NCBI GenBank assembly: GCA_036506575.1
Contig: DASXRM010000043.1
Location: 1-49,446, forward strand
Source of the DNA: Gemmatimonadales bacterium
GTDB taxonomy: Bacteria; Gemmatimonadota; Gemmatimonadetes; Gemmatimonadales; GWC2-71-9
Direction of reading: 5' to 3'
Length of the DNA: 49,446 nt
Shown: positions 1 to 49,446 of the stretch, one piece after another
Layout: every line of letters starts with the position of its first letter
Numbering within the stretch: the first letter of the stretch is position 1
Made by a program: the position numbers and the translations under genes
The notes under the pieces: model-generated
Databases searched by the model: none
Seen by the model: the letters and a program-made list of their open reading frames with translations, nothing else
Told to the model about the DNA's origin: nothing

Positions 1-186
1 TGAGAGGTGAGAGGTGAGAGGTAAGAGGTGAGAGGGGAGAGGGGGGCGAGAATTAACGTCAGAACCAGCTTGGACCCACGAATAGAATGGGTCCGGAGCA
101 AGCCACTCTTCCAGCCAGAGGTCTCACGTCTCACTTCTCACCTCTCACTTCTCACCTCTCACTTCTCACCTCTCACCTCTCACCTC
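1..186. repeat. Microsatellite-armed inverted repeat, copy 1 (left arm cut by window edge): TGAGAGG-type heptamers 1-46, 74-nt spacer, CTCTCAC-type heptamers 121-186
   Basis: Read directly: 6 purine-rich heptamers at 1-46 and 9 complementary heptamers at 121-186. The spacer has its own hairpin GGACCCA(72-78)/TGGGTCC(88-94). The right arm abuts the porin stop codon (185-187). Confidence 0.85.
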
Positions 187-1333
187 AAAACTGATACCCC
201 ACCCCCAGACTCAGCAGCTCGCCTTCGCCCAGGCCCGCCTGATTGCGTTGGAGCTGGTAGTCGCCTTTGAAGACCACGTTATAAATCGGCTTGTAGGACA
301 ACCCGAAGGTGGTAATGCGCCGCGCCAACGACTCGTCCTTCACCACAGCCGGCGGCACCTCGGCCTGCGTATCGAAGTGTTCGTAGCGGAGAAAGGCGTT
401 GAGCCGCTGCACCGAGGCCGGCGCCAGCACGGACAATAGGTTGTAGGCGGCTTCGACGTATCCACCGGCAATGCGGCTGCCCACCTGTCCGCCATAGGCG
501 GCGTTGATGGCCTCCGCATCGGAAATGCTGATATTGGCAACCACCCCCCGAAACATCAATGCGCCGGTATCGTACCTGGCGTCGGCCGCCACCAGCGCGA
601 CCGCGTTGTCGAAGCTGCCGGTGCCCAATGCCGGATCCTGGTTGGCGCTGCCACCGTACCAGAACGAGCCGCCCAGCCTGAGGCCAGGACGAACCCACTC
701 CACCCGACCGGTCAGCGACGGATTGGCGAAGCTGGCCTCCTTTCCCTCCTGCCGCCCGCCTCGAATCCCGGAGACCGCATCGAATCCATCCGCCCGAAGG
801 CCGTTGACCAGGTACACCCGGTAGCTCAACCCGGCCGACCCCGGGAACGCGCCGACGGCACCGATCCCGAGCTCGCGCCAGGTGGTGGGAAGAACGTCAC
901 GATCGAAGCTGGGCCGAGCTACTCCGTTGAATGTGGGCGGCTCGTGTAGCTCATTGACGATCCCAACCGGCGGGAGCACCAGACCTGCCCGTAAGGTGAT
1001 GGCGGGCGCGATGAGATAGTCGAGGTACAGCTGCTCGAGCGCCACCTCGCCTCCTTCCTCGCCCCCCTCGATCTTGGCATCCTCCAGCTCCACCTCAGAC
1101 CGGAAGGCCAGACGCTCACTGAAACTGTGCGCCAGATAGACCACGAACCGCCGTACGTTGATCTCGCCTGGGGTATTCGGCCCGGTGGCGTTGGTATAGT
1201 GCACCTCTCCATACCCACCAACCGTGGTAGTCTCGGTCTCCTGAGCGAAGAGAGCAGCCGGACTGAAGGACAGAGGGACCGCACCGACGGCGAGAGCGGC
1301 CAGCTTGAGGTACGCGCACCGCGGGAAAGGCAT
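185..1333 (-). CDS. Outer-membrane beta-barrel porin (phosphate-selective porin O/P-like)
   Basis: ATG start. Signal peptide LKLAALAVGAVPLSFSPAALFAQ, alternating beta-strand-like pattern, and a C-terminal ...GVGYQF aromatic terminus typical of OM barrels. Confidence 0.7.
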   Translation of the reverse strand: MPFPRCAYLKLAALAVGAVPLSFSPAALFAQETETTTVGGYGEVHYTNATGPNTPGEINVRRFVVYLAHSFSERLAFRSEVELEDAKIEGGEEGGEVALEQLYLDYLIAPAITLRAGLVLPPVGIVNELHEPPTFNGVARPSFDRDVLPTTWRELGIGAVGAFPGSAGLSYRVYLVNGLRADGFDAVSGIRGGRQEGKEASFANPSLTGRVEWVRPGLRLGGSFWYGGSANQDPALGTGSFDNAVALVAADARYDTGALMFRGVVANISISDAEAINAAYGGQVGSRIAGGYVEAAYNLLSVLAPASVQRLNAFLRYEHFDTQAEVPPAVVKDESLARRITTFGLSYKPIYNVVFKGDYQLQRNQAGLGEGELLSLGVGYQF

Positions 1334-1365
1334 CCGGGATCCTGATGAGGGGGCTGAAGACTAAT

Positions 1366-1380
1366 TGAGAATGGTTTTCA
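1366..1380. promoter_or_regulatory. Possible Fur-family 7-1-7 operator (TGAGAAT-G-GTTTTCA) in the AT-rich divergent promoter region
   Basis: 11 of 14 matches to the TGATAAT-N-ATTATCA core. It lies 33-47 nt upstream of the porin ATG, in the only AT-rich stretch of this intergenic region. Confidence 0.25.
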
Positions 1381-1494
1381 TCTATAAGCCCTACTACTTT
1401 ATTCCCGATTAACACTGGTGTCAACACTCGCTCCCGCGCATCATTGGACAGTATCCGCACTTCCATGACCTCACCCGGGCACTGAAGAGGCCCC

Positions 1495-2337
1495 ATGGTC
1501 CTGCTGCCCCTCCGCGACGTTCGTCTCCCCAAGGCCACCGAACAGTTTTACGACGGCTGGCTCGCCGACCTGGAGGCGCAACTCTCGGAGCCGGAAGCCG
1601 ATTGGCACCGGCTGACCCGCGACCTGCTGTTCCAGATCAATCACCCCGGCGCCGGGGATTATGAGGGACTGCTGCAGGATCCCAAGACCACGGAGGCGAG
1701 CCGGATCGCTCTGCTCTCATTCGACCCCCGCAACGTCACGCTGGAGCCCGAGTATTACGCCGAAGTCGACGCCGGGCGCTACGCCCGGGTGAAGCCGCTC
1801 ATCTGGCTCTGGCAGGGCTTCGATCGTTCACCGCTCGGCGGTAACGTGCATCTCGGCGTGCGCTTCCGCCGTATTCTGGCCCCTCACATCTTTGCTCGAG
1901 TCGGCCGGAACTTTAAGGCCTTCCACTTCGTGGAGTTCTCGTTCGGGTACAATCTCGAGGTGGGCGACGACGTCGTGGTGCACCGGAACGTCCTGCTGGA
2001 CGACCGCGGGGGCATCACGCTGGGCAACCGCGTGAGTGTCTCCGACTACGCGAACATTTACAGCCACACCCACAGCATCGTAGATCAAAGGGATGTCACC
2101 AATGCGCGGACGATACTGGAGGACGACGTGCGGATCACCTATCACGCGACCGTCCTTGCCGGCGTGCGGGTAGGTCGGAACGCCATGGTCGGGGCCAACG
2201 CCGTGGCAACGAAGGATGTGCGGCCCTATCACGTGAATGTCGGCATTCCAGCCAAGTCGATTCGGGTCAAGCCGAATGCGCCGCCGGAGGCTTACGTAAC
2301 CGAGCGGGTCGCGCGCAGCCAAGCCCGGGAGTCCTGA
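1495..2337 (+). CDS. Hexapeptide-repeat (left-handed beta-helix) acyl/acetyltransferase
   Basis: ATG preceded by GAAGAGG. The C-terminal half shows LbH repeats (VVVHRNVLLDDRGGITLGNRVSVSDYANIY ... VRITYHATVLAGVRVGRNAMVGANAVAT). The stop lies 1 nt before the kinase start. Confidence 0.75.
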   Translation: MVLLPLRDVRLPKATEQFYDGWLADLEAQLSEPEADWHRLTRDLLFQINHPGAGDYEGLLQDPKTTEASRIALLSFDPRNVTLEPEYYAEVDAGRYARVKPLIWLWQGFDRSPLGGNVHLGVRFRRILAPHIFARVGRNFKAFHFVEFSFGYNLEVGDDVVVHRNVLLDDRGGITLGNRVSVSDYANIYSHTHSIVDQRDVTNARTILEDDVRITYHATVLAGVRVGRNAMVGANAVATKDVRPYHVNVGIPAKSIRVKPNAPPEAYVTERVARSQARES

Positions 2338-2338
2338 G

Positions 2339-4657
2339 GTGTCTCGCCGGCCCGGTAACCCGCCGCTGCCCGCAGCCGCCCTCGCGGCCGGGGCACTACT
2401 CGCCTCCATCCTCACTGCCGTCCTCGTTGCCGGTCCCCCGCCGGCGCGGCCGATGGCGGTCATGGCGGTGGCGAGCACTATCATCCTTGCCCTCTCGATC
2501 TGGCGTAGAGGGTGGGAGGTTCCGCTCCACCTGGTAGCCGCGACCCTCCTCGGCATCGTTGCGTGGTGGGAGGAGGATCGGGTCTGGTGGATCTCCCTCT
2601 TTGCCAGCCTCAGCATTTTGGGAACCTTCTGGGTTGCTCTGGTCCGATCCCGCCGTCGGGCTCGAGAAGCCGAAGCCAAGGCCGACCAGCTCGCGGTTCA
2701 GGTCGACCGCCGCATCAGTGAGCTCTTTTCCCTCCAGGAGCTGAGCTACGTCCTTTCGGAATCGATCCAGCTAGACCGCGTGGTGGACCAGGTGGCCAGG
2801 TATGCCGCGCGCTTTCTCCAGGCGGATGGCGCGGTGGTAGTGCTGGTTGAGATGGAGGGACGGGCACTACGCGTCGTGGCGGCTTCAGGAACGCTGGAGT
2901 CGCTGGTAGGACAGGTGAGCGAAGAATCGGAGAGCGCGCTGGTGCGCTTCGCGATCGGGCGGGACCGAATCGAGGTCGCCCAGGGAACCGAGACTCCAAC
3001 GGTCGACCTCATCGGTGGCTTGCTGGTCCGCTCGGCGGCCGTGGCCCCGCTCCGAGCCCAGGGGATCACGATGGGCGCGCTGGCGGTAGCCGACCGGAGG
3101 GGCGGTCCGTTCACGACGGAAGATCTCTGGCTTTTGTCGACCGTGGCCACGAATGCATCCGTGGTGCTGGCCAACAGTCGCCTCTACGAGATGGTGCGCC
3201 GCAGCGAAGAAGAGTGGGAAACGGCGTTCAACGCTCTCACCGAAGGGATCGCGGTGGTAGGACCCACGGGCGCGATCCTCCGGGCCAACCGGGCGCTGGC
3301 GGCGCTGGCTGAACTGCCCGAATCCGAGCTGGTCAGCCGCGACTTCTGCGAGCTGCTTCCCGGAGCGTCCGAAGTCGTTGCCGGCCTGATCCAGGCGGCG
3401 TATCGCAGGGAGAGGACTGCCCCCTTGGTGGTGCGACTGGAGCAGAATCACCGGGTGCTCCGGTTGACCGCGGCGCCCCTGGCCGGCACGGAATCGGGCT
3501 CGGTGGTTATCCTGATCGAAGATGTCACCGAGCAGCGAATGCTCGAGGCTCAGATCATCCAGAACGACAAAATGGCTTCGATCGGGCAGCTGGTGTCCGG
3601 CGTGGCGCATGAGCTGAACAATCCTCTCACCTCGATTGCGGGGCTGGCCGAGCTCCTGCTGGAGCGGCGCCCGCATCCGGAGCTTCCGCGGGAACACCTC
3701 CGGGTAATTCACGATCAGGCCGAGCGCGCCGGGCGAATAGTGCGCAACCTGCTGACCTTCGCCCGAAAGGGTGTGGCCGAGAAGACGGCGGTCGATCTGA
3801 ATGACGTAGTCACCCGGACCTCGCTGCTGATCATGCACGAGCTGCAGCTCCACGGGATCGAGCTGGATTCGGCGCTGAGCGCGGATCCGGTTGTGGTGCT
3901 GGGCGACCGCTACGAGCTGCAGCAGGTCCTGCTCAATCTGGTGACCAACGCGGTACAAGCCGTGACCGGCGTGGAGGCCGGAAGACCGCGGCGCATCACC
4001 CTGTCCACCAGCCGCTCCGAGGGAGAAGCGGTACTCCGAGTTTGCGACAACGGACCGGGGGTGCCGAAGCACTTCGCTCCCTATCTTTTCACACCGTTCT
4101 TCACCACCAAGGCTCCCGGAGAGGGCACCGGCCTAGGTCTGTCGCTCAGCTACGGGCTGGTGAAGGCTCACGGCGGTGCTCTTGTCTACGAGCCGCCCCC
4201 CGAAGGCGGCGCTGAATTCCGGGTTACGCTGCCTCTCTATGAGTCCGAGATCCCCGCCCCAGTGCAGGAGCCGGTGGCCAAGGAGAACGGTCGCTCGGCT
4301 GCCCGTCGGATTCTGGTTGTGGACGAAGATCCCGCGGTACATCGGCTGGTGAGCGCCCTGTTCACTCCCGAGGGCCATGCGGTGGAGTCGGTGCGCTCGG
4401 GGGAACAGGCGTTGAGACTGGCGCGAGAGGGCGATTACGACATGATCATCGCAGACGTGCGGATGGCGGCCGGCGCGGCGGAGCCGTTCGCCCACGCGCT
4501 GCTCCATGCCTGTCCCCAGGCCCGAGGCCGGCTGGTAGTCGCTTGCTCCGGCGAAGAGGATCTCCCTGCCCCGTTATCGGAGCAGGCGCTTCGCCGGGTG
4601 AGGAAGCCGTTCAATCCCCGCGACCTCCGGAGGGTCGCCAAGGAGATTTTTCAGTAG
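2339..4657 (+). CDS. Hybrid sensor histidine kinase (TM segments - GAF - PAS - HisKA - HATPase_c - REC)
   Basis: GTG start and four N-terminal hydrophobic segments. H-box SGVAHELNNPLTSI; N/G boxes NLVTNAVQA, DNGPGVP, GTGLGLSLS. C-terminal receiver ILVVDEDP...DMIIADVRM. Confidence 0.9.
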   Translation: MSRRPGNPPLPAAALAAGALLASILTAVLVAGPPPARPMAVMAVASTIILALSIWRRGWEVPLHLVAATLLGIVAWWEEDRVWWISLFASLSILGTFWVALVRSRRRAREAEAKADQLAVQVDRRISELFSLQELSYVLSESIQLDRVVDQVARYAARFLQADGAVVVLVEMEGRALRVVAASGTLESLVGQVSEESESALVRFAIGRDRIEVAQGTETPTVDLIGGLLVRSAAVAPLRAQGITMGALAVADRRGGPFTTEDLWLLSTVATNASVVLANSRLYEMVRRSEEEWETAFNALTEGIAVVGPTGAILRANRALAALAELPESELVSRDFCELLPGASEVVAGLIQAAYRRERTAPLVVRLEQNHRVLRLTAAPLAGTESGSVVILIEDVTEQRMLEAQIIQNDKMASIGQLVSGVAHELNNPLTSIAGLAELLLERRPHPELPREHLRVIHDQAERAGRIVRNLLTFARKGVAEKTAVDLNDVVTRTSLLIMHELQLHGIELDSALSADPVVVLGDRYELQQVLLNLVTNAVQAVTGVEAGRPRRITLSTSRSEGEAVLRVCDNGPGVPKHFAPYLFTPFFTTKAPGEGTGLGLSLSYGLVKAHGGALVYEPPPEGGAEFRVTLPLYESEIPAPVQEPVAKENGRSAARRILVVDEDPAVHRLVSALFTPEGHAVESVRSGEQALRLAREGDYDMIIADVRMAAGAAEPFAHALLHACPQARGRLVVACSGEEDLPAPLSEQALRRVRKPFNPRDLRRVAKEIFQ

Positions 4658-6078
4658 CCGGCCGCACTGGCGGGCTTCCAGGGCAACACGCTGATTCGTC
4701 CTTTGACCTTCGACGTAGCGCTAGAGGCGTCCGCGGTGGCCCAGTAGTTACCCCCCGCCGCCAGGTCGGGCGCATCGATGAACCATCGGGTGGCCCGCAG
4801 GAAGATGTTGCCCGTGACCTCGCTGGCGTGCCCCTCTCCATCCAGCACCAGCCCATCTCCTACGCCGTCAAAGAGGTTGCCCCGCAGCTGGGCGCGGGTG
4901 GTCCGCTCCAGGACGATGCCTTGCTCCAGTCGCGTCAGCACGTTGTCGTCGATCCGATACCGGCGGCTGGGATCTCCCGGCTGCTCCGGTGCGCCGACCC
5001 GGATGCCCACAGCGCCTCCGATCAGCACGTTGTCCAGGATGGCGTTGTCGCTGCCATGGTCGCTGACTATGCCGGCCGTCCGCGAGCCGATGACGGTATT
5101 CCCCCGGAGGATGGTGCCTCCCGAGTGATCCATGCGGAAGCCTATGGCTGAGCTGTCGGCCCGGTTATCCAGAAAGGTATTGCTCCATCCGAAGGACGAG
5201 GTAAAGCCGGTCCGCAATGCGGAAGACGCGTCGTTACGGTAGACCAGATTGCCCACTGAGGGCCGGGTCGCGCGGCGCTCGCCAGCGAGCAGCAAACCCA
5301 GGCTCGATGCCGTAAGATCGTTGTCGACGATGGTGTTGGAGTCGCTCGCATCGCGCAGCAGAACCGCCGCGGCGCCGCAGTCGCCGGCGGGCACCTGAGA
5401 CTCGCAACGACGGGTGTGATCGGCGCGGTTCCGCGCAATGATGTTCCGGGACGAGCGCCAGAGATGGATGCCCCAGCCGTTGTTCATCGCGACATCGTTA
5501 TCGGCGATATAGCTGTCGCGCACCTCCAGGAGCGCGATGCCGTTCTGAGCGCCACGTGCGGTGATGCCGGTAATGCTCGCGGCGACGGTTCGCCGGAGCA
5601 GAATGCCGCCGCCGTATCGCTCGAACGTATCGGGTAGCACGACGTTCAGGTGGTCCATCGCGTCGGGGCGCGCGGGCGTGGAGCGGACCCCCTGGTCCCG
5701 GCTGCCCGAGAGGTCGGTGCCGGTAATCCGATGGGCCCGGCCGCCCTCCAGATGCACCCCGTAGCGATATCCGCGGATGGCACCGCCCATGATGGTGACC
5801 GCGTCCACCCCCTGGCTCGTGACCCCTGCCCCGATGAATCGGTCCGGCACCGAATCTCCGCTCTCGAGCACGACGCCGGTAAGGTCGATACGGGTCCCCG
5901 AAGCGGCGGCGATGATCACGCCCTGCTCGTTTCGGTCAGCGATCCGATAGTGACCGGGGCAGATCCGCACCTCACCCTGTACCTGTGTGCCCGACCGGAT
6001 GGGTCGAAGGCATGGCGCCGCGCCGCCTGGCACCGATGAAGCCATAACTGGTAGCAGAGAGATAACAGCGAGGATCAT
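4651..6078 (-). CDS. Secreted right-handed parallel beta-helix repeat protein (NosD/pectate-lyase-like fold)
   Basis: The internal ATG at 6078 overlaps the hisF stop (ATGA). Signal-like [15 protein letters not shown]. Recurrent beta-helix turns ([52 protein letters not shown]). The longer ORF-track N-terminus is Arg/Gly-rich and overlaps hisF. Confidence 0.65.
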
Positions 6079-6827
6079 GGTCGAACCGGATAGCCCCGCT
6101 CGCGAAGGTAAGCCCGCGCCCGCGGCAAAGAGGACTCCCGAAAGTGGAAGATGGTTGCGGCAAGAACCCCGTGCGCCCCTGCCTCCAAAGCATCCGCCAG
6201 GTGCTCCAGTTGGCCAGCGCCGCCGGACGCGATCACCGGAATGCTCACGCCGGCCGACACCTGGCGGATCAGCGGGAGATCGTATCCTTGGCCCGTGCCG
6301 TCCCGGTCCATCGACGTGAGCAGGATCTCGCCGGCCCCGAGCGTCTCCAATCGCCGGGTCCAATCGACCGCTTCGAGCGGCGTCTCCTCCCGGCCGCCGT
6401 TGATCATCACCACGAAGCGCCCGTCGATGCACCTGACGTCCACCGCCACCACCACACACTGGGTACCAAAGCTTTCGGCCAACCGGGAGACCAACGTGGG
6501 ATCACGCACCGCGGCCGTGTTGATGGCGGTTTTGTCTGCGCCCGCTCTCAGCGCCGCACCGGCATCCTGCACCGAGCGGATGCCCCCGCCCACCGTGAAC
6601 GGAATAAAAATGGCTTCCGCAACCCGGCTGACCATCCCGAGCGTGGTGCGGCGCGCCTCTGGGGTGGCCGAGATATCCAGAAAGATGAGTTCATCGGCGC
6701 CGTCGGCGTCATAACGAGCCGCCTGCGCCACCGGATCGCCCGCGTCCCGGAGGCTCTCGAAGTGGACCCCCTTGACCACCCGCCCACCAGCCACGTCGAG
6801 ACAGGGGATGATTCGCCGGGCTAGCAT
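6075..6827 (-). CDS. hisF: Imidazole glycerol phosphate synthase, cyclase subunit
   Basis: [23 protein letters not shown]... and ...[10 protein letters not shown] are classic HisF motifs. Start is the ATG at 6827, chosen over the Arg-rich upstream extension. Confidence 0.93.
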
Positions 6828-7288
6828 ACCCGGAGCACGTCGTCCACCGCGCCTGCGTCCCCCGTCCCCAGCAGCGCCACGATATCGTCCACCGCGCGGC
6901 GCTCGCGGGGCCAGGCAAAGCGGAGTCGAGCCCCCTCGGGAGCGAGCCATTCAAAGCGATCGTGCTCCGGCCCGAGCCGTACGGCGGCATCGGGAGCGAC
7001 GAAAGCGGCGAAGACCGGGACCAGAGCGACTTCGTCTGCCCGGTGCTGATAGAACAACTCGACCCGGCTCAAGTTGTAGAGCCTGAGCGGGGTGAGCCCG
7101 GTCTCCTCCTCCAGCTCCCGAGCCGCCGCGCCGGCCGGCTGCTCGGCCGGTTCGATGTGCCCGTGCACGCTTTCCCAGGAGCCCGGACAGCGCCCGCCAG
7201 GAGCGCGCCGAAGCGCCAGGCATTCCAGCGAGGACCCGGTCCTGCGCAGCACGTACACGTCCACCAGCGAGGTCCGCACCGAGGTCAT
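6821..7288 (-). CDS. NUDIX hydrolase
   Basis: Perfect NUDIX box [23 protein letters not shown] (GX5EX7REUXEEXGU). The ATG at 7288 overlaps the hisH stop (ATGA), and the stop overlaps the hisF start by 7 nt. Confidence 0.8.
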
Positions 7289-7905
7289 GGGTGCCACTCG
7301 GCGAAAGCGGCGAGCAGTGCAATTCCCGCGCGCTGAGACTTTTCCGGGTGAAACTGGGCCCCGATGATCGACCCTTCGCCCACGAGAGTGGGAAAGACGC
7401 CGCCGTAGTCGCCGGTCCCGAGTACATCCCCGGTGGGAAGGGAGGTCGGGTAATAGCTGTGAACGTGATAAAAGAATTGAGACGATTCTTCGAACGCCGC
7501 ACTCAGGAGCGCGTGCCGCCGACCGGACTCGGTCAGGTCGACCTTGGCCCATCCGACATGCGGAACCGGAAGTCCGCTGGAAAACCGTCGCACCCGGCCC
7601 GGGAGCAACGCCATACCGCGTGCCTGGGGGGCCTCCTCGCTCAGCTCGAAGAAGAGTTGCAGGCCAAGGCAGATGCCCATCACCGGACGTCCCGCCCTCG
7701 CCACTTCCCGAATCGCCTCGCCCAGACCGGTGGAGGCGAGCGTCCGCGATGCCTGGCCAAAGTTACCGACGCCGGGAACGAGTACCCGATCGGCCCGTCG
7801 AACTTCCTCGGGGTCGCTGATCAGGTCGGCCGGATGGCCGCTTACCCGGAGTGCGCGAGCCACGCTCGCCAGGTTGTTTACCCCGTAGTCTACCACGGCA
7901 ATCAC
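7285..7905 (-). CDS. hisH: Imidazole glycerol phosphate synthase, glutamine amidotransferase subunit
   Basis: MIAVVDYGVNNLASVARAL..., PGVGNFG, catalytic GICLGLQL, FHPEKS. The GTG start overlaps the hisB stop (GTGA). Confidence 0.93.
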   Translation of the reverse strand: MIAVVDYGVNNLASVARALRVSGHPADLISDPEEVRRADRVLVPGVGNFGQASRTLASTGLGEAIREVARAGRPVMGICLGLQLFFELSEEAPQARGMALLPGRVRRFSSGLPVPHVGWAKVDLTESGRRHALLSAAFEESSQFFYHVHSYYPTSLPTGDVLGTGDYGGVFPTLVGEGSIIGAQFHPEKSQRAGIALLAAFAEWHP

Positions 7906-8492
7906 AGCACGCCCTTGGTCGAGGGCACTCCACCCACCCGTGGATCCCGGGTGGTGGCGGCGTCGAAGGCCCGCGCAAAGGCCTTGAACGCGGCCTCGAC
8001 GATGTGATGCGGGTTATCTCCCCGGACCAGATCGAGGTGAACGGTGAGCCCCGCATTGAGCACCAGCGCCCGGAAGAACTCCGGGGTCAAAAACACATCG
8101 TACTCTCCGAGCATCTGCCACTTGGGAATCTCGATGTGGTATGAGAGATAGGGACGCCCGGAGACGTCTACCACGCACCGGACCAGGGCTTCATCTAGTG
8201 GGATCACGACGTCGGCATACCGCCGAATGCCGGCCCTGTCGCCCAGTGCCTCGCCGATCGCCTGGCCCAGGACGATGCCGGTGTCCTCGACCGTGTGATG
8301 GCCATCCACGTGGAGATCGCCGCGGGCCTCCACCGTCAGATCGAGCAGGCCGTGCCGGGCAAACGCGACCAGCATGTGGTCGAAAAAGCCGATCCCGGTC
8401 CTGACCTGTGCCTCGCCCCGGCCGTCGAGATCGACCCGGACGTGAAGATCGGTCTCATTCGTGGTTCGCCTGACCTCAGCTACGCGGGACAT
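7902..8492 (-). CDS. hisB: Imidazoleglycerol-phosphate dehydratase
   Basis: MSRVAEVRRTTNETDLHVRVDLDG..., DGHHTVEDTGIVLG, NPHHIVEAAFKAFARA. ATG at 8492 preceded by GGGGAG 6 nt upstream. The ORF-track extension reads through the repeat element. Confidence 0.92.
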   Translation of the reverse strand: MSRVAEVRRTTNETDLHVRVDLDGRGEAQVRTGIGFFDHMLVAFARHGLLDLTVEARGDLHVDGHHTVEDTGIVLGQAIGEALGDRAGIRRYADVVIPLDEALVRCVVDVSGRPYLSYHIEIPKWQMLGEYDVFLTPEFFRALVLNAGLTVHLDLVRGDNPHHIVEAAFKAFARAFDAATTRDPRVGGVPSTKGVL

Positions 8493-8514
8493 GCTGAGCT
8501 CCCCAAAAACATTG

Positions 8515-8706
8515 CCGCAGATAACCACGGATAAAGAACACGGATTATTCCTGGCCCACTCGGCGCTCCTCTCGCAGCAGCAGAGCTCGGCAATTTCTTG
8601 TTTAACAGCTGCTTTCAAACAAAACAACATCCCCGGACTCCACCTTGTGACGGGAGTCCCAAGCCCGCAAGGAGCGATCCGTGCTTTTATCCGTTTTTAT
8701 CTGCGG
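8515..8706. repeat. Microsatellite-armed inverted repeat, copy 2 (hisC-hisB intercistronic): arms 8515-8545 and 8677-8706, 131-nt spacer
   Basis: CCGCAGATAACCACGGATAAAGAACACGGAT versus the reverse complement of ATCCGTGCTTTTATCCGTTTTTATCTGCGG (about 26 of 30 positions pair). Each arm contains ACGGATAAA twice. The spacer has hairpin GGACTCC(8635-8641)/GGAGTCC(8653-8659). The hisC stop lies inside the right arm. Confidence 0.85.
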
Positions 8707-9899
8707 CCACCTTCTTCGGGTGGGTTGGAGAGGATCTCCTCCAGCGCCTGGATTACCGCGTCCATGTCATCGGCCGTGCCGATCGAAATCCGCAGACAAT
8801 CGGCCAGCTCAAGGGAGCTCGATAGGTCTCGTACCAGGATACCATAGTCCTGGTGCAGGCGATGGAAGAGTTGGGTTGCCGAGATGGCCTGACAGCGGAT
8901 CAGCACGAAGTTGGCCGCAGACGGATACACCGAGACACCTGAGACCCGGCGCAGGCGAGCCACGAATCGCTCGCGCGTGCCGATAACCTCGTGGGTGCGG
9001 GCGGTCAGCATCGAGGCGTGCCGCAGGGCGACCCGAGCGGCCGCCAGGGTTATCAGGTTCACGTTGTAGGGCAGCTTTCCCTTGGCGATCTCCCGAGCCA
9101 CAGCCGGATGCGCCAGCGCCACGCCAAACCTGAGTCCGGCCAGCCCCAGCGCCTTGGAGAAAGTCCGGAGAACGACCACGCGCGACGAGTGCCGGAGCAG
9201 TGGGATGGCGCTGGGGCCGCCGAAGTCCTGATACGCTTCATCGCATACCACCAAGGCATCGGTTGCATCGAGAACCCGTTCGACAGCACCCTCGGGGAGC
9301 GCCGAACCGGTCGGATTGTTGGGAGAGTTGAGCACCACGACCCTGGCGTGCTCCCGCCGGGAAGTCTCGATCAGCCGATCGACATCAAAGACGTAAGCTT
9401 CTCCCAGCGGCACCGGTAGGTAGCGCCCGCCCAGCACGCCGGTCAGCAGACGGTACAGCGAGAAGGTCGGTGATGGCGCGACAACCACATCGCCGGCGCC
9501 GAGCGTCACGGCAAGAGTCGCCTGGATCAGCTCGTTCGAGCCGTTCCCCACCAGCACGCCGTCCGGCAGCCATCCATACTGCGCCGCCAGCGCCGACTGA
9601 AGATCGCGCGGCACGAACTCCGGGTAGCGCTGCCAAGGCCGTCCGGCGACCTGATCCCACACTTCCCGCTTGAGCTCGGCGGGGAAATCGAACGGCGACT
9701 CGTTCTGGTTGAGCTTCCGTCGAGCCGCCGGAGCGGCCAACGAGTAGCCCGCCTGGCCGCGCACGGACGGCTTGATCAGCTCGAGGCCGTCCGATGCCGG
9801 CGGCGAGCCCACCGGGCCGGGAGCGTCGAGCGAAGGATTGGTGGGCTGGGTGGGTACCCGCTGAGCGGGGGATGGCGGCGGGGTACGCGGCCGGGTCAA
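8697..9899 (-). CDS. hisC: Histidinol-phosphate aminotransferase
   Basis: KLNQNESPF, GNGSNELI, NSPNNPTG and TFSKALGLAGLRFG (PLP lysine motif). The start as given is a TTG overlapping the stop of the upstream ATPase. The Pro-rich first ~40 aa may not be translated, so the start is uncertain. Confidence 0.88.
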   Translation of the reverse strand: MTRPRTPPPSPAQRVPTQPTNPSLDAPGPVGSPPASDGLELIKPSVRGQAGYSLAAPAARRKLNQNESPFDFPAELKREVWDQVAGRPWQRYPEFVPRDLQSALAAQYGWLPDGVLVGNGSNELIQATLAVTLGAGDVVVAPSPTFSLYRLLTGVLGGRYLPVPLGEAYVFDVDRLIETSRREHARVVVLNSPNNPTGSALPEGAVERVLDATDALVVCDEAYQDFGGPSAIPLLRHSSRVVVLRTFSKALGLAGLRFGVALAHPAVAREIAKGKLPYNVNLITLAAARVALRHASMLTARTHEVIGTRERFVARLRRVSGVSVYPSAANFVLIRCQAISATQLFHRLHQDYGILVRDLSSSLELADCLRISIGTADDMDAVIQALEEILSNPPEEGGRR

Positions 9900-12133
9900 G
9901 CGCGGTGGCGGCCGAGGACCGCCTCGAGCCGTGCCGTGAGCGAGCGGGCCCGGAACGGTTTGGTGACGAAGTCGTCGGCGCCCAGCTCGAAGACCCGCAC
10001 CTCGTTGTCCTCGTCGCCCTTCGCCGTGAGAACCATGACGGGAATCTCCCGGGTCGCGGGGCGGGAGCGGAGTTGGGCCAAGACCCCATAGCCATCGAGC
10101 CCCGGCAGATTGAGATCGAGAATGATCACGTCGGGGGCGAAGCGATCGACTTCGTCCAGTGCCTGGATTCCGTCCCGTGCTTCGGCGACCCGGTAGCCCT
10201 CGCGTTGGAGCAGATCTTTCATGACCCGGCGCAGCTGCTCCTCATCCTCGACCAGGAGCACGCAGGCCCCCTTGCCCCGTCCACCCGACACGATGCCATC
10301 GGTTGCGGTCGGCTCCTCGAGGAGCTCCATCTCCATCGATATCTCATGGGCAGCAGGTTCGGGAGCCACCGTGGCGGTTGGCGCGGGTGATGCGGTCCGG
10401 CTCCCGCGGGCAGTCCGCCGTGATGGGATCGGCTCGGGTGTTCTCGCCGGCGCCTCCTGAGGCGCATCGGTGACTCGGAGTAGCTCCTCGAGGGTGGATT
10501 CTCCCGCCAGGACATGGCGGAGGCCGCTACCCCACAACGAGCGCATACCCGCCGCACGAGCCGCTTCGGCGATCTTCTCCGCGGTGGCGCCCTCGCCGAT
10601 CCGGCGCTCGAGCTCCGGGTTCATCGTCAGCACCTCGACGATGCTGAACCTCCCCCGATACCCCGTCATGGAGCACTCCGAGCAGCCCACCGCCTGGTAC
10701 AACGTCACCCCTTGAGGGACGAACCGCGCCAGGCGCTCGCTGACCGGCTCGGTGGCTTCGATCCGGCAGGCGCGACACAGGCGGCGCATCAGGCGTTGGG
10801 CCACCACGCCGCGCAGGGCCGGCGCGATCTTGTACGCCTCCATTCCCATATCCACCAATCGGGTCACCGCATTGGGTGCGTCGTTGGTGTGGAGGGTGGA
10901 GAGAACCAGATGGCCGGTGAGCGAAGCCTGCAGCGCGATCTGGGCGGTTTCCTTATCGCGGATCTCTCCCACCAGGACCACGTCGGGGTCCTGCCTCAGG
11001 ATGGACCGCAAGGCGGCGGCAAAGGTCAGTCCCGCCTTCTCGTTTACCTGAACCTGGACGATGTTCTGGCCCAGCCGATACTCGACCGGGTCCTCCACCG
11101 TGACGATGTTGATACCTTCACCCTGCACCACACGGAGAGAGGAGTACAGCGTGGTGGTCTTGCCGGATCCGGTGGGGCCGGTGACCAGGATGATCCCTTC
11201 TTTGTAACCCAGCAGCTTGCGGATGGCCTGTTGCTCGTCTTCCGCCAACCCCAGGCTGTCGAGAGCGAGGTTGGTCGCTTTCTGGCTCAAAATCCGGATG
11301 ACGACTTTCTCGCCCAGCGACGCGGGCAATGTCGACACCCGAAGGTCGATCGCTTCTCCGTTCACCGAGATCCGCGCCCGGCCATCCTGAGGCCGGAGCC
11401 GGTCGGCGATATCGAGCCCCGACATGATCTTGACCCGGGAGATCAAGGGCACGCCGGCACTGCGCGGGATCTTCATGATCTGCCGCAGAACGCCGTCGAT
11501 CCGGTAGCGCACGACAACGCCACCCTCGATCGGCTCCACGTGAATGTCGCTCGCCCGGTTGGTTACCCCATCTGCGATCATGGTGTCCACCAACCGCAGG
11601 ATCGGCCGCTGGCTGGCCTGCTCCGCGCTGGCGGCGCTCTCCTCATCCTCCTTGATCTGCTCTACCTCGAAGTCGCTGCCGATGCCTTCGAGAAGCCGGG
11701 TGACTGCTGTCTCGGTATCGCGGTAAAGCTCGTCGAGCTTCTCCCGGATCTTCGATGGCGAGCCCAGGAGCATGCGAACCTCACGCCCCGTGGCGAACGC
11801 CAGCATCTTCTCGGCGTCCATGTCGAATGGGTTGGCGGTCGCCACCTCGAGATACGAGTCGGTCTGCCGCACCGGAACGACGTTGAACCGGCGGGCCAAC
11901 TGCTCGGGTACGGTGGTAATCAGCTTGGGGTCGGGCTTCGACAGGTCGGCGATCTGGAAGCGAAACCGCGCGGCGATCGCGCCGAGAATCTGCTGGTCGC
12001 TGGCCAGCTTGCGCTGCACCAGTAATTCCCAGAGGGACACGGCAGGCCCCTCCTCTTCCCGCAACGTCTTGACAGCTTCATCGGACAGGAGGGTCTCGAT
12101 GGAGGGGACCAACCATTCATCGGTGAACTGCAT
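9896..12133 (-). CDS. PilB/GspE-family secretion/type IV pilus ATPase fused to a C-terminal CheY-like receiver domain
   Basis: ATG at 12133 (MQFTDEW...) with a T2SSE N-terminal domain. Walker A GPTGSGKTTT, Walker B/His box DPDVVLVGEIRD...STLHTNDA, tetracysteine CRACR...GCSECSMTGYRGR. Then a Pro/Ala-rich linker and a receiver: VLLVEDEE...DVIILDLNLPGLDG...VMVLTAKGD...GADDFVTKPF. Confidence 0.85.
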   Translation of the reverse strand: MQFTDEWLVPSIETLLSDEAVKTLREEEGPAVSLWELLVQRKLASDQQILGAIAARFRFQIADLSKPDPKLITTVPEQLARRFNVVPVRQTDSYLEVATANPFDMDAEKMLAFATGREVRMLLGSPSKIREKLDELYRDTETAVTRLLEGIGSDFEVEQIKEDEESAASAEQASQRPILRLVDTMIADGVTNRASDIHVEPIEGGVVVRYRIDGVLRQIMKIPRSAGVPLISRVKIMSGLDIADRLRPQDGRARISVNGEAIDLRVSTLPASLGEKVVIRILSQKATNLALDSLGLAEDEQQAIRKLLGYKEGIILVTGPTGSGKTTTLYSSLRVVQGEGINIVTVEDPVEYRLGQNIVQVQVNEKAGLTFAAALRSILRQDPDVVLVGEIRDKETAQIALQASLTGHLVLSTLHTNDAPNAVTRLVDMGMEAYKIAPALRGVVAQRLMRRLCRACRIEATEPVSERLARFVPQGVTLYQAVGCSECSMTGYRGRFSIVEVLTMNPELERRIGEGATAEKIAEAARAAGMRSLWGSGLRHVLAGESTLEELLRVTDAPQEAPARTPEPIPSRRTARGSRTASPAPTATVAPEPAAHEISMEMELLEEPTATDGIVSGGRGKGACVLLVEDEEQLRRVMKDLLQREGYRVAEARDGIQALDEVDRFAPDVIILDLNLPGLDGYGVLAQLRSRPATREIPVMVLTAKGDEDNEVRVFELGADDFVTKPFRARSLTARLEAVLGRHRA

Positions 12134-12204
12134 GACGACTCTGATGACGAGGCAGAAGGATGGGTGGCCCTCGGGGGGAAGCCACTCGGGCAAAGATAAG
12201 AAGG

Positions 12205-14286
12205 TTACAGCAGGCCCCACCAGTCCCGATTGAAGTCCACGGTCACGCCGACGTGACCATCCCTCAATCCCACCCCTGCCTCGACCCGGATTAGGCGCAT
12301 GAACCATTCGATGGCAAGACCGGCCACCGGGCGAACGCCGGCGCTTCGATTCCATGGCAGACCGATAAGTGGCCGCCCGGTATACCCTGCGGCCAGGAAA
12401 GGAGCCACGGTCATGTGCCGGCCGGTGGATGCGAAAGAGCCCAGGGAGATTGCGGGAACGGGTACCTCGAGGCGCCACTCGACATGTGCCAGAGCCACCT
12501 CTCTACCCCCGTACGCCCGAAAGGGCTCGCCTACGAGGGTTCCGCGTCCTCCGAGGACGAAGCTCCGGTACGCCGGAAGCCCGCCGCTACCCAGACCGAA
12601 ATACCCTCGCGACAGCAACTCGCTCCTTCCCAGACGCGCGAGCCAGCGTCCCTCGGCAGTGGCTCGCAGGTACTCGCTGGATCCTTCTCCGGCCTCGAGC
12701 GAGACTCGTCCCTGGAGATCGCGATGAAGAGCGATGCCGCCACTGGCGCGCTCCAGCCCGAACCGCAGCAACCGGTGACTCCCCCCACCAAGCGGAGGGT
12801 TCGGGCGGTACCGGCCAGTGGCTGGTGATGCCCGGGTCGTCACCGAGTGGCTCTCTTCCACGCCCAGGCCTGCCATCAGCCAGGTACGCCCGCCAAGGCG
12901 GTGTCGCATTCCGAGATCGACGGCGTGGATCAGGACATAGTCTCCATAGTCCTTGCCCGCTTCTTGGGCCGACAGGGAGTTCACCAAAGGGGCTACGACC
13001 GGCAGATCACTGAAATCCGTGATCCGGCGAGAGGCACCGATGCTGAGCTGAGTGGCTCCCGTGCTCCAGCTCGCGGTTGCGGAGCCAAGCAGCCGGTGGT
13101 CGGAAGTGCCATACGCGATCGAGGGGCGAAACTGGATCCGGCTGCCTTCGAGCCCGGCGGCCCCGCCGAACCCGAGCGTGAGACCCTGCACCCGGGTCAC
13201 CCGTGCCACATCGCTCAGCGATCCGGTTGCGAGCCGGCTGGATGGCAGCCCGATGAGCGGCCGGGATCCCGCGATCCGCTCCACTTCTCCCCGAAGCGCC
13301 TCCATGTCTTGCCGGTTGACCGGCTGGGCTACCCCCGCGATAGCCTGCTCGAGCGGTTCATTCCAGCCCGAATTACCCCCCGGACGCAGCAGCCCGCCGA
13401 TCGCCGGACGCGCGAAGATGCCGGCCGGGAGCTCGGGATTCAAATCGTAGCTGTGGATCTCCCAACGTCCCCGGATGATTCCCCGCGCAGGAAAGTCGAG
13501 CCAGGTGGCCCGGCGGCGGATCTCGACCTCCTGGCGATAAGGCAACCAGAACCGATTCTCATACAAGGCGTTTTCCAGGACGACGCTGATGTCTTCCAGA
13601 TGGCGGTCGAGGTAAGCTACCGGGGTAAAGCTGAATCGAAAGCGAACCAGTTCAGCGGTCGCGACATCCAGGTAGAGCGTCCCTACCACGAGCGGGTGGG
13701 CAAAGGACCGGGGCCGGACCTGAATCTCGTAGACCGTCACCTGTCCAGTTGCGCTCCGGATCGCCGCCGAGTCGGACAGCGCGTAATCGTAGGCGGCGAT
13801 CCCCGCGGGCGAGAGTGGATGAGCTACGTCACGGACTTCATCGCCCTCACCGATGCGGATGACGTTGCCGAAGTTGTTAGTGACGATCCCCAGGTGGTCA
13901 CGGTGGTAGTTGATGTCGGTGGGCAGGAAAGTCCCATCGCGCCAGCCTAGTATGACCTGCTTGCTGTGATCGGGGGCCTGCCAATACACTTCCACGTCGA
14001 GCTCGTCCGCCTTGACCAGGCGCGGCGGCTCGGTCAAGCCCTCTCCCACCTGGGCCAGGAAAAAGACAAACCCGTGGGCTCGAGCGCGGTAGCTGGTGAG
14101 CGCCGAATCCGCTTGCACCGCCAGCCTGCGATCCACTGCGCGCCGCACCAGGGCGAGCGTCTCGGGAGTGTTCCAGGTTTGGGAGGTGAGAGGTGAGACG
14201 TAAGAGGTGAGAAGGATGCCGGTTATCACCACAGCTAAGGGCCAGGATACCCCTAGGCTTGCCCAGATGCACCTCTCACCTCTCAC
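12205..14286 (-). CDS. Omp85/BamA-family (bacterial surface antigen) outer-membrane protein, atypical N-terminal half
   Basis: The C-terminal ~300 aa resemble the surface-antigen beta-barrel (...YRSFVLGGRGTLVGEPFRAYGGREVALAHVEWRLEV...GLAIEWFMRLIRVEAGVGL...). The predicted signal peptide is encoded by the spacer and arm of repeat copy 3. The GTG start at 14286 is uncertain. Confidence 0.6.
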   Translation of the reverse strand: MRGERCIWASLGVSWPLAVVITGILLTSYVSPLTSQTWNTPETLALVRRAVDRRLAVQADSALTSYRARAHGFVFFLAQVGEGLTEPPRLVKADELDVEVYWQAPDHSKQVILGWRDGTFLPTDINYHRDHLGIVTNNFGNVIRIGEGDEVRDVAHPLSPAGIAAYDYALSDSAAIRSATGQVTVYEIQVRPRSFAHPLVVGTLYLDVATAELVRFRFSFTPVAYLDRHLEDISVVLENALYENRFWLPYRQEVEIRRRATWLDFPARGIIRGRWEIHSYDLNPELPAGIFARPAIGGLLRPGGNSGWNEPLEQAIAGVAQPVNRQDMEALRGEVERIAGSRPLIGLPSSRLATGSLSDVARVTRVQGLTLGFGGAAGLEGSRIQFRPSIAYGTSDHRLLGSATASWSTGATQLSIGASRRITDFSDLPVVAPLVNSLSAQEAGKDYGDYVLIHAVDLGMRHRLGGRTWLMAGLGVEESHSVTTRASPATGRYRPNPPLGGGSHRLLRFGLERASGGIALHRDLQGRVSLEAGEGSSEYLRATAEGRWLARLGRSELLSRGYFGLGSGGLPAYRSFVLGGRGTLVGEPFRAYGGREVALAHVEWRLEVPVPAISLGSFASTGRHMTVAPFLAAGYTGRPLIGLPWNRSAGVRPVAGLAIEWFMRLIRVEAGVGLRDGHVGVTVDFNRDWWGLL

Positions 14287-14320
14287 CTCTCACCTCTCAC
14301 TCGATGCACCTCTCACCTCT
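14181..14320. repeat. Microsatellite-armed inverted repeat, copy 3: GGTGAGA-type arm 14181-14215, 54-nt spacer, CTCTCAC-type arm 14270-14320
   Basis: Read directly; about 25 of 28 arm positions are complementary. It lies across the 5' ends of two divergent ORFs. Confidence 0.85.
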
Positions 14321-14932
14321 GCCGCTCGAGCAATATTTCATGACCGGATAGCCCCGGTAACCTGGCTCGTGCTCATCGGGTTTGCTACCCTCGGGGGCTG
14401 CGGCACCAGGCCAGCCAGCGCGCCCGCGACACCCCCCGCAGCCGGGCCGACCCCCGCCCGCATCCTGTCGCTCGCCCGCGTCATCGTGCTCGAAACCTCA
14501 GGCCCGCCGCCCTCGGATACGTCGGTGAGCTTCACGACCGGCACTCCGCGAACTATCGTGCTCCGCCACGGCCCGCCGGAAAACGTCGTCTTTGCCAAGC
14601 TGAGCCTTCCCGCTGCCGCATTCGCCGACAGCGGGCGTACGGTCACGGTGGACGTGCGCCCGCGGCCCGGCGTATACGGCCTCGACCTCAGTACCAGTAT
14701 GCCGCTTCGGGGTGGCGCGACCATCACGTTCGACTATGCCCGTTATTTCTCTGCTCCCGCCCGAGCCCGCCAGGTCTATCACACCGATGTGGCGTTCGAG
14801 GGCGCGCTCGCGGTAGGACGAATATTGCCGGACAACCAGATCGAGCTCTTGCCTTCGACCCACCCCGCGCCCGATAACCTGGCCGCCGGGCTCCCCGCGC
14901 CCGGGAGCTACCTCGTGGCGGCGCCACAGTGA
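14267..14932 (+). CDS. Hypothetical lipoprotein (lipobox LGGC)
   Basis: ORF with ...VTWLVLIGFATLGGCGTRPAS. The stop overlaps the trpE GTG (GTGA). The start is ambiguous (ATG 14267 or GTG 14207), and both lie inside repeat copy 3. Confidence 0.4.
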   Translation: MHLSPLTSHLSLDAPLTSAARAIFHDRIAPVTWLVLIGFATLGGCGTRPASAPATPPAAGPTPARILSLARVIVLETSGPPPSDTSVSFTTGTPRTIVLRHGPPENVVFAKLSLPAAAFADSGRTVTVDVRPRPGVYGLDLSTSMPLRGGATITFDYARYFSAPARARQVYHTDVAFEGALAVGRILPDNQIELLPSTHPAPDNLAAGLPAPGSYLVAAPQ

Positions 14933-16461
14933 TCTCCACCTTCGAGAGCTTTGTCGAGCAAGCCCGACGCGGCGGAATGGTACCGGTGACGCGCCAGGTG
15001 GTCCTCGACGGCGAGACGCCGGTAACCGCGTTCGCCAAGCTGCATCGCGGCCGGTACGGTTTTCTCCTGGAGTCGTTGGAGGGAGGCGAGCGCTGGGCCC
15101 GATACACCTTCCTGGCCACGGACCCCAAGGAGGTCTTTTGCTATCGGGGGCGCGAATGCTCGAGCTGGACCCCCGATAGCGGTTGGAGGATCGTGGAAAG
15201 GGACGTTGCCCCGCTGGATCACCTGGGGCGCACGATGCGGCGGCATCCGCCGGTCGAGGTCCCCGGCCTCCCGCGGTTCACCGGAGGGGCCGTCGGTTAC
15301 CTCGGTTATGACATCGTCCGAAGCATCGAGTCCCTGCCCGATGCCCCTCCGGATGATCGGGAACTTCCGGACGCAATCCTGATGCTGGTCGACACCCTGC
15401 TCGTCCTGGACAATCTGTTCAACCGGGCGACCGTCATAGCCAGCGTGGAGGTGCCGATCGGGGCGGCCGAAGCCGATCTGCGCCGGCTGTTTCTCGAGGC
15501 GGTGTCCCGAATCGAGTGCTGGCTCGATCGGCTCGCGACTCCGAGCACCGTCACCGCGCTGGAGATCGAGTCGCTACCGGAGCCGCCCACCGCGACCGGC
15601 CCCTATGCCAACGATCGCTTCCAGCACGACGTGCGCCGGATCAAGGAGTACATTGCAGCCGGCGATACCTTTCAGACCGTGCTCTCCCGGCGGCTGGACC
15701 TCGCGGCGCCTGAGCCCCTGCTCACCTACCGCTACCTGCGAGCGCTGAATCCGGCTCCCTACCTGTACTACCTGCATTGCGACGAGGTACATATCATCGG
15801 CAGCTCGCCGGAGATCCTGGTTCGGGTCGAGGATGCGGAGGTCACGGTCCGGCCGATCGCGGGCACCCGCCCGCGCGGTATCACCGCCGAGGAGGATGTC
15901 GCCCTTGCCGACGAGCTGGCGGCCGATCCCAAGGAGCGGGCCGAGCATCTCATGCTGGTGGACCTGGGCAGAAACGACGTCGGCCGCGTGGCGGAGTTCG
16001 GTACCGTGCGACTCACCGCATTCATGGCCATCGAGCGCTACTCCCACGTGATGCACCTGGTGAGCGAGATCCGAGGCAGGCTCCGGCCCGAGCTCGACGC
16101 CATCGCCGCGCTGACGGCCTGCTTCCCCGCGGGCACCGTCTCCGGCGCACCGAAGGTTCGGGCCATGGAGATCATCGATGAGCTGGAGCCGGTACGACGC
16201 GGGCCATACGCCGGCGCCGTAGGCTATGTGGGCTGGGGAGCGCGCACTCTCGATACCGCCATAGCAATCCGAACCTGCGTCATCAAGGACGGCCGGGCCT
16301 GGGTCCAGGCCGGCGCGGGCATCGTGGCCGATTCCGATCCCGCGGCGGAATGGCGGGAGACCGAAGCGAAGGCCCGCGCCGTCCTGCTCGCGTTGGCGCT
16401 GGCGGGAAGGACGGGAAGGACGGGAAAGACGGGAACGACGGGAACGGAACGCACCAGCTAA
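14929..16461 (+). CDS. trpE: Anthranilate synthase component I
   Basis: N-terminal ...ARRGGMVPVTRQVVLDGETPVTAFAKL; chorismate-binding motifs SPEILVRV, AGTRPRG, LMLVDLGRNDVGRV, GAPKVRAMEIIDELE, GPYAGAVGY. The last ~20 aa (GRTGRTGKTGTTGTERTS) are encoded by the left arm of repeat copy 4. Confidence 0.92.
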   Translation: MISTFESFVEQARRGGMVPVTRQVVLDGETPVTAFAKLHRGRYGFLLESLEGGERWARYTFLATDPKEVFCYRGRECSSWTPDSGWRIVERDVAPLDHLGRTMRRHPPVEVPGLPRFTGGAVGYLGYDIVRSIESLPDAPPDDRELPDAILMLVDTLLVLDNLFNRATVIASVEVPIGAAEADLRRLFLEAVSRIECWLDRLATPSTVTALEIESLPEPPTATGPYANDRFQHDVRRIKEYIAAGDTFQTVLSRRLDLAAPEPLLTYRYLRALNPAPYLYYLHCDEVHIIGSSPEILVRVEDAEVTVRPIAGTRPRGITAEEDVALADELAADPKERAEHLMLVDLGRNDVGRVAEFGTVRLTAFMAIERYSHVMHLVSEIRGRLRPELDAIAALTACFPAGTVSGAPKVRAMEIIDELEPVRRGPYAGAVGYVGWGARTLDTAIAIRTCVIKDGRAWVQAGAGIVADSDPAAEWRETEAKARAVLLALALAGRTGRTGKTGTTGTERTS

Positions 16462-16497
16462 CCTTCCCGCCCTTCCCGACCTTCCCGACCTTCCCGC
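16402..16497. repeat. Microsatellite-armed inverted repeat, copy 4: GGGAAGGAC-type 9-mers 16402-16447, 14-nt loop, GTCCTTCCC-type 9-mers 16462-16497
   Basis: Read directly. The loop contains the trpE stop codon. The right arm is followed by ATATTTTCC and, 12 nt later, the ATG of the FHA-cyclase gene. Confidence 0.85.
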
Positions 16498-16509
16498 ATA
16501 TTTTCCACC

Positions 16510-18138
16510 ATGCCCTACCGCCTCGTCAGCTTCTCCGGTGACCAGAGCTTCGAGCTGCCCCACGGCCGCAGTCTGGTGGTTGGGCGGGGGCTCAGCAGTG
16601 ACATCGCCATCTACGATCCGACCATTTCGCGGCGTCACGCCGAGCTGACCGTGGGGACCGACGGCGTGCAGGTCAAGGATCTGGGGAGCTCCAACGGCAC
16701 CTGCATCAATGGTAGCCGGGTGAGCGCCGGGCGGTTGCATCCGAACGACTCGATCACGTTTGGGAAGGTCCTCTTTCAGCTGAAAGAGATGAGACCCTCG
16801 GGACCAGGGTCGGGTGGCGCGACGGCGGCCCCGCCAAATCCGGTCCTCGGCGACACCATTGTGCGCCAACTGATGGTGAGTGGCGGGGGCCCGCCCGGGA
16901 TCACCAGTCGGGACCGAAGCTCGGGATTCGGTCAGCTTCGGGTCGCGGCCGCGACAGCGGAGGAGCGGCAAGCCAAGAAGCTCTCCCTCCTACTCGACAT
17001 CTCCCAGAAGCTCTCAGGTGAGTTCGACCTGGATAAGCTCCTTCGCAACGTCGTGGACATGATGTTCGAAGTCATGGACGTGGATCGGGTATCGATCCTC
17101 CTCCGGAACGAGAGCACCGGTGAGCTGGTTACCTCGATCTCGCGGAGCCGGCTGGGAGATGCGGAGTTTCAGCAAGTCCCCCGATCCATCGTAGACAAGG
17201 TGATCCAGGAGCGGGTCGCGGTGGTGTCCGACAACACCAGGTCTGATAGCCGTTTCAAGGGCCACTCGATCGTGACTCAGAGTGTTCGCAGCGCCATGTG
17301 CTCGCCCCTCATGGCCGCGGGCGACCGGATTCTGGGCTTGCTGTACGTGGACAGCGTGACCGCCGCGAACTCCTTCAGCGATGAGGACCTGCAATTCCTG
17401 GTGGCGTTCAGTGGTCTGGTGGCGATCGGTATCCGGAACAGCCGCTATGCCGAGCAGGTCCGCCGCGAGGCGCTGGTCCGCTCCAACTTCGAGCGCTACT
17501 TCGCCCCCAACATCGCGGCCGAGATCGCCCAGCAGGACGCGGTCGTCCCCCTGGGCGGCGATCGCCGGCCGATCACGGTCCTCTTCAGCGACATTCGCGG
17601 GTTCACCTCCATGGCCGAGTCCATGGGCCCGGACGCCATCGCGCAACTCCTGACCGAGTACTTCAGCGAGATGGTGGAGATCATCTTCGAGCACGGCGGG
17701 ACTCTCGACAAGTTCGTGGGCGACGCGATCATGGCGCTCTGGGGTGCTCCCATCGCACACGCCGACGATGCCGATCGGGCGCTTCGGGCCGCAGTGGCGA
17801 TGCAACGCGGCGTGAGCCGGCTGAACGAGCGCTGGGTGCTCGCGGGACGGCCCGAGATCGGTGTCGGAATCGGGATCAATTACGGTGAGGTGTTCGCCGG
17901 CAACATCGGGAGCCACCGCCGCCTCGAGTACACCGTGATTGGCGACGCGGTCAACGTGGCCAACCGGCTCTGCTCGGAGGCAGGACCGGGTGAGATCCTG
18001 GTAAGCGAGGCGCTGTGTCAGGTGGTGAAGGACCATGCGGACTACGAATACCTGCCCGCGATGGCACTCCGGGGAAGGACGAGGTCGGTGCAGGTCTACC
18101 GGTTGAAGATGGAGCGGGAGTTGGAGGCGCGAGAATGA
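16510..18138 (+). CDS. FHA - GAF - class III adenylate/guanylate cyclase
   Basis: FHA: LVVGRGLSSDIAIYDPTISRRHAEL...DLGSSNGTCINGSRV. GAF: LLLDISQKLSGEFDLDKLLRNVVD...RVSILL. Cyclase: ITVLFSDIRGFTSMAE, DKFVGDAIMALWGAP, GINYGEVFAGNIGSHRRLEYTVIGDAVNVANRL. Confidence 0.88.
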   Translation: MPYRLVSFSGDQSFELPHGRSLVVGRGLSSDIAIYDPTISRRHAELTVGTDGVQVKDLGSSNGTCINGSRVSAGRLHPNDSITFGKVLFQLKEMRPSGPGSGGATAAPPNPVLGDTIVRQLMVSGGGPPGITSRDRSSGFGQLRVAAATAEERQAKKLSLLLDISQKLSGEFDLDKLLRNVVDMMFEVMDVDRVSILLRNESTGELVTSISRSRLGDAEFQQVPRSIVDKVIQERVAVVSDNTRSDSRFKGHSIVTQSVRSAMCSPLMAAGDRILGLLYVDSVTAANSFSDEDLQFLVAFSGLVAIGIRNSRYAEQVRREALVRSNFERYFAPNIAAEIAQQDAVVPLGGDRRPITVLFSDIRGFTSMAESMGPDAIAQLLTEYFSEMVEIIFEHGGTLDKFVGDAIMALWGAPIAHADDADRALRAAVAMQRGVSRLNERWVLAGRPEIGVGIGINYGEVFAGNIGSHRRLEYTVIGDAVNVANRLCSEAGPGEILVSEALCQVVKDHADYEYLPAMALRGRTRSVQVYRLKMERELEARE

Positions 18139-18154
18139 CGGGAGCCCTTCCCGC

Positions 18155-18727
18155 CTACCTCCCAAATCGATATTCCCTTCCCGCTTCCCGCATGAGATTC
18201 AGCACCAATCGCACCGGCAAGCCCATCACGCTGAAGAAGTCTCCCTCGATTCGCTCCACCAGCGCCGCGCCGTAGCCCTGGATCCCGTAGGCACCGGCCT
18301 TGTCCATCGGCTCCCCCGTCGCGACGTAGGCCTCGAGGAACTCATCGTCTACTCTACGGAAGGTCACGTTGGTGACGTCCGTGGCCTGGTGCACCGATTC
18401 GTCCGCCACCAGGGCGACCGAGGTGACCACTTGGTGGGTACGACCTTGCAGCCGCTGCAGCATGCGGAGCGCGTCGGCTGCGTCGGCCGGTTTTTCCAGT
18501 ACGGCATCGCGCACTACGACCGTCGTGTCGGCACCCAGCACGAGCTCGCCGGGCACGCTGAGCGCCTTTTCCCGGGCCAGTCGCTCGACGTAATCCATTG
18601 GGGTCTCGAGTGACCGCCGCACCTCGGCGATATGGGACGGCACGACCTTTACAGGAATACCGAGCATCTCGAGCAGTTGCCGGCGGCGAGGCGACGAGGA
18701 AGCTAGGGTAAGAGGCACCACCGTCAT
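18155..18727 (-). CDS. maf: Maf-like nucleoside triphosphate pyrophosphatase (septum formation protein)
   Basis: [20 protein letters not shown]..., [18 protein letters not shown]. The ATG overlaps the dtd stop (ATGA). Confidence 0.88.
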
Positions 18728-19167
18728 GGACCGCGGTCCAGGACGAGGGTCACCGGGCCGTCGTTGTGGATCTCGACCTGCATGTCCGCGCCGAACTCGC
18801 CAGAGGCTACAGTCACCCCACGGCTCCGCAGTGCCGCGAGAAGTCGCTCATACAGTGGGATGGCCAGCTCGGGCCGGGCCGCATCGACGAACGACGGCCG
18901 CCGCCCCTTGGCTGTGTCGCCATAGAGGGTGAACTGAGACACCACGAGGACCGCTCCCCCGACGTCCGTCAGTCCTAGGTTCATCTTTCCGTCAGCATCG
19001 CTGAACAGCCGAAGCCCGGCCACCTTGTCGGCCATCCAATCTACCTGCACCGGCGTGTCCCCGTGAGTAAACCCGACCAGCAGGCAGAAGCCCTGGCCGA
19101 TCGAGCCAGCCACGCGTCCATCGATCGTTACTGAGGCCTTTGAAACGCGTTGCAGCACCACTCTCAT
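18724..19167 (-). CDS. dtd: D-aminoacyl-tRNA deacylase
   Basis: [18 protein letters not shown]...[14 protein letters not shown]...[18 protein letters not shown]... Confidence 0.92.
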
Positions 19168-19271
19168 GATTTGCCGACCTGAGTCCTTGGACCCTCATGG
19201 ATTTAGTTTTGAGTAGAACTGCAACCAATCATTGCAAGCAAACACGAACGGAAACCCAAGCCTACTTTGTG

Positions 19272-19297
19272 TCCTTCGTGTTCTTCGTGCCTTCGTG
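19272..19297. repeat. Short tandem repeat (TCCTTCGTG TTCTTCGTG CCTTCGTG), possible degenerate relative of the armed inverted repeats
   Basis: Three 9-nt units followed by GTGAGGTTTTTTA. Only an 8-nt partner (AACACGAA, 19241-19248) is present upstream. Confidence 0.45.
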
Positions 19298-19324
19298 GTG
19301 AGGTTTTTTAGGTAAACACATACG

Positions 19325-20143
19325 ATGCCTCAAACTGATATCGCCCCTGCACCCCAGAGCCCGGATCCCCGCGCATGGCCGGATGATCGACTCACCATCG
19401 CCTGGCTGGGTCACGCAACGGTGCTCTTCAACTTTCACGGCTCCTGGTTGCTGACCGATCCCGCGCTGGAGCCGCGAATCGGGATCGGACGCGGGTTGGC
19501 CAAGCTGGGACCCCGCCGGCTGGTTCAGCCGGCCCTCCGGCCCCGCGAGCTGCCCGCGCTCGATGCCATTCTGCTCTCCCATGCGCACATGGACCACACG
19601 GATCTGGGTACGCTGCGGTGCTTGCCCCGGGATGTACCCGTGGTGGTGCAGCCCGGCAATGGTGACCTCGTTCGGCGTTTCCGTCAGGTGCACGAGCTTG
19701 CATGGGGTGAAAGCCGGGAAATCGATGATGTCAGGATCGAATCGACCGAGGCGCGACACTGGGGTGCCCGCATGGTGACGGACACGCACCGTGGCTACGG
19801 TGGCTATCTGCTTCAGAAGGCGGGACGCACCGTCTTGTTCGCGGGAGATACCGCGTATACCGACGTGCTCACCCAGCTTGGCCGTCGGGTCCGAATCGAC
19901 CTGGCGGTGCTCCCCATCGGCGCGTATGACCCCTGGATCAACAATCACGCCTCGCCCGAGCAGGCCTGGGCCATGTTCAAGAGACTCAACGCCGACTACG
20001 TGCTGCCGGTGCATCACTCGACCTTCCGTCTGAGTCGTGAGCCGGTCGATGAGCCCATTCGCCGGTTCCTGGCCGCGGCCGGGCGAGAGCATCGGCGGGT
20101 AGTCGGTACCGAGGTGGGGGCGACCTGGTCTGCGGAGCCGTGA
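19325..20143 (+). CDS. MBL-fold metallo-hydrolase
   Basis: LGHATVLFNFHGSWLLTDP and the metal motif LLSHAHMDHTD. Confidence 0.75.
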   Translation: MPQTDIAPAPQSPDPRAWPDDRLTIAWLGHATVLFNFHGSWLLTDPALEPRIGIGRGLAKLGPRRLVQPALRPRELPALDAILLSHAHMDHTDLGTLRCLPRDVPVVVQPGNGDLVRRFRQVHELAWGESREIDDVRIESTEARHWGARMVTDTHRGYGGYLLQKAGRTVLFAGDTAYTDVLTQLGRRVRIDLAVLPIGAYDPWINNHASPEQAWAMFKRLNADYVLPVHHSTFRLSREPVDEPIRRFLAAAGREHRRVVGTEVGATWSAEP

Positions 20144-20345
20144 TGCAGGCCAACTGACTCCCTTGTTGCTCCCTTGCCGCGGAGGAGCACCACATCTCGT
20201 GGGAATTCCACCTCACGCGCCACCATCTCAGCCACACCAGCCCCCCAACAATATGGCCCCCCTCTTGCACCTCGGCTCGCGCAGCTCAGCGTTTCCCATT
20301 CTCCGAAATCTCGCGCATCCGTGATCGCTGGTCCCGCGCCACGCC

Positions 20346-22340
20346 TTGCGCCCTGGACCGAGGCTCCGCATGCGTGCTTGCCGGTTTCTCCTCGTCTTCA
20401 CTCTTCTGCCCGCAGCGCGGGCCTGGGCTCAGGCGCCGCTCATCACTCCCGCCGGTGATCCCTCGGTCCGGAACGACACCCTTTACCAGCTGGCGGTGAG
20501 CCCGGCCGCCCATCCGGACGAGCCTGTCGTCCTGCTGCTCGATGACGGTGTCGCACGCTATGAGGCAGATGGCACCGGCACCAGGACCTACCGGCAGGTA
20601 ACCCAGATTCTCGCGGCCCACGCCGTCGATGACTATGCCGAGCACGAGTTCTCCTACAGCCCGGGACATCAGCGGCTGACAGTGAACTGGATCCGGGTGC
20701 TACGTCCGGATGGGACGATGATCAGCGACGCTCCGACTCAGGTTCAAGACGCCGACGTCCCCGCGACCCTGGGCGACCCGGTCTACAGCGACACCAAGGT
20801 CCGCCGCTACTCCCTGAGCGGGGTCGCGCCCGGAACGATTGTGGATTGGAGCTATACGGTTGAGGAGCTGAAGCCGTTCCTGCCCGGTGACTTCTCGCTC
20901 AGCTGGAGCGTGCATACCGGGTACTTTACCCGCCGCTCGCGCTATGTGGTCGAGCTTCCGGCGACGATGCGGCCCCACCTGCTGGAGCGCAACTTGACGT
21001 TTCGGCACCGGGAGAGCGTCTCACGCGGCCGTCGCACCTACCTGTGGGCTACCCAGGACGTACCGCGCGTCATCGCTGAAGAGTTCATGGCCGATTCGAA
21101 CGGTGTCTTCATGACCATTGACCTCGCCGCGCCCATGACGTGGGAAAGGATCGGGAGCTGGTACGCCGGGCTGGCAGGTGATCGCTATCCGCTCGACCGG
21201 ACCGTGCGCGCGAGGCTCCGGCCACTGCTGAGTGGGGCTCGCACCGCCGACGATACCCTTCGGGCGGTACAGCGTTGGGTGGCGCAGGACATACGGTATG
21301 TCTCCATTGCCCTGGGGCTGGGCGGCTATCAGCCGCGCACGCCCGCTGACGTGATCGTGACCGGATATGGCGATTGCAAAGACAAGGCGACCCTGTTCAT
21401 CGCCGTGGTCAATGCGCTGGGCTTCCGTGCCTATCCGGTTCTTCTCAACAGCGGCAGCCGGGTGGAGCGCACCCTACCGTCTCTCGCCCAGTTGGATCAC
21501 GCCATCGCCGTGGTGGAGCGGCCTGAGGGACGAGTGTACGTCGACCTCACGGCCGATCTGGCGCCCTACGGGGAGCTGCCCGCTTCGGACCAGGGGCAGT
21601 TCGCGCTGATCGTGTATCCCGACGGGACTTCGGAGCAGGTAACGCTGCCCGAGAGCCCGCCGAGCGCCAACCTGAACGAAACCCGTATCGTGGGCATCCT
21701 ATCGCCCGAAGGCTACGTGACCACCTCGTACCAAGAGCGGGGGCTTGGAACGCGGCAATACGACCTTCGCAACCTGTTTCGTGCGCCGATCGACTCCACC
21801 CATCGAGCCGATCTCGCACGCTCGATCGCGACCAAGCTCTACCCCGGTGCCGAGGCCGACAGTCTGCAGATCTTTGATGGGCGCGACCTCACTGCCGACC
21901 CGCGCGTCGCGCTCCGCATCCGGCATGGCCTCGCCGCTCGCCCAACGGCAAACCGGCGCGCCATCATTCTGACCCTCCCTTTGCCCAGTATGCGCAGCAT
22001 GGCGGACGTGGCCACCGCCCTCGAGGCCAGGGGTCCACGCCGGTTTCCGATTGATGCAGCCAAAATCGTTGGACCGGTTCTGGGCCAGACGGAGATCAGA
22101 CTCACCTTGCCCGCCGGCTGGAGAGTGCAGCTGCCGCCTGCGGTGAGCGTAGCGGGCAAGTGGGGGAGCTACACCGCGCGCTACGCTCAGGAGGGAACGA
22201 CGTTGCACGTTCTCCGCCGACTCGAGGGCGCGCGCGGAGTCTACCCTCCGGAGGCCCTTGCCGATTTGGCGGCGTGGCTGCGCGCCATCGGGGAGGATGA
22301 TGTGCCCTATCTGGTGATCGAGCCGGGCTCCACTCCGTAG
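20346..22340 (+). CDS. Secreted transglutaminase-like domain protein (DUF3857-type N-terminal region)
   Basis: Signal peptide MRACRFLLVFTLLPAARAWA; transglutaminase core GYGDCKDKATLFIAVVNALG with downstream LDHAIAVVE. Confidence 0.7.
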   Translation: MRPGPRLRMRACRFLLVFTLLPAARAWAQAPLITPAGDPSVRNDTLYQLAVSPAAHPDEPVVLLLDDGVARYEADGTGTRTYRQVTQILAAHAVDDYAEHEFSYSPGHQRLTVNWIRVLRPDGTMISDAPTQVQDADVPATLGDPVYSDTKVRRYSLSGVAPGTIVDWSYTVEELKPFLPGDFSLSWSVHTGYFTRRSRYVVELPATMRPHLLERNLTFRHRESVSRGRRTYLWATQDVPRVIAEEFMADSNGVFMTIDLAAPMTWERIGSWYAGLAGDRYPLDRTVRARLRPLLSGARTADDTLRAVQRWVAQDIRYVSIALGLGGYQPRTPADVIVTGYGDCKDKATLFIAVVNALGFRAYPVLLNSGSRVERTLPSLAQLDHAIAVVERPEGRVYVDLTADLAPYGELPASDQGQFALIVYPDGTSEQVTLPESPPSANLNETRIVGILSPEGYVTTSYQERGLGTRQYDLRNLFRAPIDSTHRADLARSIATKLYPGAEADSLQIFDGRDLTADPRVALRIRHGLAARPTANRRAIILTLPLPSMRSMADVATALEARGPRRFPIDAAKIVGPVLGQTEIRLTLPAGWRVQLPPAVSVAGKWGSYTARYAQEGTTLHVLRRLEGARGVYPPEALADLAAWLRAIGEDDVPYLVIEPGSTP

Positions 22341-22360
22341 CGACCCGAACGCGGCGACGG

Positions 22361-22389
22361 TTGACAATATATGTTACAACATATATTCT
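22361..22389 (+). promoter_or_regulatory. Sigma70-like promoter (TTGACA ... TATATT/TATTCT) overlapped by a perfect 10-2-10 palindrome AATATATGTT-AC-AACATATATT (22366-22387); putative MarR operator
   Basis: Read directly. The -10 candidate ends about 7 nt before the marR ATG (22396), which implies a leaderless or near-leaderless transcript. Confidence 0.6.
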
Positions 22390-22395
22390 TCGGCC

Positions 22396-22857
22396 ATGTC
22401 CCTTCGAGCCGAGATCAAACAGCCCAAGCCTTTCACCCATCGCACTACCGAGGCATTACTTAGCGTCCTGCGCACGGCCGCGGTGCTCGATCATCAACTG
22501 GGCGAAGCCCTCAAGCCACTCGGCATCACCCCGACCCAGTACAACGTCCTTCGAATCCTACGGGGGGCCGGTGGCCGGGGGTTGTGCGGGCGGGAGGTCG
22601 CCGAGCGGCTCGTCTCGAAGGTGCCGGATGTCTCCCGCCTCTTGGACCGCATGGATGAGACGGGGCTCATCCGGCGCGAGCGCGACCCGGCAGACCGCCG
22701 GCATGTAAGCGCCCAGATCACGCCCAAGGGCCTGGCGGTGCTGGAACAGGCCACGCCTTCGCTGGAAGCTGTCGACCAGGCTCGATTCGGCGGGCTCGAT
22801 TCCAGGCGCCTTGAGGCCCTCATAGAGGCCTTGGCCGACGTGCGTGGCAGAGGGTGA
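22396..22857 (+). CDS. MarR-family transcriptional regulator
   Basis: Winged-helix pattern ...GITPTQYNVLRILRGAG...CGREVAERLVSKVPDVSRLLDRMDETGLIRRERDPADRRHV... Confidence 0.85.
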   Translation: MSLRAEIKQPKPFTHRTTEALLSVLRTAAVLDHQLGEALKPLGITPTQYNVLRILRGAGGRGLCGREVAERLVSKVPDVSRLLDRMDETGLIRRERDPADRRHVSAQITPKGLAVLEQATPSLEAVDQARFGGLDSRRLEALIEALADVRGRG

Positions 22858-22876
22858 ACTTTTTTGGGATACTAAG

Positions 22877-22886
22877 TGTTATAACA
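22877..22886. promoter_or_regulatory. Second TGTT-NN-AACA palindrome (TGTTATAACA) upstream of doxX
   Basis: It has the same half-sites as the marR-proximal palindrome and lies 38 nt upstream of the doxX ATG (which has GGAG 6 nt upstream). Confidence 0.4.
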
Positions 22887-22923
22887 ACGATCGTGACAAC
22901 GTTCACTTGAGCTGGAGTTTCCA

Positions 22924-23457
22924 ATGACATTCCCTAACGACGTGGTTACCCTGAGCGGCGGCCTACTTATTGGCCGCCTGGTTCTCGGGCTGCTCATGGT
23001 TGCCCATGCCAGCCAGAAGCTGTTCGGCTGGTTCGGCGGCTATGGACTGGCGGGCACCGGTGGATTTTTCGAGGGGTTGGGCTTCCGCCCCGGTCGCACC
23101 TTCGCTGCGGTGGCTGGGCTCACTGAGCTGACCAGCGGTATCCTGGTGGCGCTCGGATTTCTGGGACCCGTCGGGCCCGCGCTTATGCTCTCGGTGATGA
23201 TCGTGGCCGCTGTGAGCGCGCACTGGCAGAATGGTCTCTTCGCGACATCGAACGGAATCGAGGTGCCCCTGCTGTACGCGACCGGCGCTTCCGTTCTTGC
23301 CCTCACCGGGCCCGGTATCTTTTCGCTGGACGCATTGGTTGGCCTGGGGGGACTCTGGACGGTCGGCCTGCGGTGGGCGGCGATCGCTGCTGGCATCCTG
23401 GCCGGGATCACGAATCTCGTGCTCCGCCGACCCGCGCTGGCCAACTCGAGTGCCTGA
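22924..23457 (+). CDS. DoxX-family integral membrane protein
   Basis: Four hydrophobic segments with RLVLGLLMVAHASQKLFGWFGGYGL..., typical of DoxX. Commonly paired with MarR. Confidence 0.8.
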   Translation: MTFPNDVVTLSGGLLIGRLVLGLLMVAHASQKLFGWFGGYGLAGTGGFFEGLGFRPGRTFAAVAGLTELTSGILVALGFLGPVGPALMLSVMIVAAVSAHWQNGLFATSNGIEVPLLYATGASVLALTGPGIFSLDALVGLGGLWTVGLRWAAIAAGILAGITNLVLRRPALANSSA

Positions 23458-23470
23458 CGGCGGCCGCCGG

Positions 23471-25300
23471 CTACTCCACCGTCACCGACTTGGCGAGGTT
23501 TCGCGGTTGATCGACGTTGCATCCCCGACTCACCGCGACGTAGTACGACAACAGCTGCAGCGGAATGCTGGTGAGGATCGGCGTGAGCAGGTCCAGCGTC
23601 TCCGGGATTGTAAAGGTGGCATCGGCCAGTCGCTGGATTTCGGTATCGCCCTCATTGATGAGGGCGATAACCTTCCCGCCCCGCGCCTTCACCTCTTCGA
23701 TGTTGGACACGATCTTCGAGTGCACCGCGTCCCGGGGAGCGATGAACACGACCGGCATGTTTTCGTCGATCAGGGCGATGGGGCCATGCTTCATCTCGGC
23801 CGCAGGGTAGCCCTCCGCGTGGATGTACGATATCTCCTTGAGCTTGAGCGCCCCTTCCAACGCCACCGGAAAGTTCACGCCGCGTCCCAGATAGAGCGCG
23901 TTCTTGCTGGTCCTGAGAAAGCGATCGGCCAAGACCTCGATCTCGCTCGTGCGCTCGAGAATCTGGGAGACCTGCTCGGGTAGTCGCCGCAACGCCTGGA
24001 TGAACTCCCGGCCCTGGAGGATGCTCAGGTTTCGCAGCCGGGCGATCCGCAGGGTGATCAGCGCGAGCGCGGCAACCTGGCTGGTGAACGCCTTGGTGCT
24101 CGCGACTCCTATCTCGGGGCCGGCGTGGAGATAGATGCCGCCGTCCACTTCACGGGCGATGGTCGAGCCGACCACATTGACCAGGCCGATGGTCCTGCCG
24201 CCGCGGCGCTTGGCTTCCCGGACGGCGGCCAGCGTGTCGGCGGTTTCGCCGGATTGGGAGATGCCGATGACCAGGGTATTGGGATCCACCACCGGATTCC
24301 GGTAACGGAACTCGGAGGCGTATTCGACCTCGACCGGGAGCCGGGCCATTTCCTCCAGCATGTATTCCCCGATGATGCCGGAGTGCCAGGAAGTCCCGCA
24401 GGCGGTGATGATGACGCGCTCGAACTGCTTGAGGTCCTCATCAGTCAGATTGAGGCCGCTGACCCGCGCCGTACCCTCGTCCTCGAGCAGGTGGCCCCGG
24501 AGAGTGTTGCAGAGGCTCTCCGGCTGCTCACAGATCTCCTTGAGCATGAAATGGGGGTAGCCACCCCGCTCCACGGTGGCGACGTCCCAATCGATCTGGT
24601 TCACCGGTTTGCTGATGCGCGCGGTTTCCAGGTTGCGCACCCGGTAGCCCTCGCGAGTGAGCACCACCATCTCACCGTCGTCCAGATACACCACCGAGCG
24701 AGTGTGCTGCAGCAAGGGGGATGCGTCCGAGGCGACGAACCATTCATCGTCGCCTACCCCGACAAGAAGAGGAGAGCCGTTCCGCGCCGCGACCAATACG
24801 CCGGGCTCTTCCGAAGAAACGAAGGCGAGTCCGTACGCGCCTTCCACGTCCCGGAGCGCACTGGCGACCGCGTCTTCCAGATCTCCCTGATAAAATTCGC
24901 CGACCAGGTGCGCCAGCACTTCGGTGTCGGTATCCGACTTGAACGTGTGGCCGCGCTGCTCCAACGCCTTTCGGATAGCGCCGGAGTTCTCGATGATGCC
25001 GTTGTGGATGACGGCGATGCGGCCCGACTGGTCGGTATGCGGGTGTGCGTTCGTCGTGGTGGGGGCGCCGTGGGTGGCCCAGCGGGTATGCCCGATGCCG
25101 ATGGTTCCGAGCGGCATGTTTTCGTTCAGCTCGCTCTCCAACACGGAGAGCCGGCCCGCCGCCTTCAGGATCTTTAGCCCCCGCCCATTGACGACGGCGA
25201 TCCCGGCGGAATCGTATCCGCGATACTCCAGCCGGCGCAGCCCCTCCAGGAGCAGCCCGGCTGCCTGACGCGGTCCGATATAGCCCACGATACCGCACAT
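23471..25300 (-). CDS. glmS: Glutamine--fructose-6-phosphate aminotransferase (isomerizing)
   Basis: MCGIVGYIG... N-terminal nucleophile Cys, two SIS domains, and the canonical C-terminus ...DQPRNLAKSVTVE. Confidence 0.96.
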   Translation of the reverse strand: MCGIVGYIGPRQAAGLLLEGLRRLEYRGYDSAGIAVVNGRGLKILKAAGRLSVLESELNENMPLGTIGIGHTRWATHGAPTTTNAHPHTDQSGRIAVIHNGIIENSGAIRKALEQRGHTFKSDTDTEVLAHLVGEFYQGDLEDAVASALRDVEGAYGLAFVSSEEPGVLVAARNGSPLLVGVGDDEWFVASDASPLLQHTRSVVYLDDGEMVVLTREGYRVRNLETARISKPVNQIDWDVATVERGGYPHFMLKEICEQPESLCNTLRGHLLEDEGTARVSGLNLTDEDLKQFERVIITACGTSWHSGIIGEYMLEEMARLPVEVEYASEFRYRNPVVDPNTLVIGISQSGETADTLAAVREAKRRGGRTIGLVNVVGSTIAREVDGGIYLHAGPEIGVASTKAFTSQVAALALITLRIARLRNLSILQGREFIQALRRLPEQVSQILERTSEIEVLADRFLRTSKNALYLGRGVNFPVALEGALKLKEISYIHAEGYPAAEMKHGPIALIDENMPVVFIAPRDAVHSKIVSNIEEVKARGGKVIALINEGDTEIQRLADATFTIPETLDLLTPILTSIPLQLLSYYVAVSRGCNVDQPRNLAKSVTVE

Positions 25301-25311
25301 CGTCGTGAACC

Positions 25312-26682
25312 TCAGTCCAGGAGTTCGCGGCCGGCTGCCACCAGTGCTTCGGCATCGGCCTCGGTGGGTGCTTCAGCGATCAGTCGTATGATCGGCTCCG
25401 TTCCCGAGGGCCTCACATGCAGCCACCGGTCCGGCCACGCCAGCCGTAGACCATCTCGTTCATCTGCGGTCGCATTGGGAAAGCGCCGGCGGAGGCGGTC
25501 GTAGAGCAGCTGCAGGTCCGAGCCGCGGGGCGCCTTTGCCTTGACTATAGTGTACTGGGGCGACTCGGCCACGAGTCGAGAGATCGTTACCCCAGTCTTG
25601 GCAAGAAGATGCAAGATCAAGGCCACCCCCAGGGGAGCATCACGGCCGATGTGCAGTTCGGGCAGCATCACTCCACCGTTACCTTCCCCGCCCACAAGAG
25701 CGTGTTCGTCCCGTATGGTACGAGCTACGTTCGCCTCTCCTACCGGGGTCCGGATGAAACGCGCACCCCGGGTCCGAGCCACATCCTCTACCACTAGGCT
25801 GGTCGAGAGGTTTACGACCACAGTAGGGACCGCACCCGCAGTGAGGCGCCCGTCCAACACAGCGCGCACGGCGAAGGCCAGAGTATAGTCTTCGCCGATC
25901 GCCTTTCCGGTCTCGTCCACCAGCGCCAGCCGATCCACGTCCGGATCGACGGCCAAACCGATATCCGAGCCCGTATTCCGCACCAGCTCGCCCAGCTCGC
26001 CCAGGTTCTCGGGAACCGGCTCCGGGGCGCGGGGGAACCGGCCATCCATCTCCAGATTGATCCCGTGGACCCGACAGGCGAGCCGCTCGAGGAGCGGCAG
26101 AATGGCGCCGGCGCCTGCTCCGCGCACGCAATCCAGAGCAACCTCGAACCGGCGGCTCCGGATGGCATCAACGTCGATCATCGGCAAGCGGAGAATGGCG
26201 TCGAGATGCCTTTCGAGGGCGTGGGGGTCTTCTCGGAACGAACCGATATCACTCCATCCAGCGCGTGGCGGGCCCCGTTCCGCCAGGGCCTGTACCGATT
26301 TGCCGGCCTCCGCATCCAGGAAGATCCCGTCCGGTCCGACGAGCTTCAACGCATTCCATTCGATTGGATTGTGGCTGGCCGTGAGGATGAGCCCCGCGGC
26401 AGCGCGATGGTGCTCCACGGCCAACTGTACCGTGGGTGTGGGCACGATCCCCAGGTCGATCACGTCGACTCCAACGGACATGAGTCCCGCCGCAGCCGCC
26501 CGGGCGAACATCGGTCCGCTGGTGCGAGCGTCACGGCCAACCACTACACTGGGGCGGGCGGAGGAAGAAGTTGGTGAACCGGTCGAACGGGACCAGGCCC
26601 CCAGTGCCGCCGCGTAGCGGGCCACCAGCTCCGGCGTAAGATCACTGCCGACCTGCCCCCGGATGCCGGAGACGCTGATCAT
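25312..26682 (-). CDS. glmM: Phosphoglucosamine mutase / phosphomannomutase family
   Basis: MISVSGIRGQVG..., phosphoserine loop LILTASHNP, metal loop AVDPDVDRLALVD. It ends 11 nt upstream of glmS. The ORF-track N-terminal extension was rejected. Confidence 0.8.
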   Translation of the reverse strand: MISVSGIRGQVGSDLTPELVARYAAALGAWSRSTGSPTSSSARPSVVVGRDARTSGPMFARAAAAGLMSVGVDVIDLGIVPTPTVQLAVEHHRAAAGLILTASHNPIEWNALKLVGPDGIFLDAEAGKSVQALAERGPPRAGWSDIGSFREDPHALERHLDAILRLPMIDVDAIRSRRFEVALDCVRGAGAGAILPLLERLACRVHGINLEMDGRFPRAPEPVPENLGELGELVRNTGSDIGLAVDPDVDRLALVDETGKAIGEDYTLAFAVRAVLDGRLTAGAVPTVVVNLSTSLVVEDVARTRGARFIRTPVGEANVARTIRDEHALVGGEGNGGVMLPELHIGRDAPLGVALILHLLAKTGVTISRLVAESPQYTIVKAKAPRGSDLQLLYDRLRRRFPNATADERDGLRLAWPDRWLHVRPSGTEPIIRLIAEAPTEADAEALVAAGRELLD

Positions 26683-26714
26683 CAGAGTGTCGGACACGGG
26701 TACCAGGCGGGAGC

Positions 26715-27758
26715 TCAGGTAATCGGGAGCTTGGAGCCGTCGCCGTGTGCCTGGAGGAAGGCTTCGACCACGCCGGCATCGAAGTGGATGCCGGCACACC
26801 TCCGCAGCTCGTCCACCGCTTCGGAAATGGGCAACTGAGGCCGGTAGGCGCGGTTGGTGGTCATGGCGTCGAAGGCGTCTACCACGGCCACAATTCGCAC
26901 CTCGAGCGGAATCTGGTCGCCTCGCAGCGCATCCGGGAACCCGCTGCCGTCGATCCGCTCATGATGCGACCGGACGATGCGGAGCACGACCGGAGATTGG
27001 GCCAGGAAGGGGGCCAAAATCTTTTCACCCAGGGCCGAGTGTTCCTTGACATGGTGGAACTCTTCCACCGTCAGCGGGCCGGACTTGTTCAAGATCGCTT
27101 CTCTCGTCCCGATCTTGCCGATGTCGTGTAGCTCCCCGCCGAGCCGGATGTGCTCCAAGGCGTCGTCGGTGAAGCCGAGGCGAACCGCGGTCTTTGTCGC
27201 GTAGCGGCTTACCCTGCTCGAGTGACCGCTGGTATACGCGTCTTTGGCCTCGAGGGCGTGCACCAGCATCTGCACTCCATTGATCAGGGACGCTCTGTTC
27301 TTGCGATCGAGGTCGTGCACCTGCAACTCGAGGCTCTGTTGATAAAACCGGTTCTCCAGGATCAGCCGTCGTTTCTCCAACGCCTTATCCATGCGGGCGC
27401 GGACCTCCTCGACCATCACCGGCTTGGATATGTAATCGAGCGCCCCCAGCTTCAGGCACTCGACGGCGGTGCTTACCTCGGCCACTCCGGTGAGCATGAT
27501 CACGGCCATATCGGGGTAGCGCTGGAGGGCCTCGCGGAGGAACGTGACCCCGTCCATCTCGGGCATGTAGATGTCAGAGATGCAGATCGGGACCTCGCCC
27601 GCTCGCTTCAGCACCGATAAGGCATCGGCCCCGGAGCAGGCCTCCACGGGAGACAGCCCGTGCGTCGCGATGACTCGGCTGAGCACCTGGCGCACCTGCG
27701 CGTCGTCGTCGACGATGAGGCAGCGCGCGCTGGCGCCGTTAGAGGTGGTGGAAGACAC
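26715..27758 (-). CDS. Response regulator with HD-GYP phosphodiesterase domain
   Basis: REC: CLIVDDDAQV...ISDIYMPEMDG...IMLTG. HD-GYP: HSSRVSRYA, GGELHDIGKIG, HHERIDGSGFP (Phe in place of the Tyr of GYP), DAFDAMTTNRAYRP. GTG start. Confidence 0.85.
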   Translation of the reverse strand: MSSTTSNGASARCLIVDDDAQVRQVLSRVIATHGLSPVEACSGADALSVLKRAGEVPICISDIYMPEMDGVTFLREALQRYPDMAVIMLTGVAEVSTAVECLKLGALDYISKPVMVEEVRARMDKALEKRRLILENRFYQQSLELQVHDLDRKNRASLINGVQMLVHALEAKDAYTSGHSSRVSRYATKTAVRLGFTDDALEHIRLGGELHDIGKIGTREAILNKSGPLTVEEFHHVKEHSALGEKILAPFLAQSPVVLRIVRSHHERIDGSGFPDALRGDQIPLEVRIVAVVDAFDAMTTNRAYRPQLPISEAVDELRRCAGIHFDAGVVEAFLQAHGDGSKLPIT

Positions 27759-27866
27759 GGTGCGAAACTAACCGAAGCTCAATCCAATCTTCAACCTGGG
27801 AGCCGAGGTTTGTGCCTTCGATCCCCCTGTGGTTAAGCTTCATTCCACCCTCTCCTTGCAGGATCC

Positions 27867-29048
27867 ATGACCCGGATTCTTCCCCACGACCATGAGCACG
27901 GGTTCGCAACCCGCTCGGTGCACGCCGGGCAGGTAGTAGAGCCGCTGGCGGGTGCCGTCATGACCCCGATTTACCAGACCTCGACTTACGTCCAGGAGGG
28001 TCTCGGTAAACATCGGGGTTACGAGTACGGTCGGACCCAGAACCCTACCCGCGAGGCCCTGGAGCGGAACGTGGCCAGCCTGGAAGGGGCCACCCATGGG
28101 TTCGCGTTCGGGTCGGGACTGGCGGCGCTAGACGCCGTGCTCAAGCTGTTCAAAACCGGCGACCATATCGTCTGCGGTGAGAACGTGTACGGCGGCAGCC
28201 ACCGCCTCATGGAGCGGATCTACGGGAATCTCGGGCTTCGAGTGACCTTCGTGGACATGCGGGAGGTGAGCAAGATCGAGCAGGCTCTGACGCCGGCCAC
28301 CCGGATGATCTACTGCGAGACGCCGACCAACCCGATGATGAACCTCACCGACCTGGCGGCGGTGGGAGACCTGGCGCAGGCTCATGGGTATCTATGCGTG
28401 GTGGACAATACCTTCGCCACCCCGTACTTCCAGCGGCCGCTGGAGCACGGCGCCGACATAGTTCTGCACTCGACCACGAAGTATCTCAACGGTCACAGCG
28501 ACATGGTGGGAGGGCTGCTCGTCACCTCGCGCGACGATCTGGCGGAGCGCCTCGGATTCATCCAAAACGCGGCCGGCGCCGTGCCGGGTCCGATGGACTG
28601 CTGGCTGGCCCTGCGGGGCATCAAGACCCTGCCGCTGCGCATGCGGCAGCATGACATCAACGGCCGCCGGATCGCGGAGTGGCTCACCCATCAAGCAACC
28701 GTGACCAAGGTCTATTATCCCGGGTTGCCTTCCCATCCACAGCACGAAATCGCCTGCCGCCAGATGAGCGGCTTCGGCGGCATGATCTCCCTCGACCTGG
28801 GCGATCCCGGCCGGGCGCGCCGGTTTGTCGAGAGCACCCGGATCTTCGTCCTCGCGGAATCACTCGGCGGAGTGGAGAGCCTGATCGGACACCCGGCCTC
28901 GATGACCCATGCCTCCGTGCCGCCGGCCATGCGGCAGGCCATGGGACTCACCGAAAGCCTGATCCGGCTGAGCTGCGGGGTGGAGGACACGGATGACCTG
29001 ATCACGGATCTCGACCAGGCATTCCGGGCAAGTGCGAGGATGAGATAA
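27867..29048 (+). CDS. Cys/Met-metabolism PLP enzyme (cystathionine gamma-synthase / gamma-lyase / beta-lyase family)
   Basis: ...TYVQE...[13 protein letters not shown]..., PLP-lysine motif [25 protein letters not shown]. Confidence 0.88.
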
Positions 29049-29075
29049 GGACAGGGATCCCTCACGTCCCATTTT
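29049..29075 (+). terminator. Weak candidate intrinsic terminator after the PLP enzyme gene
   Basis: GGACAGGGATCCCTCACGTCC (stem GGAC/GTCC plus the inner palindrome AGGGATCCCT) followed by CATTTTG. Short stem with a 3-nt bulge. Confidence 0.25.
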
Positions 29076-29131
29076 GAAACTGGCGCCCCCATAAGCCGTA
29101 AGGTCCCGCACCTCCAACCCTCGAGCCGCAC

Positions 29132-30148
29132 ATGACGTCCAGCGTTCCTGCTCCCCGCCCACGAAAGCGCTTTCCTGAAATTGCAGCCGTCTCGTGGGAG
29201 CACCCGGCGGATCGGGCCGCGCTGCAGACTCTGCGTTCGGTCCCCGGGGTGGACGAGGTCATTCGAAAGGTGCTCGCCATGCTGGGAGGCGAGCGGGGCA
29301 TCCGTCTCCTGTTCCAGGGCAATGCCGTCCGGGTGGGAGCCACCCAGTTTCCCAAGCTCTGGCATCTGCACACTGAAGTCACCACTACCTTCGACTGGGC
29401 GACCGTACCCGAGCTCTACATCTCCCAGACGCCGTTCTTCAACGCGGGAGCATACGGCATCGACGTGCCGTTCATCGTGGTGCACTCTGCCGCGGTCGAG
29501 TTGCTCGATGACGATGAGCTCCGGGTTCTACTCTCGCATGAGCTGGGGCACGTCATCAGCGGACACGCGCTGTATCGCACCATCGCCGCGATCCTGGCGA
29601 TGGTGAGCCTGGGGGTTCTCCCCGTGTTGGCAGAGCTGGTAGTGCTTCCGATCCGTTTGGCCTTCCTCGAATGGTCGCGCAAGTCCGAGCTTTCCGCCGA
29701 TCGCGCCGGGCTCCTCGGCGCCCAGGACATCGTGGTGGCTCAGCGATTGGACATGAAGATGGCGGGAGGCGGGCGGGGGCAGGGCTTTGCGGGACAGCTC
29801 AACGTGGACGCGTTCATGCAGCAGGCCCACGAGTACGCCACCAGCAGCGAGGGGCTCGACGTGGTCTACAAGCTGTTGAGCACCCTGGCGCTCACTCACC
29901 CGATGCATACCGTTCGCGCCGCCGAGCTCCAGCGCTGGGTCTCCGGTGGCGAGTACGAGCGGATTCTTGGGGGCGAGTACGTCCGCCGGGGGACCGAAGC
30001 CAGCGACCGTCCGTTGCGCGACGATATGGCCGCGGCCGGCAGCTATTACGCCGGCGAGGCGCGGGAGTTGGCCGGTCACTTGGCCAACGCTGCCCGGCGC
30101 GCCGCCGATCGTGCCCGCGAGGCGTTCAGGAACGCCCAGAAGCCGTGA
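29132..30148 (+). CDS. M48-family zinc metallopeptidase
   Basis: HELGHVISGH zinc motif with downstream hydrophobic segments and ...SELSADRAG. Confidence 0.8.
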   Translation: MTSSVPAPRPRKRFPEIAAVSWEHPADRAALQTLRSVPGVDEVIRKVLAMLGGERGIRLLFQGNAVRVGATQFPKLWHLHTEVTTTFDWATVPELYISQTPFFNAGAYGIDVPFIVVHSAAVELLDDDELRVLLSHELGHVISGHALYRTIAAILAMVSLGVLPVLAELVVLPIRLAFLEWSRKSELSADRAGLLGAQDIVVAQRLDMKMAGGGRGQGFAGQLNVDAFMQQAHEYATSSEGLDVVYKLLSTLALTHPMHTVRAAELQRWVSGGEYERILGGEYVRRGTEASDRPLRDDMAAAGSYYAGEARELAGHLANAARRAADRAREAFRNAQKP

Positions 30149-31449
30149 GATTACTCGTAGTAGGAGGTGGAGGACGGGAGCATGCGCTCTGCTGGACTCT
30201 CCGTCGAGAGAACCCCGGGGCCGAGCTGTATTGCGCTCCCGGTAATCCCGGCACCGCTGAAATTGCCGACAACCTTCCCATCGCTGCCGACGATCTCGAC
30301 CGCATTGCCGACGCGGCCGACATGCACGGGATCGATCTTACCATCGTCGGGCCCGAGGTCCCTCTGGCGCGCGGTTTGGCCGACCGGCTCCGAGCCGAAG
30401 GGCGGGCGGTGTTCGGCCCCGGGGCCGCGGCCGCCCAGATCGAGGCCTCCAAGGACTTTGCCAAGCAGGTAATGGCGGCCGCCGGAGTGCGCACGGCAGC
30501 CAGTCGCACGTTCACGGAGCTGGCACCCGCCCTGGCCTACATAGACCGTCAACCCGCGCCGCTGGTGGTGAAGGCCTCGGGACTCGCCGCCGGCAAGGGT
30601 GCTCTGGTTTGCCCGAGCCGGCTGGATGCCGCGAAGGCGGTGCGCGCCATGTTGGAGGGGGGTCAGTTCGGCGAAGCCGGGCGGACTGTGGTAATCGAAG
30701 CCTACCTCGAGGGAGAGGAGATCTCGGTCATGGCGGTGACCGACGGCAGGGACTTGGAGCTCCTGCCGGTGTCCCAGGACCACAAGCGATTGCTGGAGGG
30801 GGATGGAGGTCCCAACACCGGCGGCATGGGGGCGTATAGTCCGGTTGCGGTTGCCGGGCCGGCGCTGCTCGAAAGAGTGAGGCGCGACGTGCTCCTGCCG
30901 ACCCTGGAGCAGCTGCAGCGGATGGGCGCCCCGTTTTCCGGACTGCTCTACGCCGGACTGATGCTCGATGGGGCGGGCGTTCCCTGGGTCATAGAATTCA
31001 ACTGCCGGCTGGGCGACCCGGAAGCGCAGGCGATCCTTCCTCTGGTCTCCGAGGGGCTCACAGAGTGTCTCTGGAGAGTAGCGCGGGGGGAGCTGCCTTC
31101 TCGAATGGACATCGGCCGGGGGGCCGCGGTGACGACGGTGCTCGCTTCCCAAGGGTACCCGGAGCGTCCCGCGATGGGGGCCGCGATCACGATTCCCGAG
31201 ACTCTCCCCCAGGGCGTCACGATCTTCCACGCCGGAACGACTCGCGGCCCCGATGGTGTGCTGCGGGTAAACGGAGGGAGAGTGTTGACGGCGACGGCTG
31301 TCGCCGCGAGCTTCACCGAAGCGCAGCAACACAGTCGCCAGGCAGCGGAATCCGTCCAGTTCGAGGGCAAGATCTTCCGCGGTGACATCGGCTGGCGGGA
31401 AGCAGCGAGACTCGAGGAGCGCCGCGCCATAGCCGCGCCCCAGGTATAA
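30145..31449 (+). CDS. purD: Phosphoribosylamine--glycine ligase
   Basis: The GTG at 30145 overlaps the M48 stop (GTGA). VRLLVVGGGGREHALCW..., ATP-grasp motifs LVVKASGLAAGKG, VIEFNCRLGDPE. Confidence 0.93.
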   Translation: MRLLVVGGGGREHALCWTLRRENPGAELYCAPGNPGTAEIADNLPIAADDLDRIADAADMHGIDLTIVGPEVPLARGLADRLRAEGRAVFGPGAAAAQIEASKDFAKQVMAAAGVRTAASRTFTELAPALAYIDRQPAPLVVKASGLAAGKGALVCPSRLDAAKAVRAMLEGGQFGEAGRTVVIEAYLEGEEISVMAVTDGRDLELLPVSQDHKRLLEGDGGPNTGGMGAYSPVAVAGPALLERVRRDVLLPTLEQLQRMGAPFSGLLYAGLMLDGAGVPWVIEFNCRLGDPEAQAILPLVSEGLTECLWRVARGELPSRMDIGRGAAVTTVLASQGYPERPAMGAAITIPETLPQGVTIFHAGTTRGPDGVLRVNGGRVLTATAVAASFTEAQQHSRQAAESVQFEGKIFRGDIGWREAARLEERRAIAAPQV

Positions 31450-31465
31450 GACAGCAGGAGGATCA

Positions 31466-31867
31466 ATGCATCGACTCCATTATCTCTTAGGCTTGCTCGG
31501 TATCGCATCGCTGGCCGGCTGCGGCGGTAGCGACATCAACCAGCCGAGCGGCCCCAATCTGTCGGGCAACGGGATCAGCATCGTGCTCGGTGCCCAGACC
31601 AAGGGCACGGCGGCCTTCTCACCGAATCCGCTGACCCTCTCGCTCGCGACAAGTGGCGTGGTCCGGTGGTCCAACGACGATCAGGGCGGGGGCGCCTACG
31701 GGAGTGGCGGGGTGACCCATAACATCACCGCGGACGATGGTTCTTTCTCGTCGGGAAACCTTGCCCCGGGGAGTACCTACGAGGCCACCTTCGGCGTCGC
31801 GGGGACGTACGGGTACCACTGCAGCATTCACCCGACCATGACAGGAACCGTGATCGTCACGCCTTGA
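31466..31867 (+). CDS. Cupredoxin-fold (plastocyanin/pseudoazurin-like) copper-binding lipoprotein
   Basis: Strong SD (AGGAGGA). Lipobox LAGCGG. His in HNIT plus YHCSIHPTM (Cys-His-Met) give the type-1 copper ligand pattern. Confidence 0.75.
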   Translation: MHRLHYLLGLLGIASLAGCGGSDINQPSGPNLSGNGISIVLGAQTKGTAAFSPNPLTLSLATSGVVRWSNDDQGGGAYGSGGVTHNITADDGSFSSGNLAPGSTYEATFGVAGTYGYHCSIHPTMTGTVIVTP

Positions 31868-31876
31868 CGGCTCGCA

Positions 31877-32701
31877 ATGCCTGAGCTGCCCGAAGTCGAA
31901 ACGATCGTCCGAGACCTCCGCCCTGCACTCGTCGGCCGCCGCCTTGGCCGCGCTACTCTCAGTCATGATGACGTCCTCCGGGGAACTACCCGCCGGCGGC
32001 TCCTCCGGCGCCTCTCCGGCGCGACGATTCGACGGGTGTTTCGCCGGGCCAAACACGCGGTGCTCGAGCTCGACTCGGCCCGCCTGGTGATCCAACCGGG
32101 CATGACCGGTTCGCTGGTGATATACCATCGCGCGCTCGCGCCGGATGAGACGAAGTACGCGGTGCTGCGAGCCGAGCTCGATGGCGGCGATGTGCTGGTA
32201 TATCGCGACGTACGGCGTCTGGGGACCATCCTTCTGCTCGATGAGAATGAATGGGAGCGCTACAACCGGGCCATCGGACCGGAGCCGCTGGACGATGAGT
32301 TTTCGGCGGAGCATCTGGGCTCTGCCCTTCGCCGGAGCCGCCAGGCGGTAAAAAAAGTCATCATGGACCAGCGACATCTCGCCGGTGTGGGAAACATCTA
32401 TGCGAACGAGGCGCTTTTCGCGGCTGGGATAGATCCCTCCAAGCCGGCAAGCCGACTCGGTCCCGATGATCACCGCCGGCTCCACGCTGAGATCCGCCGG
32501 ATCCTCACGGCCGCAATCCAATCCAACGGGACGACCTTTCGGGATTATCGGACCGGCACCGGAGAGGCGGGCAACTTCCAGCTCGAGCTCCTGGTCTACG
32601 GCCGGGAGGGCGAGCCCTGCCGCAATTGCGGGACCCGGCTCACTGGCACTCACGCCATCGACGGCAGGATCTCGATCTTCTGCCACCGCTGTCAGTCGTG
32701 A
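31877..32701 (+). CDS. mutM: Formamidopyrimidine-DNA glycosylase
   Basis: MPELPEVETI N-terminus, H2TH region, and a C-terminal zinc finger CRNCG...CHRCQ. Confidence 0.93.
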   Translation: MPELPEVETIVRDLRPALVGRRLGRATLSHDDVLRGTTRRRLLRRLSGATIRRVFRRAKHAVLELDSARLVIQPGMTGSLVIYHRALAPDETKYAVLRAELDGGDVLVYRDVRRLGTILLLDENEWERYNRAIGPEPLDDEFSAEHLGSALRRSRQAVKKVIMDQRHLAGVGNIYANEALFAAGIDPSKPASRLGPDDHRRLHAEIRRILTAAIQSNGTTFRDYRTGTGEAGNFQLELLVYGREGEPCRNCGTRLTGTHAIDGRISIFCHRCQS

Positions 32702-33801
32702 GTCGCGCCCGATCATCACAGCGGGCGGTACCCCTTCCCTCCACCGACCTGGACCAGTTACTACGCCGGGTGCGCGCCTTAGCGGAGAACCGTCCGGCTG
32801 TCTACCAGATGTTTGATGCCACCGGACGGGTGCTGTATGTGGGCAAGGCAAAGCGGCTCCGCACTCGGCTGCTCACGTATTTCCGCGCCAGGTATCCCGA
32901 TGACAAGGCCGCCCGGATTCTTTATGCGGTAAGTGAGATCGGTTGGGACTACGTGCCCAGCGAGTTTGCCGCCTATCTCGGCGAGCTGCGCCAGATTCGC
33001 AAGTTTCGCCCCTACTTCAATCACAAAGGGAACCGGACTCGCCGCTCCGTGCTCATCAAGATCGCCGGCGGAGCGGCGCCGCGGGTGTACGGGGGAGGCG
33101 TCATCGCCCGGAATGACGTGCGCTGCTACGGACCGTTTCAGTCCATGTCCCGCATGCTCGAGGCGGTTCGCACCTTGAACGACCTCCTGGGTCTTCGCGA
33201 CTGTCCGGCGACCGTACCCGTTGTCTTCGCTGGTCAGGGCGATCTCTTCGAGCGGCCGCGAAAGGCGGCGTGCATCCGGCATGAGCTGGGCTTCTGCACC
33301 GGGCCCTGCGCCGGCCTGGTGTCGCAGAGCGAATACCGGCGTCGGGTGGAGACTGCGGTGGCGTTCCTGGAAGGCCGGACGATCCAGCCGATTGATCGAG
33401 TGGTGGCGGCGATGCAGGAGGCGGCGGCGAAGGCGCAGTTCGAGCTCGCGGTGCGCTGGCGGGAGAAGTTCGAGCAATTGGAGTGGCTATTGGCAGCGAC
33501 CAGCCGAGCGCGGAGCGCGATCGATCTCCTCACCTTTGTCTATCGCGACCCCGGCGACTTCGGCGATGACCGGGTATACGTCCTGAGACGCGGCCTTGTG
33601 CGAGCGTCGTTTCCATACCCGGCCACGCCGATCGAGCACGAGGCCTTCAGGGCGGTGGTCGCGGAGGAGGCGGGGCAGCCCGCTGCCTCGACCGGACCCC
33701 TTCCGATGGATGCGGTTGACGAGGTGTTGCTGATGATGGCGTGGTTTCGGGCACACCCGGATGCGCTCCGCAGGACCACGCCATACGAGCAGTGGATGTG
33801 A
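32698..33801 (+). CDS. UvrC-homolog (Cho-like) GIY-YIG nuclease with UVR domain
   Basis: The GTG at 32698 overlaps the mutM stop (GTGA). GIY-YIG: VYQMFDATGRVLYVGKAKRLRTRL. UVR-like helix: QFELAVRWREKFEQLEWL. It lacks the C-terminal half of full-length UvrC. Confidence 0.72.
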   Translation: MSRARSSQRAVPLPSTDLDQLLRRVRALAENRPAVYQMFDATGRVLYVGKAKRLRTRLLTYFRARYPDDKAARILYAVSEIGWDYVPSEFAAYLGELRQIRKFRPYFNHKGNRTRRSVLIKIAGGAAPRVYGGGVIARNDVRCYGPFQSMSRMLEAVRTLNDLLGLRDCPATVPVVFAGQGDLFERPRKAACIRHELGFCTGPCAGLVSQSEYRRRVETAVAFLEGRTIQPIDRVVAAMQEAAAKAQFELAVRWREKFEQLEWLLAATSRARSAIDLLTFVYRDPGDFGDDRVYVLRRGLVRASFPYPATPIEHEAFRAVVAEEAGQPAASTGPLPMDAVDEVLLMMAWFRAHPDALRRTTPYEQWM

Positions 33802-33945
33802 GAAGGCGGGGCAGCGGCTGGCGAGCTGCCCCCAATCCACGAGGAAAGCGGGTGGGGCGGAGCAGACGACACGGGTAGGGGTTCGAAGGCAGGCTCCCAG
33901 GGGCAGGGCGGAGGGGTTGTCGCGGAGCCTGCCGGAGAGCCCGTG

Positions 33946-33971
33946 CCCGTGTCGGCTGCGCGGTGGGGCGG
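33946..33971. repeat. 26-nt direct repeat, copy 1 (CCCGTGTCGGCTGCGCGGTGGGGCGG)
   Basis: 25 of 26 identity with 34117-34142. Followed by hairpin GGGGCGG(33965-33971)/CCGCCCC(33980-33986). Confidence 0.8.
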
Positions 33972-34116
33972 GACTTCGGCCGCCCCTAACCCCTCGCTTT
34001 GGGCGAGCCACCACCCTTTCGGCCGCTGCAGTGCGCTGCGTCGGTGACGATCCAGCACAGAGGCGAGCGCGCACTGACGCGGCCTCCAGGCTAGCGGCTC
34101 GCCCGGCGCGCCCCAC

Positions 34117-34142
34117 CCCGTGGCGGCTGCGCGGTGGGGCGG
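34117..34142. repeat. 26-nt direct repeat, copy 2 (CCCGTGGCGGCTGCGCGGTGGGGCGG)
   Basis: 25 of 26 identity with 33946-33971. Preceded by CCCCACC, which pairs with the internal GGTGGGG. Confidence 0.8.
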
Positions 34143-34151
34143 AAAATGGAG

Positions 34152-34781
34152 TTATCTGACGACGGACCAGAGAGCCGGTGTCCGCTCGACTACCGTGGCC
34201 GGGGCCTGCCCTTGCGGCGGCGGCCAAGCAAACCGGCCGCTCGGCGCATTGTCGTAGATCCGCAGGGCGAGACGCGGTCGCCGGCCATCTTCTCCCGTGA
34301 ACCAGGCGGGATCGAGCCGCAGGATCAAGCTCCACCCGCTCACCCCAGTTCGTCCGCTCACTTCCCACCCGCCGCCAGCACGCTCGGCCCCGAGCCGCCA
34401 GTCGGGATCGTCCCTCGGCGGCTCCCATCTCCCATTCCGCCCGCGGAACACCACGCTGCTATCGAGCACCCGGCGAAAGTACCATTGGAAGTCATCGTGC
34501 TGCGGATTCGCCCCACCGTCCCCCCGAGTATCCAGACCGAGGACGAAATCGTCGCCCCAGTACGGAGTGGAATCCGGGATGCTGGCTGCGACGAAAACCG
34601 TGTCGGCAGCCCTAAGGAGCCAGATAGAGGCGGTCCCCCGCCGGGTCTGAATCCGAATCTGGGGTGATCCCAGAAATGCGCTATCGATCGTTGCGTCAGG
34701 ACGAGGAGGCTGGGCCACGGTGCGGATCTTCAAGGTGTCCGCCCATGCGAGCTGAAGCACCAAAAGCAGGGTCAACGACAT
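34152..34781 (-). CDS. Secreted hypothetical protein (possibly CBM9/DOMON-like carbohydrate-binding fold)
   Basis: Signal peptide MSLTLLLVLQLAWA. Trp/Asp-rich beta-type sequence (DDFVLGLDTRGDGGANPQHDDFQWYFRR). The fold assignment is tentative. Confidence 0.4.
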   Translation of the reverse strand: MSLTLLLVLQLAWADTLKIRTVAQPPRPDATIDSAFLGSPQIRIQTRRGTASIWLLRAADTVFVAASIPDSTPYWGDDFVLGLDTRGDGGANPQHDDFQWYFRRVLDSSVVFRGRNGRWEPPRDDPDWRLGAERAGGGWEVSGRTGVSGWSLILRLDPAWFTGEDGRRPRLALRIYDNAPSGRFAWPPPQGQAPATVVERTPALWSVVR

Positions 34782-34784
34782 CCT

Positions 34785-35276
34785 CTAGTCTGGATCGAGT
34801 TCCAGCAGAGGGAGCAGCCTCCCCCTCGGCGGGATCCCCGGCTCGAGCTCCAGTACGCCGACTGATGGCGGAAGGCCGAACCGGCGGTGACCAGCGCCGC
34901 CGGGGTTCATGACGGTGACGACCACGTCCACCACAGTGAATAGCGGCCGGTGAGTGTGACCGTAGATGATGATCTGGGCGTCGGGAAAGGCGGCGTTGAG
35001 TCCCTCCGGAGTCGGGGAGCCGAGCTGATCGCCGTGGGTCACCACGATGTCGAACCCATCGAGCTCAATTGCGGCGACTTGGGGGAGCCGGCGCCGAACC
35101 TCCTCGCCATCAGTATTCCCGTAGACCGCGGTGACCGGCGCGAGCGCCTCGAGCTCAGTAAGCAGGCGCAGCGGTCCGATATCGCCGGCGTGGAGGATGT
35201 GGTCGACCTCGGCAAAGGCCGTGAAGACTTCGGGCCGGAGCAGTCCATGGGTATCGGCAATGACGCCGAGCCGCAT
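34785..35276 (-). CDS. YfcE/MJ0936-family metallophosphoesterase
   Basis: MRLGVIADTHG, HAGDIG, GNTDG, VVTHGDQ, YGHTHRP metal-binding motifs. Confidence 0.85.
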   Translation of the reverse strand: MRLGVIADTHGLLRPEVFTAFAEVDHILHAGDIGPLRLLTELEALAPVTAVYGNTDGEEVRRRLPQVAAIELDGFDIVVTHGDQLGSPTPEGLNAAFPDAQIIIYGHTHRPLFTVVDVVVTVMNPGGAGHRRFGLPPSVGVLELEPGIPPRGRLLPLLELDPD

Positions 35277-36526
35277 CAGCGCGGGACCACCGCGGAGAGG
35301 GTGGCAGCAGGGCGGTCATCCACCTTCTGCCAGAGACTCGCAAAGGCGCTCAGCAGCTCATCAGCCTGGAACGCGCAGTGGCCATATCGGTCCACATCGA
35401 TCTGGGTGAACCACGCCGGCGCACCAGCCTGGGTCACCTTCCCGGCATAGAGCGATGCCTGACCAAATGGGACGATCGGATCACCGGTCGTGTGCAGATT
35501 AACCACCGGTACGGTGAGACTGCCGGAGGTTTCGAATCGACCGAGGGCGGCCAGTGCCGCCGGTTCCGCACTGAAGCGCTGGACCCCCGCGTTCAGTGCT
35601 GCGTCATCCGCCGAGCCGGAGTACACTCGGCCGATATTGTCGAACGGTTGCCCGCCCAGGCGGGCCTGAGCGTCGGCGGTTCCAAAGACGTTGTACCAGA
35701 GCAGCCCGATCGCCGTCTCGGCAATGGACCGAAGGTCGCTCCCCGCGGCCGGAGCGCCGGTAACACTCAGCAACTCGCGCGCGGTGCTGGGCTTGAGCGC
35801 TAGCGCAATGACGATCGCTGGCACATAGACCTCCTCCCAGCGATCTCGAACCGACTGGGGAATGTCCAGCGCGGTCCCGGGGATCACCCCGGGAAAGAAG
35901 TAGTCGAATACCACTCGGAAGTCGTCGATGTAGTCGAGCTGCGCCCGGAAATTGCCGATCGGCCCGCAGCCCGCGAGCGCCCCGTCGAAGCGATCTGCAT
36001 GGCGCTCGGCCGCCAGGGTGGCGACCAGGCCGCCTTCGGAGAACCCGACGACGACCGTATGGGCGGGATCGGGACGGTAGCGATGCTCGACCGTATCCAG
36101 CAATTCGAGCAGATCGTCAACCGCATCGGGGGCAACCAGGCCGTTCGCTCGGTAGCTGGTGGTCGCATAGGCGTAGCCCAGTCCCGTTGCAGTATCGGAG
36201 ACTGACTGACCTCCGACCATGTCGTCGGGAAGCGCGAGCGCCCTGTGAGGCGCCACATAGCCGTGGGCATAGAGCACCAGGTCCCCGTTCCAGGTGGGGG
36301 GAAAGCAGATCCGGTATAGCGCCCCGTGCTCGAGCAGCCCATCCGAGCATCCGGCGGTAGGTGCCTGGCCCTCGTCAACCGGAGGCCCCGGGGGCTCGGG
36401 CCCGGCGAGATCCTGGTTGCCGTCACCGCAGCCAATTACACCACTAGACACAAAAGCGAGAACGGCGCCCCAACCCAGGCGCCGGAGTCTTTCCGGGTTC
36501 CACTTCACGTTGCGTTGCCTCCCCAT
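35276..36526 (-). CDS. Alpha/beta-hydrolase-like lipoprotein
   Basis: Lipobox VIGCGDG and nucleophile elbow VVGFSEGG. An alternative GTG start at 36508 would overlap the ubiX stop as GTGA. Confidence 0.55.
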   Translation of the reverse strand: MGRQRNVKWNPERLRRLGWGAVLAFVSSGVIGCGDGNQDLAGPEPPGPPVDEGQAPTAGCSDGLLEHGALYRICFPPTWNGDLVLYAHGYVAPHRALALPDDMVGGQSVSDTATGLGYAYATTSYRANGLVAPDAVDDLLELLDTVEHRYRPDPAHTVVVGFSEGGLVATLAAERHADRFDGALAGCGPIGNFRAQLDYIDDFRVVFDYFFPGVIPGTALDIPQSVRDRWEEVYVPAIVIALALKPSTARELLSVTGAPAAGSDLRSIAETAIGLLWYNVFGTADAQARLGGQPFDNIGRVYSGSADDAALNAGVQRFSAEPAALAALGRFETSGSLTVPVVNLHTTGDPIVPFGQASLYAGKVTQAGAPAWFTQIDVDRYGHCAFQADELLSAFASLWQKVDDRPAATLSAVVPR

Positions 36527-37098
36527 CGACGGCCAACCTCGACATCGATCTGCAGCTGATCGAGGATCCGCTGTGCCACGAAATCTATCAGTTCGCTCAC
36601 CTGCGTGGGACGATGATAAAAACCGGGTGCTGCGGGGACGACCACCGCGCCCGCCTCAGTGACAGTCACCAGATTCCGGAGATGCACCAGGGATAACGGG
36701 GTCTCCCGCGGCACTAGAATCAGCTTACGACGTTCTTTGAGAGTCACATCCGCTGCCCGCTCGACCAGTGAGCGGCTGGTTCCCCCCGCGATGGCCGCCA
36801 CGGTGCCCATGGAGCAGGGACAGATGACCATTCCCGCGGTGCGCTGCGACCCCGAGGCCGGTAAGGCACCTCGATCCTCGTCGGCGAACGTGACCACCGA
36901 AGACCAATCCCCACCCGTTGCCTGGCGCAGTCCCTCGAGCGACCCGATCCCGCACTCCTCTCGAAGCAGCCGCATGCCGTGCTCGGAGACGATCAGCCAT
37001 ACCGGGATGTTGCTCAGCGCAAGCAGCTCGAGCAGCCGCACACCATAAGGCGCCCCGGACGCCCCCGTCAGGGCGAGAACCACCGGAAAGCGGTTCAC
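36505..37098 (-). CDS. ubiX: Flavin prenyltransferase UbiX
   Basis: ...FPVVLALTGASGAPYGVRLLE..., MVICPCSMGTVAAIAGG. The GTG at 37098 gives a canonical N-terminus. The ORF-track start (GTG 37206) lies in the spacer of repeat copy 5 and reads through its left arm. Confidence 0.85.
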   Translation of the reverse strand: MNRFPVVLALTGASGAPYGVRLLELLALSNIPVWLIVSEHGMRLLREECGIGSLEGLRQATGGDWSSVVTFADEDRGALPASGSQRTAGMVICPCSMGTVAAIAGGTSRSLVERAADVTLKERRKLILVPRETPLSLVHLRNLVTVTEAGAVVVPAAPGFYHRPTQVSELIDFVAQRILDQLQIDVEVGRRWGGNAT

Positions 37099-37147
37099 CG
37101 GCCGCGCCGGTTGGGGGTGGGAGAGCGTAGTGGATGCTTGGGCGGCA

Positions 37148-37290
37148 GGGAAGACGGAGAGGGCGGAGAGGACGGAGAGGGCCAACGACGACCTGGTCTC
37201 TTCCACTCGGGCTTTCCCGTTTGGTCCGTCCTAACGGTTTTATCGCTCTTCTTCATCTCCGTCTTCTCCGTCCTCTCCGTCCTCTCCGCC
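37148..37290. repeat. Microsatellite-armed inverted repeat, copy 5 (ubiA-ubiX intercistronic): GGAGAGGAC-type 9-mers 37148-37181, 74-nt spacer, GTCCTCTCC-type 9-mers 37256-37290
   Basis: Read directly. The right arm ends 1 nt before the ubiA stop codon (37292-37294). Confidence 0.85.
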
Positions 37291-37291
37291 T

Positions 37292-38269
37292 TTATAAAAG
37301 CCTATCCACCAGCGCAAACCCAAACACCACCAGCGACATCACGCCATTCATGGTGAAGAACGCCGCATCGAGTCTGGAGAGATCGCCGGGGCGCACCAGA
37401 TGGTGCTCGTAGGCCAGGATACCGGTAGCGATGGTGAGGCCAAGATAGTACCACGGGCCGAAGCCGGCTCCGAAACCGAAGAGCGCGAGCGCCGGGATGG
37501 TGATTCCGTGAAGCACCTTGGCGAGAACGAGGGCGCGAGATTCACCCAGACGCACTACTGCGCTGCGGAGTCCTTCGGCGCTGTCGAATCCCGCATCCGG
37601 CAGGGCATAGAAGATATCGAATCCAGCGACCCAGGTTGCCACACCCAGCGTAATGGTGATTAGAACCCAGGCCGGAGTGCTCCAGCGGCCGGTCACGGCG
37701 AGATAACCGCCTACCGGGGCGATCGCGAGGCTGAGGCCGAGCCAGAGATGGGGCCACCAGGTAAACCGCTTGGACAGGCTGTAGAGCAGGATCCACACGA
37801 GCGCAATCGGGCTCAACAGCAGACAGAGGGGATTGAGAAGCGCTGCCGACAGCGTGAAGAGCCCGCCGGCCAGAAGCACCGACGCCCAGGCCTGAGTGAG
37901 TGAAAGCCGGCCCTGAGGCAGCTCGCGGTTGAGTGTCCGCGGGTTGCGCGCATCGAACCGCCGGTCGGCGATGCGGTTGAAGCCCATCGCGGCCCAGCGC
38001 GCCGAGGAGAACGCGAGCACTACCAGCGCAACCGTGCTGGGAGTGACGGGCCTGGCCAAGGAGGCCGCCAGCACGCCGAGGAGCGCAAAGGGCAGCGCGA
38101 ACAAGGTGTGCGGCAGTTTGACGAAGTTGGCATACCGGACCAGGAGGGATTGGCCCTCGTAGGTTTGGCCCTCTCGGACAGCAAGCGGTAAGCGGTAAGC
38201 GGTAAGCGGGTCATCCCGCTCGGATCCCGCTGGTCTACCCGATCCAGGGTATTCCGGCTCACCGCTCAC
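37292..38269 (-). CDS. ubiA: UbiA-family aromatic prenyltransferase (4-hydroxybenzoate/1,4-dihydroxy-6-naphthoate polyprenyltransferase-like)
   Basis: ...LVRYANFVKLPHTLFALPFALLG..., NRIADRRFDARNPRT (Asp-rich motif), and about 8 TM segments. The GTG start at 38269 lies inside the right arm of repeat copy 6, so the start is uncertain. Confidence 0.85.
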   Translation of the reverse strand: MSGEPEYPGSGRPAGSERDDPLTAYRLPLAVREGQTYEGQSLLVRYANFVKLPHTLFALPFALLGVLAASLARPVTPSTVALVVLAFSSARWAAMGFNRIADRRFDARNPRTLNRELPQGRLSLTQAWASVLLAGGLFTLSAALLNPLCLLLSPIALVWILLYSLSKRFTWWPHLWLGLSLAIAPVGGYLAVTGRWSTPAWVLITITLGVATWVAGFDIFYALPDAGFDSAEGLRSAVVRLGESRALVLAKVLHGITIPALALFGFGAGFGPWYYLGLTIATGILAYEHHLVRPGDLSRLDAAFFTMNGVMSLVVFGFALVDRLL

Positions 38270-38285
38270 CGCTCACCTCTCACGC
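38181..38285. repeat. Microsatellite-armed inverted repeat, copy 6 (ubiD-ubiA junction): GGTAAGC heptamers 38181-38209, 46-nt spacer, GCTCACC heptamers 38256-38285
   Basis: Read directly. It contains the ubiD stop and the annotated ubiA start. The spacer begins GTCATCCCGCTCGGATCC. Confidence 0.85.
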
Positions 38286-39765
38286 TTTTCAGGTTTATCC
38301 CGAGTTTCCCCCACATCTCATCCACCCGCCGCTTGGTCTCCGCATCCATCGTCATCAGCTCCGGCCACTCCCGGTCGAAGCCTTCCTCCTTCCACTTCCT
38401 GGTCGCGTCGATCCCCATCTTGCTGCCGTAAGTGAAGGCCCGGCTGGAGTGATCGAGCACGTCGATGGGCCCCATGGTAAAGCGGACGTCCCGCTCCGGA
38501 TCGATGTTGTTCAACGCGATCCACCAGGCCTCATCCGGGTCCCGCACGTTGACCTCCTTGTCCACGATCACCAATACCTTGGCGAGTGACATGAGACCCT
38601 GGCCCCAGAGCGCGTTCATCACCTTATAGGCCTGACCCGGGTACTGCTTGTCGATCGAGACGAAGACCAGATTGTGGAAGATGCCGGGGGCCGGCATGTG
38701 ATAGTCCACGATCTCGGGGATCGTGAGCTTGAGCAGCGGCAGGAAGATCCGCTCGGTGGCGTGGCCCAGGTAGAAGTCCTCCATCGGAGGGCGACCCACC
38801 AGCGTTGCGGGATAGATGGGATCTCGCCGGGAGGTGATCGCGGTGACGTGTACCTTGGGGTAGTAGTCCGCCAGCGAGTAGAAGCCGGTGTGGTCGCCGA
38901 ATGGTCCCTCGAGTACCAGTGGCTCGGCGGGGTCGATGAAGCCTTCGAGCACCAGCTCCGCCTGAGCCGGCACATCCAGCTCGCAGGTAACCGCGCGCGC
39001 AAGCTCGACCGGTTCGCGGCGGAGGAACCCCGCAAAGAGAAACTCATCTATCGTGGGGGGGAGCGGTGCGGATCCAGAGTAGATGCTGGCCGGATCGCCC
39101 CCCAAGGCGATGATCACGGGCATCCGCTGGCCTCGAGCCGCCATGTCGCGCCAGTGAGCCGCTCCCACCTTGTGCCGTTGCCAGTGCATGGCGAGCGCAT
39201 TTCGGCCGATGACCTGGATGCGATACATGCCGACGTTGCGAATCCCGCGAGCAGGATCGGTAGTGATCACCATCGGGAGAGTGATGTACCGGCCTCCATC
39301 CCCGGGCCAGGTGGTAAGAAACGGGATGAAATCGAGATTCACTTCCCCGTCCCGCAGAACCAGTTCCTGGCAGGGCGGGCGGCCGCTCTTGACCCGGGGC
39401 GGAAACTTCCCGATTTCCGCGAGCTTCGGCAGCATGGCGAGCTTGCCGAGAAGCCCTTCGGGGACCTTGAGGTTCAGCATCTCGGAGATGCGTCCGCCGA
39501 TCTGGTCGAGATCTTCGACCCCCAGGGCCAATCCCATCCGGCGAAGCGAGCCAAACAGGTTTATGGCAACCGGCTGAGAGCTCCGCCGGCCATCCTCCAG
39601 CAGCACATGCTCGAATAGCAGGGCCGGCCCTCCGCCGGAACTCTTCATGGCCCGGTCGGCGATTTCGGCGATTTCGAGCCGCGCGCGCACTGGGTGAGTC
39701 ACCCGAGTGAGCTCCCCGATGCCGTCGATCGCCTTGATGAAGTCGCGGAGGTTGTCTAGGGCCAT
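38266..39765 (-). CDS. ubiD: UbiD-family (prenylated-FMN-dependent) decarboxylase
   Basis: MALDNLRDFIKAIDGIGELTRV..., ...GRYITLPMVITTDP..., EGPFGDHTGFY. The C-terminal KSVRGER is encoded by the right arm of repeat copy 6. Confidence 0.9.
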   Translation of the reverse strand: MALDNLRDFIKAIDGIGELTRVTHPVRARLEIAEIADRAMKSSGGGPALLFEHVLLEDGRRSSQPVAINLFGSLRRMGLALGVEDLDQIGGRISEMLNLKVPEGLLGKLAMLPKLAEIGKFPPRVKSGRPPCQELVLRDGEVNLDFIPFLTTWPGDGGRYITLPMVITTDPARGIRNVGMYRIQVIGRNALAMHWQRHKVGAAHWRDMAARGQRMPVIIALGGDPASIYSGSAPLPPTIDEFLFAGFLRREPVELARAVTCELDVPAQAELVLEGFIDPAEPLVLEGPFGDHTGFYSLADYYPKVHVTAITSRRDPIYPATLVGRPPMEDFYLGHATERIFLPLLKLTIPEIVDYHMPAPGIFHNLVFVSIDKQYPGQAYKVMNALWGQGLMSLAKVLVIVDKEVNVRDPDEAWWIALNNIDPERDVRFTMGPIDVLDHSSRAFTYGSKMGIDATRKWKEEGFDREWPELMTMDAETKRRVDEMWGKLGINLKSVRGER

Positions 39766-39782
39766 GTCCCCTACAGAAAAGG

Positions 39783-39910
39783 CGTGAACGGTGAACGGTG
39801 AGCGGTGAACGTGAACCGGTGTAGCAGGGTCATCGAACAGCGGATCCCTCGCCGTGCTCGGGATGAGGAGTCTTGGTGCCCGTTCACTGTTTACCGTTCA
39901 CCGTTTACGC
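39783..39910. repeat. Microsatellite-armed inverted repeat, copy 7 (ubiE-ubiD intercistronic): GGTGAAC heptamers 39783-39818, 60-nt spacer, GTTCACC-type heptamers 39879-39910
   Basis: Read directly. The ubiE stop (39891-39893) lies inside the right arm. The spacer carries GGATCCCTCGCCGTGCTCGGGATGAG. Confidence 0.85.
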
Positions 39911-40634
39911 TTTTCGTCCCCACATACAACGCGCACACCCCTCCCATCAGCAGGTCGTAGCGGACCTCCTCGAACCCCTGCTCTGCCATCCTTCGTGCGA
40001 GCTCGGGAGGTGCGGGAAAGACACGGGTGGACTCTGGTAGCCAGCTATAGGCGCTCCTATGTTTCGAGATCCAGCGGCCAATCAAAGGCATTACCCGACG
40101 GAAATAGAATTGGTATGCCGCGCGCAGGAGCCGTCGGCCCGGGAGGGCCGTCTCGAGGATAACGAGTTTCCTGCCCGGTCGGAGGACCCGCGCCGCTTCA
40201 GCGAGCCCGGCATCGAGATCCATCAGATTGCGCAAACCCCAGCCGACCATCGCGCCGTCGAACGTCTGGTCGGGAAACGGTAGCTCGAGCGCGTCGGCGC
40301 TTACCGGAACCAGCCTCGGCGCCTTGTCGCGCCCCAGCTCCAGCATGCGCCGCACGAAATCAGCTCCGATCACCCGCCCGCGGAATCCCGGCCGGTTCGC
40401 CAGCGTGGCGCCGAAATCCAGGGTGCCGGCGCACAGGTCGAGATAGATTCCTTCAGGCTCCCGCTCCCACCCCAACCGTGCGACCGCGTAGCGTCTCCAG
40501 CGCTGGTCGAACCGGAAGCTGATGATGCGATTGAGCCGGTCGTAAGTGGGAGCAATGGCGGTGAAAATGGCCCGGACGTAGGCCCGCTTTTCCGGACCGC
40601 CTGAAACGGGTAACTGACGATCCGAGGCTAACAT
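39891..40634 (-). CDS. ubiE: Demethylmenaquinone / ubiquinone C-methyltransferase (UbiE/MenG)
   Basis: ...VRAIFTAIAPTYDRLNRIISF..., SAM motif YLDLCAGTLDFG, LRPGRKLVILE. The C-terminal KSVNGER is encoded by the right arm of repeat copy 7. Confidence 0.88.
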   Translation of the reverse strand: MLASDRQLPVSGGPEKRAYVRAIFTAIAPTYDRLNRIISFRFDQRWRRYAVARLGWEREPEGIYLDLCAGTLDFGATLANRPGFRGRVIGADFVRRMLELGRDKAPRLVPVSADALELPFPDQTFDGAMVGWGLRNLMDLDAGLAEAARVLRPGRKLVILETALPGRRLLRAAYQFYFRRVMPLIGRWISKHRSAYSWLPESTRVFPAPPELARRMAEQGFEEVRYDLLMGGVCALYVGTKSVNGER

Positions 40635-40684
40635 AGGCGCTGAATGTAGTCCCGCGGGAAGCTCCTTCGCAAGGCGAGCATTTC

Positions 40685-41290
40685 GTGCCTAGCGGCCGGC
40701 AGGAATGGGGCGGCCTCAGCGATCAGGACGTGGTGCTGCGGGCCCGCTCCGGTCAGGAGGCCGCCTACCGGGAACTGATCCGTCGCTACGAGCGGCCCAT
40801 CTTTGCCCTGCTCTTTCGGATGGTGCGCGACCGCGAGCTGGCCGAGGACCTGGCGCAGGAAACGTTCGTCAAGGCGCTCAACGCCATCGATTCGTACCGC
40901 CCGGAGTTCAAGTTCTCCTCCTGGATCTTCAAGATCGCGAACAACGCGGCCATCGATCATCTGCGCCGGCGGGAGTTGGATACCCTCTCGTTAGATGGCT
41001 CTCCCCACGCCGAAACGCCCGAGGCCATGCAGGCCACCGCGCTTCAGATCGGGGCTCGGCAGGAAACCCCGCTCGACACGGTGGAAGCCAAAGAGCTGGG
41101 TACTGCGATCGAGGCTGCCATCGGCTCGCTCCGGCCCGAGTATCGCTCGTGTATCCTGCTCCGCCATGTGGAGGGGCGCGCGTACGAGGAGATCGCGGAG
41201 ATTCTCAACCTGCCACTCGGCACGGTGAAGACCTATATCCACCGCGCCCGCAATGAGCTCAGACAGTCGCTCGCGCACCTCAAGGGATGA
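40685..41290 (+). CDS. ECF (RpoE-like) RNA polymerase sigma factor
   Basis: Region 2: YRELIRRYERPIFALLFRMVRDRELAEDLAQETFVKA...FSSWIFKIANNAAIDHLRR. Region 4: LRHVEGRAYEEIAEILNLPLGTVKTYIHRARNELR. GTG start. Confidence 0.88.
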   Translation: MPSGRQEWGGLSDQDVVLRARSGQEAAYRELIRRYERPIFALLFRMVRDRELAEDLAQETFVKALNAIDSYRPEFKFSSWIFKIANNAAIDHLRRRELDTLSLDGSPHAETPEAMQATALQIGARQETPLDTVEAKELGTAIEAAIGSLRPEYRSCILLRHVEGRAYEEIAEILNLPLGTVKTYIHRARNELRQSLAHLKG

Positions 41291-41327
41291 AACCTCCCGT
41301 TCACCCTCAACGTAGGAGGGTCCACTT

Positions 41328-41930
41328 ATGACCCGTCCCGCCGGATCGCATCTCTCCCCCGAGGAGATCGACGCCTGCCTCAGCGGAGCGCCCGCCGTCG
41401 AGTTGCAGCGCCATCTCGATCAGTGCCAGGCCTGTCTCGAGGAGGTGCGGGCGGACCGCGAGATCGCGGAGCAGATCGCGGCCCTCCCATTAATGAGTCC
41501 GGTGGATGGCTTCACCGAGCGGGTCATGGCTTCAGTGGTGGTTCCTGACCCCTTCGCCATCCGTTCCCTCCAGGCTACCCGACGCCGTCTCTTTGCAGCC
41601 CCGAGGACTCTTGCTGCCGGACTCGCGCTCTTTCTGCTGAGCTCGATGGCTGGCAGCGTAGTCTGGTCGCTCACGCACCAGGAGACCCTCGCATCGATCG
41701 GCTCCTGGCTCATTTCTCAAGGCGGGCAGGCGGTATGGCTCGGCGTTCGGGGATTGGCGTCCAACTTGATCGAGCAGCCCTGGTATACCGGCATCAGGGC
41801 TCTGCTGGAGCATCCGGCTCGCCTCGCGCTGATCTCGGCGCTGACCTCGTTCGCCTACGTGGGCGGAGTCTTCGCCTTGCGCCGCCTCCTGGCTGTTCCG
41901 ACCCAGCAGGTGGCCCATGCGGGGGTATAA
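41328..41930 (+). CDS. Membrane-bound anti-sigma factor (zf-HC2-like N-terminus)
   Basis: SD GGAGGG. HLDQCQACLEEV motif followed by two hydrophobic segments. It lies immediately downstream of the ECF sigma gene. Confidence 0.65.
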   Translation: MTRPAGSHLSPEEIDACLSGAPAVELQRHLDQCQACLEEVRADREIAEQIAALPLMSPVDGFTERVMASVVVPDPFAIRSLQATRRRLFAAPRTLAAGLALFLLSSMAGSVVWSLTHQETLASIGSWLISQGGQAVWLGVRGLASNLIEQPWYTGIRALLEHPARLALISALTSFAYVGGVFALRRLLAVPTQQVAHAGV

Positions 41931-43203
41931 TCGGCTGCTCGGGCCCCTCGCCGTTCTCGCCGCGGTGGTGCCGGGCCCGCTGCCTGCGGAGACCCCGTTC
42001 GATCGCCTCACTTCCAGTGCGGTAAACCTGGTGGACCATTTCCGGATGCTCATCCGGGAGGTCTCACCTGACTGGCAGGGGCAGCGCGAGTCGGCCCTAG
42101 CGCGTCCTCAGCCTCAAACGATTCCAGTCGGCGGAACTTCAATCGACCTGAGCGATCTCAGCCGGCCCACCGTGGTCGAGACGCGGCTCCGCTCGGCACT
42201 CGAGCCGGTGAACGGAGAGGTCCGGCTCACCGTTTCCGGCGGAACGGCGCGCCGGGGAGACTTTAGCCTCGGCTCATCCGAGAGCCATAACGGCCACCTG
42301 CTGGTGGTGGACGGAAACGCCGACATCTACGGGCATCTCAGCGGGAATCTGGTGACAGTGAAGGGTGACGTGGTGCTGCATCCGGGCGGAGTGGTCTCTG
42401 GTGACATCCTCACCCTAGGAGGCGAGGTAAGGGATGAAGGCGGCGAGATCGGCGGCGAGGTGCGCACCCTCAAGGCGACCACATTGCTCTCCCCCGTCAC
42501 CAGAGCCGAACCGGAAGTCCTCACCCCGCTTCAGAGTGTGCTCCGGCGCATCGCCGGGGTTCTCGGGGTATTCTTGACTCTCTTGGTGCTGGGCTTTGGC
42601 CTGGTGATGTTTGGCCGGCAAAATCTCGAGATCGTCTCCGACACCGTCTCCCACTCCTTCGGCCGAGCGTTTCTGACCGGACTCCTCGGGCAGATTCTGC
42701 TTCTTCCCACCTTTGGCATGCTCGTCGTTGGTCTGATCCTTAGTGTCGCCGGGATTCTGCTACTCCCGTTTGCCATCGCGGTGTTCGCCATGCTGGCCGT
42801 CATCGGCATCGTCGGCGGGTACCTCGCCGTGGCTCACGCGATGGGTGAGACCTACACCCGGAGGCGTATGGCTCTCGGCGCTCTGATCGGGTCCCCCAAC
42901 AGCTATCGGTATGTCCTGGTCGGCCTGCTGGCCCTGGCGAGTCTGTGGGCCGCGTGGGCGCTGTTCGGATGGGTGCCGGTGGCGGGAAGTATCGTCTGGG
43001 GAGCGGCGTTTTTCGTGACCTGGCTCCTGGGAACCGCTGGCTTTGGGGCGGCGCTGTTGAGCCGCGCTGGCATCAAGGAGAATTTTGCCGGACGATTGTT
43101 CCCCCCGGAAGCACTCACCGACGAATACCTGTGGGCCACTCCCCAGTTCGGCGTGCCTGCGGGCCGGCGGCCTGGCACCCGCACACCTCCGCGCGGAGCT
43201 TGA
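41917..43203 (+). CDS. Membrane protein with bactofilin-like (polymer-forming) beta-helical repeat and multiple C-terminal TM segments
   Basis: Signal peptide. Repeat NADIYGHLSGNLVTVKGDVVLHPGGVVSGDILTLGGEVRDEGGEIGGEVRTL. Then 5-6 hydrophobic helices. Confidence 0.5.
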   Translation: MRGYNRLLGPLAVLAAVVPGPLPAETPFDRLTSSAVNLVDHFRMLIREVSPDWQGQRESALARPQPQTIPVGGTSIDLSDLSRPTVVETRLRSALEPVNGEVRLTVSGGTARRGDFSLGSSESHNGHLLVVDGNADIYGHLSGNLVTVKGDVVLHPGGVVSGDILTLGGEVRDEGGEIGGEVRTLKATTLLSPVTRAEPEVLTPLQSVLRRIAGVLGVFLTLLVLGFGLVMFGRQNLEIVSDTVSHSFGRAFLTGLLGQILLLPTFGMLVVGLILSVAGILLLPFAIAVFAMLAVIGIVGGYLAVAHAMGETYTRRRMALGALIGSPNSYRYVLVGLLALASLWAAWALFGWVPVAGSIVWGAAFFVTWLLGTAGFGAALLSRAGIKENFAGRLFPPEALTDEYLWATPQFGVPAGRRPGTRTPPRGA

Positions 43204-43205
43204 GC

Positions 43206-44048
43206 GTGAAACGCGGGGCGGTCACTCTGGTCCTCCTACTGTGGACCGGGGCAGCACAGGCCCAGACGATGCGCCCCTTCGCCACCTTCCGCCAGATGCA
43301 TGGAGAAACCCGCCTGGCCGCGCGGCTCGAGTATGCGGCCGGTAACCTTCGAGTGGCGCCCGGCCGGCCGGCCGAGCTGTATCGCATGGAGCTTTCCTAC
43401 GACCAGGACCGCTACCTGCCGGTGAGCGATTACCATGCGCAGAGCGGCGCAGTGGTTCTGGGACTGAGGCCCGCGGGTGAGGGTGGAGTTCGCGTGGTCT
43501 CACGGAACCAGTTGAGCCAGATCGCAACGGTCGCCCTGTCGCCCCGAGTGGACCTCGCGCTCGCTCTCACCTTGGGCGCCACGGATGCCGACGTGGAGTT
43601 GGGCGGCCTCAGAATCACCAATCTGCACGTGAAAACCGGCGCCAGCCGGGCCCTGATCCGCTTCTCACAGCCGAATGCGGCCCGCTGTGATCTCGCCAGC
43701 ATCAGTGCGGGGGCGGCTGAGGTGTCGGTGCTCGGTCTGGGGAACAGCCGGTGCGACGAGATCGAATTCGAGGGTGGGATCGGCAAGGTGTTGCTCGATT
43801 TTGCCGGGACTTGGAGCTCGAGCTCCCGGGTAGAGGTGAAAATGGCCATGGGCGAGCTCACCCTTCGCCTCCCGCGCGGAGTCGGTGTCCGGATCAGGAT
43901 GGACAAGTTCCTATCGAGCTTCGAGCCGGTCGGGCTGGTGCGGCAAGGCGATGCCTTCGAGTCGCCCAACTATAGCCGTACCCAGCGCCACCTGGACCTC
44001 GACCTCACAACGGCTGTCGGCGGGGTGAATGTGGAGTGGGTGGAGTAG
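43206..44048 (+). CDS. Secreted beta-strand-repeat protein (LiaF/LiaG-type, DUF2154/DUF4097-like)
   Basis: GTG at 43206, 2 nt after the upstream stop. Signal peptide VTLVLLLWTGAAQA. Repetitive strands ...VELGGLRITNLHVKTGASRALIRF...EVSVLGLGNSRCDEIEFEGGIGKVLLDF...VEVKMAMGELTLRLPRGVGVRIRM. Confidence 0.45.
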   Translation: MKRGAVTLVLLLWTGAAQAQTMRPFATFRQMHGETRLAARLEYAAGNLRVAPGRPAELYRMELSYDQDRYLPVSDYHAQSGAVVLGLRPAGEGGVRVVSRNQLSQIATVALSPRVDLALALTLGATDADVELGGLRITNLHVKTGASRALIRFSQPNAARCDLASISAGAAEVSVLGLGNSRCDEIEFEGGIGKVLLDFAGTWSSSSRVEVKMAMGELTLRLPRGVGVRIRMDKFLSSFEPVGLVRQGDAFESPNYSRTQRHLDLDLTTAVGGVNVEWVE

Positions 44049-44164
44049 CAGTGAGAGGTGAGAGGTAAGAGGTGAGAGGTTTTTCAGCCAGAGCGAAGTG
44101 GATCCCTCGCTTCGCTCAGGATGACACCTCTTCCCTCTCACTTCTCACTGCTCACCCCTTACCC
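44049..44164. repeat. Microsatellite-armed inverted repeat, copy 8: GGTGAGA heptamers 44049-44079, 45-nt spacer, pyrimidine arm 44125-44164
   Basis: Read directly. It starts 1 nt after the upstream TAG and ends 12 nt before the next ATG. The spacer has hairpin AGCGAAG(44092-44098)/CTTCGCT(44110-44116) and the motif GGATCCCTCGCTTCGCTCAGGATGAC. Confidence 0.85.
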
Positions 44165-44176
44165 TAGCTTTCCCCC

Positions 44177-44794
44177 ATGTCTCCCCTTGAGACCCTCGGC
44201 TTCGCCCTCGGCACGTCCTTCGCCTCAGGGCTGAATGTCTACGCCACCGTGGCGGCCGCCGGTCTGTTTCAGCGATTCGGCATCGTTCAGCTCCCCGATT
44301 CCCTTCAGGTGCTCGCGAACCCCTTCGTCCTGGGGATCGCGATCACGCTTTTCTTGATCGAGTTCGTCGCCGACAAGATCCCTTATATCGACACCGCCTG
44401 GGACGCCGTACACACCTTCATCCGGCCTCCGGCAGCGGCAATCATCTCGTACAGCGCCTTTGGCCACGTACCGGAGGAGTGGAAGCTGGGTGCCGCGCTC
44501 CTCGCAGGAGGTGTGGCGCTCACCTCGCACGGGGCCAAGGCTACCAGCCGGGCCGCGGCCAATACCAGCCCGGAGCCGGTCAGTAACTGGACGCTCAGCA
44601 TTGTAGAAGACGCCCTGGCCGTATTCCTGGCCTGGATGGCGGCGGCCCACCCCATCCTGACGGCCGGGATCGTTGTGGTACTGGTGATTGTGGCGGTGTT
44701 TGTGATCTGGAAACTATACGGCTACCTGCGGCTACTCCGGGAACGGCTGCGGCACTGGCGCGCCAGGCCGGCCACACCTCCCCCAATCATCTAG
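44177..44794 (+). CDS. DUF4126-family integral membrane protein
   Basis: ...GTSFASGLNVYATVAAAGL...LFLIEFVADKIPYIDTAWDAVHTFIRP..., with several TM segments. Confidence 0.7.
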   Translation: MSPLETLGFALGTSFASGLNVYATVAAAGLFQRFGIVQLPDSLQVLANPFVLGIAITLFLIEFVADKIPYIDTAWDAVHTFIRPPAAAIISYSAFGHVPEEWKLGAALLAGGVALTSHGAKATSRAAANTSPEPVSNWTLSIVEDALAVFLAWMAAAHPILTAGIVVVLVIVAVFVIWKLYGYLRLLRERLRHWRARPATPPPII

Positions 44795-45549
44795 CCCAGT
44801 TTGGCCCGAACTCTTCCTCCCACCCCAACACCCAGCCGCCTGGCCGCTGATCCGTTTCGCACCGCGATCTCGATGGTGCCGCCGGATCCGATGTAGGCCA
44901 GCAGTCCTCCCGGGGTCACGTCGTTGTAGGTGCGTTTGAGCGGACCGAGATCGAGATCTTCCACCTCGAGTGTGGCGTAAGAGGGAACCTGCTCCGAGGT
45001 GAGGTTAGTGATGAGGCTGCCGAATCGATCGATGTAGACGATCTCGCCTACGACCGTTTTCCCTTCATAGTGCGGCGGGGTGTACGCGAGCCGTTCGGGG
45101 ATGCCGGCGAAGGGCGGGCCCAGGGCCGATAGGCCGGCTCCGCCGGCCAGTGCGGCTGCCGCCGGAGCGAATAGGTCGCGACCATGGAAGGTCGGCGACG
45201 CGGCGGCGGATAGCGGGAGCGCCACCGCTTCCACTTCAGAGTCGCGCAGAACCGGCGTGAACACGCCGTTGTCGGGACCCACGAAGTAGTGGCCGTGCGC
45301 GCTGAGGGCAAGCGCGGCACGGGCAGTGCCAACCTCCGGATCAACCACTACCATATGAACGGTGCCGGCGGGAAACCGGTGCCAAGCGCGACCCAGAATG
45401 TAGGCGGCTGATCTTATGTCGCCCGGAGCGACCCCATGGCTCACATCAATCAGGACCGCTGAGGGAGCCCCGCTGAGGAGCACCCCTTTCATCTCCGCAA
45501 CGTAAGAGTCGCTTGTCCCGAAATCGGTCAGTAGCGTGACGAACGTCAT
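44791..45549 (-). CDS. SAM hydroxide adenosyltransferase (DUF62, chlorinase/fluorinase-like fold)
   Basis: MTFVTLLTDFGTSDSYVAEMKGVLLS..., ...VVDPEVGT..., ...TFHGRDLFAPAAA.... Confidence 0.85.
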   Translation of the reverse strand: MTFVTLLTDFGTSDSYVAEMKGVLLSGAPSAVLIDVSHGVAPGDIRSAAYILGRAWHRFPAGTVHMVVVDPEVGTARAALALSAHGHYFVGPDNGVFTPVLRDSEVEAVALPLSAAASPTFHGRDLFAPAAAALAGGAGLSALGPPFAGIPERLAYTPPHYEGKTVVGEIVYIDRFGSLITNLTSEQVPSYATLEVEDLDLGPLKRTYNDVTPGGLLAYIGSGGTIEIAVRNGSAARRLGVGVGGRVRAKLG

Positions 45550-45634
45550 CCGTACGAGATGTCGACGATAATCGTTGCGAGGGCGCGCACCATCACGGAG
45601 TCATTGCGAGGAAACGCAGTGTTCTCCGTCCTCT

Positions 45635-46747
45635 TCACCCCCGAAGGATCGGGAGCGCCATAGTCCGGCCGGCGGTCTTTCGCTGAAGGCTTTCGGCGAT
45701 ATCGCGCAGGCTCTGGGCGGCGGGACTGTCCGGCTGCGCGACGAGAATGGGCTGGCCGGCATCGGCCAGCGCGGCGAGCTGCGGCTGGAGTGGCACGGTG
45801 CCGAGCAGGGGTGCGGCGATCTCGTCGGCGAGCCGCTGGCCGCCACCCGACGAGAAGAGCTCAAGCCGACGGCCGGTCTCAGGATCGGTGAAGCCGCTCA
45901 TGTTCTCCACCACGCCAATCACCGGGACACCCACCCGCTCGAACATCTTGGCGCCGCGGAGCGCATCCCCCACGGCAACTTCCTGCGGCGTCGTCACGAT
46001 GAGAGCGCCGGCCACCTGGGTCGCCTGAACCAGGGAAAGCTGAGCATCCCCGGTGCCAGGAGGGAGGTCCACGATGAAATAATCGAGCTTGCCCCAGTCA
46101 ACGTCCCTGAGGAACTGATTCACGATCTTCATGATGATGGGGCCTCGCCAAATGGCTGGGGCATCGCGCTCCACCAGGAGACCCAGAGACATCAGCTTCA
46201 CGCCGTGGGCCTCGAGCGGCTGGATCTTCCCTCCGACCACGGGTGGTCGATCGAAGACCCCGAACATCCGGGGGATGTTCGGACCGTAGATGTCCGCGTC
46301 CATGACACCCACCTGGAACCCCGCCTGGGCCAGCGCCACCGCCAGGTTCGCGGCTACGGTGGACTTCCCGACCCCACCTTTGCCCGAGGAGATCGCGATG
46401 ATCTTTCCGAGGTTGGGCTGATCCAGCGGCTGGGACGCGGCCGAAGTCGGTACTGCGCCCGATGGCGTCGGCGGTCCATGGGTGGGTCTGGCGGGGCCGG
46501 CGGGGTTGGTGACGTTGATCTTGATCTCGTCCTTCCTGACTCCTTCGACCGCGGCGACTGCGGCGCGAGCCGACCGTACCAGGGTGGCCGGATCCTCGGG
46601 AGCGAGCAGGAACGTGAACGTCACCCGCCCTTCGTCTGTGACGGTGAGATCGCGGATCATCCCGGCGGACAAGAGGTCGTTGTCCAGCCGCGGATTCTGG
46701 ATGCGCGCCAGCGCCGCCGCGACGCGAGCCTCAATCGATTCGCTCAA
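45635..46747 (-). CDS. mrp: Mrp/ApbC/NBP35-family Fe-S cluster carrier ATPase
   Basis: DUF59-like N-terminus; deviant Walker A IIAISSGKGGVGKSTVAANLA; ...DLPPGTGD.... TTG start 3 nt after the nifU-like stop. Confidence 0.92.
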   Translation of the reverse strand: MSESIEARVAAALARIQNPRLDNDLLSAGMIRDLTVTDEGRVTFTFLLAPEDPATLVRSARAAVAAVEGVRKDEIKINVTNPAGPARPTHGPPTPSGAVPTSAASQPLDQPNLGKIIAISSGKGGVGKSTVAANLAVALAQAGFQVGVMDADIYGPNIPRMFGVFDRPPVVGGKIQPLEAHGVKLMSLGLLVERDAPAIWRGPIIMKIVNQFLRDVDWGKLDYFIVDLPPGTGDAQLSLVQATQVAGALIVTTPQEVAVGDALRGAKMFERVGVPVIGVVENMSGFTDPETGRRLELFSSGGGQRLADEIAAPLLGTVPLQPQLAALADAGQPILVAQPDSPAAQSLRDIAESLQRKTAGRTMALPILRG

Positions 46748-46750
46748 AGG

Positions 46751-46981
46751 CTACACCGCCTCGACGTGCTTCACTTCCGGGACCATCTCACGCAACCGGC
46801 TCTCGATACCCTGTTTGAGAGTCACCGTCGACGCGGAGCAGCCGTGACAGGTCCCGCCCAGGCGCAGGAGGAGGACGCCATCCTGCTCGTCGAAATCCAC
46901 GACCTCCACGTGACCTCGATGCGAGGCGATGTAAGGCCGTAAGGTGTCGAGGGTTCGCTCGATCCGGTCAATCGTATCCAT
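46751..46981 (-). CDS. NifU-like (Nfu C-terminal domain) Fe-S scaffold/carrier protein
   Basis: ...LDTLRPYIASHRGHVEVVDFDEQDGVLLLRLGGTCHGCSASTVTLKQGIE... (CxxC motif). Confidence 0.88.
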   Translation of the reverse strand: MDTIDRIERTLDTLRPYIASHRGHVEVVDFDEQDGVLLLRLGGTCHGCSASTVTLKQGIESRLREMVPEVKHVEAV

Positions 46982-47057
46982 GTGCGTCCAAGTCTAGAAT
47001 TCCTACTGGCTTGTTCGGAAATATAATGGGAGTCGCGAGTCACACGGGTGCACAATC

Positions 47058-47082
47058 CTCATTCCGAACGCAGTGAGCGACC
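47058..47082 (+). repeat. Solo copy of the spacer motif family (CTCATTCCGAACGCAGTGAGCGACC)
   Basis: Resembles the minus-strand spacer motifs of copies 7 and 8 (CTCATCCCGAGCACGGCGAGGGATCC, GTCATCCTGAGCGAAGCGAGGGATCC). It overlaps an 8-nt inverted repeat, GTTCGGAA(47011-47018)/TTCCGAAC(47062-47069). Confidence 0.4.
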
Positions 47083-47085
47083 TTC

Positions 47086-48138
47086 TTAGCGTGGTCCGGG
47101 AGCCGCCGACTCCCGACTCCCAGCTCCGTTCGTCCCCAGATATTCGCGCGCCGCCCGAAGCACCGTCGCTTGCACTTCGGCCAGCGATCCGGTCAGCGAG
47201 AGTCCCGCCGCCTTGGTATGTCCACCCCCGCCATACGCCTTGGCAAAAGCCGCGACATCGACATCACCCACCGACCGGAGCGATACCTTCACCCTACCCT
47301 GGGCAATCTCCCGAAACAGCAGCGCCATCCGGACACCCTCGATCGACCGGGGAAATTCCACCACCCCATCCAGATCGTCCGATGAGACCCCATGACGCTC
47401 GATGGAACCCGGCGGGACGGTGACCCACGCCAGTCCGTACTGGTGCTCCACCACGAGCGTCTGAAGCGCCTCGGCGAACAGCCGGGGCCGGCCTTCCGGC
47501 GCCCGGGCATATACCTCGAGGTAGATCTCCTCCGCGTCCACTCCGGTCTCGAGCAGGTCCGCCGCAACCCGCAGTGTGCGCGGACGGGTGTTGCTGAACC
47601 GGAATCCGCCGGTATCGGTCAGAATCGCGACGTAGAGCGCCCGCGCCACCGCCTGAGTGACCGGCCATCCGTTCCCCGCGGCCAGCTCGTAGATGAGCTC
47701 ACCGGTGGCGGCTGCGTCCGGGTCGACGTAGCGGGGGCCTGGCGGCAGGACACCCGCGCTCACATGGTGATCTACGCAGGCCACCGGAACGCCCCGGTCT
47801 CGGACGGTCTCGATCAGCATGCCGAGACGAGTGAGATCGGAGATGTCGAGCACGACGATGAGATCGGCCCGACGGAGCTCGCGAACCGCGTCGGGGGTCC
47901 GGTCTATTCCGGGCAGATCGTTGAACAGAAAGCCGAAGCGTGGTGGCGTCGGGGTCGGATTGGTGATGACGGCATCGATGCCCTGAGCGCGAAGCAGGTG
48001 GACCAGCCCTACCTCGCTGCCCAGCCCGTCCCCATCGGGATTGACGTGAGTGGTGACGCAGACCCGCTGCCCTGGCCGGAGCGCGGCGCCAAAGGCATGG
48101 GCCAGAGTGGCCTTCTCGGAGGACAGCGAAAGCGGCAT
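47086..48138 (-). CDS. nrnA: DHH/DHHA1 phosphoesterase (NrnA-like oligoribonuclease / pAp phosphatase)
   Basis: VCVTTHVNPDGDGLGSE, VLDISD, DHH (VDHHVS), and DHHA1 GGGHTKAAG. The ATG at 48138 is preferred over the upstream TTG at 48144. Confidence 0.85.
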   Translation of the reverse strand: MPLSLSSEKATLAHAFGAALRPGQRVCVTTHVNPDGDGLGSEVGLVHLLRAQGIDAVITNPTPTPPRFGFLFNDLPGIDRTPDAVRELRRADLIVVLDISDLTRLGMLIETVRDRGVPVACVDHHVSAGVLPPGPRYVDPDAAATGELIYELAAGNGWPVTQAVARALYVAILTDTGGFRFSNTRPRTLRVAADLLETGVDAEEIYLEVYARAPEGRPRLFAEALQTLVVEHQYGLAWVTVPPGSIERHGVSSDDLDGVVEFPRSIEGVRMALLFREIAQGRVKVSLRSVGDVDVAAFAKAYGGGGHTKAAGLSLTGSLAEVQATVLRAAREYLGTNGAGSRESAAPGPR

Positions 48139-48200
48139 TTCCAATACTAACAGCCAGGCGGGACCGGTGCGAAACGCTCAACGCTGGGTCATGGGTATTC

Positions 48201-48821
48201 TCACGCGGCGGCGTGCTCGCCATGGGGACAGGTCGCCTCGGACGGCCACAGTAGCTCGTCAGTGGAACGGCGCAGCTCCAGCAATGTGGTCAGCACGATC
48301 CATGACCCTATCAGCACCGCGATGGCCGGATCGAAGTAGGAACGGCGGAAGAGGAGGACCAGCAGCCCCGCCGCGACCGGGGCAAGCGATACGTAGGTAT
48401 CGCCCAGATTGTGGAGATAGGCCAGTCGGATCGTGGCGTTGCTGGCCTGCCACGGAGCCAATGCGCGGGCGACACCCCAATTGCCTGCTGCAGCGAGAAG
48501 CCCCGCGACCACGGGCAACCAGCCGACAACGACGTGGGGATGAACCATCCGCTCCGCGGCCTGCCAGATTACGAGTGTGCCTACGACTACAAGGCCGAGC
48601 GAATTAAGCACATTGGCCGACCGCTGGAGGCCGCGGGTGATAGGGAGTGTGACCAGGTAGGCACAGAAGAGGCACACGAGCGCCAGCTCGTCGGACAGAT
48701 TGTGTACAGCATCCATCACCAAGCTGAGGCTGTGGGCGCGCAAGCCGGCTACCATCTCCAAAACGAACACTGCCGTATTCAGGCCCACCGCAAAGCCGAG
48801 TGGTTTCCGAATGTGCGACAT
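48201..48821 (-). CDS. Cation diffusion facilitator-like transporter, membrane domain only
   Basis: TM2 metal-site motif HSLSLVMDAVHNLSDE plus a second YLHNLGD in a later TM. At 206 aa there is no room for the usual cytoplasmic C-terminal domain. Confidence 0.65.
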   Translation of the reverse strand: MSHIRKPLGFAVGLNTAVFVLEMVAGLRAHSLSLVMDAVHNLSDELALVCLFCAYLVTLPITRGLQRSANVLNSLGLVVVGTLVIWQAAERMVHPHVVVGWLPVVAGLLAAAGNWGVARALAPWQASNATIRLAYLHNLGDTYVSLAPVAAGLLVLLFRRSYFDPAIAVLIGSWIVLTTLLELRRSTDELLWPSEATCPHGEHAAA

Positions 48822-48906
48822 GCGGTCACCCCAGCAATGGTCGTTGCCCGTCCCCCATGTTGCCGCTGGACCACCGGTTCTTATCGCCCGCTCGTACTGT
48901 CCCGCT

Positions 48907-49446
48907 CTAGCGCATGCCCGCCGACATCAGATTGGAATGCTTCCGGCCATAGAGGAAAAAGATCGCTAGCCCGATGGCCAGCCACACGATCAGCCGAAGC
49001 CAGGTCTCCTGGTCGAGATAGGCCATGAGGTACGCGGCCGATAGCGCTCCCATGGGCGCCACGAACCATACCAGTGGAGTCTTGAACGGCCGGGGCAGAT
49101 TGGGCTCGCGGATTCTTAGCACCAGTACCCCGAGCGACACGATCACGAACGCGAGGAGGGTGCCGATGGACACCAGCTTCGCTGCGTCGCGCACTGGAAG
49201 AATGGCCGCTGGAATGGCGACGGCGATTCCGGTGACCACCGACGTGATGTATGGGGTGCGGAACCGGGGGTGAATCCGGCGAACAAAGGGCGGGAGCAGC
49301 CCATCACGTGACATGCTGTAGAAGACCCGGGACTGGCCCAGGAGCTGGACCAGGATGACCGAGGTCAGCCCGGCGATAGCACCCAGCTTGATGAAGCTGG
49401 AGAAGATTCCGAGGCCGGCATAGTCAGTGACCTTCGCGATCGGATC
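48907..49446 (-). CDS. APC-superfamily amino acid permease (C-terminal part; 5' end outside window)
   Basis: The reading frame is open to the window edge (DPIAKVTDYAGLGIFSSFIKLGAIAGLTSVILVQLLGQSRVFYSMSRDGLLP...HPRFRTPY...). Hydrophobic TM helices follow to the stop. Confidence 0.8.
   Translation of the reverse strand, partial: DPIAKVTDYAGLGIFSSFIKLGAIAGLTSVILVQLLGQSRVFYSMSRDGLLPPFVRRIHPRFRTPYITSVVTGIAVAIPAAILPVRDAAKLVSIGTLLAFVIVSLGVLVLRIREPNLPRPFKTPLVWFVAPMGALSAAYLMAYLDQETWLRLIVWLAIGLAIFFLYGRKHSNLMSAGMR

Follow-up and report, generated by a model that had tools for sequence, protein, structure and literature searches.

Paired Tandem-Array Hairpins at Gene Junctions of a Gemmatimonadales Bacterium

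Results

The window analyzed here is a 49,446-nucleotide stretch of DNA from a Gemmatimonadales soil bacterium, which was scanned with Tandem Repeats Finder and an inverted-repeat finder. The window is 94% coding, and the elements described below make up 26% of its non-coding DNA. At seven of eight loci, a purine-rich array of a 7- or 9-nt unit is followed, 16–79 nt on, by the reverse-complement array. Tandem Repeats Finder detects the arrays of copies 1 and 3–8, and the inverted-repeat finder pairs these same arrays with 83–93% arm-to-arm complementarity. The intervals called by the tools are 1–42/122–186 (copy 1), 14183–14212/14270–14320 (copy 3), 16403–16444/16461–16496 (copy 4), 37155–37182/37256–37288 (copy 5), 38183–38209/38257–38283 (copy 6), 39784–39821/39880–39908 (copy 7), and 44051–44080/44136–44155 (copy 8). 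A sequence-only reading had assigned all eight loci to this one tandem-array architecture, which is upheld by both tools for seven but not for copy 2, whose long, imperfect hairpin is hardly tandem in character. As that reading proposed, the stems can form in several registers, of which copy 1 shows at least five.

Copy 1 (1–186) is truncated by the window start. It comprises a purine arm at 1–46, (TGAGAGG)6, a spacer at 47–120, and a pyrimidine arm at 121–186, (TCTCACC/T)9.3; the TGA stop of the gene at 185–1333(−) is the first triplet of its arm in the minus-strand reading. Copy 2 (8501–8720) fills the hisC-hisB gap with arms at 8501–8535 and 8686–8720 that are 80% complementary. It carries only two to three loose ACGGATAAA-like units within a 230-nt hairpin, gives no Tandem Repeats Finder match even at a score of 30, and is the weakest member of the set. 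Copy 3 (14180–14320) lies at a divergent junction, where (GGTGAGA)4.3 at 14180–14215, falling within the first codons of the called gene 12205–14232(−), is paired with (CACCTCT)7 at 14270–14320. Copy 4 (16402–16497) has a 9-nt unit, with (GGGAAGGAC)4.7 at 16402–16447 and (CCTTCCCGN)4 at 16462–16497. Its first arm codes for the C-terminal tail of TrpE, its loop contains the trpE TAA stop (16459–16461), and the next ATG is at 16510.

Copies 5–7 separate genes of one apparent operon on the minus strand. Copy 5 (37144–37292; arms 37144–37182 and 37256–37292; 9-nt unit GGAGAGGAC) lies at the ubiA-ubiX junction, and its array starts 2 nt past the ubiA TAA stop. Copy 6 (38181–38285), at the ubiD-ubiA junction, consists of (GCTTACC)4 at 38181–38209 and (GGTGAGC)4 at 38256–38285. 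Copy 7 (39778–39914), at the ubiE-ubiD junction, has a GGTGAAC/GGTAAAC arm at 39875–39914, which includes the ubiE TAA stop, and its other arm at 39778–39821; the ubiD ATG is at 39765. In copy 8 (44047–44164), the (GGTGAGA)4.3 first arm immediately follows a TAG stop (44046–44048), the pyrimidine arm spans 44125–44164, and the next ATG is at 44177. A second dispersed motif occurs in the spacers of copies 7 and 8 (44100–44125 in copy 8).

Folded as RNA, each of the eight copies is more stable than 200 of 200 dinucleotide shuffles, with z-scores from −3.4 to −9.6 (copies 1–8: −9.6, −7.4, −5.1, −7.8, −5.5, −8.1, −3.4, and −8.4). Copies 2, 3, 4, 7, and 8 are reproduced with no gap in three independent assemblies. 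The paired tandem-array hairpins at gene junctions are real. Neither of two suggested degenerate relatives (19241–19297 and 18106–18192) is confirmed, their folds being no more stable than those of shuffled sequences (z −0.45 to −1.4). The former includes a possible half-element on the plus strand, an unpaired pyrimidine-rich (CTTCGTGTC)3.8 array at 19265–19297 upstream of a plus-strand gene; about one complementary unit lies at 19243–19254, and the hairpin is not significant against shuffles (z −1.3 to −1.4).

The same architecture was found again across 1.8 Mb of related DNA. A partner was defined as a reverse-complement array no more than 300 nt away, and reversed and complement-only queries served as controls. 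Arrays of 6–10-nt units are mostly partnerless, yet about 30% are paired as compared to 0–6% in the controls: 125 of 393 arrays in the window plus 80 related loci (reversed, 6; complement-only, 24) and 60 of 214 in a second set of 80 loci (reversed, 0/214; complement-only, 13/214). The earlier observation that the purine-rich arm comes first is general, applying to 103 of 106 arrays and, in the second set, to 49 of 52; every element enters these counts with two arrays. Heptamer units are enriched for stop triplets (29/43 versus 16.5 ± 2.7 in shuffled units), and units with a stop triplet number 34/73 on the purine strand and 4/73 on the pyrimidine strand. The units show no enrichment for Shine-Dalgarno-like cores.

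The location at gene boundaries, claimed earlier for the eight copies, is a rule in the larger collection: the upstream stop lies at or inside the first arm, and the downstream start is in most cases within the second or shortly after it. The median gap is 1 nt from the stop codon to the first arm and 13 nt from the second arm to the called start; in 60 of 77 cases the element contains the upstream stop or is no more than 10 nt from it, and in 37 of 57 it contains the downstream start or is no more than 25 nt from it. Among 73 elements sorted by junction, 57 are tandem, 10 convergent, and 2 divergent, as compared to 935, 135, and 121 baseline junctions (divergent deficit, Fisher p = 0.02). Arrays of 7- and 8-nt units avoid gene interiors, and those of 6- and 9-nt units are located inside genes. 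Arrays that lack a partner are common, and their placement relative to genes obeys the same rule, so the orientation rule does not require a hairpin.

The T-runs that had suggested a terminator or attenuator role do not support it. The genes beside copies 6 and 7 are encoded on the other strand from the T-runs that follow these copies, and at copies 2 and 7 the T-run belongs to the stem, where it is paired to A-rich sequence. A T-run of at least four follows only 3 of 77 sense-direction exits, and a terminator scan of the window found no more sites than in shuffles. Classical terminators were ruled out by the missing U-tracts, together with the position of copy 6 wholly within coding sequence. 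Because classical terminators are not in excess in the window, another device could exist. In a bidirectional terminator or attenuator without a U-tract, entry from either side would produce purine-rich RNA first and then pyrimidine-rich RNA, and the long stem could strip the weak pyrimidine-RNA/template hybrid. From the known ranking of hybrid stabilities, such a device would explain the purine-first rule on both strands, and it suits elements that adjoin gene 3′ ends, are present where genes converge, and seldom lie between divergent genes. Against it, besides the scarcity of T-runs, copies 5–7 lie within one apparent operon, and most convergent junctions in the window (0–16 nt) have no element. 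Moreover, copy 6 and its orthologues have the downstream start ahead of the second arm, so ubiA would be lost if termination were efficient. We consider such a device unlikely.

At the ubiD-ubiA junction, the (GGTGAGC)4 arm of copy 6 contains the ubiD TGA, which overlaps the sole usable ubiA start (GTGA); this GTG is the only in-frame start, and the spacer and (GCTTACC)4 arm continue in the ubiA reading frame. The open frame upstream is 49 codons in the window and at two related loci (L002 and L026), and the peptide GE(P/R)EYP is conserved, with synonymous differences. By this reading-frame evidence, copy 6 lies entirely in coding sequence and is translated.

Pairing rather than a fixed sequence appears to be what is maintained, as first proposed from the window. 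A left arm scores on average 19.8 against its own right arm and 5.7 against right arms of other elements. At the ubiD-ubiA junction, compensatory change is present, with 8 of 27 predicted pairs altered on both sides, and across four species the arms are 83–84% identical as compared to 48% for the spacer between them in the same translated stretch. At one junction, both arms have also changed concordantly from a 7-nt to an 8-nt unit. In copy 4, one mismatch per unit is left uncorrected. The two arms of an element are unequal in copy number. The mRNA strand shows no enrichment of G-U pairs overall (123 sense versus 203 antisense; by elements, 24 versus 33) or when both arms are non-coding (58 versus 101), and the replicate set shows no bias (23 versus 31). 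The coding-embedded ubiD-ubiA element keeps four sense-strand G-U pairs in three species.

These observations bear on a function at the DNA level, in which a cruciform or single-stranded hairpin would act as a protein-binding, topological, or replication signal, as has been proposed for REP/BIME. The element is identical on both strands, G-U pairs are not preferred on the mRNA strand, and some units recur at several loci in one genome. However, units vary between loci within one genome and offer no common sequence for protein recognition. Placement within a few bases of stop and start codons indicates translation or coding constraints, and the four G-U pairs kept at ubiD-ubiA would be mismatches in DNA. 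We regard a DNA-level role as improbable.

The junctions turn over between species. One orthologous junction bears different units, one array alone, or nothing, depending on the species; many species lack the element there, so it is dispensable. At ubiD-ubiA, an array-less species (L004) has a single CCTACCGCC in the ubiA N-terminus. In six others (L003, L006, L007, L011, L023, and L036), CCTACCGCC is multiplied at the ubiA N-terminus, its complement is multiplied in the ubiD tail, and an ATGA stop/start overlap lies in the loop. The heptamers coding for the ubiA N-terminus are retained in four species with frame and length preserved. That the units can be traced to local coding sequence argues against mobile MITE- or REPIN-type elements that by coincidence have tandem arrays as their terminal inverted repeats, as do unrelated spacers among same-unit copies and the lack of any observed target-site duplications or fixed ends and of a transposase within the window. 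Mobility would account for unit sharing within genomes (16% of pairs versus 5.5% between genomes, p = 0.008), three copies at L071 with a common unit and flanking bases, and the second dispersed motif in some spacers, but is very unlikely.

The main rival to a functional reading is a non-adaptive by-product. The lineage would be prone to slippage of 7–9-nt units, with inverted arrays arising and decaying in DNA through slippage and strand switching at quasi-palindromes, persisting only at gene ends, where harm is least, and affecting expression incidentally. Consistent with it are the absence of an mRNA-strand G-U excess (the trend is opposite), orthologous junctions that are empty, single-array, or paired with other units, and the adherence of unpaired arrays to the stop/start rule. 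The arms also seem to be homogenized separately, as the fixed mismatch of copy 4 and the lack of mirror order among unit variants indicate, although the test of mirror order has low power. The 26% share of the non-coding DNA that the elements occupy in a 94%-coding window and the Xanthomonas arrays, for which no function was found (PMC4692102), fit as well. A by-product does not readily explain arms conserved far above the spacer within one translated stretch or compensatory changes, including the 7-to-8-nt shift in both arms. Heptamers kept in the ubiA N-terminal coding region of four species would be a cost without benefit, and the mirror order expected from whole-arm copying was not found in the low-power test. 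We regard this explanation as a serious one, somewhat less likely than the coupling reading.

Discussion

Our tentative preference, plausible though short of probable, is that slippage-grown hairpins, opened in mRNA only by ribosomes of the upstream gene, couple translation and cap 3′ ends. Replication slippage of a 7–10-nt unit would amplify, each at its own site, a short boundary sequence and the complementary sequence located a few dozen bases farther downstream, giving two arrays that could pair in many registers and would be tolerated nowhere but at gene ends. Of the two, the purine-rich array would face the incoming gene, its heptamer units supplying stop codons in all three frames; the stop-free pyrimidine-rich array could extend the reading frame of the outgoing gene at its N-terminal end. 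Co-transcribed with its neighbors, the element would form a 25–45-bp RNA stem with the upstream stop at its foot or inside it and the downstream start inside or just behind it. This placement would hide the start region unless a ribosome finishing the upstream gene melts the stem and exposes it, which would constitute translational coupling. At convergent junctions, the stem would merely cap both 3′ ends. Growth in place is suggested by the single and multiplied forms of CCTACCGCC at ubiD-ubiA, by the unequal copy numbers of the two arms and their lack of mirror order, and by the avoidance of gene interiors by arrays of 7- or 8-nt units. The anatomy and stability of the hairpins, their positions relative to stop and start codons, the constraint on pairing, the translation of copy 6, and the stop triplets of the heptamers also favor this reading.

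Several observations weigh against coupling. It offers no explanation for the 10 elements that lie between convergent genes, and 8-nt units keep the purine-first rule without stop triplets. G-U pairs on the mRNA strand are not enriched and trend the opposite way, Shine-Dalgarno-like cores are unenriched, and copy 4 has its per-unit mismatch. The element is dispensable in many species, unpaired arrays are common, and no regulatory effect was found for the Xanthomonas arrays (PMC4692102).

Judging from geometry, the junction hairpins would work like translational-coupling hairpins, such as the long-range coat-replicase pairing of phage MS2 and operon start-site occlusion, in which the start is sequestered and the upstream ribosome unwinds the stem. 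Those stems are short and non-repetitive, and coupling is inapplicable at the convergent junctions here. Intrinsic (Rho-independent) terminators likewise place a G+C-rich stem-loop just 3′ of a gene, but the junction hairpins have no U-tract, have stems 3–5 times longer, and are sometimes located within the downstream ORF. Proteobacterial REP/BIME and REPIN elements are extragenic palindromes common past gene 3′ ends and within operons, with proposed roles in mRNA stability and the expression ratio of neighboring genes. The sequence-only reading was correct that the elements are not CRISPR, REP, BIME, or ERIC. REP share a conserved, imperfect 20–40-nt palindrome present in many copies and tied to a RAYT transposase, whereas the junction hairpins share no sequence, their arms are not palindromic, and periodicity is their defining trait.

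The STRR heptamers of heterocyst-forming cyanobacteria are also dispersed tandem heptamers, mainly extragenic. Vioque reportedly described in 1997 that in RNase P RNA both strands of helix P12 are extended by STRR units, so such arrays can build a helix. They differ in having few fixed unit families per genome, in being mostly unpaired direct arrays (few paired repeats are reported in Nostoc), and in having no described link with stop or start codons. The TAACTGA repeats of Beggiatoaceae are intergenic heptamer arrays positioned by start codons, but they have one fixed unit, form 169 direct sets versus one inverted repeat, and lie upstream of starts, not at stops (PMC4679880).

Among described systems, the closest relatives are the paired heptamer arrays with the unit GGGAATC in Xanthomonas campestris and X. 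axonopodis (Rehm et al. 2015, PMC4692102), whose architecture is closely similar. The Xanthomonas arrays are tandem heptamers in intergenic DNA; about three-quarters occur as pairs in “convergent orientation” with the G-rich strand leading, nearer the upstream ORF (mean 28 nt) than the downstream one and rarely between divergent genes (PMC4692102). Their length and sequence differ among related species at one junction, and they are transcribed, with no regulatory effect found (PMC4692102). They use a single genome-wide unit whose G-tracts form quadruplexes (PMC4692102). In contrast, the bacterium studied here, from a separate phylum, has at least six units of 7–9 nt in 49 kb (7–10 nt in relatives), mostly without GGG tracts and each matched to its own partner. 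The arms often overlap stop and start codons and are translated, and the heptamers are enriched for stop triplets.

Architecture of the elements

Each element consists of a purine-rich tandem array (first arm), a spacer, and a pyrimidine-rich array that is the reverse complement of the first (second arm). Of the eight loci listed in the sequence-only reading, seven carry arrays with a unit of 7 or 9 nt according to Tandem Repeats Finder: copies 1 (1..186), 3 (14180..14320), 4 (16402..16497), 5 (37144..37292), 6 (38181..38285), 7 (39778..39914), and 8 (44047..44164). An inverted-repeat finder places a reverse-complement array 16–79 nt from each such array, with 83–93% complementarity, and the arms of copy 1 can pair in at least five registers. 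For copy 2 (8501..8720), the inverted repeat was recovered (80% complementary), but the tandem array claimed for it returned no match in Tandem Repeats Finder; this inverted repeat lies within a 230-nt hairpin that occupies the whole hisC|hisB gap. When folded as RNA, all eight copies beat all 200 of their dinucleotide shuffles (z = −3.4 to −9.6). The two loci proposed as degenerate relatives do not beat theirs.

The concern that the repeats might be assembly artefacts was checked against other contigs. Copies 2, 3, 4, 7, and 8 are gap-free and 99.9–100% identical in contigs of three other samples, so that an error in one single assembly cannot explain the arrays. The junction elements are a real feature. 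The window begins within the array of copy 1, the true length of which may exceed what is visible. Sequence ends fall within arrays at the window start and in several related contigs (window positions 1 and 49446; the ends of loci L017 and L027). Because units are common to several loci, the arrays probably break short-read assemblies.

Known repeat and RNA classes

In an intrinsic terminator, a stem-loop runs straight into a U-tract on the transcribed strand. The terminator or attenuator role suggested from T-runs does not hold: the U-tract is absent, a run of at least four T follows the second arm at just 3 of 77 sense-direction exits, and a terminator scan of the window finds classical hairpin-plus-T sites at shuffle level. 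The T-runs after copies 6 and 7 lie on the strand opposite the genes, and those at copies 2 and 7 are part of the stem, paired with A-rich sequence. CRISPR arrays comprise direct repeats of 23–50 nt with unique spacers of similar length between them. The units here are 7–9 nt, head to tail and without intervening spacers, in agreement with the earlier exclusion of this class.

REP, BIME, and REPIN elements carry a conserved, imperfect palindrome of 20–40 nt in many genome copies and are associated with a gene for RAYT, a tyrosine transposase. The elements could not be matched to this type in the sequence-only reading, and the analysis agrees: there is no conserved shared palindrome, the arms vary by locus, and the spacers are unrelated; no RAYT gene is present within the window. 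Copies of a MITE share internal sequence and ends and are flanked by target-site duplications. This class was rejected as well, given that copies 1, 3, and 8 have a common unit yet different spacers and flanks, and elements in L019, L034, and L058 likewise share a unit and neither spacers nor flanks. An Rfam search returns no family at the gathering threshold; in E-value mode, it lists only microRNA-precursor hairpins, far below threshold. No tRNA or tmRNA is present.

Distribution and polarity in related genomes

UbiD of the window (38266-39765, minus strand) shares up to 91% identity with proteins from metagenome-assembled Gemmatimonadales genomes. Two comparison sets of 80 loci each were assembled, one from species genomes and the other from metagenomes; the near relatives of the window are limited to those 99.9–100% identical to it, and the metagenome scan found none closer than 90% protein identity. 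Arrays with units of 6–10 nt were counted, with a partner defined as a reverse complement within 300 nt. The window and the first 80 loci (1.2 Mb) hold 393 such arrays, 125 of which have a reverse-complement partner, compared with 6 and 24 for reversed and complement-only control queries. The second set gives 60 partnered arrays of 214, with controls of 0 and 13, respectively. Merged array pairs amount to 73 elements.

The purine-rich array comes first for 103 of 106 arrays in the first set and 49 of 52 in the second, counting two arrays per element, which extends across both sets the order described for the window. This order is unchanged on whichever strand an inverted repeat is read; the asymmetry is therefore genuine and not an effect of strand choice. 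In the window alone, the 7- to 9-nt units are of at least six kinds, most of them lacking GGG runs. Units are shared by 16% of pairs within a genome versus 5.5% between genomes (p = 0.008), which hints at spread or conversion among loci. One unit recurs in L071 (5819-5905, 11484-11548, and 12456-12523) and another instance of recurrence is seen in L019 (8814-8903 and 15251-15347); the L071 copies are also alike in their flanks (GCGACAYC ... GRTGTCGC).

Placement relative to genes

Genes were called with a hexamer model, which agrees with the deposited calls on identical contigs. Coding sequence makes up 94% of the window and 93% of the sequence in the array census, and the elements account for 26% of the window's non-coding bases. 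Despite this 93%, only 16 of the 146 heptamer arrays are found deep within genes. Arrays whose unit has 7 or 8 nt avoid the interior of genes, and those with 6- or 9-nt units are mostly inside them. The genome is very compact: stop and start codons often overlap by 4 nt, and convergent genes are spaced 0–16 nt apart.

The proposed location at gene boundaries is confirmed. The upstream stop codon and the first arm are separated by a median of 1 nt, with the stop inside the element or at most 10 nt away in 60 of 77 cases; a median of 13 nt separates the second arm from the called start. By junction type, the 73 elements comprise 57 same-strand, 10 convergent, and 2 divergent cases, relative to a baseline of 935, 135, and 121 junctions. 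Elements thus occur at 2/121 divergent junctions versus 67/1070 others (divergent deficit, Fisher p = 0.02). Unpaired arrays follow the same rule on the sense strand, with purine-rich arrays adjoining a stop (21 vs 4) and pyrimidine-rich arrays adjoining a start (11 vs 1; Fisher p = 1.6e-5). Since unpaired arrays obey this gene-relative rule and several unrelated units coexist within one genome, a telomerase-like or break-repair origin of the polarity was set aside. Mimicry of the Shine-Dalgarno sequence by the purine units was rejected, the core being found in 21 of 73 where 24.5 are expected; a Shine-Dalgarno-like signal occurs in about a third of genes here. Sigma-70-like promoters in the window show no excess over shuffles.

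Overlap with coding sequence

Several elements supply stop and start codons. At copy 6, on the ubiD|ubiA junction, the ubiD TGA stop lies within the GGTGAGC array and overlaps the sole in-frame ubiA start (GTGA), and the spacer and second arm read as an N-terminal extension of about 30 residues on the ubiA product. The open frame upstream at copy 6 spans 49 codons in the window, L002, and L026, and the peptide GE(P/R)EYP is kept in four species with synonymous differences. In six other loci (L003, L006, L007, L011, L023, and L036), the first arm codes for the UbiD tail, the ATGA stop/start overlap lies in the loop, and the second arm codes for LPPYRPTALPP-like UbiA residues. L004 has no array at that position, only a single CCTACCGCC; because relatives carry arrays where L004 has this lone unit, the array grew from local sequence. 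The tail AGRTGRTGKTGTTGTERTS of TrpE (14929-16461, plus strand) is encoded by the 9-nt array of copy 4. The deposited TrpE gene call begins 16 codons after the longest-ORF start.

A stop triplet is present in 29 of 43 heptamer units, compared with 16.5 ± 2.7 for shuffled units, and in 4 of 73 units on the pyrimidine strand. As 7 is no multiple of 3, three heptamer units shut all three frames. The 8-nt purine array of L024 lacks a stop triplet, and the ubiD frame consequently runs on without interruption across the element into ubiA (551 codons; about 6464-8100). The long open frame represents an apparent UbiD-UbiA fusion or else a frameshift in the assembly. The arrays mislead gene callers on starts, stops, and apparent fusions in metagenome-assembled genomes of Gemmatimonadota. 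The spacer of copy 5, at ubiA|ubiX, contains a 53-codon Lys- and Pro-rich ORF (MKKSDKTVRTDQTGKPEWKRPGRR...; 37095-37256, minus strand). Small ORFs resembling it (MAKKVKRS..., MSKRPKENLIPQRGRGKP...) occur at ubiA|ubiX in L001, L005, L046-L058, and L069, where they begin right after the first arm or stand alone. The product may be a small protein in its own right or extend UbiX at its N-terminus.

Orthologous junctions and co-variation of the arms

At ubiD|ubiA, many species lack any element, and the ubiD stop there overlaps the ubiA ATG. Others have half-elements, a purine array alone in L005, L030, and L038 and a pyrimidine array alone in L035 and L040. Where both arms are present, the paired units differ across species and include GGTGAGC, GGTGAAC, GGTGAAA/G, AGGGAGC, GGCGGTAA, GGCGGACA, and GGCGGAA, among others. 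The ubiA|ubiX junction shows a similar range, with at least 12 units of 7 to 10 nt, and its array begins 0–8 nt past the stop codon.

Each right arm was said to match its own left arm, and the comparison agrees: left arms score a mean of 19.8 against their own right arms and 5.7 against those of other elements. The consensus fold of seven ubiD|ubiA elements contains 27 pairs, with both sides changed in 8. Among four species, the ubiD|ubiA arms are 83–84% identical versus 48% for the intervening spacer. The two arms change together across species. They are also homogenized separately from each other: copy numbers are unequal between the two arms of an element, a 14-nt higher-order period is confined to one arm of copy 1, and copy 4 repeats a single fixed mismatch in every unit. 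A test for whole-arm copying, which is of low power, found no mirror order of unit variants between arms.

Relation to known heptamer arrays

The closest described system is in Xanthomonas, where GGGAATC heptamer arrays form 70–75 pairs per genome in "convergent orientation" (Rehm et al. 2015, PMC4692102). Those arrays are intergenic, lie on average 28 nt from the upstream ORF, are scarce between divergent genes, and vary among species; they are transcribed, and a search for their function found none (PMC4692102). Both systems have arrays of about 7 nt mostly outside genes, paired convergent arrays of equal architecture and polarity with the G-rich strand first, and elements that adjoin the end of the upstream ORF and are rare at divergent junctions. 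Unlike Xanthomonas, with its one genome-wide GGGAATC, the Gemmatimonadales have many locus-specific units of 7–10 nt, and their elements lack quadruplex-forming G-tracts, both overlap and provide stop and start codons, and are partly translated. These four features are new relative to the Xanthomonas kind. More distant relatives are the TAACTGA arrays of Beggiatoaceae and the cyanobacterial STRR heptamers. The latter are a few fixed families (e.g., CCCCAGT) found genome-wide. In the Gemmatimonadales, sharing of units is more frequent within than between genomes, but several unrelated units coexist.

Proposed origin and function

We tentatively propose that the hairpins are built by slippage, that complementarity is kept because pairing matters, and that the stem acts in mRNA to gate the downstream start. 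Replication slippage would multiply both arms of a short local complementarity at a gene junction. Folded in the cell, the mRNA stem would conceal the downstream start until the ribosome ending the upstream gene opens it; at convergent junctions, the stem would cap both 3' ends. The geometry, the growth of arrays in place, and the conservation of the arms are observed; slippage, folding in the cell, and gating by the ribosome are inferred. Stems of 25–45 bp should be substrates of RNase III.

For an mRNA stem under selection, the sense strand would be expected to tolerate G-U pairs. It shows no enrichment of such pairs (pooled, 123 sense vs 203 antisense). Elements with both arms non-coding trend likewise in the opposite direction, and the replicate set shows no bias. 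Antisense RNA is the more stable form for 33 elements and sense RNA for 24. At the coding-embedded ubiD|ubiA element, sense-strand G-U pairs are kept in three species. The G-U result favors the main rival, a somewhat doubtful one in our estimation, namely that the elements are a non-adaptive by-product; the dispensability of the elements and the occurrence of half-elements favor it too. A further and less probable reading, which we consider unlikely, is that the purine-first, self-complementary arrays form a class of their own, purpose-built as boundaries between genes. Here a ribosome or RNA polymerase arriving from either side would open the stem, and the periodic arms would permit re-pairing in any register. 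The outcome would be strict coupling of neighboring genes, or termination without a U-tract via a weak pyrimidine-RNA/purine-DNA hybrid, and hairpin-guided mutation, not base-by-base selection, would keep the arms matched. If so, the same logic would explain the Xanthomonas arrays.

Should the stems act in mRNA, as we tentatively propose, neighboring genes in a whole bacterial order would have their expression ratio set by a structure whose evolution, through slippage, far outpaces point mutation. The elements would then offer a testable model for the birth of new regulatory hairpins, for the over-representation of heptamer repeats in bacterial genomes, and for the role of the unexplained Xanthomonas arrays. 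The purine-first rule is near-universal, spans two distant phyla, and applies to unpaired arrays too, which points to a general constraint beside stops and starts, one concerning what can come after a stop codon or before a start codon.

Other dispersed motifs

A second repeat, also dispersed and about 26 nt long (GTCAYCCYGAGCGNAGCGARGGATC; in translation, it would read VILSEAKDL or HPERSEGS), occurs in the window at 39842-39866 and 44100-44125 (minus strand), with a shorter copy at 38210-38232. It is also found in L018, L021, L022, L051, and others, for 55 matches in 1.2 Mb, almost all between genes and often as REPIN-like inverted pairs 20–45 nt apart. Eight of its matches lie in the spacers of array hairpins, among them those of copies 7 and 8. 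Searching the literature for the sequence of this repeat returned no match. Separately, a 350-nt gene-free stretch between convergent genes (33802-34151) contains a pair of imperfect hairpins, each about 100 nt long (33862-33959 and 34001-34104), neither with an Rfam match. The hairpin at 34001-34104 is centered on CGGCCGCTGCAGTGCGC...GCGCACTGACGCGGCC and recurs in L004 (4092-4108 and the ubiA|ubiX gap), and it may represent a third dispersed element.

Follow-up and report, generated by a model that had tools for sequence, protein, structure and literature searches.

A PilB/GspE-type ATPase with a C-terminal receiver domain and a NUDIX hydrolase partner in Gemmatimonadales

The locus and its receiver-fused ATPase

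The window (the whole 49,446-nucleotide stretch of DNA that was analysed) derives from a soil Gemmatimonadales bacterium. It carries a gene, here termed ATPase-REC, that lies between the gene for an Omp85-like outer-membrane protein and a tightly packed downstream series comprising hisC, hisB, hisH, a NUDIX hydrolase gene and hisF (Table 1).

Table 1. Features of the ATPase-REC locus, in window coordinates
Feature	Position	Strand	Basis or remark
Hybrid histidine kinase (GAF-PAS-HisKA-HATPase-REC)	2339..4657	+	Pfam; candidate phosphodonor
NUDIX hydrolase (P0278), 155 aa	6821..7288	-	PF00293, 64.2 bits
hisH	7285-7905	-	Family assignment
hisB	7902-8630	-	Family assignment
hisC	8697-9899	-	Family assignment
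Stop/start overlap TTGA (ATPase TGA, hisC TTG)	9896..9899	-	Read from sequence
ATPase-REC gene (P0004)	9896..12133	-	Single 745-aa ORF, begins MQFTDEWLVP
Receiver domain, PhoB/OmpR-like	9926..10261	-	Residues 625-736; PF00072, 113.4 bits, entire profile
Pro/Ala/Arg-rich linker	10268..10465	-	Residues 557-622; alignment of 98 relatives
T2SSE ATPase core	10475..11623	-	Residues 171-553; PF00437, 441.6 bits, entire profile
MshEN-like N-terminal region	11708..12133	-	Residues 1-142; Pfam MshEN at 65-142, 62 bits
Spacer between Omp85-like and ATPase genes, 71 nt	12134..12204	-	Small GTGGC...GCCAC hairpin within
Omp85-like outer-membrane protein (P0002), 693 aa	12205..14286	-	Pfam DUF5686, 45.9 bits
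Omp85-type C-terminal barrel of P0002	12205-13209	-	About residues 360-693; AlphaFold and Foldseek
LolA-superfamily N-terminal domain of P0002	13387-14181	-	About residues 36-300; AlphaFold and Foldseek

ATPase-REC gives Pfam matches to MshEN, T2SSE and Response_reg, the cut-off for the T2SSE profile (PF00437) being 24.9 bits. Walker A (GPTGSGKTT, residues 319-327), the Asp box (VEDPVEY), Walker B (DPDVVLVGEIRD) and the His box (GHLVLSTLHTND) all fall in one RecA-like C-terminal domain, as in other members of the T2SSE/PilB-GspE superfamily. The tetracysteine zinc motif of the extension-type (PilB/GspE) members is also present (C453/C456/C484/C487) and is invariant in an alignment of 98 relatives, while the catalytic and receiver motifs are kept in about 95 of the 98. 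The full secretion-ATPase core proposed in the initial annotation is thus borne out by the whole T2SSE profile, with every named motif in a single frame. Among all NCBIfam models the GspE equivalog TIGR02533 scored highest (557.7 bits; cut-off 630.25), and the PilB equivalog TIGR02538, aligned over its full length, gave 532.8 bits (cut-off 675.65); both scores lie below the respective cut-offs.

The nearest solved structures by PDB sequence matching are Myxococcus xanthus PilB (3JC8), Geobacter PilB (5TSG) and Vibrio cholerae GspE (4PHT). The order MshEN_N-like, N1, N2 and C-terminal ATPase is common to ATPase-REC and PilB (M. xanthus 3JC8; Geobacter 5TSG/5ZFR/6OLJ; Thermus PilF), as are the catalytic boxes and the zinc tetracysteine, with matches to solved structures at E ∼1e-115 to 1e-118. 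However, ATPase-REC is merely 41% identical to the canonical PilB of this group of organisms, does not adjoin pilT or pilC and has lost the c-di-GMP motif, whereas it has a C-terminal receiver and a NUDIX partner of its own. With GspE/EpsE (V. cholerae 4PHT, 1P9R) it shares the ATPase core and the zinc motif, but it has an additional MshEN_N-like N-terminus and the match to the GspE model starts only at residue 73. ATPase-REC is therefore a genuine single gene encoding an extension-type, predicted hexameric ATPase of the PilB/MshE family with a C-terminal receiver.

MshEN domains that bind c-di-GMP contain tandem 24-residue motifs of the form RLGxx(L/V/I)(L/V/I)xxG(L/V/I)(L/V/I)xxxxLxxxLxxQ (PMC10333796, PMC5013675). 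Both half-motifs are degenerate in ATPase-REC (DEWLVP... and SLWELLVQRKLA...), the window reading ..FTDEWLVPSIETLL.. and SLWELLVQRKLASDQQILGAIAAR, with R, both G and Q replaced. A conserved tryptophan stands in place of the motif glycine in the second half-motif and apparently in the first as well, and W7 and W35 of this region are kept throughout the clade. In the canonical PilB of a relative (G024) both RLG...G...Q motifs are perfect, and comparison with that protein confirms the motif loss that had been noted earlier. Among type II secretion ATPases, Xanthomonas XpsE does not bind c-di-GMP and, judging from the loss of the motif, ATPase-REC probably does not either.

The linker that precedes the receiver differs among the 98 relatives both in length (40-88 aa) and in sequence. 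The receiver pocket comprises the acidic residues E629 and D630, the phospho-acceptor D673 (codon 10115-10117), T703 and K725, and these residues, characteristic of PF00072 receivers, are kept in 92-95 of the 98 relatives. The earlier reading of this region as a complete CheY-like receiver after a Pro/Ala-rich linker agrees with the presence of D630, D673, T703 and K725 and with the whole Response_reg profile. The closest NCBIfam receiver model is PhoB (TIGR02154), and the PDB matches are to the receivers of PleD and PhoB. From its pocket residues, the receiver is apparently phosphorylatable, in cis to the ATPase.

Distribution of the fusion and related architectures

The window belongs to a metagenome-assembled genome that is fragmented (228 contigs) and 76% complete, a setting in which a sequencing frameshift or a misassembly might have brought a PilB gene and an independent receiver gene into one frame. 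More than 90 (∼100) independent assemblies, closed long-read contigs among them, contain the same unbroken frame at 55-89% identity, and full-length orthologues with 55-87% identity occur in three Gemmatimonadales families. The gene is split in three genomes (G061, G080 and G153), which fits local assembly errors there and not in the window. The chance that the fusion is an artefact is thus negligible; a receiver that is a separate ORF, as the initial annotation had allowed for, is ruled out, and a frameshift origin was rejected on the full-length frame in about 100 genomes of three families.

In a sample of 201 genomes of the phylum, matches at E ≤ 1e-40 were confined to the Gemmatimonadales (111 genomes, 47 genera). 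Among the best 150 representative clusters at 50% identity, the order ATPase then REC was found in 111 and an N-terminal receiver in 5, and ATPase-NUDIX fusions account for 3 representative clusters. The PilB-REC design hence accounts for no fewer than 111 distinct clusters (50% identity) in the public databases; one case outside the Gemmatimonadales, in Zixibacteria, was verified. Within this large and uncharacterised PilB-REC family, ATPase-REC represents the Gemmatimonadales branch. Proteins with the receiver at the C-terminus are common, not rare, in uncultured bacteria, and they are unstudied. The arrangement had been described earlier as uncharacterised, and that part stands, as a literature search found no experimental study of a PilB/GspE-type ATPase with a C-terminal receiver; any notion that it is unusual is contradicted by its frequency.

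A related architecture, REC-MshEN-T2SSE, was catalogued by Wang et al. (2016; Nat Commun 7:12481, Suppl. Table 4), with Geobacter Gmet_3473 as an example, together with GAF-MshEN-T2SSE and MshEN-T2SSE-cNMPbind; MshEN-T2SSE-REC and MshEN-T2SSE-NUDIX are absent from that table. A receiver is fused to a PilB/GspE-type ATPase in both types, but it is N-terminal in the Gmet_3473 type, a database architecture without a functional study, whereas in ATPase-REC it is C-terminal after a long linker. Separate response regulators also steer PilB, among them PilG/PilH of Pseudomonas aeruginosa, the PATAN-REC proteins PixG/PixH of Synechocystis and DrdR of Xanthomonas (several papers, PMC11656802 among them). 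In those systems two-component phosphorylation steers the pilus extension motor through proteins that bind or localize PilB in trans, whereas here the receiver is within the motor polypeptide.

The NUDIX, histidine and Omp85-like neighbours

Although the start of hisC overlaps the stop of ATPase-REC, as had been reported and as the TTGA read in the sequence confirms, and although hisC similarity starts at the ATPase stop in several relatives of the same genus, the histidine genes are not a stable part of the locus. No his genes lie between ATPase-REC and the NUDIX gene in loci L093, L095, L096, L099, L102 and L108-L112, and in family f3 (L105-L107) a hisB-like gene alone is found there. The ancestral order of the module is the Omp85/LolA-like gene, then ATPase-REC, then the NUDIX hydrolase, and hisC-hisB-hisH is an insertion into it that is found mainly in this genus and in a few close relatives. 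What the initial annotation took for fusion into the his operon is thus lineage-specific, other genera and families running from ATPase-REC directly into the NUDIX gene, and the ATPase gene is not a general member of that operon. A part for ATPase-REC in histidine biosynthesis or its control, through translational coupling to hisC, might be read from the TTGA overlap and the closely packed genes downstream. Such a role is very improbable, being largely refuted by synteny, and no known his function requires a PilB-type ATPase.

The conserved partner of ATPase-REC is instead the small NUDIX hydrolase, not the adjoining histidine genes. The Nudix box (GX5EX7REUXEEXGU) is intact in P0278 (G43-x5-E49-x7-R57 E58 L59 x E61 E62 x G64 L65); the protein matched no NCBIfam equivalog and is weakly NudB/MutT-like. 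Several Gemmatimonadaceae genera (3-4) encode an in-frame ATPase-NUDIX fusion that lacks the receiver, and P0278 aligns end-to-end with residues 590-742 of one such fusion (L119) with 47% identity (E 3e-41). This Rosetta-stone type of fusion ties the ATPase and the NUDIX protein together. The NUDIX partner had not featured in the initial annotation.

Upstream, P0002 has DUF5686 as its sole significant Pfam family, Omp85 being sub-threshold (16.4 bits against a cut-off of 24). Its C-terminal half nevertheless models as an Omp85-type barrel, matching BamA and TamA with Foldseek E-values of 2e-11 to 1e-8 and a target-normalized TM of ∼0.6; the assignment to the 16-stranded type is by fold match. 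Unlike BamA and TamA, P0002 has no POTRA repeats: the N-terminal 265-residue model (pLDDT 82.6, pTM 0.83) matches LolA-superfamily folds instead, namely 3BK5, the LolA-like NE2245 and RseB/MucB at E 3e-6 (Foldseek), and this half resembles the open barrel of LolA, LolB and RseB. The initial description of an Omp85-family barrel lacking POTRA domains is therefore upheld, and the N-terminal half is now assigned to a fold. In the literature we found no description of an Omp85 barrel that carries a LolA-like domain.

Adjacency of the Omp85-like gene and ATPase-REC, which the initial annotation had left to be checked in other genomes, was seen in three families. The two genes are on the same strand, and a consensus scan called no promoter-like or terminator-like site in the 71-nucleotide spacer. 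A LolA-superfamily domain on a barrel suits hydrophobic cargo, and in Borrelia, where an Omp85 gene clusters with genes for a LolA-like protein and an ATP-driven transporter, the cluster has been suggested to encode an export system (PMC13078400). The ATPase and the LolA-domain barrel could by analogy form a new, receiver-gated trans-envelope pathway, for example for lipoprotein or lipid export or insertion. We consider this distinctly unlikely, as the outer membrane is out of reach for a soluble cytoplasmic ATPase and the module has no inner-membrane partner. Moreover, all of the order has the Omp85-like gene in a syntenic position, and it remains where the ATPase has been lost, either with the NUDIX gene only or alone; adjacency is thus in itself no proof of joint working. 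The entire block of maf, cyclase, trpE, omp85-like, ATPase and NUDIX genes is syntenic, so that the adjacency may be inherited gene order. Functional coupling of the Omp85-like protein and ATPase-REC is unproven.

Relation to the pilus machine and proposed function

ATPase-REC is encoded away from platform, pilin and secretin genes, as had been observed for the window, and in no genome are pilus genes encoded together with it. No PilC/GspF protein (PF00482) was found in the window or in the rest of the 76%-complete assembly, and no platform is encoded with or dedicated to ATPase-REC. Complete relatives have a single PilC, encoded in a pilB-pilT-pilC cluster beside the canonical PilB. Of 69 high-quality genomes of the family, 65 encode PilC, and two genomes of the same genus that were inspected have one PilC together with Tad-type genes and no second GspF-type platform. 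In the window's own genome pilin genes lie on contig C28, and the segment syntenic with pilB-pilT-pilC of the closest complete relative falls in the gap between contigs C225 and C197. For that reason the earlier label of an orphan ATPase cannot be claimed here. A sister paralogue of ATPase-REC (47-49% identical) occurs in nearly all of 10 family genomes, in a locus with the order aroA, ATPase-REC, lone REC and prepilin.

Control of the motors of type IV pili and type II secretion systems runs via c-di-GMP binding, PilZ and FimX adaptors, and trans-acting response regulators. No link between a sensor kinase and a filament machine would be more direct than one in which the motor and the response regulator are the same protein. 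We propose that ATPase-REC serves the type IV pilus machine as an alternative motor or as a regulator, gated by phosphorylation. We give this reading about an even chance; the intact motifs, their conservation among relatives, the single shared PilC and the sister paralogue beside a prepilin speak for it. The protein would then be a response regulator with a motor as its output. A histidine kinase would phosphorylate D673, the nearby conserved hybrid kinase being a candidate, possibly through a phosphorelay. The PhoB-type alpha4-beta5-alpha5 face of the receiver may dimerize or re-dock after phosphorylation, and this change could alter how the hexamer assembles, how it turns over ATP or how it docks on the PilM/PilC base that the motors share. 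PilB, gated by c-di-GMP, would thereby be accompanied in one cell by one or two motors gated by phosphorylation, and the NUDIX partner might remove or sense a nucleotide that affects ATPase-REC.

In families f1 and f3, 59 loci have an orthologue of the candidate kinase within 8 kb of ATPase-REC. The kinase is a hybrid, no Hpt protein was identified to go with it and no orthologue lies near ATPase-REC in the f2 loci, all of which count against the pilus-motor proposal. The same is true of the absence of pilus genes alongside, of the loss of the ATPase in genera that keep PilC and of the inactive paralogues of family f3.

Several of these observations would also fit an ATPase that has parted from the filament machinery, serves in signalling and extends no pilus or pseudopilus. 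Together with the NUDIX protein it would act as a switch or scaffold under the control of phosphorylation and a nucleotide, and would regulate another process, for example envelope or exopolysaccharide output. ATPase-REC has no platform of its own and is always away from pil and gsp genes, and its partner is a NUDIX hydrolase and not a membrane component. Several Gemmatimonadaceae genera have lost the ATPase and kept PilC, which indicates that the pilus machine does not need the receiver-fused ATPase. In family f3 the counterparts of the sister paralogue retain the receiver but have lost a functional Walker A and His box, a hint that members of the family can function without acting as motors. 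There is also a precedent in M. xanthus PilB, for which a signalling role towards EPS production is documented (PMC5544727). However, in the window's clade strict conservation extends to every catalytic residue, to the zinc motif and to the N1-type docking domain, which is what a functional motor with PilM/GspL-like docking partners should show, and the sister paralogue shares its operon with a prepilin. We therefore regard a purely signalling function as possible but somewhat doubtful.

It is also conceivable, though unlikely, that a distinct clade of PilB-like motors uses REC and NUDIX as C-terminal control modules, either as alternatives or in cooperation, and has exchanged c-di-GMP sensing for other inputs. 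The degenerate MshEN would then bind a different nucleotide that is destroyed by the tethered or co-translated NUDIX, and interchangeable engines would compete for the single PilC. Motor output would in that case integrate His-Asp phosphorylation with a nucleotide signal.

The Gemmatimonadales offer two handles on these questions. One is the NUDIX hydrolase, which in the course of evolution was repeatedly joined to the motor or placed next to it; the other is the presence, within one cell, of a contrasting canonical PilB in which c-di-GMP sensing is retained. Confirmation of the pilus-motor proposal would show how differently gated motors share one pilus platform, and it would provide a function for a widespread unnamed protein family of abundant soil bacteria. 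Copies of the protein appear in JGI/IMG under the product name 'GspE/PulE/PilB-like protein/CheY-like ...'.

Architecture and distribution of the receiver-fused ATPase

The 745-aa protein, termed here ATPase-REC, contains a Pfam MshEN domain (residues 65-142), a T2SSE domain covering the whole profile (171-553, 441.6 bits) and an equally complete Response_reg domain (625-736, 113.4 bits). Its closest solved structures are M. xanthus PilB (3JC8, E 4.5e-118), Geobacter PilB and V. cholerae GspE, and the top structural matches of the tail are the receivers of PleD and PhoB. The initial annotation had described the sequence accurately. The protein falls below the cut-offs of the NCBI equivalog models for GspE (557.7 versus 630.25) and PilB (532.8 versus 675.65), and it is a superfamily member but no ordinary PilB or GspE. 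The receiver is intact, PhoB-like and on a flexible tether. The MshEN domain was checked as a potential c-di-GMP-binding site and rejected: the motif's Arg and Gln and both of its Gly are substituted, Trp standing at the first Gly in the second half-motif and, it appears, in the first as well, as the earlier reading of the motif as absent had implied.

The window corresponds to contig C43 of a 2.4-Mb assembly that is 76% complete. Full-length matches to ATPase-REC (55-87% identity) were found in most of 40 relatives searched and cover three GTDB families of the order, and the short or partial matches among these relatives coincide with contig ends. When each species was represented by a single genome, at least 488 loci were recovered. 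The phylum was also sampled with 201 genomes from 98 genera. The junction between ATPase and receiver is present in 111 of them, all Gemmatimonadales; almost every genome in the window's family and in family f3 carries it, and so do some genomes of family f2. Across 98 aligned relatives, the Walker A Lys, the Asp-box Glu, Walker B, both His-box His and the four Cys are essentially invariant, as are D630, D673, T703 and K725 of the receiver, and the linker ranges from 40 to 88 residues. Because the reading frame is conserved across relatives throughout the order, a frameshift that artificially joined ATPase and receiver is excluded, the two domains belong to one genuine open reading frame, and we give practically no credence to the fusion as an artefact. 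In three relatives whose assemblies have few contigs (G061, G080 and G153) the orthologue appears split into two adjacent frames, which probably reflects local assembly or homopolymer error, the alternative being real pseudogenes.

Cluster representatives, 1.84 billion in all, were searched exhaustively with HMMER, and the best 150 clusters at 50% identity were classified with phmmer. An ATPase followed by a receiver accounts for 111 of these 150 clusters; the remainder comprise ATPases followed by NUDIX (3) or preceded by a receiver (5), one cluster in which the ATPase has three receivers, tandem ATPase-ATPase proteins (15; two hits in 14 and three in 1) and plain ATPases (15). The architecture had been regarded as unusual and uncharacterized; it is in fact common, but no experimental study of an ATPase-receiver protein was found in the literature on T2SSE-receivers, DUF5686, Nudix-PilB and Gemmatimonadetes pili. 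The architectures listed by Wang et al. (2016) are REC-MshEN-T2SSE, GAF-MshEN-T2SSE and MshEN-T2SSE-cNMPbind, whereas neither the C-terminal-receiver form nor the NUDIX form is included, and a 2024 review of PilB control makes no mention of fused receivers. Copies of ATPase-REC are annotated in JGI/IMG as 'GspE/PulE/PilB-like protein/CheY-like ...'. The sole distant case verified (L128) is a Zixibacteria ORF of 743 aa, the source of one ATPase-receiver cluster. A locus search with protein P0154 retrieved mostly unrelated receivers, and its candidates in Alloalcanivorax and Paceibacterota are separate adjacent genes rather than fusions. No full-length relative of protein P0241 was found in the related-locus search. 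Approximately 14 clusters consist of roughly 1000-aa proteins (P0131, P0134, P0136, P0138 and others) with two complete tandem T2SSE cores, which may be fused extension- and retraction-type motors.

Gene neighbourhood and a NUDIX partner

Features of the window around the ATPase-REC gene
Feature	Position	Strand	Remarks
FHA-GAF-class III cyclase gene	16510-18138	plus	
241-aa ORF and trpE, with the above FHA-GAF-cyclase gene		plus	divergent from the ATPase-REC series
Omp85-like gene	12205-14286	minus	first of the minus-strand series
Spacer, Omp85-like gene to ATPase-REC		minus	71 nt
ATPase-REC gene	9896-12133	minus	745 aa
hisC	8697-9899	minus	TTG start overlaps ATPase-REC stop TGA as TTGA
hisB	7902-8630	minus	
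hisH	7285-7905	minus	
NUDIX gene	6821-7288	minus	155 aa
hisF	6075-6950	minus	
NosD-like beta-helix gene	4651-6459	minus	
GAF-PAS hybrid histidine kinase gene	2339-4657		

Comparison of the window's proteins with 8-kb flanks by tblastn revealed a block conserved across the order, comprising maf, FHA-GAF-cyclase, trpE, (orf241), omp85-like, ATPase-REC and NUDIX. Orthologues of the FHA-GAF-class III cyclase at loci L105-L112 belong to this same block. The NUDIX gene follows the ATPase gene by roughly 0-150 nt at ten loci (L093, L095, L096, L099, L102 and L108-L112), only a hisB-like gene separates the two in family f3, and hisC-hisB-hisH lies between them in some close relatives as well as the window's own genus. 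Since the his genes occupy this position in some lineages only, they are a lineage-specific insertion into an older Omp85-like/ATPase-REC/NUDIX module, in which, as synteny shows, the NUDIX gene is the older resident around which the his genes were inserted. The description of the ATPase as fused into the his operon therefore refers to an incidental arrangement; the same synteny rules out a role in that operon, and a his-related function of any kind, with which it is at odds, is highly improbable. Within 6075-7905 (minus strand) the NUDIX gene fills the slot between hisH and hisF usually held by hisA, and no hisA is present in the window.

The NUDIX hydrolase, overlooked in the initial annotation, is the informative partner of ATPase-REC. 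In Gemmatimonadaceae genera g7, g4 and g50, and probably g59, the syntenic ATPase orthologue has no receiver and runs on, in the same frame, as a NUDIX domain (Pfam NUDIX 600-714 after T2SSE 176-556); in several genomes the open frame is 721-770 aa long. The free-standing NUDIX protein of the window aligns over its full length with residues 590-742 of this fusion (47% identity, E 3e-41), and its initial Met-Thr is still present inside the fused protein. Its Nudix box is intact; it is weakly NudB/MutT-like and has no functional equivalog match. Of the available evidence for a functional partner, a Rosetta-stone fusion of this kind is the strongest.

The Omp85-like protein

The only Pfam match of the Omp85-like protein is DUF5686 (45.9 bits), with Omp85 below threshold. 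When the full-length protein was modelled with AlphaFold (pLDDT 70.7), its C-terminal half matched BamA/TamA barrels (Foldseek E 2e-11), and residues 36-300 modelled separately (pLDDT 82.6, pTM 0.83) match the LolA-superfamily proteins 3BK5, NE2245, LolA3 and RseB/MucB. Because the N-terminal half models as a LolA-superfamily fold, the proposed lack of POTRA repeats is upheld, and the protein is predicted to join a periplasmic domain of the LolA superfamily to an Omp85-type barrel, a combination of which no description was found in the literature. On this model it could insert lipoproteins or lipids into the outer membrane in a phylum with no known LolB.

No terminator was called in the 71-nt spacer and so co-transcription with ATPase-REC is likely, as judged from the sequence. 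No recognizable Shine-Dalgarno sequence precedes the ATPase-REC start in the spacer. A small hairpin, GTGGC ttcccccc gagg GCCAC, lies before this start at 12150-12185 (minus strand).

The Omp85-like gene is present in all 17 Gemmatimonadaceae genomes tested, several of which lack an adjacent ATPase. The immediate successor of the Omp85-like gene in G135, G033 and G115 is the NUDIX gene, the ATPase being gone, and in the Gemmatimonas-like genus the Omp85-like gene stands alone. The gene is universal in Gemmatimonadales, even at ATPase-less loci. Since it is kept where the ATPase is lost, its dependence on the ATPase is ruled out. The adjacency to which attention had been drawn is conserved, but a functional link is unproven and the shared gene order could simply be inherited. 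An envelope pathway shared by ATPase-REC and the Omp85/LolA protein is improbable, given the absence of an inner-membrane link and the persistence of the barrel without the ATPase.

Relation to the type IV pilus machine

No PilC was found in the window's 76% complete assembly. In ten complete or near-complete relatives a single PilC-type platform is encoded beside canonical PilB, and PilC is present in 65 of the family's 69 high-quality genomes, usually exactly once; the two same-genus genomes inspected have Tad genes as well. Because contig C225 ends, and contig C197 begins, with sequence matching the flanks of the pilB-pilT-pilC cluster of G024, the closest complete relative, the missing PilC is due to an assembly gap between these contigs. 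With pilBTC expected in the gap and three prepilin genes on contig C28 (19717-23756), it is most likely that the organism possesses an ordinary type IVa pilus system. The ATPase, originally considered an orphan, is indeed encoded away from the machinery, but the machinery itself is most likely present.

Canonical PilB of G024 is ∼41% identical to ATPase-REC and retains two perfect MshEN c-di-GMP motifs, RLGEILLREGLVTREQLAQALTEQ and RLGYVLVKLGLVQELEITKVLARQ, whereas ATPase-REC has lost them. ATPase-REC is an intact extension-type ATPase with its c-di-GMP site lost and no platform of its own. We propose, with about even confidence, that it is a response regulator with motor activity as its output. 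Phosphorylation of D673 would switch the alpha4-beta5-alpha5 face of the receiver, which in the PhoB/OmpR class drives dimerization, and this switch would alter hexamer assembly, ATP turnover or docking on a shared PilM/PilC base. One cell would then contain a c-di-GMP-gated PilB and phosphorylation-gated alternatives. The hybrid kinase, which is syntenic within 8 kb of ATPase-REC in families f1 and f3 but not f2, is a candidate phosphodonor only and would depend on an Hpt step. The NUDIX enzyme may serve to remove, or to sense, a nucleotide that influences the ATPase. ATPase-REC would represent a widespread, unstudied wiring of two-component signalling directly into a pilus-type motor of the PilB/GspE family, whose partner is a nucleotide hydrolase.

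A sister paralogue of ATPase-REC (47-49% identity) is found in nearly all of ten family genomes checked, at a locus with divergent aroA, the receiver-fused ATPase, a lone receiver and a prepilin-type protein with GFTLIE (for example, L113:7854-11626 and L253-L260 in same-family relatives); no pilin was seen at loci L117 and L118. By its gene order, this locus links the receiver-fused ATPases of the family to a pilin. In the f3 counterparts (L114:7938-10280 and L116:7920-10175) the Walker A Lys is replaced by T or A and the His-box His is lost, with the four Cys and a complete receiver retained, and these aroA-linked proteins look like pseudo-ATPases. Such dead paralogues, together with the loss of the ATPase gene in genera that retain PilC, favour a signalling ATPase that acts independently of any filament, which we consider possible but doubtful. 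A lone receiver follows each of the f3 paralogues, and at L114 a gene for a PMT/ArnT-like glycosyltransferase follows as well.

Follow-up and report, generated by a model that had tools for sequence, protein, structure and literature searches.

REP elements affect the mRNA stability and the translation of the gene upstream of them, and Rickettsia palindromic elements (RPEs) can be translated within host proteins. REP ends often supply the stop codon of a neighboring ORF, and copies located within ORFs also occur (PMC3733652). The STRR/TAACTGA arrays of Cyanobacteria, Beggiatoaceae and Bacteroidetes are intergenic tandem heptamers located near start codons; their units contain stop codons and thus close all reading frames, and a translational role has been proposed for these repeats, whose function is unknown (PMC4679880). 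Borg tandem repeats are short, evolve rapidly, arise at numerous loci, and provide proteins with disordered tails (PMC9879509). Neither Gemmatimonadales nor their phylum is mentioned in the REP surveys that we checked, and in the literature on Gemmatimonadetes repeats, heptamer hairpins and STRR we found no description of elements such as those reported here.

The DNA analyzed here is a stretch of 49,446 nt from a Gemmatimonadales bacterium (contig DASXRM010000043.1), referred to below as the window. Three long hairpins in this window are palindromic repeat elements, made of tandem 7-9-base units and located at the gene junctions of a menaquinone operon. With a probability of about two in three, we consider them to be members of a Gemmatimonadales-wide class of dispersed palindromic repeats, functionally akin to REP/REPIN or MITE, that have been absorbed into gene ends.

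The menaquinone operon and its three hairpins

The first-pass annotation had read four minus-strand genes as a late menaquinone cluster of the futalosine type or as one for ubiquinone-type ring modification, and profile matches to TIGR01934, TIGR03701, TIGR01475 and PRK06029 bear out the former. MqnP models scored under their cutoffs against UbiA in the profile search. Genes were called with a codon log-odds caller in place of a GC3-based one, which was too noisy. The features of the operon are as follows.

39891 to 40634, minus strand: ubiE/menG methyltransferase (Pfam and TIGR01934 profiles, the latter above cutoff)
39778 to 39914, minus strand: armed hairpin J1 (copy 7), 137 nt, GGTGAAC-type 7-mer arms, 53-nt loop
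39875 to 39914 and 39778 to 39821, minus strand: sense 5′ arm and sense 3′ arm of J1
39843 to 39867, plus strand: type-2 repeat (GATCCCTCGC..GCTCGGGATGA) in the J1 loop, of a second repeat family
38266 to 39765, minus strand: ubiD-family menaquinone decarboxylase, MqnL type (TIGR03701, 595 bits against a cutoff of 496)
38183 to 38289, minus strand: armed hairpin J2 (copy 6), 107 nt, AAAAGCGTGAGAGG(GTGAGCG)n, 47-nt loop, (CCGCTTA)n
37292 to 38269, minus strand: ubiA-family prenyltransferase, MqnP-like (UbiA-like prenyltransferase TIGR01475, above cutoff)
37144 to 37292, minus strand: armed hairpin J3 (copy 5), 9-mer arms GGAGAGGAC
37256 to 37290 and 37144 to 37178, minus strand: sense 5′ arm and complement arm of J3
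37095 to 37256, minus strand: conserved small ORF of 53 aa (MKKSDKTV...KHPLRSPTPNRRGR-stop), between ubiA and ubiX
36505 to 37098, minus strand: ubiX flavin prenyltransferase, 197 aa from GTG 37098 (PRK06029, above cutoff)

All three hairpins are present where the first-pass annotation had placed them, with stems of 25-40 bp and loops of 47-77 nt. On the sense strand, the RNA folds of J1, J2 and J3 have energies of -56.9, -67.8 and -80.0 kcal/mol, respectively, corresponding to z-scores of -3.5, -7.2 and -6.3, and 0 of 200 shuffled sequences fold as well. J2 had been assigned a single unit, GGTAAGC; its hairpin stands, while the single unit does not, as the arms differ (5′ GGTGAGC x3.9, 3′ GCTTACC x3.9), with one G:U wobble per unit. 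The sense-strand ends of J1 are AAAAGCGTAAACGGTGAACGG (5′) and CCGTTCACGCCTTTT (3′).

Across the window there are 15 tandem arrays with a period of 7-9 and at least 2.8 copies, where 50 third-order Markov simulations gave 1.3 on average and never more than 4; armed elements number about nine in 49 kb. The array at 19265-19297 was considered as a further hairpin element and rejected; it is one-armed, and its fold is no better than those of shuffled sequences. The type-2 repeat has 2 matches in the window versus 0 expected. In locus L017 (L numbers denote related loci), a pair of type-2 repeats flanks a GIY-YIG ORF.

Gene ends and starts inside the hairpins

UbiE ends in ...GTKSVNGER-stop and UbiD in ...NLKSVRGER-stop. 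The last seven codons of ubiE (K241-R247) and its TAA stop lie within J1, and the last seven of ubiD (K493-R499) and its TGA stop within J2; that is, both seven-residue tails, KSVNGER and KSVRGER, are read from the common element end AAAAGCGT, and from the lysine on they share one frame, AAA AGC GTR ARN GGT GAR CGG TRA. These near-identical peptides are thus repeat-encoded, as had been proposed, and reach past the conserved protein end, the UbiE profile (both Pfam and TIGR01934) stopping at residue 241 of 247. Relatives that lack the element end in ...GTK(x)-stop (UbiE) or ...GIRL-stop, and no orthologs were seen that have these tails without a repeat.

Within J2, the stop codon of ubiD and the start codon of ubiA overlap as GTGA (38266-38269). 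GTG 38269 is the sole in-frame ATG, GTG or TTG upstream of the conserved REGQT motif, which confirms the earlier placement of the UbiA start inside the hairpin. As judged from the reading frame, the arms would indeed be partly translated: UbiA must begin at GTG 38269 and read 29 codons of the element (the remaining 5′ arm, the loop and the 3′ arm), whose predicted product is the N-terminal peptide VSGEPEYPGSGR..., before the protein's native N-terminus, REGQTYEGQS, is reached at codon 32. About 75 loci share the REGQTF motif, and approximately 50 of these also have the 4-nt overlap of ubiD stop and ubiA start.

The 5′ arm of J3 begins right behind the TAA stop of ubiA. The ATG of the small ORF directly abuts this arm, and the J3 loop and 3′ arm therefore lie inside the small ORF, whose TGA in turn overlaps the GTG of ubiX. 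The 53-aa product has no Pfam match and has counterparts in 39 public clusters, all labeled 'hypothetical'; the named ones are from Gemmatimonadales. The longest possible ubiX start, GTG 37206, had been taken to lie within the hairpin, and we replace it by GTG 37098, because UbiX profiles begin at residue 42 of the long ORF; GTG 37098 yields the usual UbiX start, MNRFPVVLALTGASG.

A dispersed family in related genomes

In related Gemmatimonadales DNA totaling 0.89 Mb we identified 58 paired elements, and we compared empty with filled orthologous junctions across 80 related loci. Many relatives carry some hairpin at the corresponding operon junctions, and at each junction the hairpin is missing in many close relatives that retain the operon. 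J1 is absent from the ubiE/ubiD junction of L008, L024, L034, L035, L041, L044 and L055. The J1 site of L007 was considered as a virgin empty site and rejected, since the initial 9 nt of the element (AAAAGCGTA) remain there, probably as a footprint. No element is present at the ubiD/ubiA junction of L009, L049, L050 and L055, and orthologous copies of J2 occur in L001, L002, L087, L090, L091 and L097. L094 has a J2 element without its loop and 3′ arm, only the 5′ arm being left after a deletion between CGGGAG microhomologies. In L001, L002 and L008, the orthologous element at the UbiA start keeps its length (173-176 nt) and its open frame despite a differing loop sequence, which supports translation of the arms. 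Of the 9-mer J3 element, the only other copy found is the orthologous one in L087, with conserved arms and a diverged loop; no dispersed copies were found. Hairpins at orthologous junctions of different genomes have unrelated units, and where the stop and start codons fall with respect to the arms varies among J1, J2 and J3 and among genomes.

J1 and J2 belong to the GGTGAGC/GGTGAAC type, which has conserved inverted ends, AAAAGCGTGAGCGG...CCGCTCACGCTTTT, both of them conserved in 9 elements. A metagenome scan for the exact 25-nt end returned 19 loci (four of them from one sample), at least 12 with unrelated flanks. Copies of the GGTGAGC type exist in a compact 78-nt form, flanked by A4-7 and T4-7, and in longer forms. 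The end AAAAGCGTGAG is found at J1, J2 and J3 and is absent from empty sites; across other unit types there is no common stem foot, and the loops of family members are unrelated in sequence. At the murB/acetyltransferase junction, the distance between stop and start is 0-3 nt in L101, L103 and L104; in L092 the junction is filled by a 78-nt copy, and MurB ends in ...EEEGVSGER-stop. No target-site duplication was seen outside the stems of the 58 elements, in the 9 copies with defined ends, or at the filled and empty murB junctions, and insertion scars of other kinds were likewise not observed in the 58 elements and the 9 copies. One and the same unit recurs at different sites in 34% of within-genome pairs, versus 10% of pairs between genomes (permutation p<0.0005). 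The two arms of an element are homogenized separately (in L043, 13.8 versus 6.6 copies), and one-armed arrays exist, some of which, as in L094, are deletion remnants.

The elements have one strongly preferred handedness. The 5′ end closes the three incoming frames within at most 8 codons, as KSVSGER-stop, KA-stop or KRER-stop; among heptamer elements, 18 of 37 have a 5′ arm in which all three frames are closed. GTG starts are available in the GTGAGC units. The 3′ arm, rich in pyrimidines, is open in every frame, and of 57 elements, 51 have a 3′ arm free of stops.

None of the approximately 40 window ORFs, all with ordinary Pfam domains, is a mobilizing gene, and no RAYT (Y1 HUH transposase) gene is among them. 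A tblastn search with IS200 TnpA gave no match in 1 Mb of loci, which is a weak test. Blastn of J1 and of a CACGGAGA-type element against a plasmid collection gave no match, and in an exact-protein look-up for strain-level variation in copy number the sole match was an identical contig.

Origin and role of the elements

According to our preferred reading, that of dispersed repeats, the elements would spread via hairpin-dependent copying without duplication, e.g., by an HUH/Y1-type enzyme or by ectopic conversion. After insertion, the arms gain and lose units, each arm being homogenized alone, and elements decay by deletion to one-armed remnants. Their compatibility with the reading frames would explain why they persist at junctions where stop and start are very close or, often, overlap; owing to it, the elements in the window supply the stops and last seven residues of UbiE and UbiD, the GTG and first 29 codons of UbiA, and part of the small ORF. 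The stems, of 25-35 bp, would form in the mRNA and have side effects: they would slow 3′ decay, and the J2 stem, by burying the GTGA, would make ubiA translation dependent on the ubiD ribosome. Speaking against this reading are the lack of a mobilizing gene among the window ORFs, the lack of an insertion scar, the unrelated loops of family members and the failure to find dispersed copies of J3. A bolder form of this reading, which we put forward tentatively, is that these are undescribed mobile palindromes adapted to overlapping stop/start junctions, i.e., a frame-independent 'stop, then restart' cassette with all-frame stops, GTG starts and an open 3′ arm. Such a cassette would be spread by a hairpin-specific enzyme, its arms growing by slippage, and its stem would make downstream translation strictly dependent on the upstream ribosome, rewiring coupling at hundreds of junctions per genome.

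The first-pass annotation had favored control of this operon by the hairpins, and in its general form this would make them functional intercistronic mRNA structures that set the levels of MenG, MqnL, MqnP and UbiX by processing, stability or coupling. The very stable sense-strand stems, the location of the GTGA inside the J2 stem, the retention of the 4-nt overlap with or without a hairpin and the frequency of some hairpin at corresponding junctions of relatives are in keeping with such a role; arms are also better conserved than loops in orthologous elements, and this, together with the unrelated units at orthologous junctions, could instead reflect selection for a hairpin at these sites. However, at each junction many close relatives keep the operon and lack the hairpin, the placement of stop and start with respect to the arms varies, and elements of this kind are also found where unrelated genes meet, in divergent and convergent orientations among others. 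The tests for selection on the sense-strand RNA (covariation, mismatch types, fold asymmetry) revealed no RNA-level signature, their outcome being negative or opposite to expectation: the covariation term was +0.56 over 4 orthologous J2 elements, with no compensatory changes; arm mismatches on the sense strand comprise 35 G:U, 64 A:C and 75 transversions, such that A:C exceeds G:U and transversions are not depleted; and the antisense fold is the stabler one in 25 elements, the sense fold in 12. At Rfam 15 gathering thresholds the window has no match, and the sub-threshold matches are only generic ones of hairpins to miRNA precursor models. Operon-specific control and a regulatory role are unsupported, nothing computed favors processing or coupling control, and we consider functional mRNA structures unlikely; we infer that the elements are not dedicated regulators of the menaquinone operon. 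Two narrower proposals were also rejected. Mimicry of the Shine-Dalgarno (SD) sequence by GAGGTGA arms, or of the anti-SD by TCACCTC arms, applies to some unit types only and follows trivially from complementarity, and G-quadruplexes from G3-tract arms concern a minority of units. Portable bidirectional transcription terminators or 3′-end protectors, in which an A-run, a long GC-rich stem and a T-run attenuate read-through, would account for the A4-7 and T4-7 flanks of compact copies, for the UUUUCUGU that follows J1 on the sense strand and for several copies between convergent genes (L019, L025, L088). Yet an intrinsic terminator scan of 36300-41000 gave no site at J1, J2 or J3, stems of 25-40 bp and loops of 9-120 nt are unlike those of canonical intrinsic terminators, J2 and J3 lie within reading frames, the T-run is absent in many families, and some copies are inside apparent operons (murB in L092, the trpE junction in the window); this explanation is very improbable.

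It might also be that nothing moved, the hairpins having arisen in place through slippage duplication of a junction motif, such as the native GTGAGC stop/start overlap, followed by inverted duplication or template switching. Native junctions read ...CTGTGAGCGG... and so contain the GTGAGCG unit, L015 has 2.5 units adjoining its native GGTGACC, and one-armed arrays, separate homogenization of arms (L043) and the lack of a target-site duplication all agree with growth in place, as does the description of locally arising tandem repeats in Borg elements (PMC9879509). At J2 sites of relatives, 8-mer hairpins surround a native-looking ATGAG stop/start in their loop, which in-place growth and insertion fit equally. 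Against an origin in place, the identical 25-nt end stands beside at least 12 unrelated flanks, the AAAAGCGTGAG end is present at J1, J2 and J3 but not at empty sites, odd units are shared within genomes, and deletion is clearly the source of at least one one-armed form (L094). We regard in-place origin as improbable.

The elements matter for annotation in Gemmatimonadales: many gene ends and starts beside them are repeat-encoded (e.g., the recurrent ...KSVSGER-stop tails, the 29 codons by which UbiA is extended at its N-terminus, and TrpE with its (GRT)n tail), and ORF callers will mis-set starts, as for ubiX, and miss the small ORF between ubiA and ubiX. The menaquinone operon itself is probably not affected either way. 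Several families of palindromic repeats are interleaved in this lineage, and their short tandem-repeat arms, preferred handedness and lack of a duplication scar are an unusual build. The elements illustrate how selfish DNA can become established at junctions devoid of intergenic space. Should a mobilizing enzyme or an effect on translational coupling emerge, the element would offer a small natural module for linking cistrons.

Among known systems, STRR/TAACTGA repeats differ from these elements in being direct arrays of one fixed unit, with one inverted case in 170 sets, whereas here inverted pairs are formed from many units. Borg repeats are direct only, with a locus-specific unit, no hairpin architecture and no conserved ends, and belong to archaeal extrachromosomal elements. 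The likeness to MITEs (Correia, ERIC, Chunjie; also the RPEs) lies in their being non-autonomous, 80-150 nt long, with inverted ends, and tolerated between co-transcribed genes; unlike MITEs, the elements have no target-site duplication, no known parent insertion sequence and no conserved internal sequence, and their arms are short tandem repeats. With REP, BIME and REPIN they share dispersed, multi-copy palindromes at gene boundaries, genome-specific sequence families and the lack of target-site duplication. REP elements, however, are proteobacterial and RAYT-associated, whereas these are from Gemmatimonadales and accompany no RAYT gene in the window; in place of a GTAG/CGTC head they have the ends AAAAGCGTGAG...CTCACGCTTTT, their stems are 25-40 bp as against 10-15 bp in REP, and their arms, unlike those of REP, consist of 7-9-nt tandem units in variable copy number.

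Hairpins at the junctions of a menaquinone operon

Four genes on the minus strand (36505-40634) encode ubiE/menG, a UbiD-family protein, a UbiA-like protein and ubiX. At each of the three junctions (J1 to J3) lies a long inverted repeat with arms built from tandem 7- or 9-mers.

Features of the operon
39891-40634, minus strand: ubiE/menG
39778-39914: J1, hairpin at the ubiE/ubiD junction, GGTGAAC-type tandem arms
38266-39765, minus strand: UbiD-family menaquinone decarboxylase (TIGR03701, 595 bits against a cutoff of 496)
38183-38289: J2, hairpin at the ubiD/ubiA junction, GGTGAGC arm pairing with a GCTTACC arm
37292-38269, minus strand: UbiA-like prenyltransferase
37144-37292: J3, hairpin at the ubiA/ubiX junction, GGAGAGGAC-type arms
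37095-37256, minus strand: basic, proline-rich 53-residue ORF between ubiA and ubiX, its stop overlapping the ubiX start

The calculated folding energies of the sense RNA are -56.9, -67.8 and -80.0 kcal/mol for J1, J2 and J3, and for each of them 0 of 200 shuffles was equally stable. Tandem arrays with a period of 7-9 number 15 in the window; simulated windows average 1.3. The proposal of the first-pass annotation that all three junctions carry a hairpin is confirmed.

Eighty loci were retrieved with the UbiD protein from Gemmatimonadales metagenome-assembled genomes, at 73-91% identity. Gene order is identical in all 80, and the distances between conserved protein anchors range widely, i.e., ~4-437 nt at J1, ~47-288 nt at J2 and ~26-512 nt at J3. 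In one relative (L007), the seemingly empty ubiE/ubiD junction at ~5990-6005 reads ACAAAAGCGTAATGG and still has the initial 9 nt of the element end; it therefore resembles the footprint of a deletion more than a site that was never filled. A separate 7035-nt contig (L081, Logan SRR11743025) matches window 39194-46228 at 100% identity, so SRR11743025 is a public sample for the organism.

Gene ends read from the arms

Short junctions show the native gene ends. There, ubiE ends in GTK(x)-stop, and ubiD starts either in overlap with it or a few bases from it; ubiD in turn ends in ...GIRL-stop, which the ubiA start overlaps (GTGA or ATGA) before continuing as MS..REGQTF. Repeat-coded tails are thus missing from orthologs without the repeat, which upholds the claim that the repeats encode protein tails. 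In the window, UbiE ends in KSVNGER-stop and UbiD in KSVRGER-stop, both read in a common frame from the element end AAAAGCGT. The near-identity of these peptides, also pointed out earlier, is explained by the element end itself, which shuts all incoming frames within 8 codons: AAA AGC GTG AGC GGT GAG CGG TGA gives KSVSGER-stop, AAA GCG TGA KA-stop, and AAG CGT GAG CGG TGA KRER-stop. More generally, 3' arms are stop-free in 51/57 elements, and the 5' arm closes all three frames in 18/37 heptamer types.

GTGAGC units provide GTG starts, and ubiA uses one. No in-frame start other than GTG 38269 precedes the conserved REGQT motif, and this codon overlaps the ubiD TGA, so the suggestion that UbiA begins inside a translated element stands. 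From there, 29 element codons (what remains of the 5' arm, then the loop and 3' arm) are read before the native N-terminus. The orthologous element in three relatives (L001, L002, L008) has kept its length at 173-176 nt and its frame open, and the loop has diverged. The 4-nt overlap of ubiA start and ubiD stop occurs in ~50 of ~75 loci, hairpin present or not.

The start inside J3 assigned to ubiX from its longest ORF failed: UbiX profiles cover that ORF only from residue 42 on, and GTG 37098 yields a normal N-terminus. The ATG of the 53-residue ORF directly follows the J3 5' arm, so that loop and 3' arm lie within the ORF. Its C-terminus, KHPxRSPTPNRRGR-stop, is conserved in most relatives with a long J3. 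It matches no Pfam family and 39 public clusters, all of hypothetical proteins, those with a named organism being from Gemmatimonadales. L018 has the ORF, and its close relative L020 lacks it.

Armed hairpins and other repeats beyond the operon

Further elements in the window
1-186: armed hairpin, unit GGTGAGA
8501-8720: AT-rich armed hairpin at the hisB/hisC junction, units CACGGATAA, loop of 150 nt
14180-14320: armed hairpin in a divergent region, unit GGTGAGA
16402-16497: armed hairpin, 9-mer arm CGGGAAGGA
19265-19297: one-armed array
~33990-34110 (also 33862-33959): type-3 palindromic repeat, ~110 nt, core TTCGGCCGCTGCAGTGCGC...GCGCACTGACGCGGCC
39843-39867 and 44101-44125: type-2 repeats inside two armed hairpins
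44047-44155: armed hairpin, unit GGTGAGA

Armed hairpins are not specific to the menaquinone operon: the window and the 80 loci (0.89 Mb) contain 58 paired elements, whose units are of many kinds. The three GGTGAGA hairpins share their unit, but their loops are unrelated. That at 14180-14320 overlaps the start of a minus-strand gene (12205-14286), with possible starts in arm or loop. Anthranilate synthase TrpE (14929-16461) carries a (GRT)n C-terminal tail read from the 9-mer arm at 16402-16497; its Pfam profile stops at residue 481 of 510, and its stop codon lies in the loop. The 8501-8720 hairpin is similar to a 'TTCACCACGGAGACACGGAG...CTCCGTGTCTCCGTGGTGAA' family present at J1 of L009 and L015, J2 of L014 and J3 of L038.

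At one and the same junction, different genomes carry hairpins with unrelated units: GTGAGAG, GGCGGACTG, GGCTATC or ACACGAAA after the gene ending LELEAGIPPRGRLV, and AGGGAATG or AGCCATT after ubiX. Units recur at different sites in 34% of same-genome pairs versus 10% of between-genome pairs (p<0.0005).

One family has defined ends. In the window, both J1 and J2 begin with AAAAGCGTGAG, as does J1, J2 or J3 in several relatives, and CTCACGCTTTT often terminates such elements. Metagenome contigs were scanned for exact AAAAGCGTGAGNGGTGAGCGGTGAG, which yielded 19 loci, including 5 J2 orthologs, 1 ubiA/ubiX junction and at least 12 with unrelated flanks, 4 of the latter from one sample. Compact copies measure 78 nt, with loops of 9-12 nt. 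One lies in L092, among Gemmatimonadales neighbors, between murB and an acetyltransferase gene, and MurB there ends in ...EEEGVSGER-stop; in L101, L103 and L104, 0-3 nt separate these two genes. Target-site duplications were not seen at the elements, nor between filled and empty murB junctions. In L094 the J2 5' arm alone remains, the rest having been deleted between CGGGAG microhomologies; thus, at least some one-armed arrays are remnants.

Two other families are interleaved with the hairpins. The type-2 repeat (GTCATCCYGAGCG.AGCGARGGATC) forms an apical hairpin within J1 and the 44047 element, and is inserted in the J2 3' arm of L087 and L097. In L017 (5630-5914), paired type-2 repeats flank a 95-residue GIY-YIG nuclease ORF, an arrangement suggestive of a small mobile element that has non-autonomous derivatives. 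Inserts at J1 and J3 of L004 are homologs of the type-3 repeat.

Function and origin of the hairpins

The first-pass annotation suggested control functions for the hairpins within the operon. Such strong stems may have side effects on mRNA. A design dedicated to regulation is not supported by the RNA-level tests. Among 43 elements between co-directional genes, 25 fold better antisense and 12 sense, and sense-strand arm mismatches comprise 35 G:U, 64 A:C and 75 transversions, counts that include orthologous, not fully independent copies. Folding four orthologous J2 elements to a consensus gave a covariation term of +0.56; their three double changes represent one repeated event, beside ~9 broken cells. 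Stop and start placement relative to the arms varies between sites, no canonical terminator or promoter was found at the elements, and Rfam gave no family match. With elements also present elsewhere, operon-specific control is not borne out, and we consider it improbable.

The two arms of an element are homogenized separately, the J2 5' units of the window being all GGTGAGC and the 3' units all GCTTACC; copy numbers can differ between arms (13.8 vs 6.6 in L043) and are still correlated (rho 0.49). Unit types intergrade (GGCGGTAA, GCGGTAA, GCGGTGA, ACGGTGA). In 49 of the 58 elements the 5' arm, on either strand, is the purine/G-rich array; 1 is reversed. A Pfam scan of window ORFs turned up no transposase, and none was found in 1 Mb of loci, the latter a weak test. 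For J1 and J2 a purely local origin is improbable, and it is possible for J3 and the 8-mer hairpins of relatives; as a general account we give it little weight.

Taken together, the hairpins are real, are partly translated and, compared with related genomes, are insertions. They are best read, with a probability of about 0.65, as selfish palindromes with tandem-repeat arms, akin to REP and MITE elements, which have been absorbed into gene ends. REP ends that supply stop codons, and REPs within ORFs, have already been described (PMC3733652).
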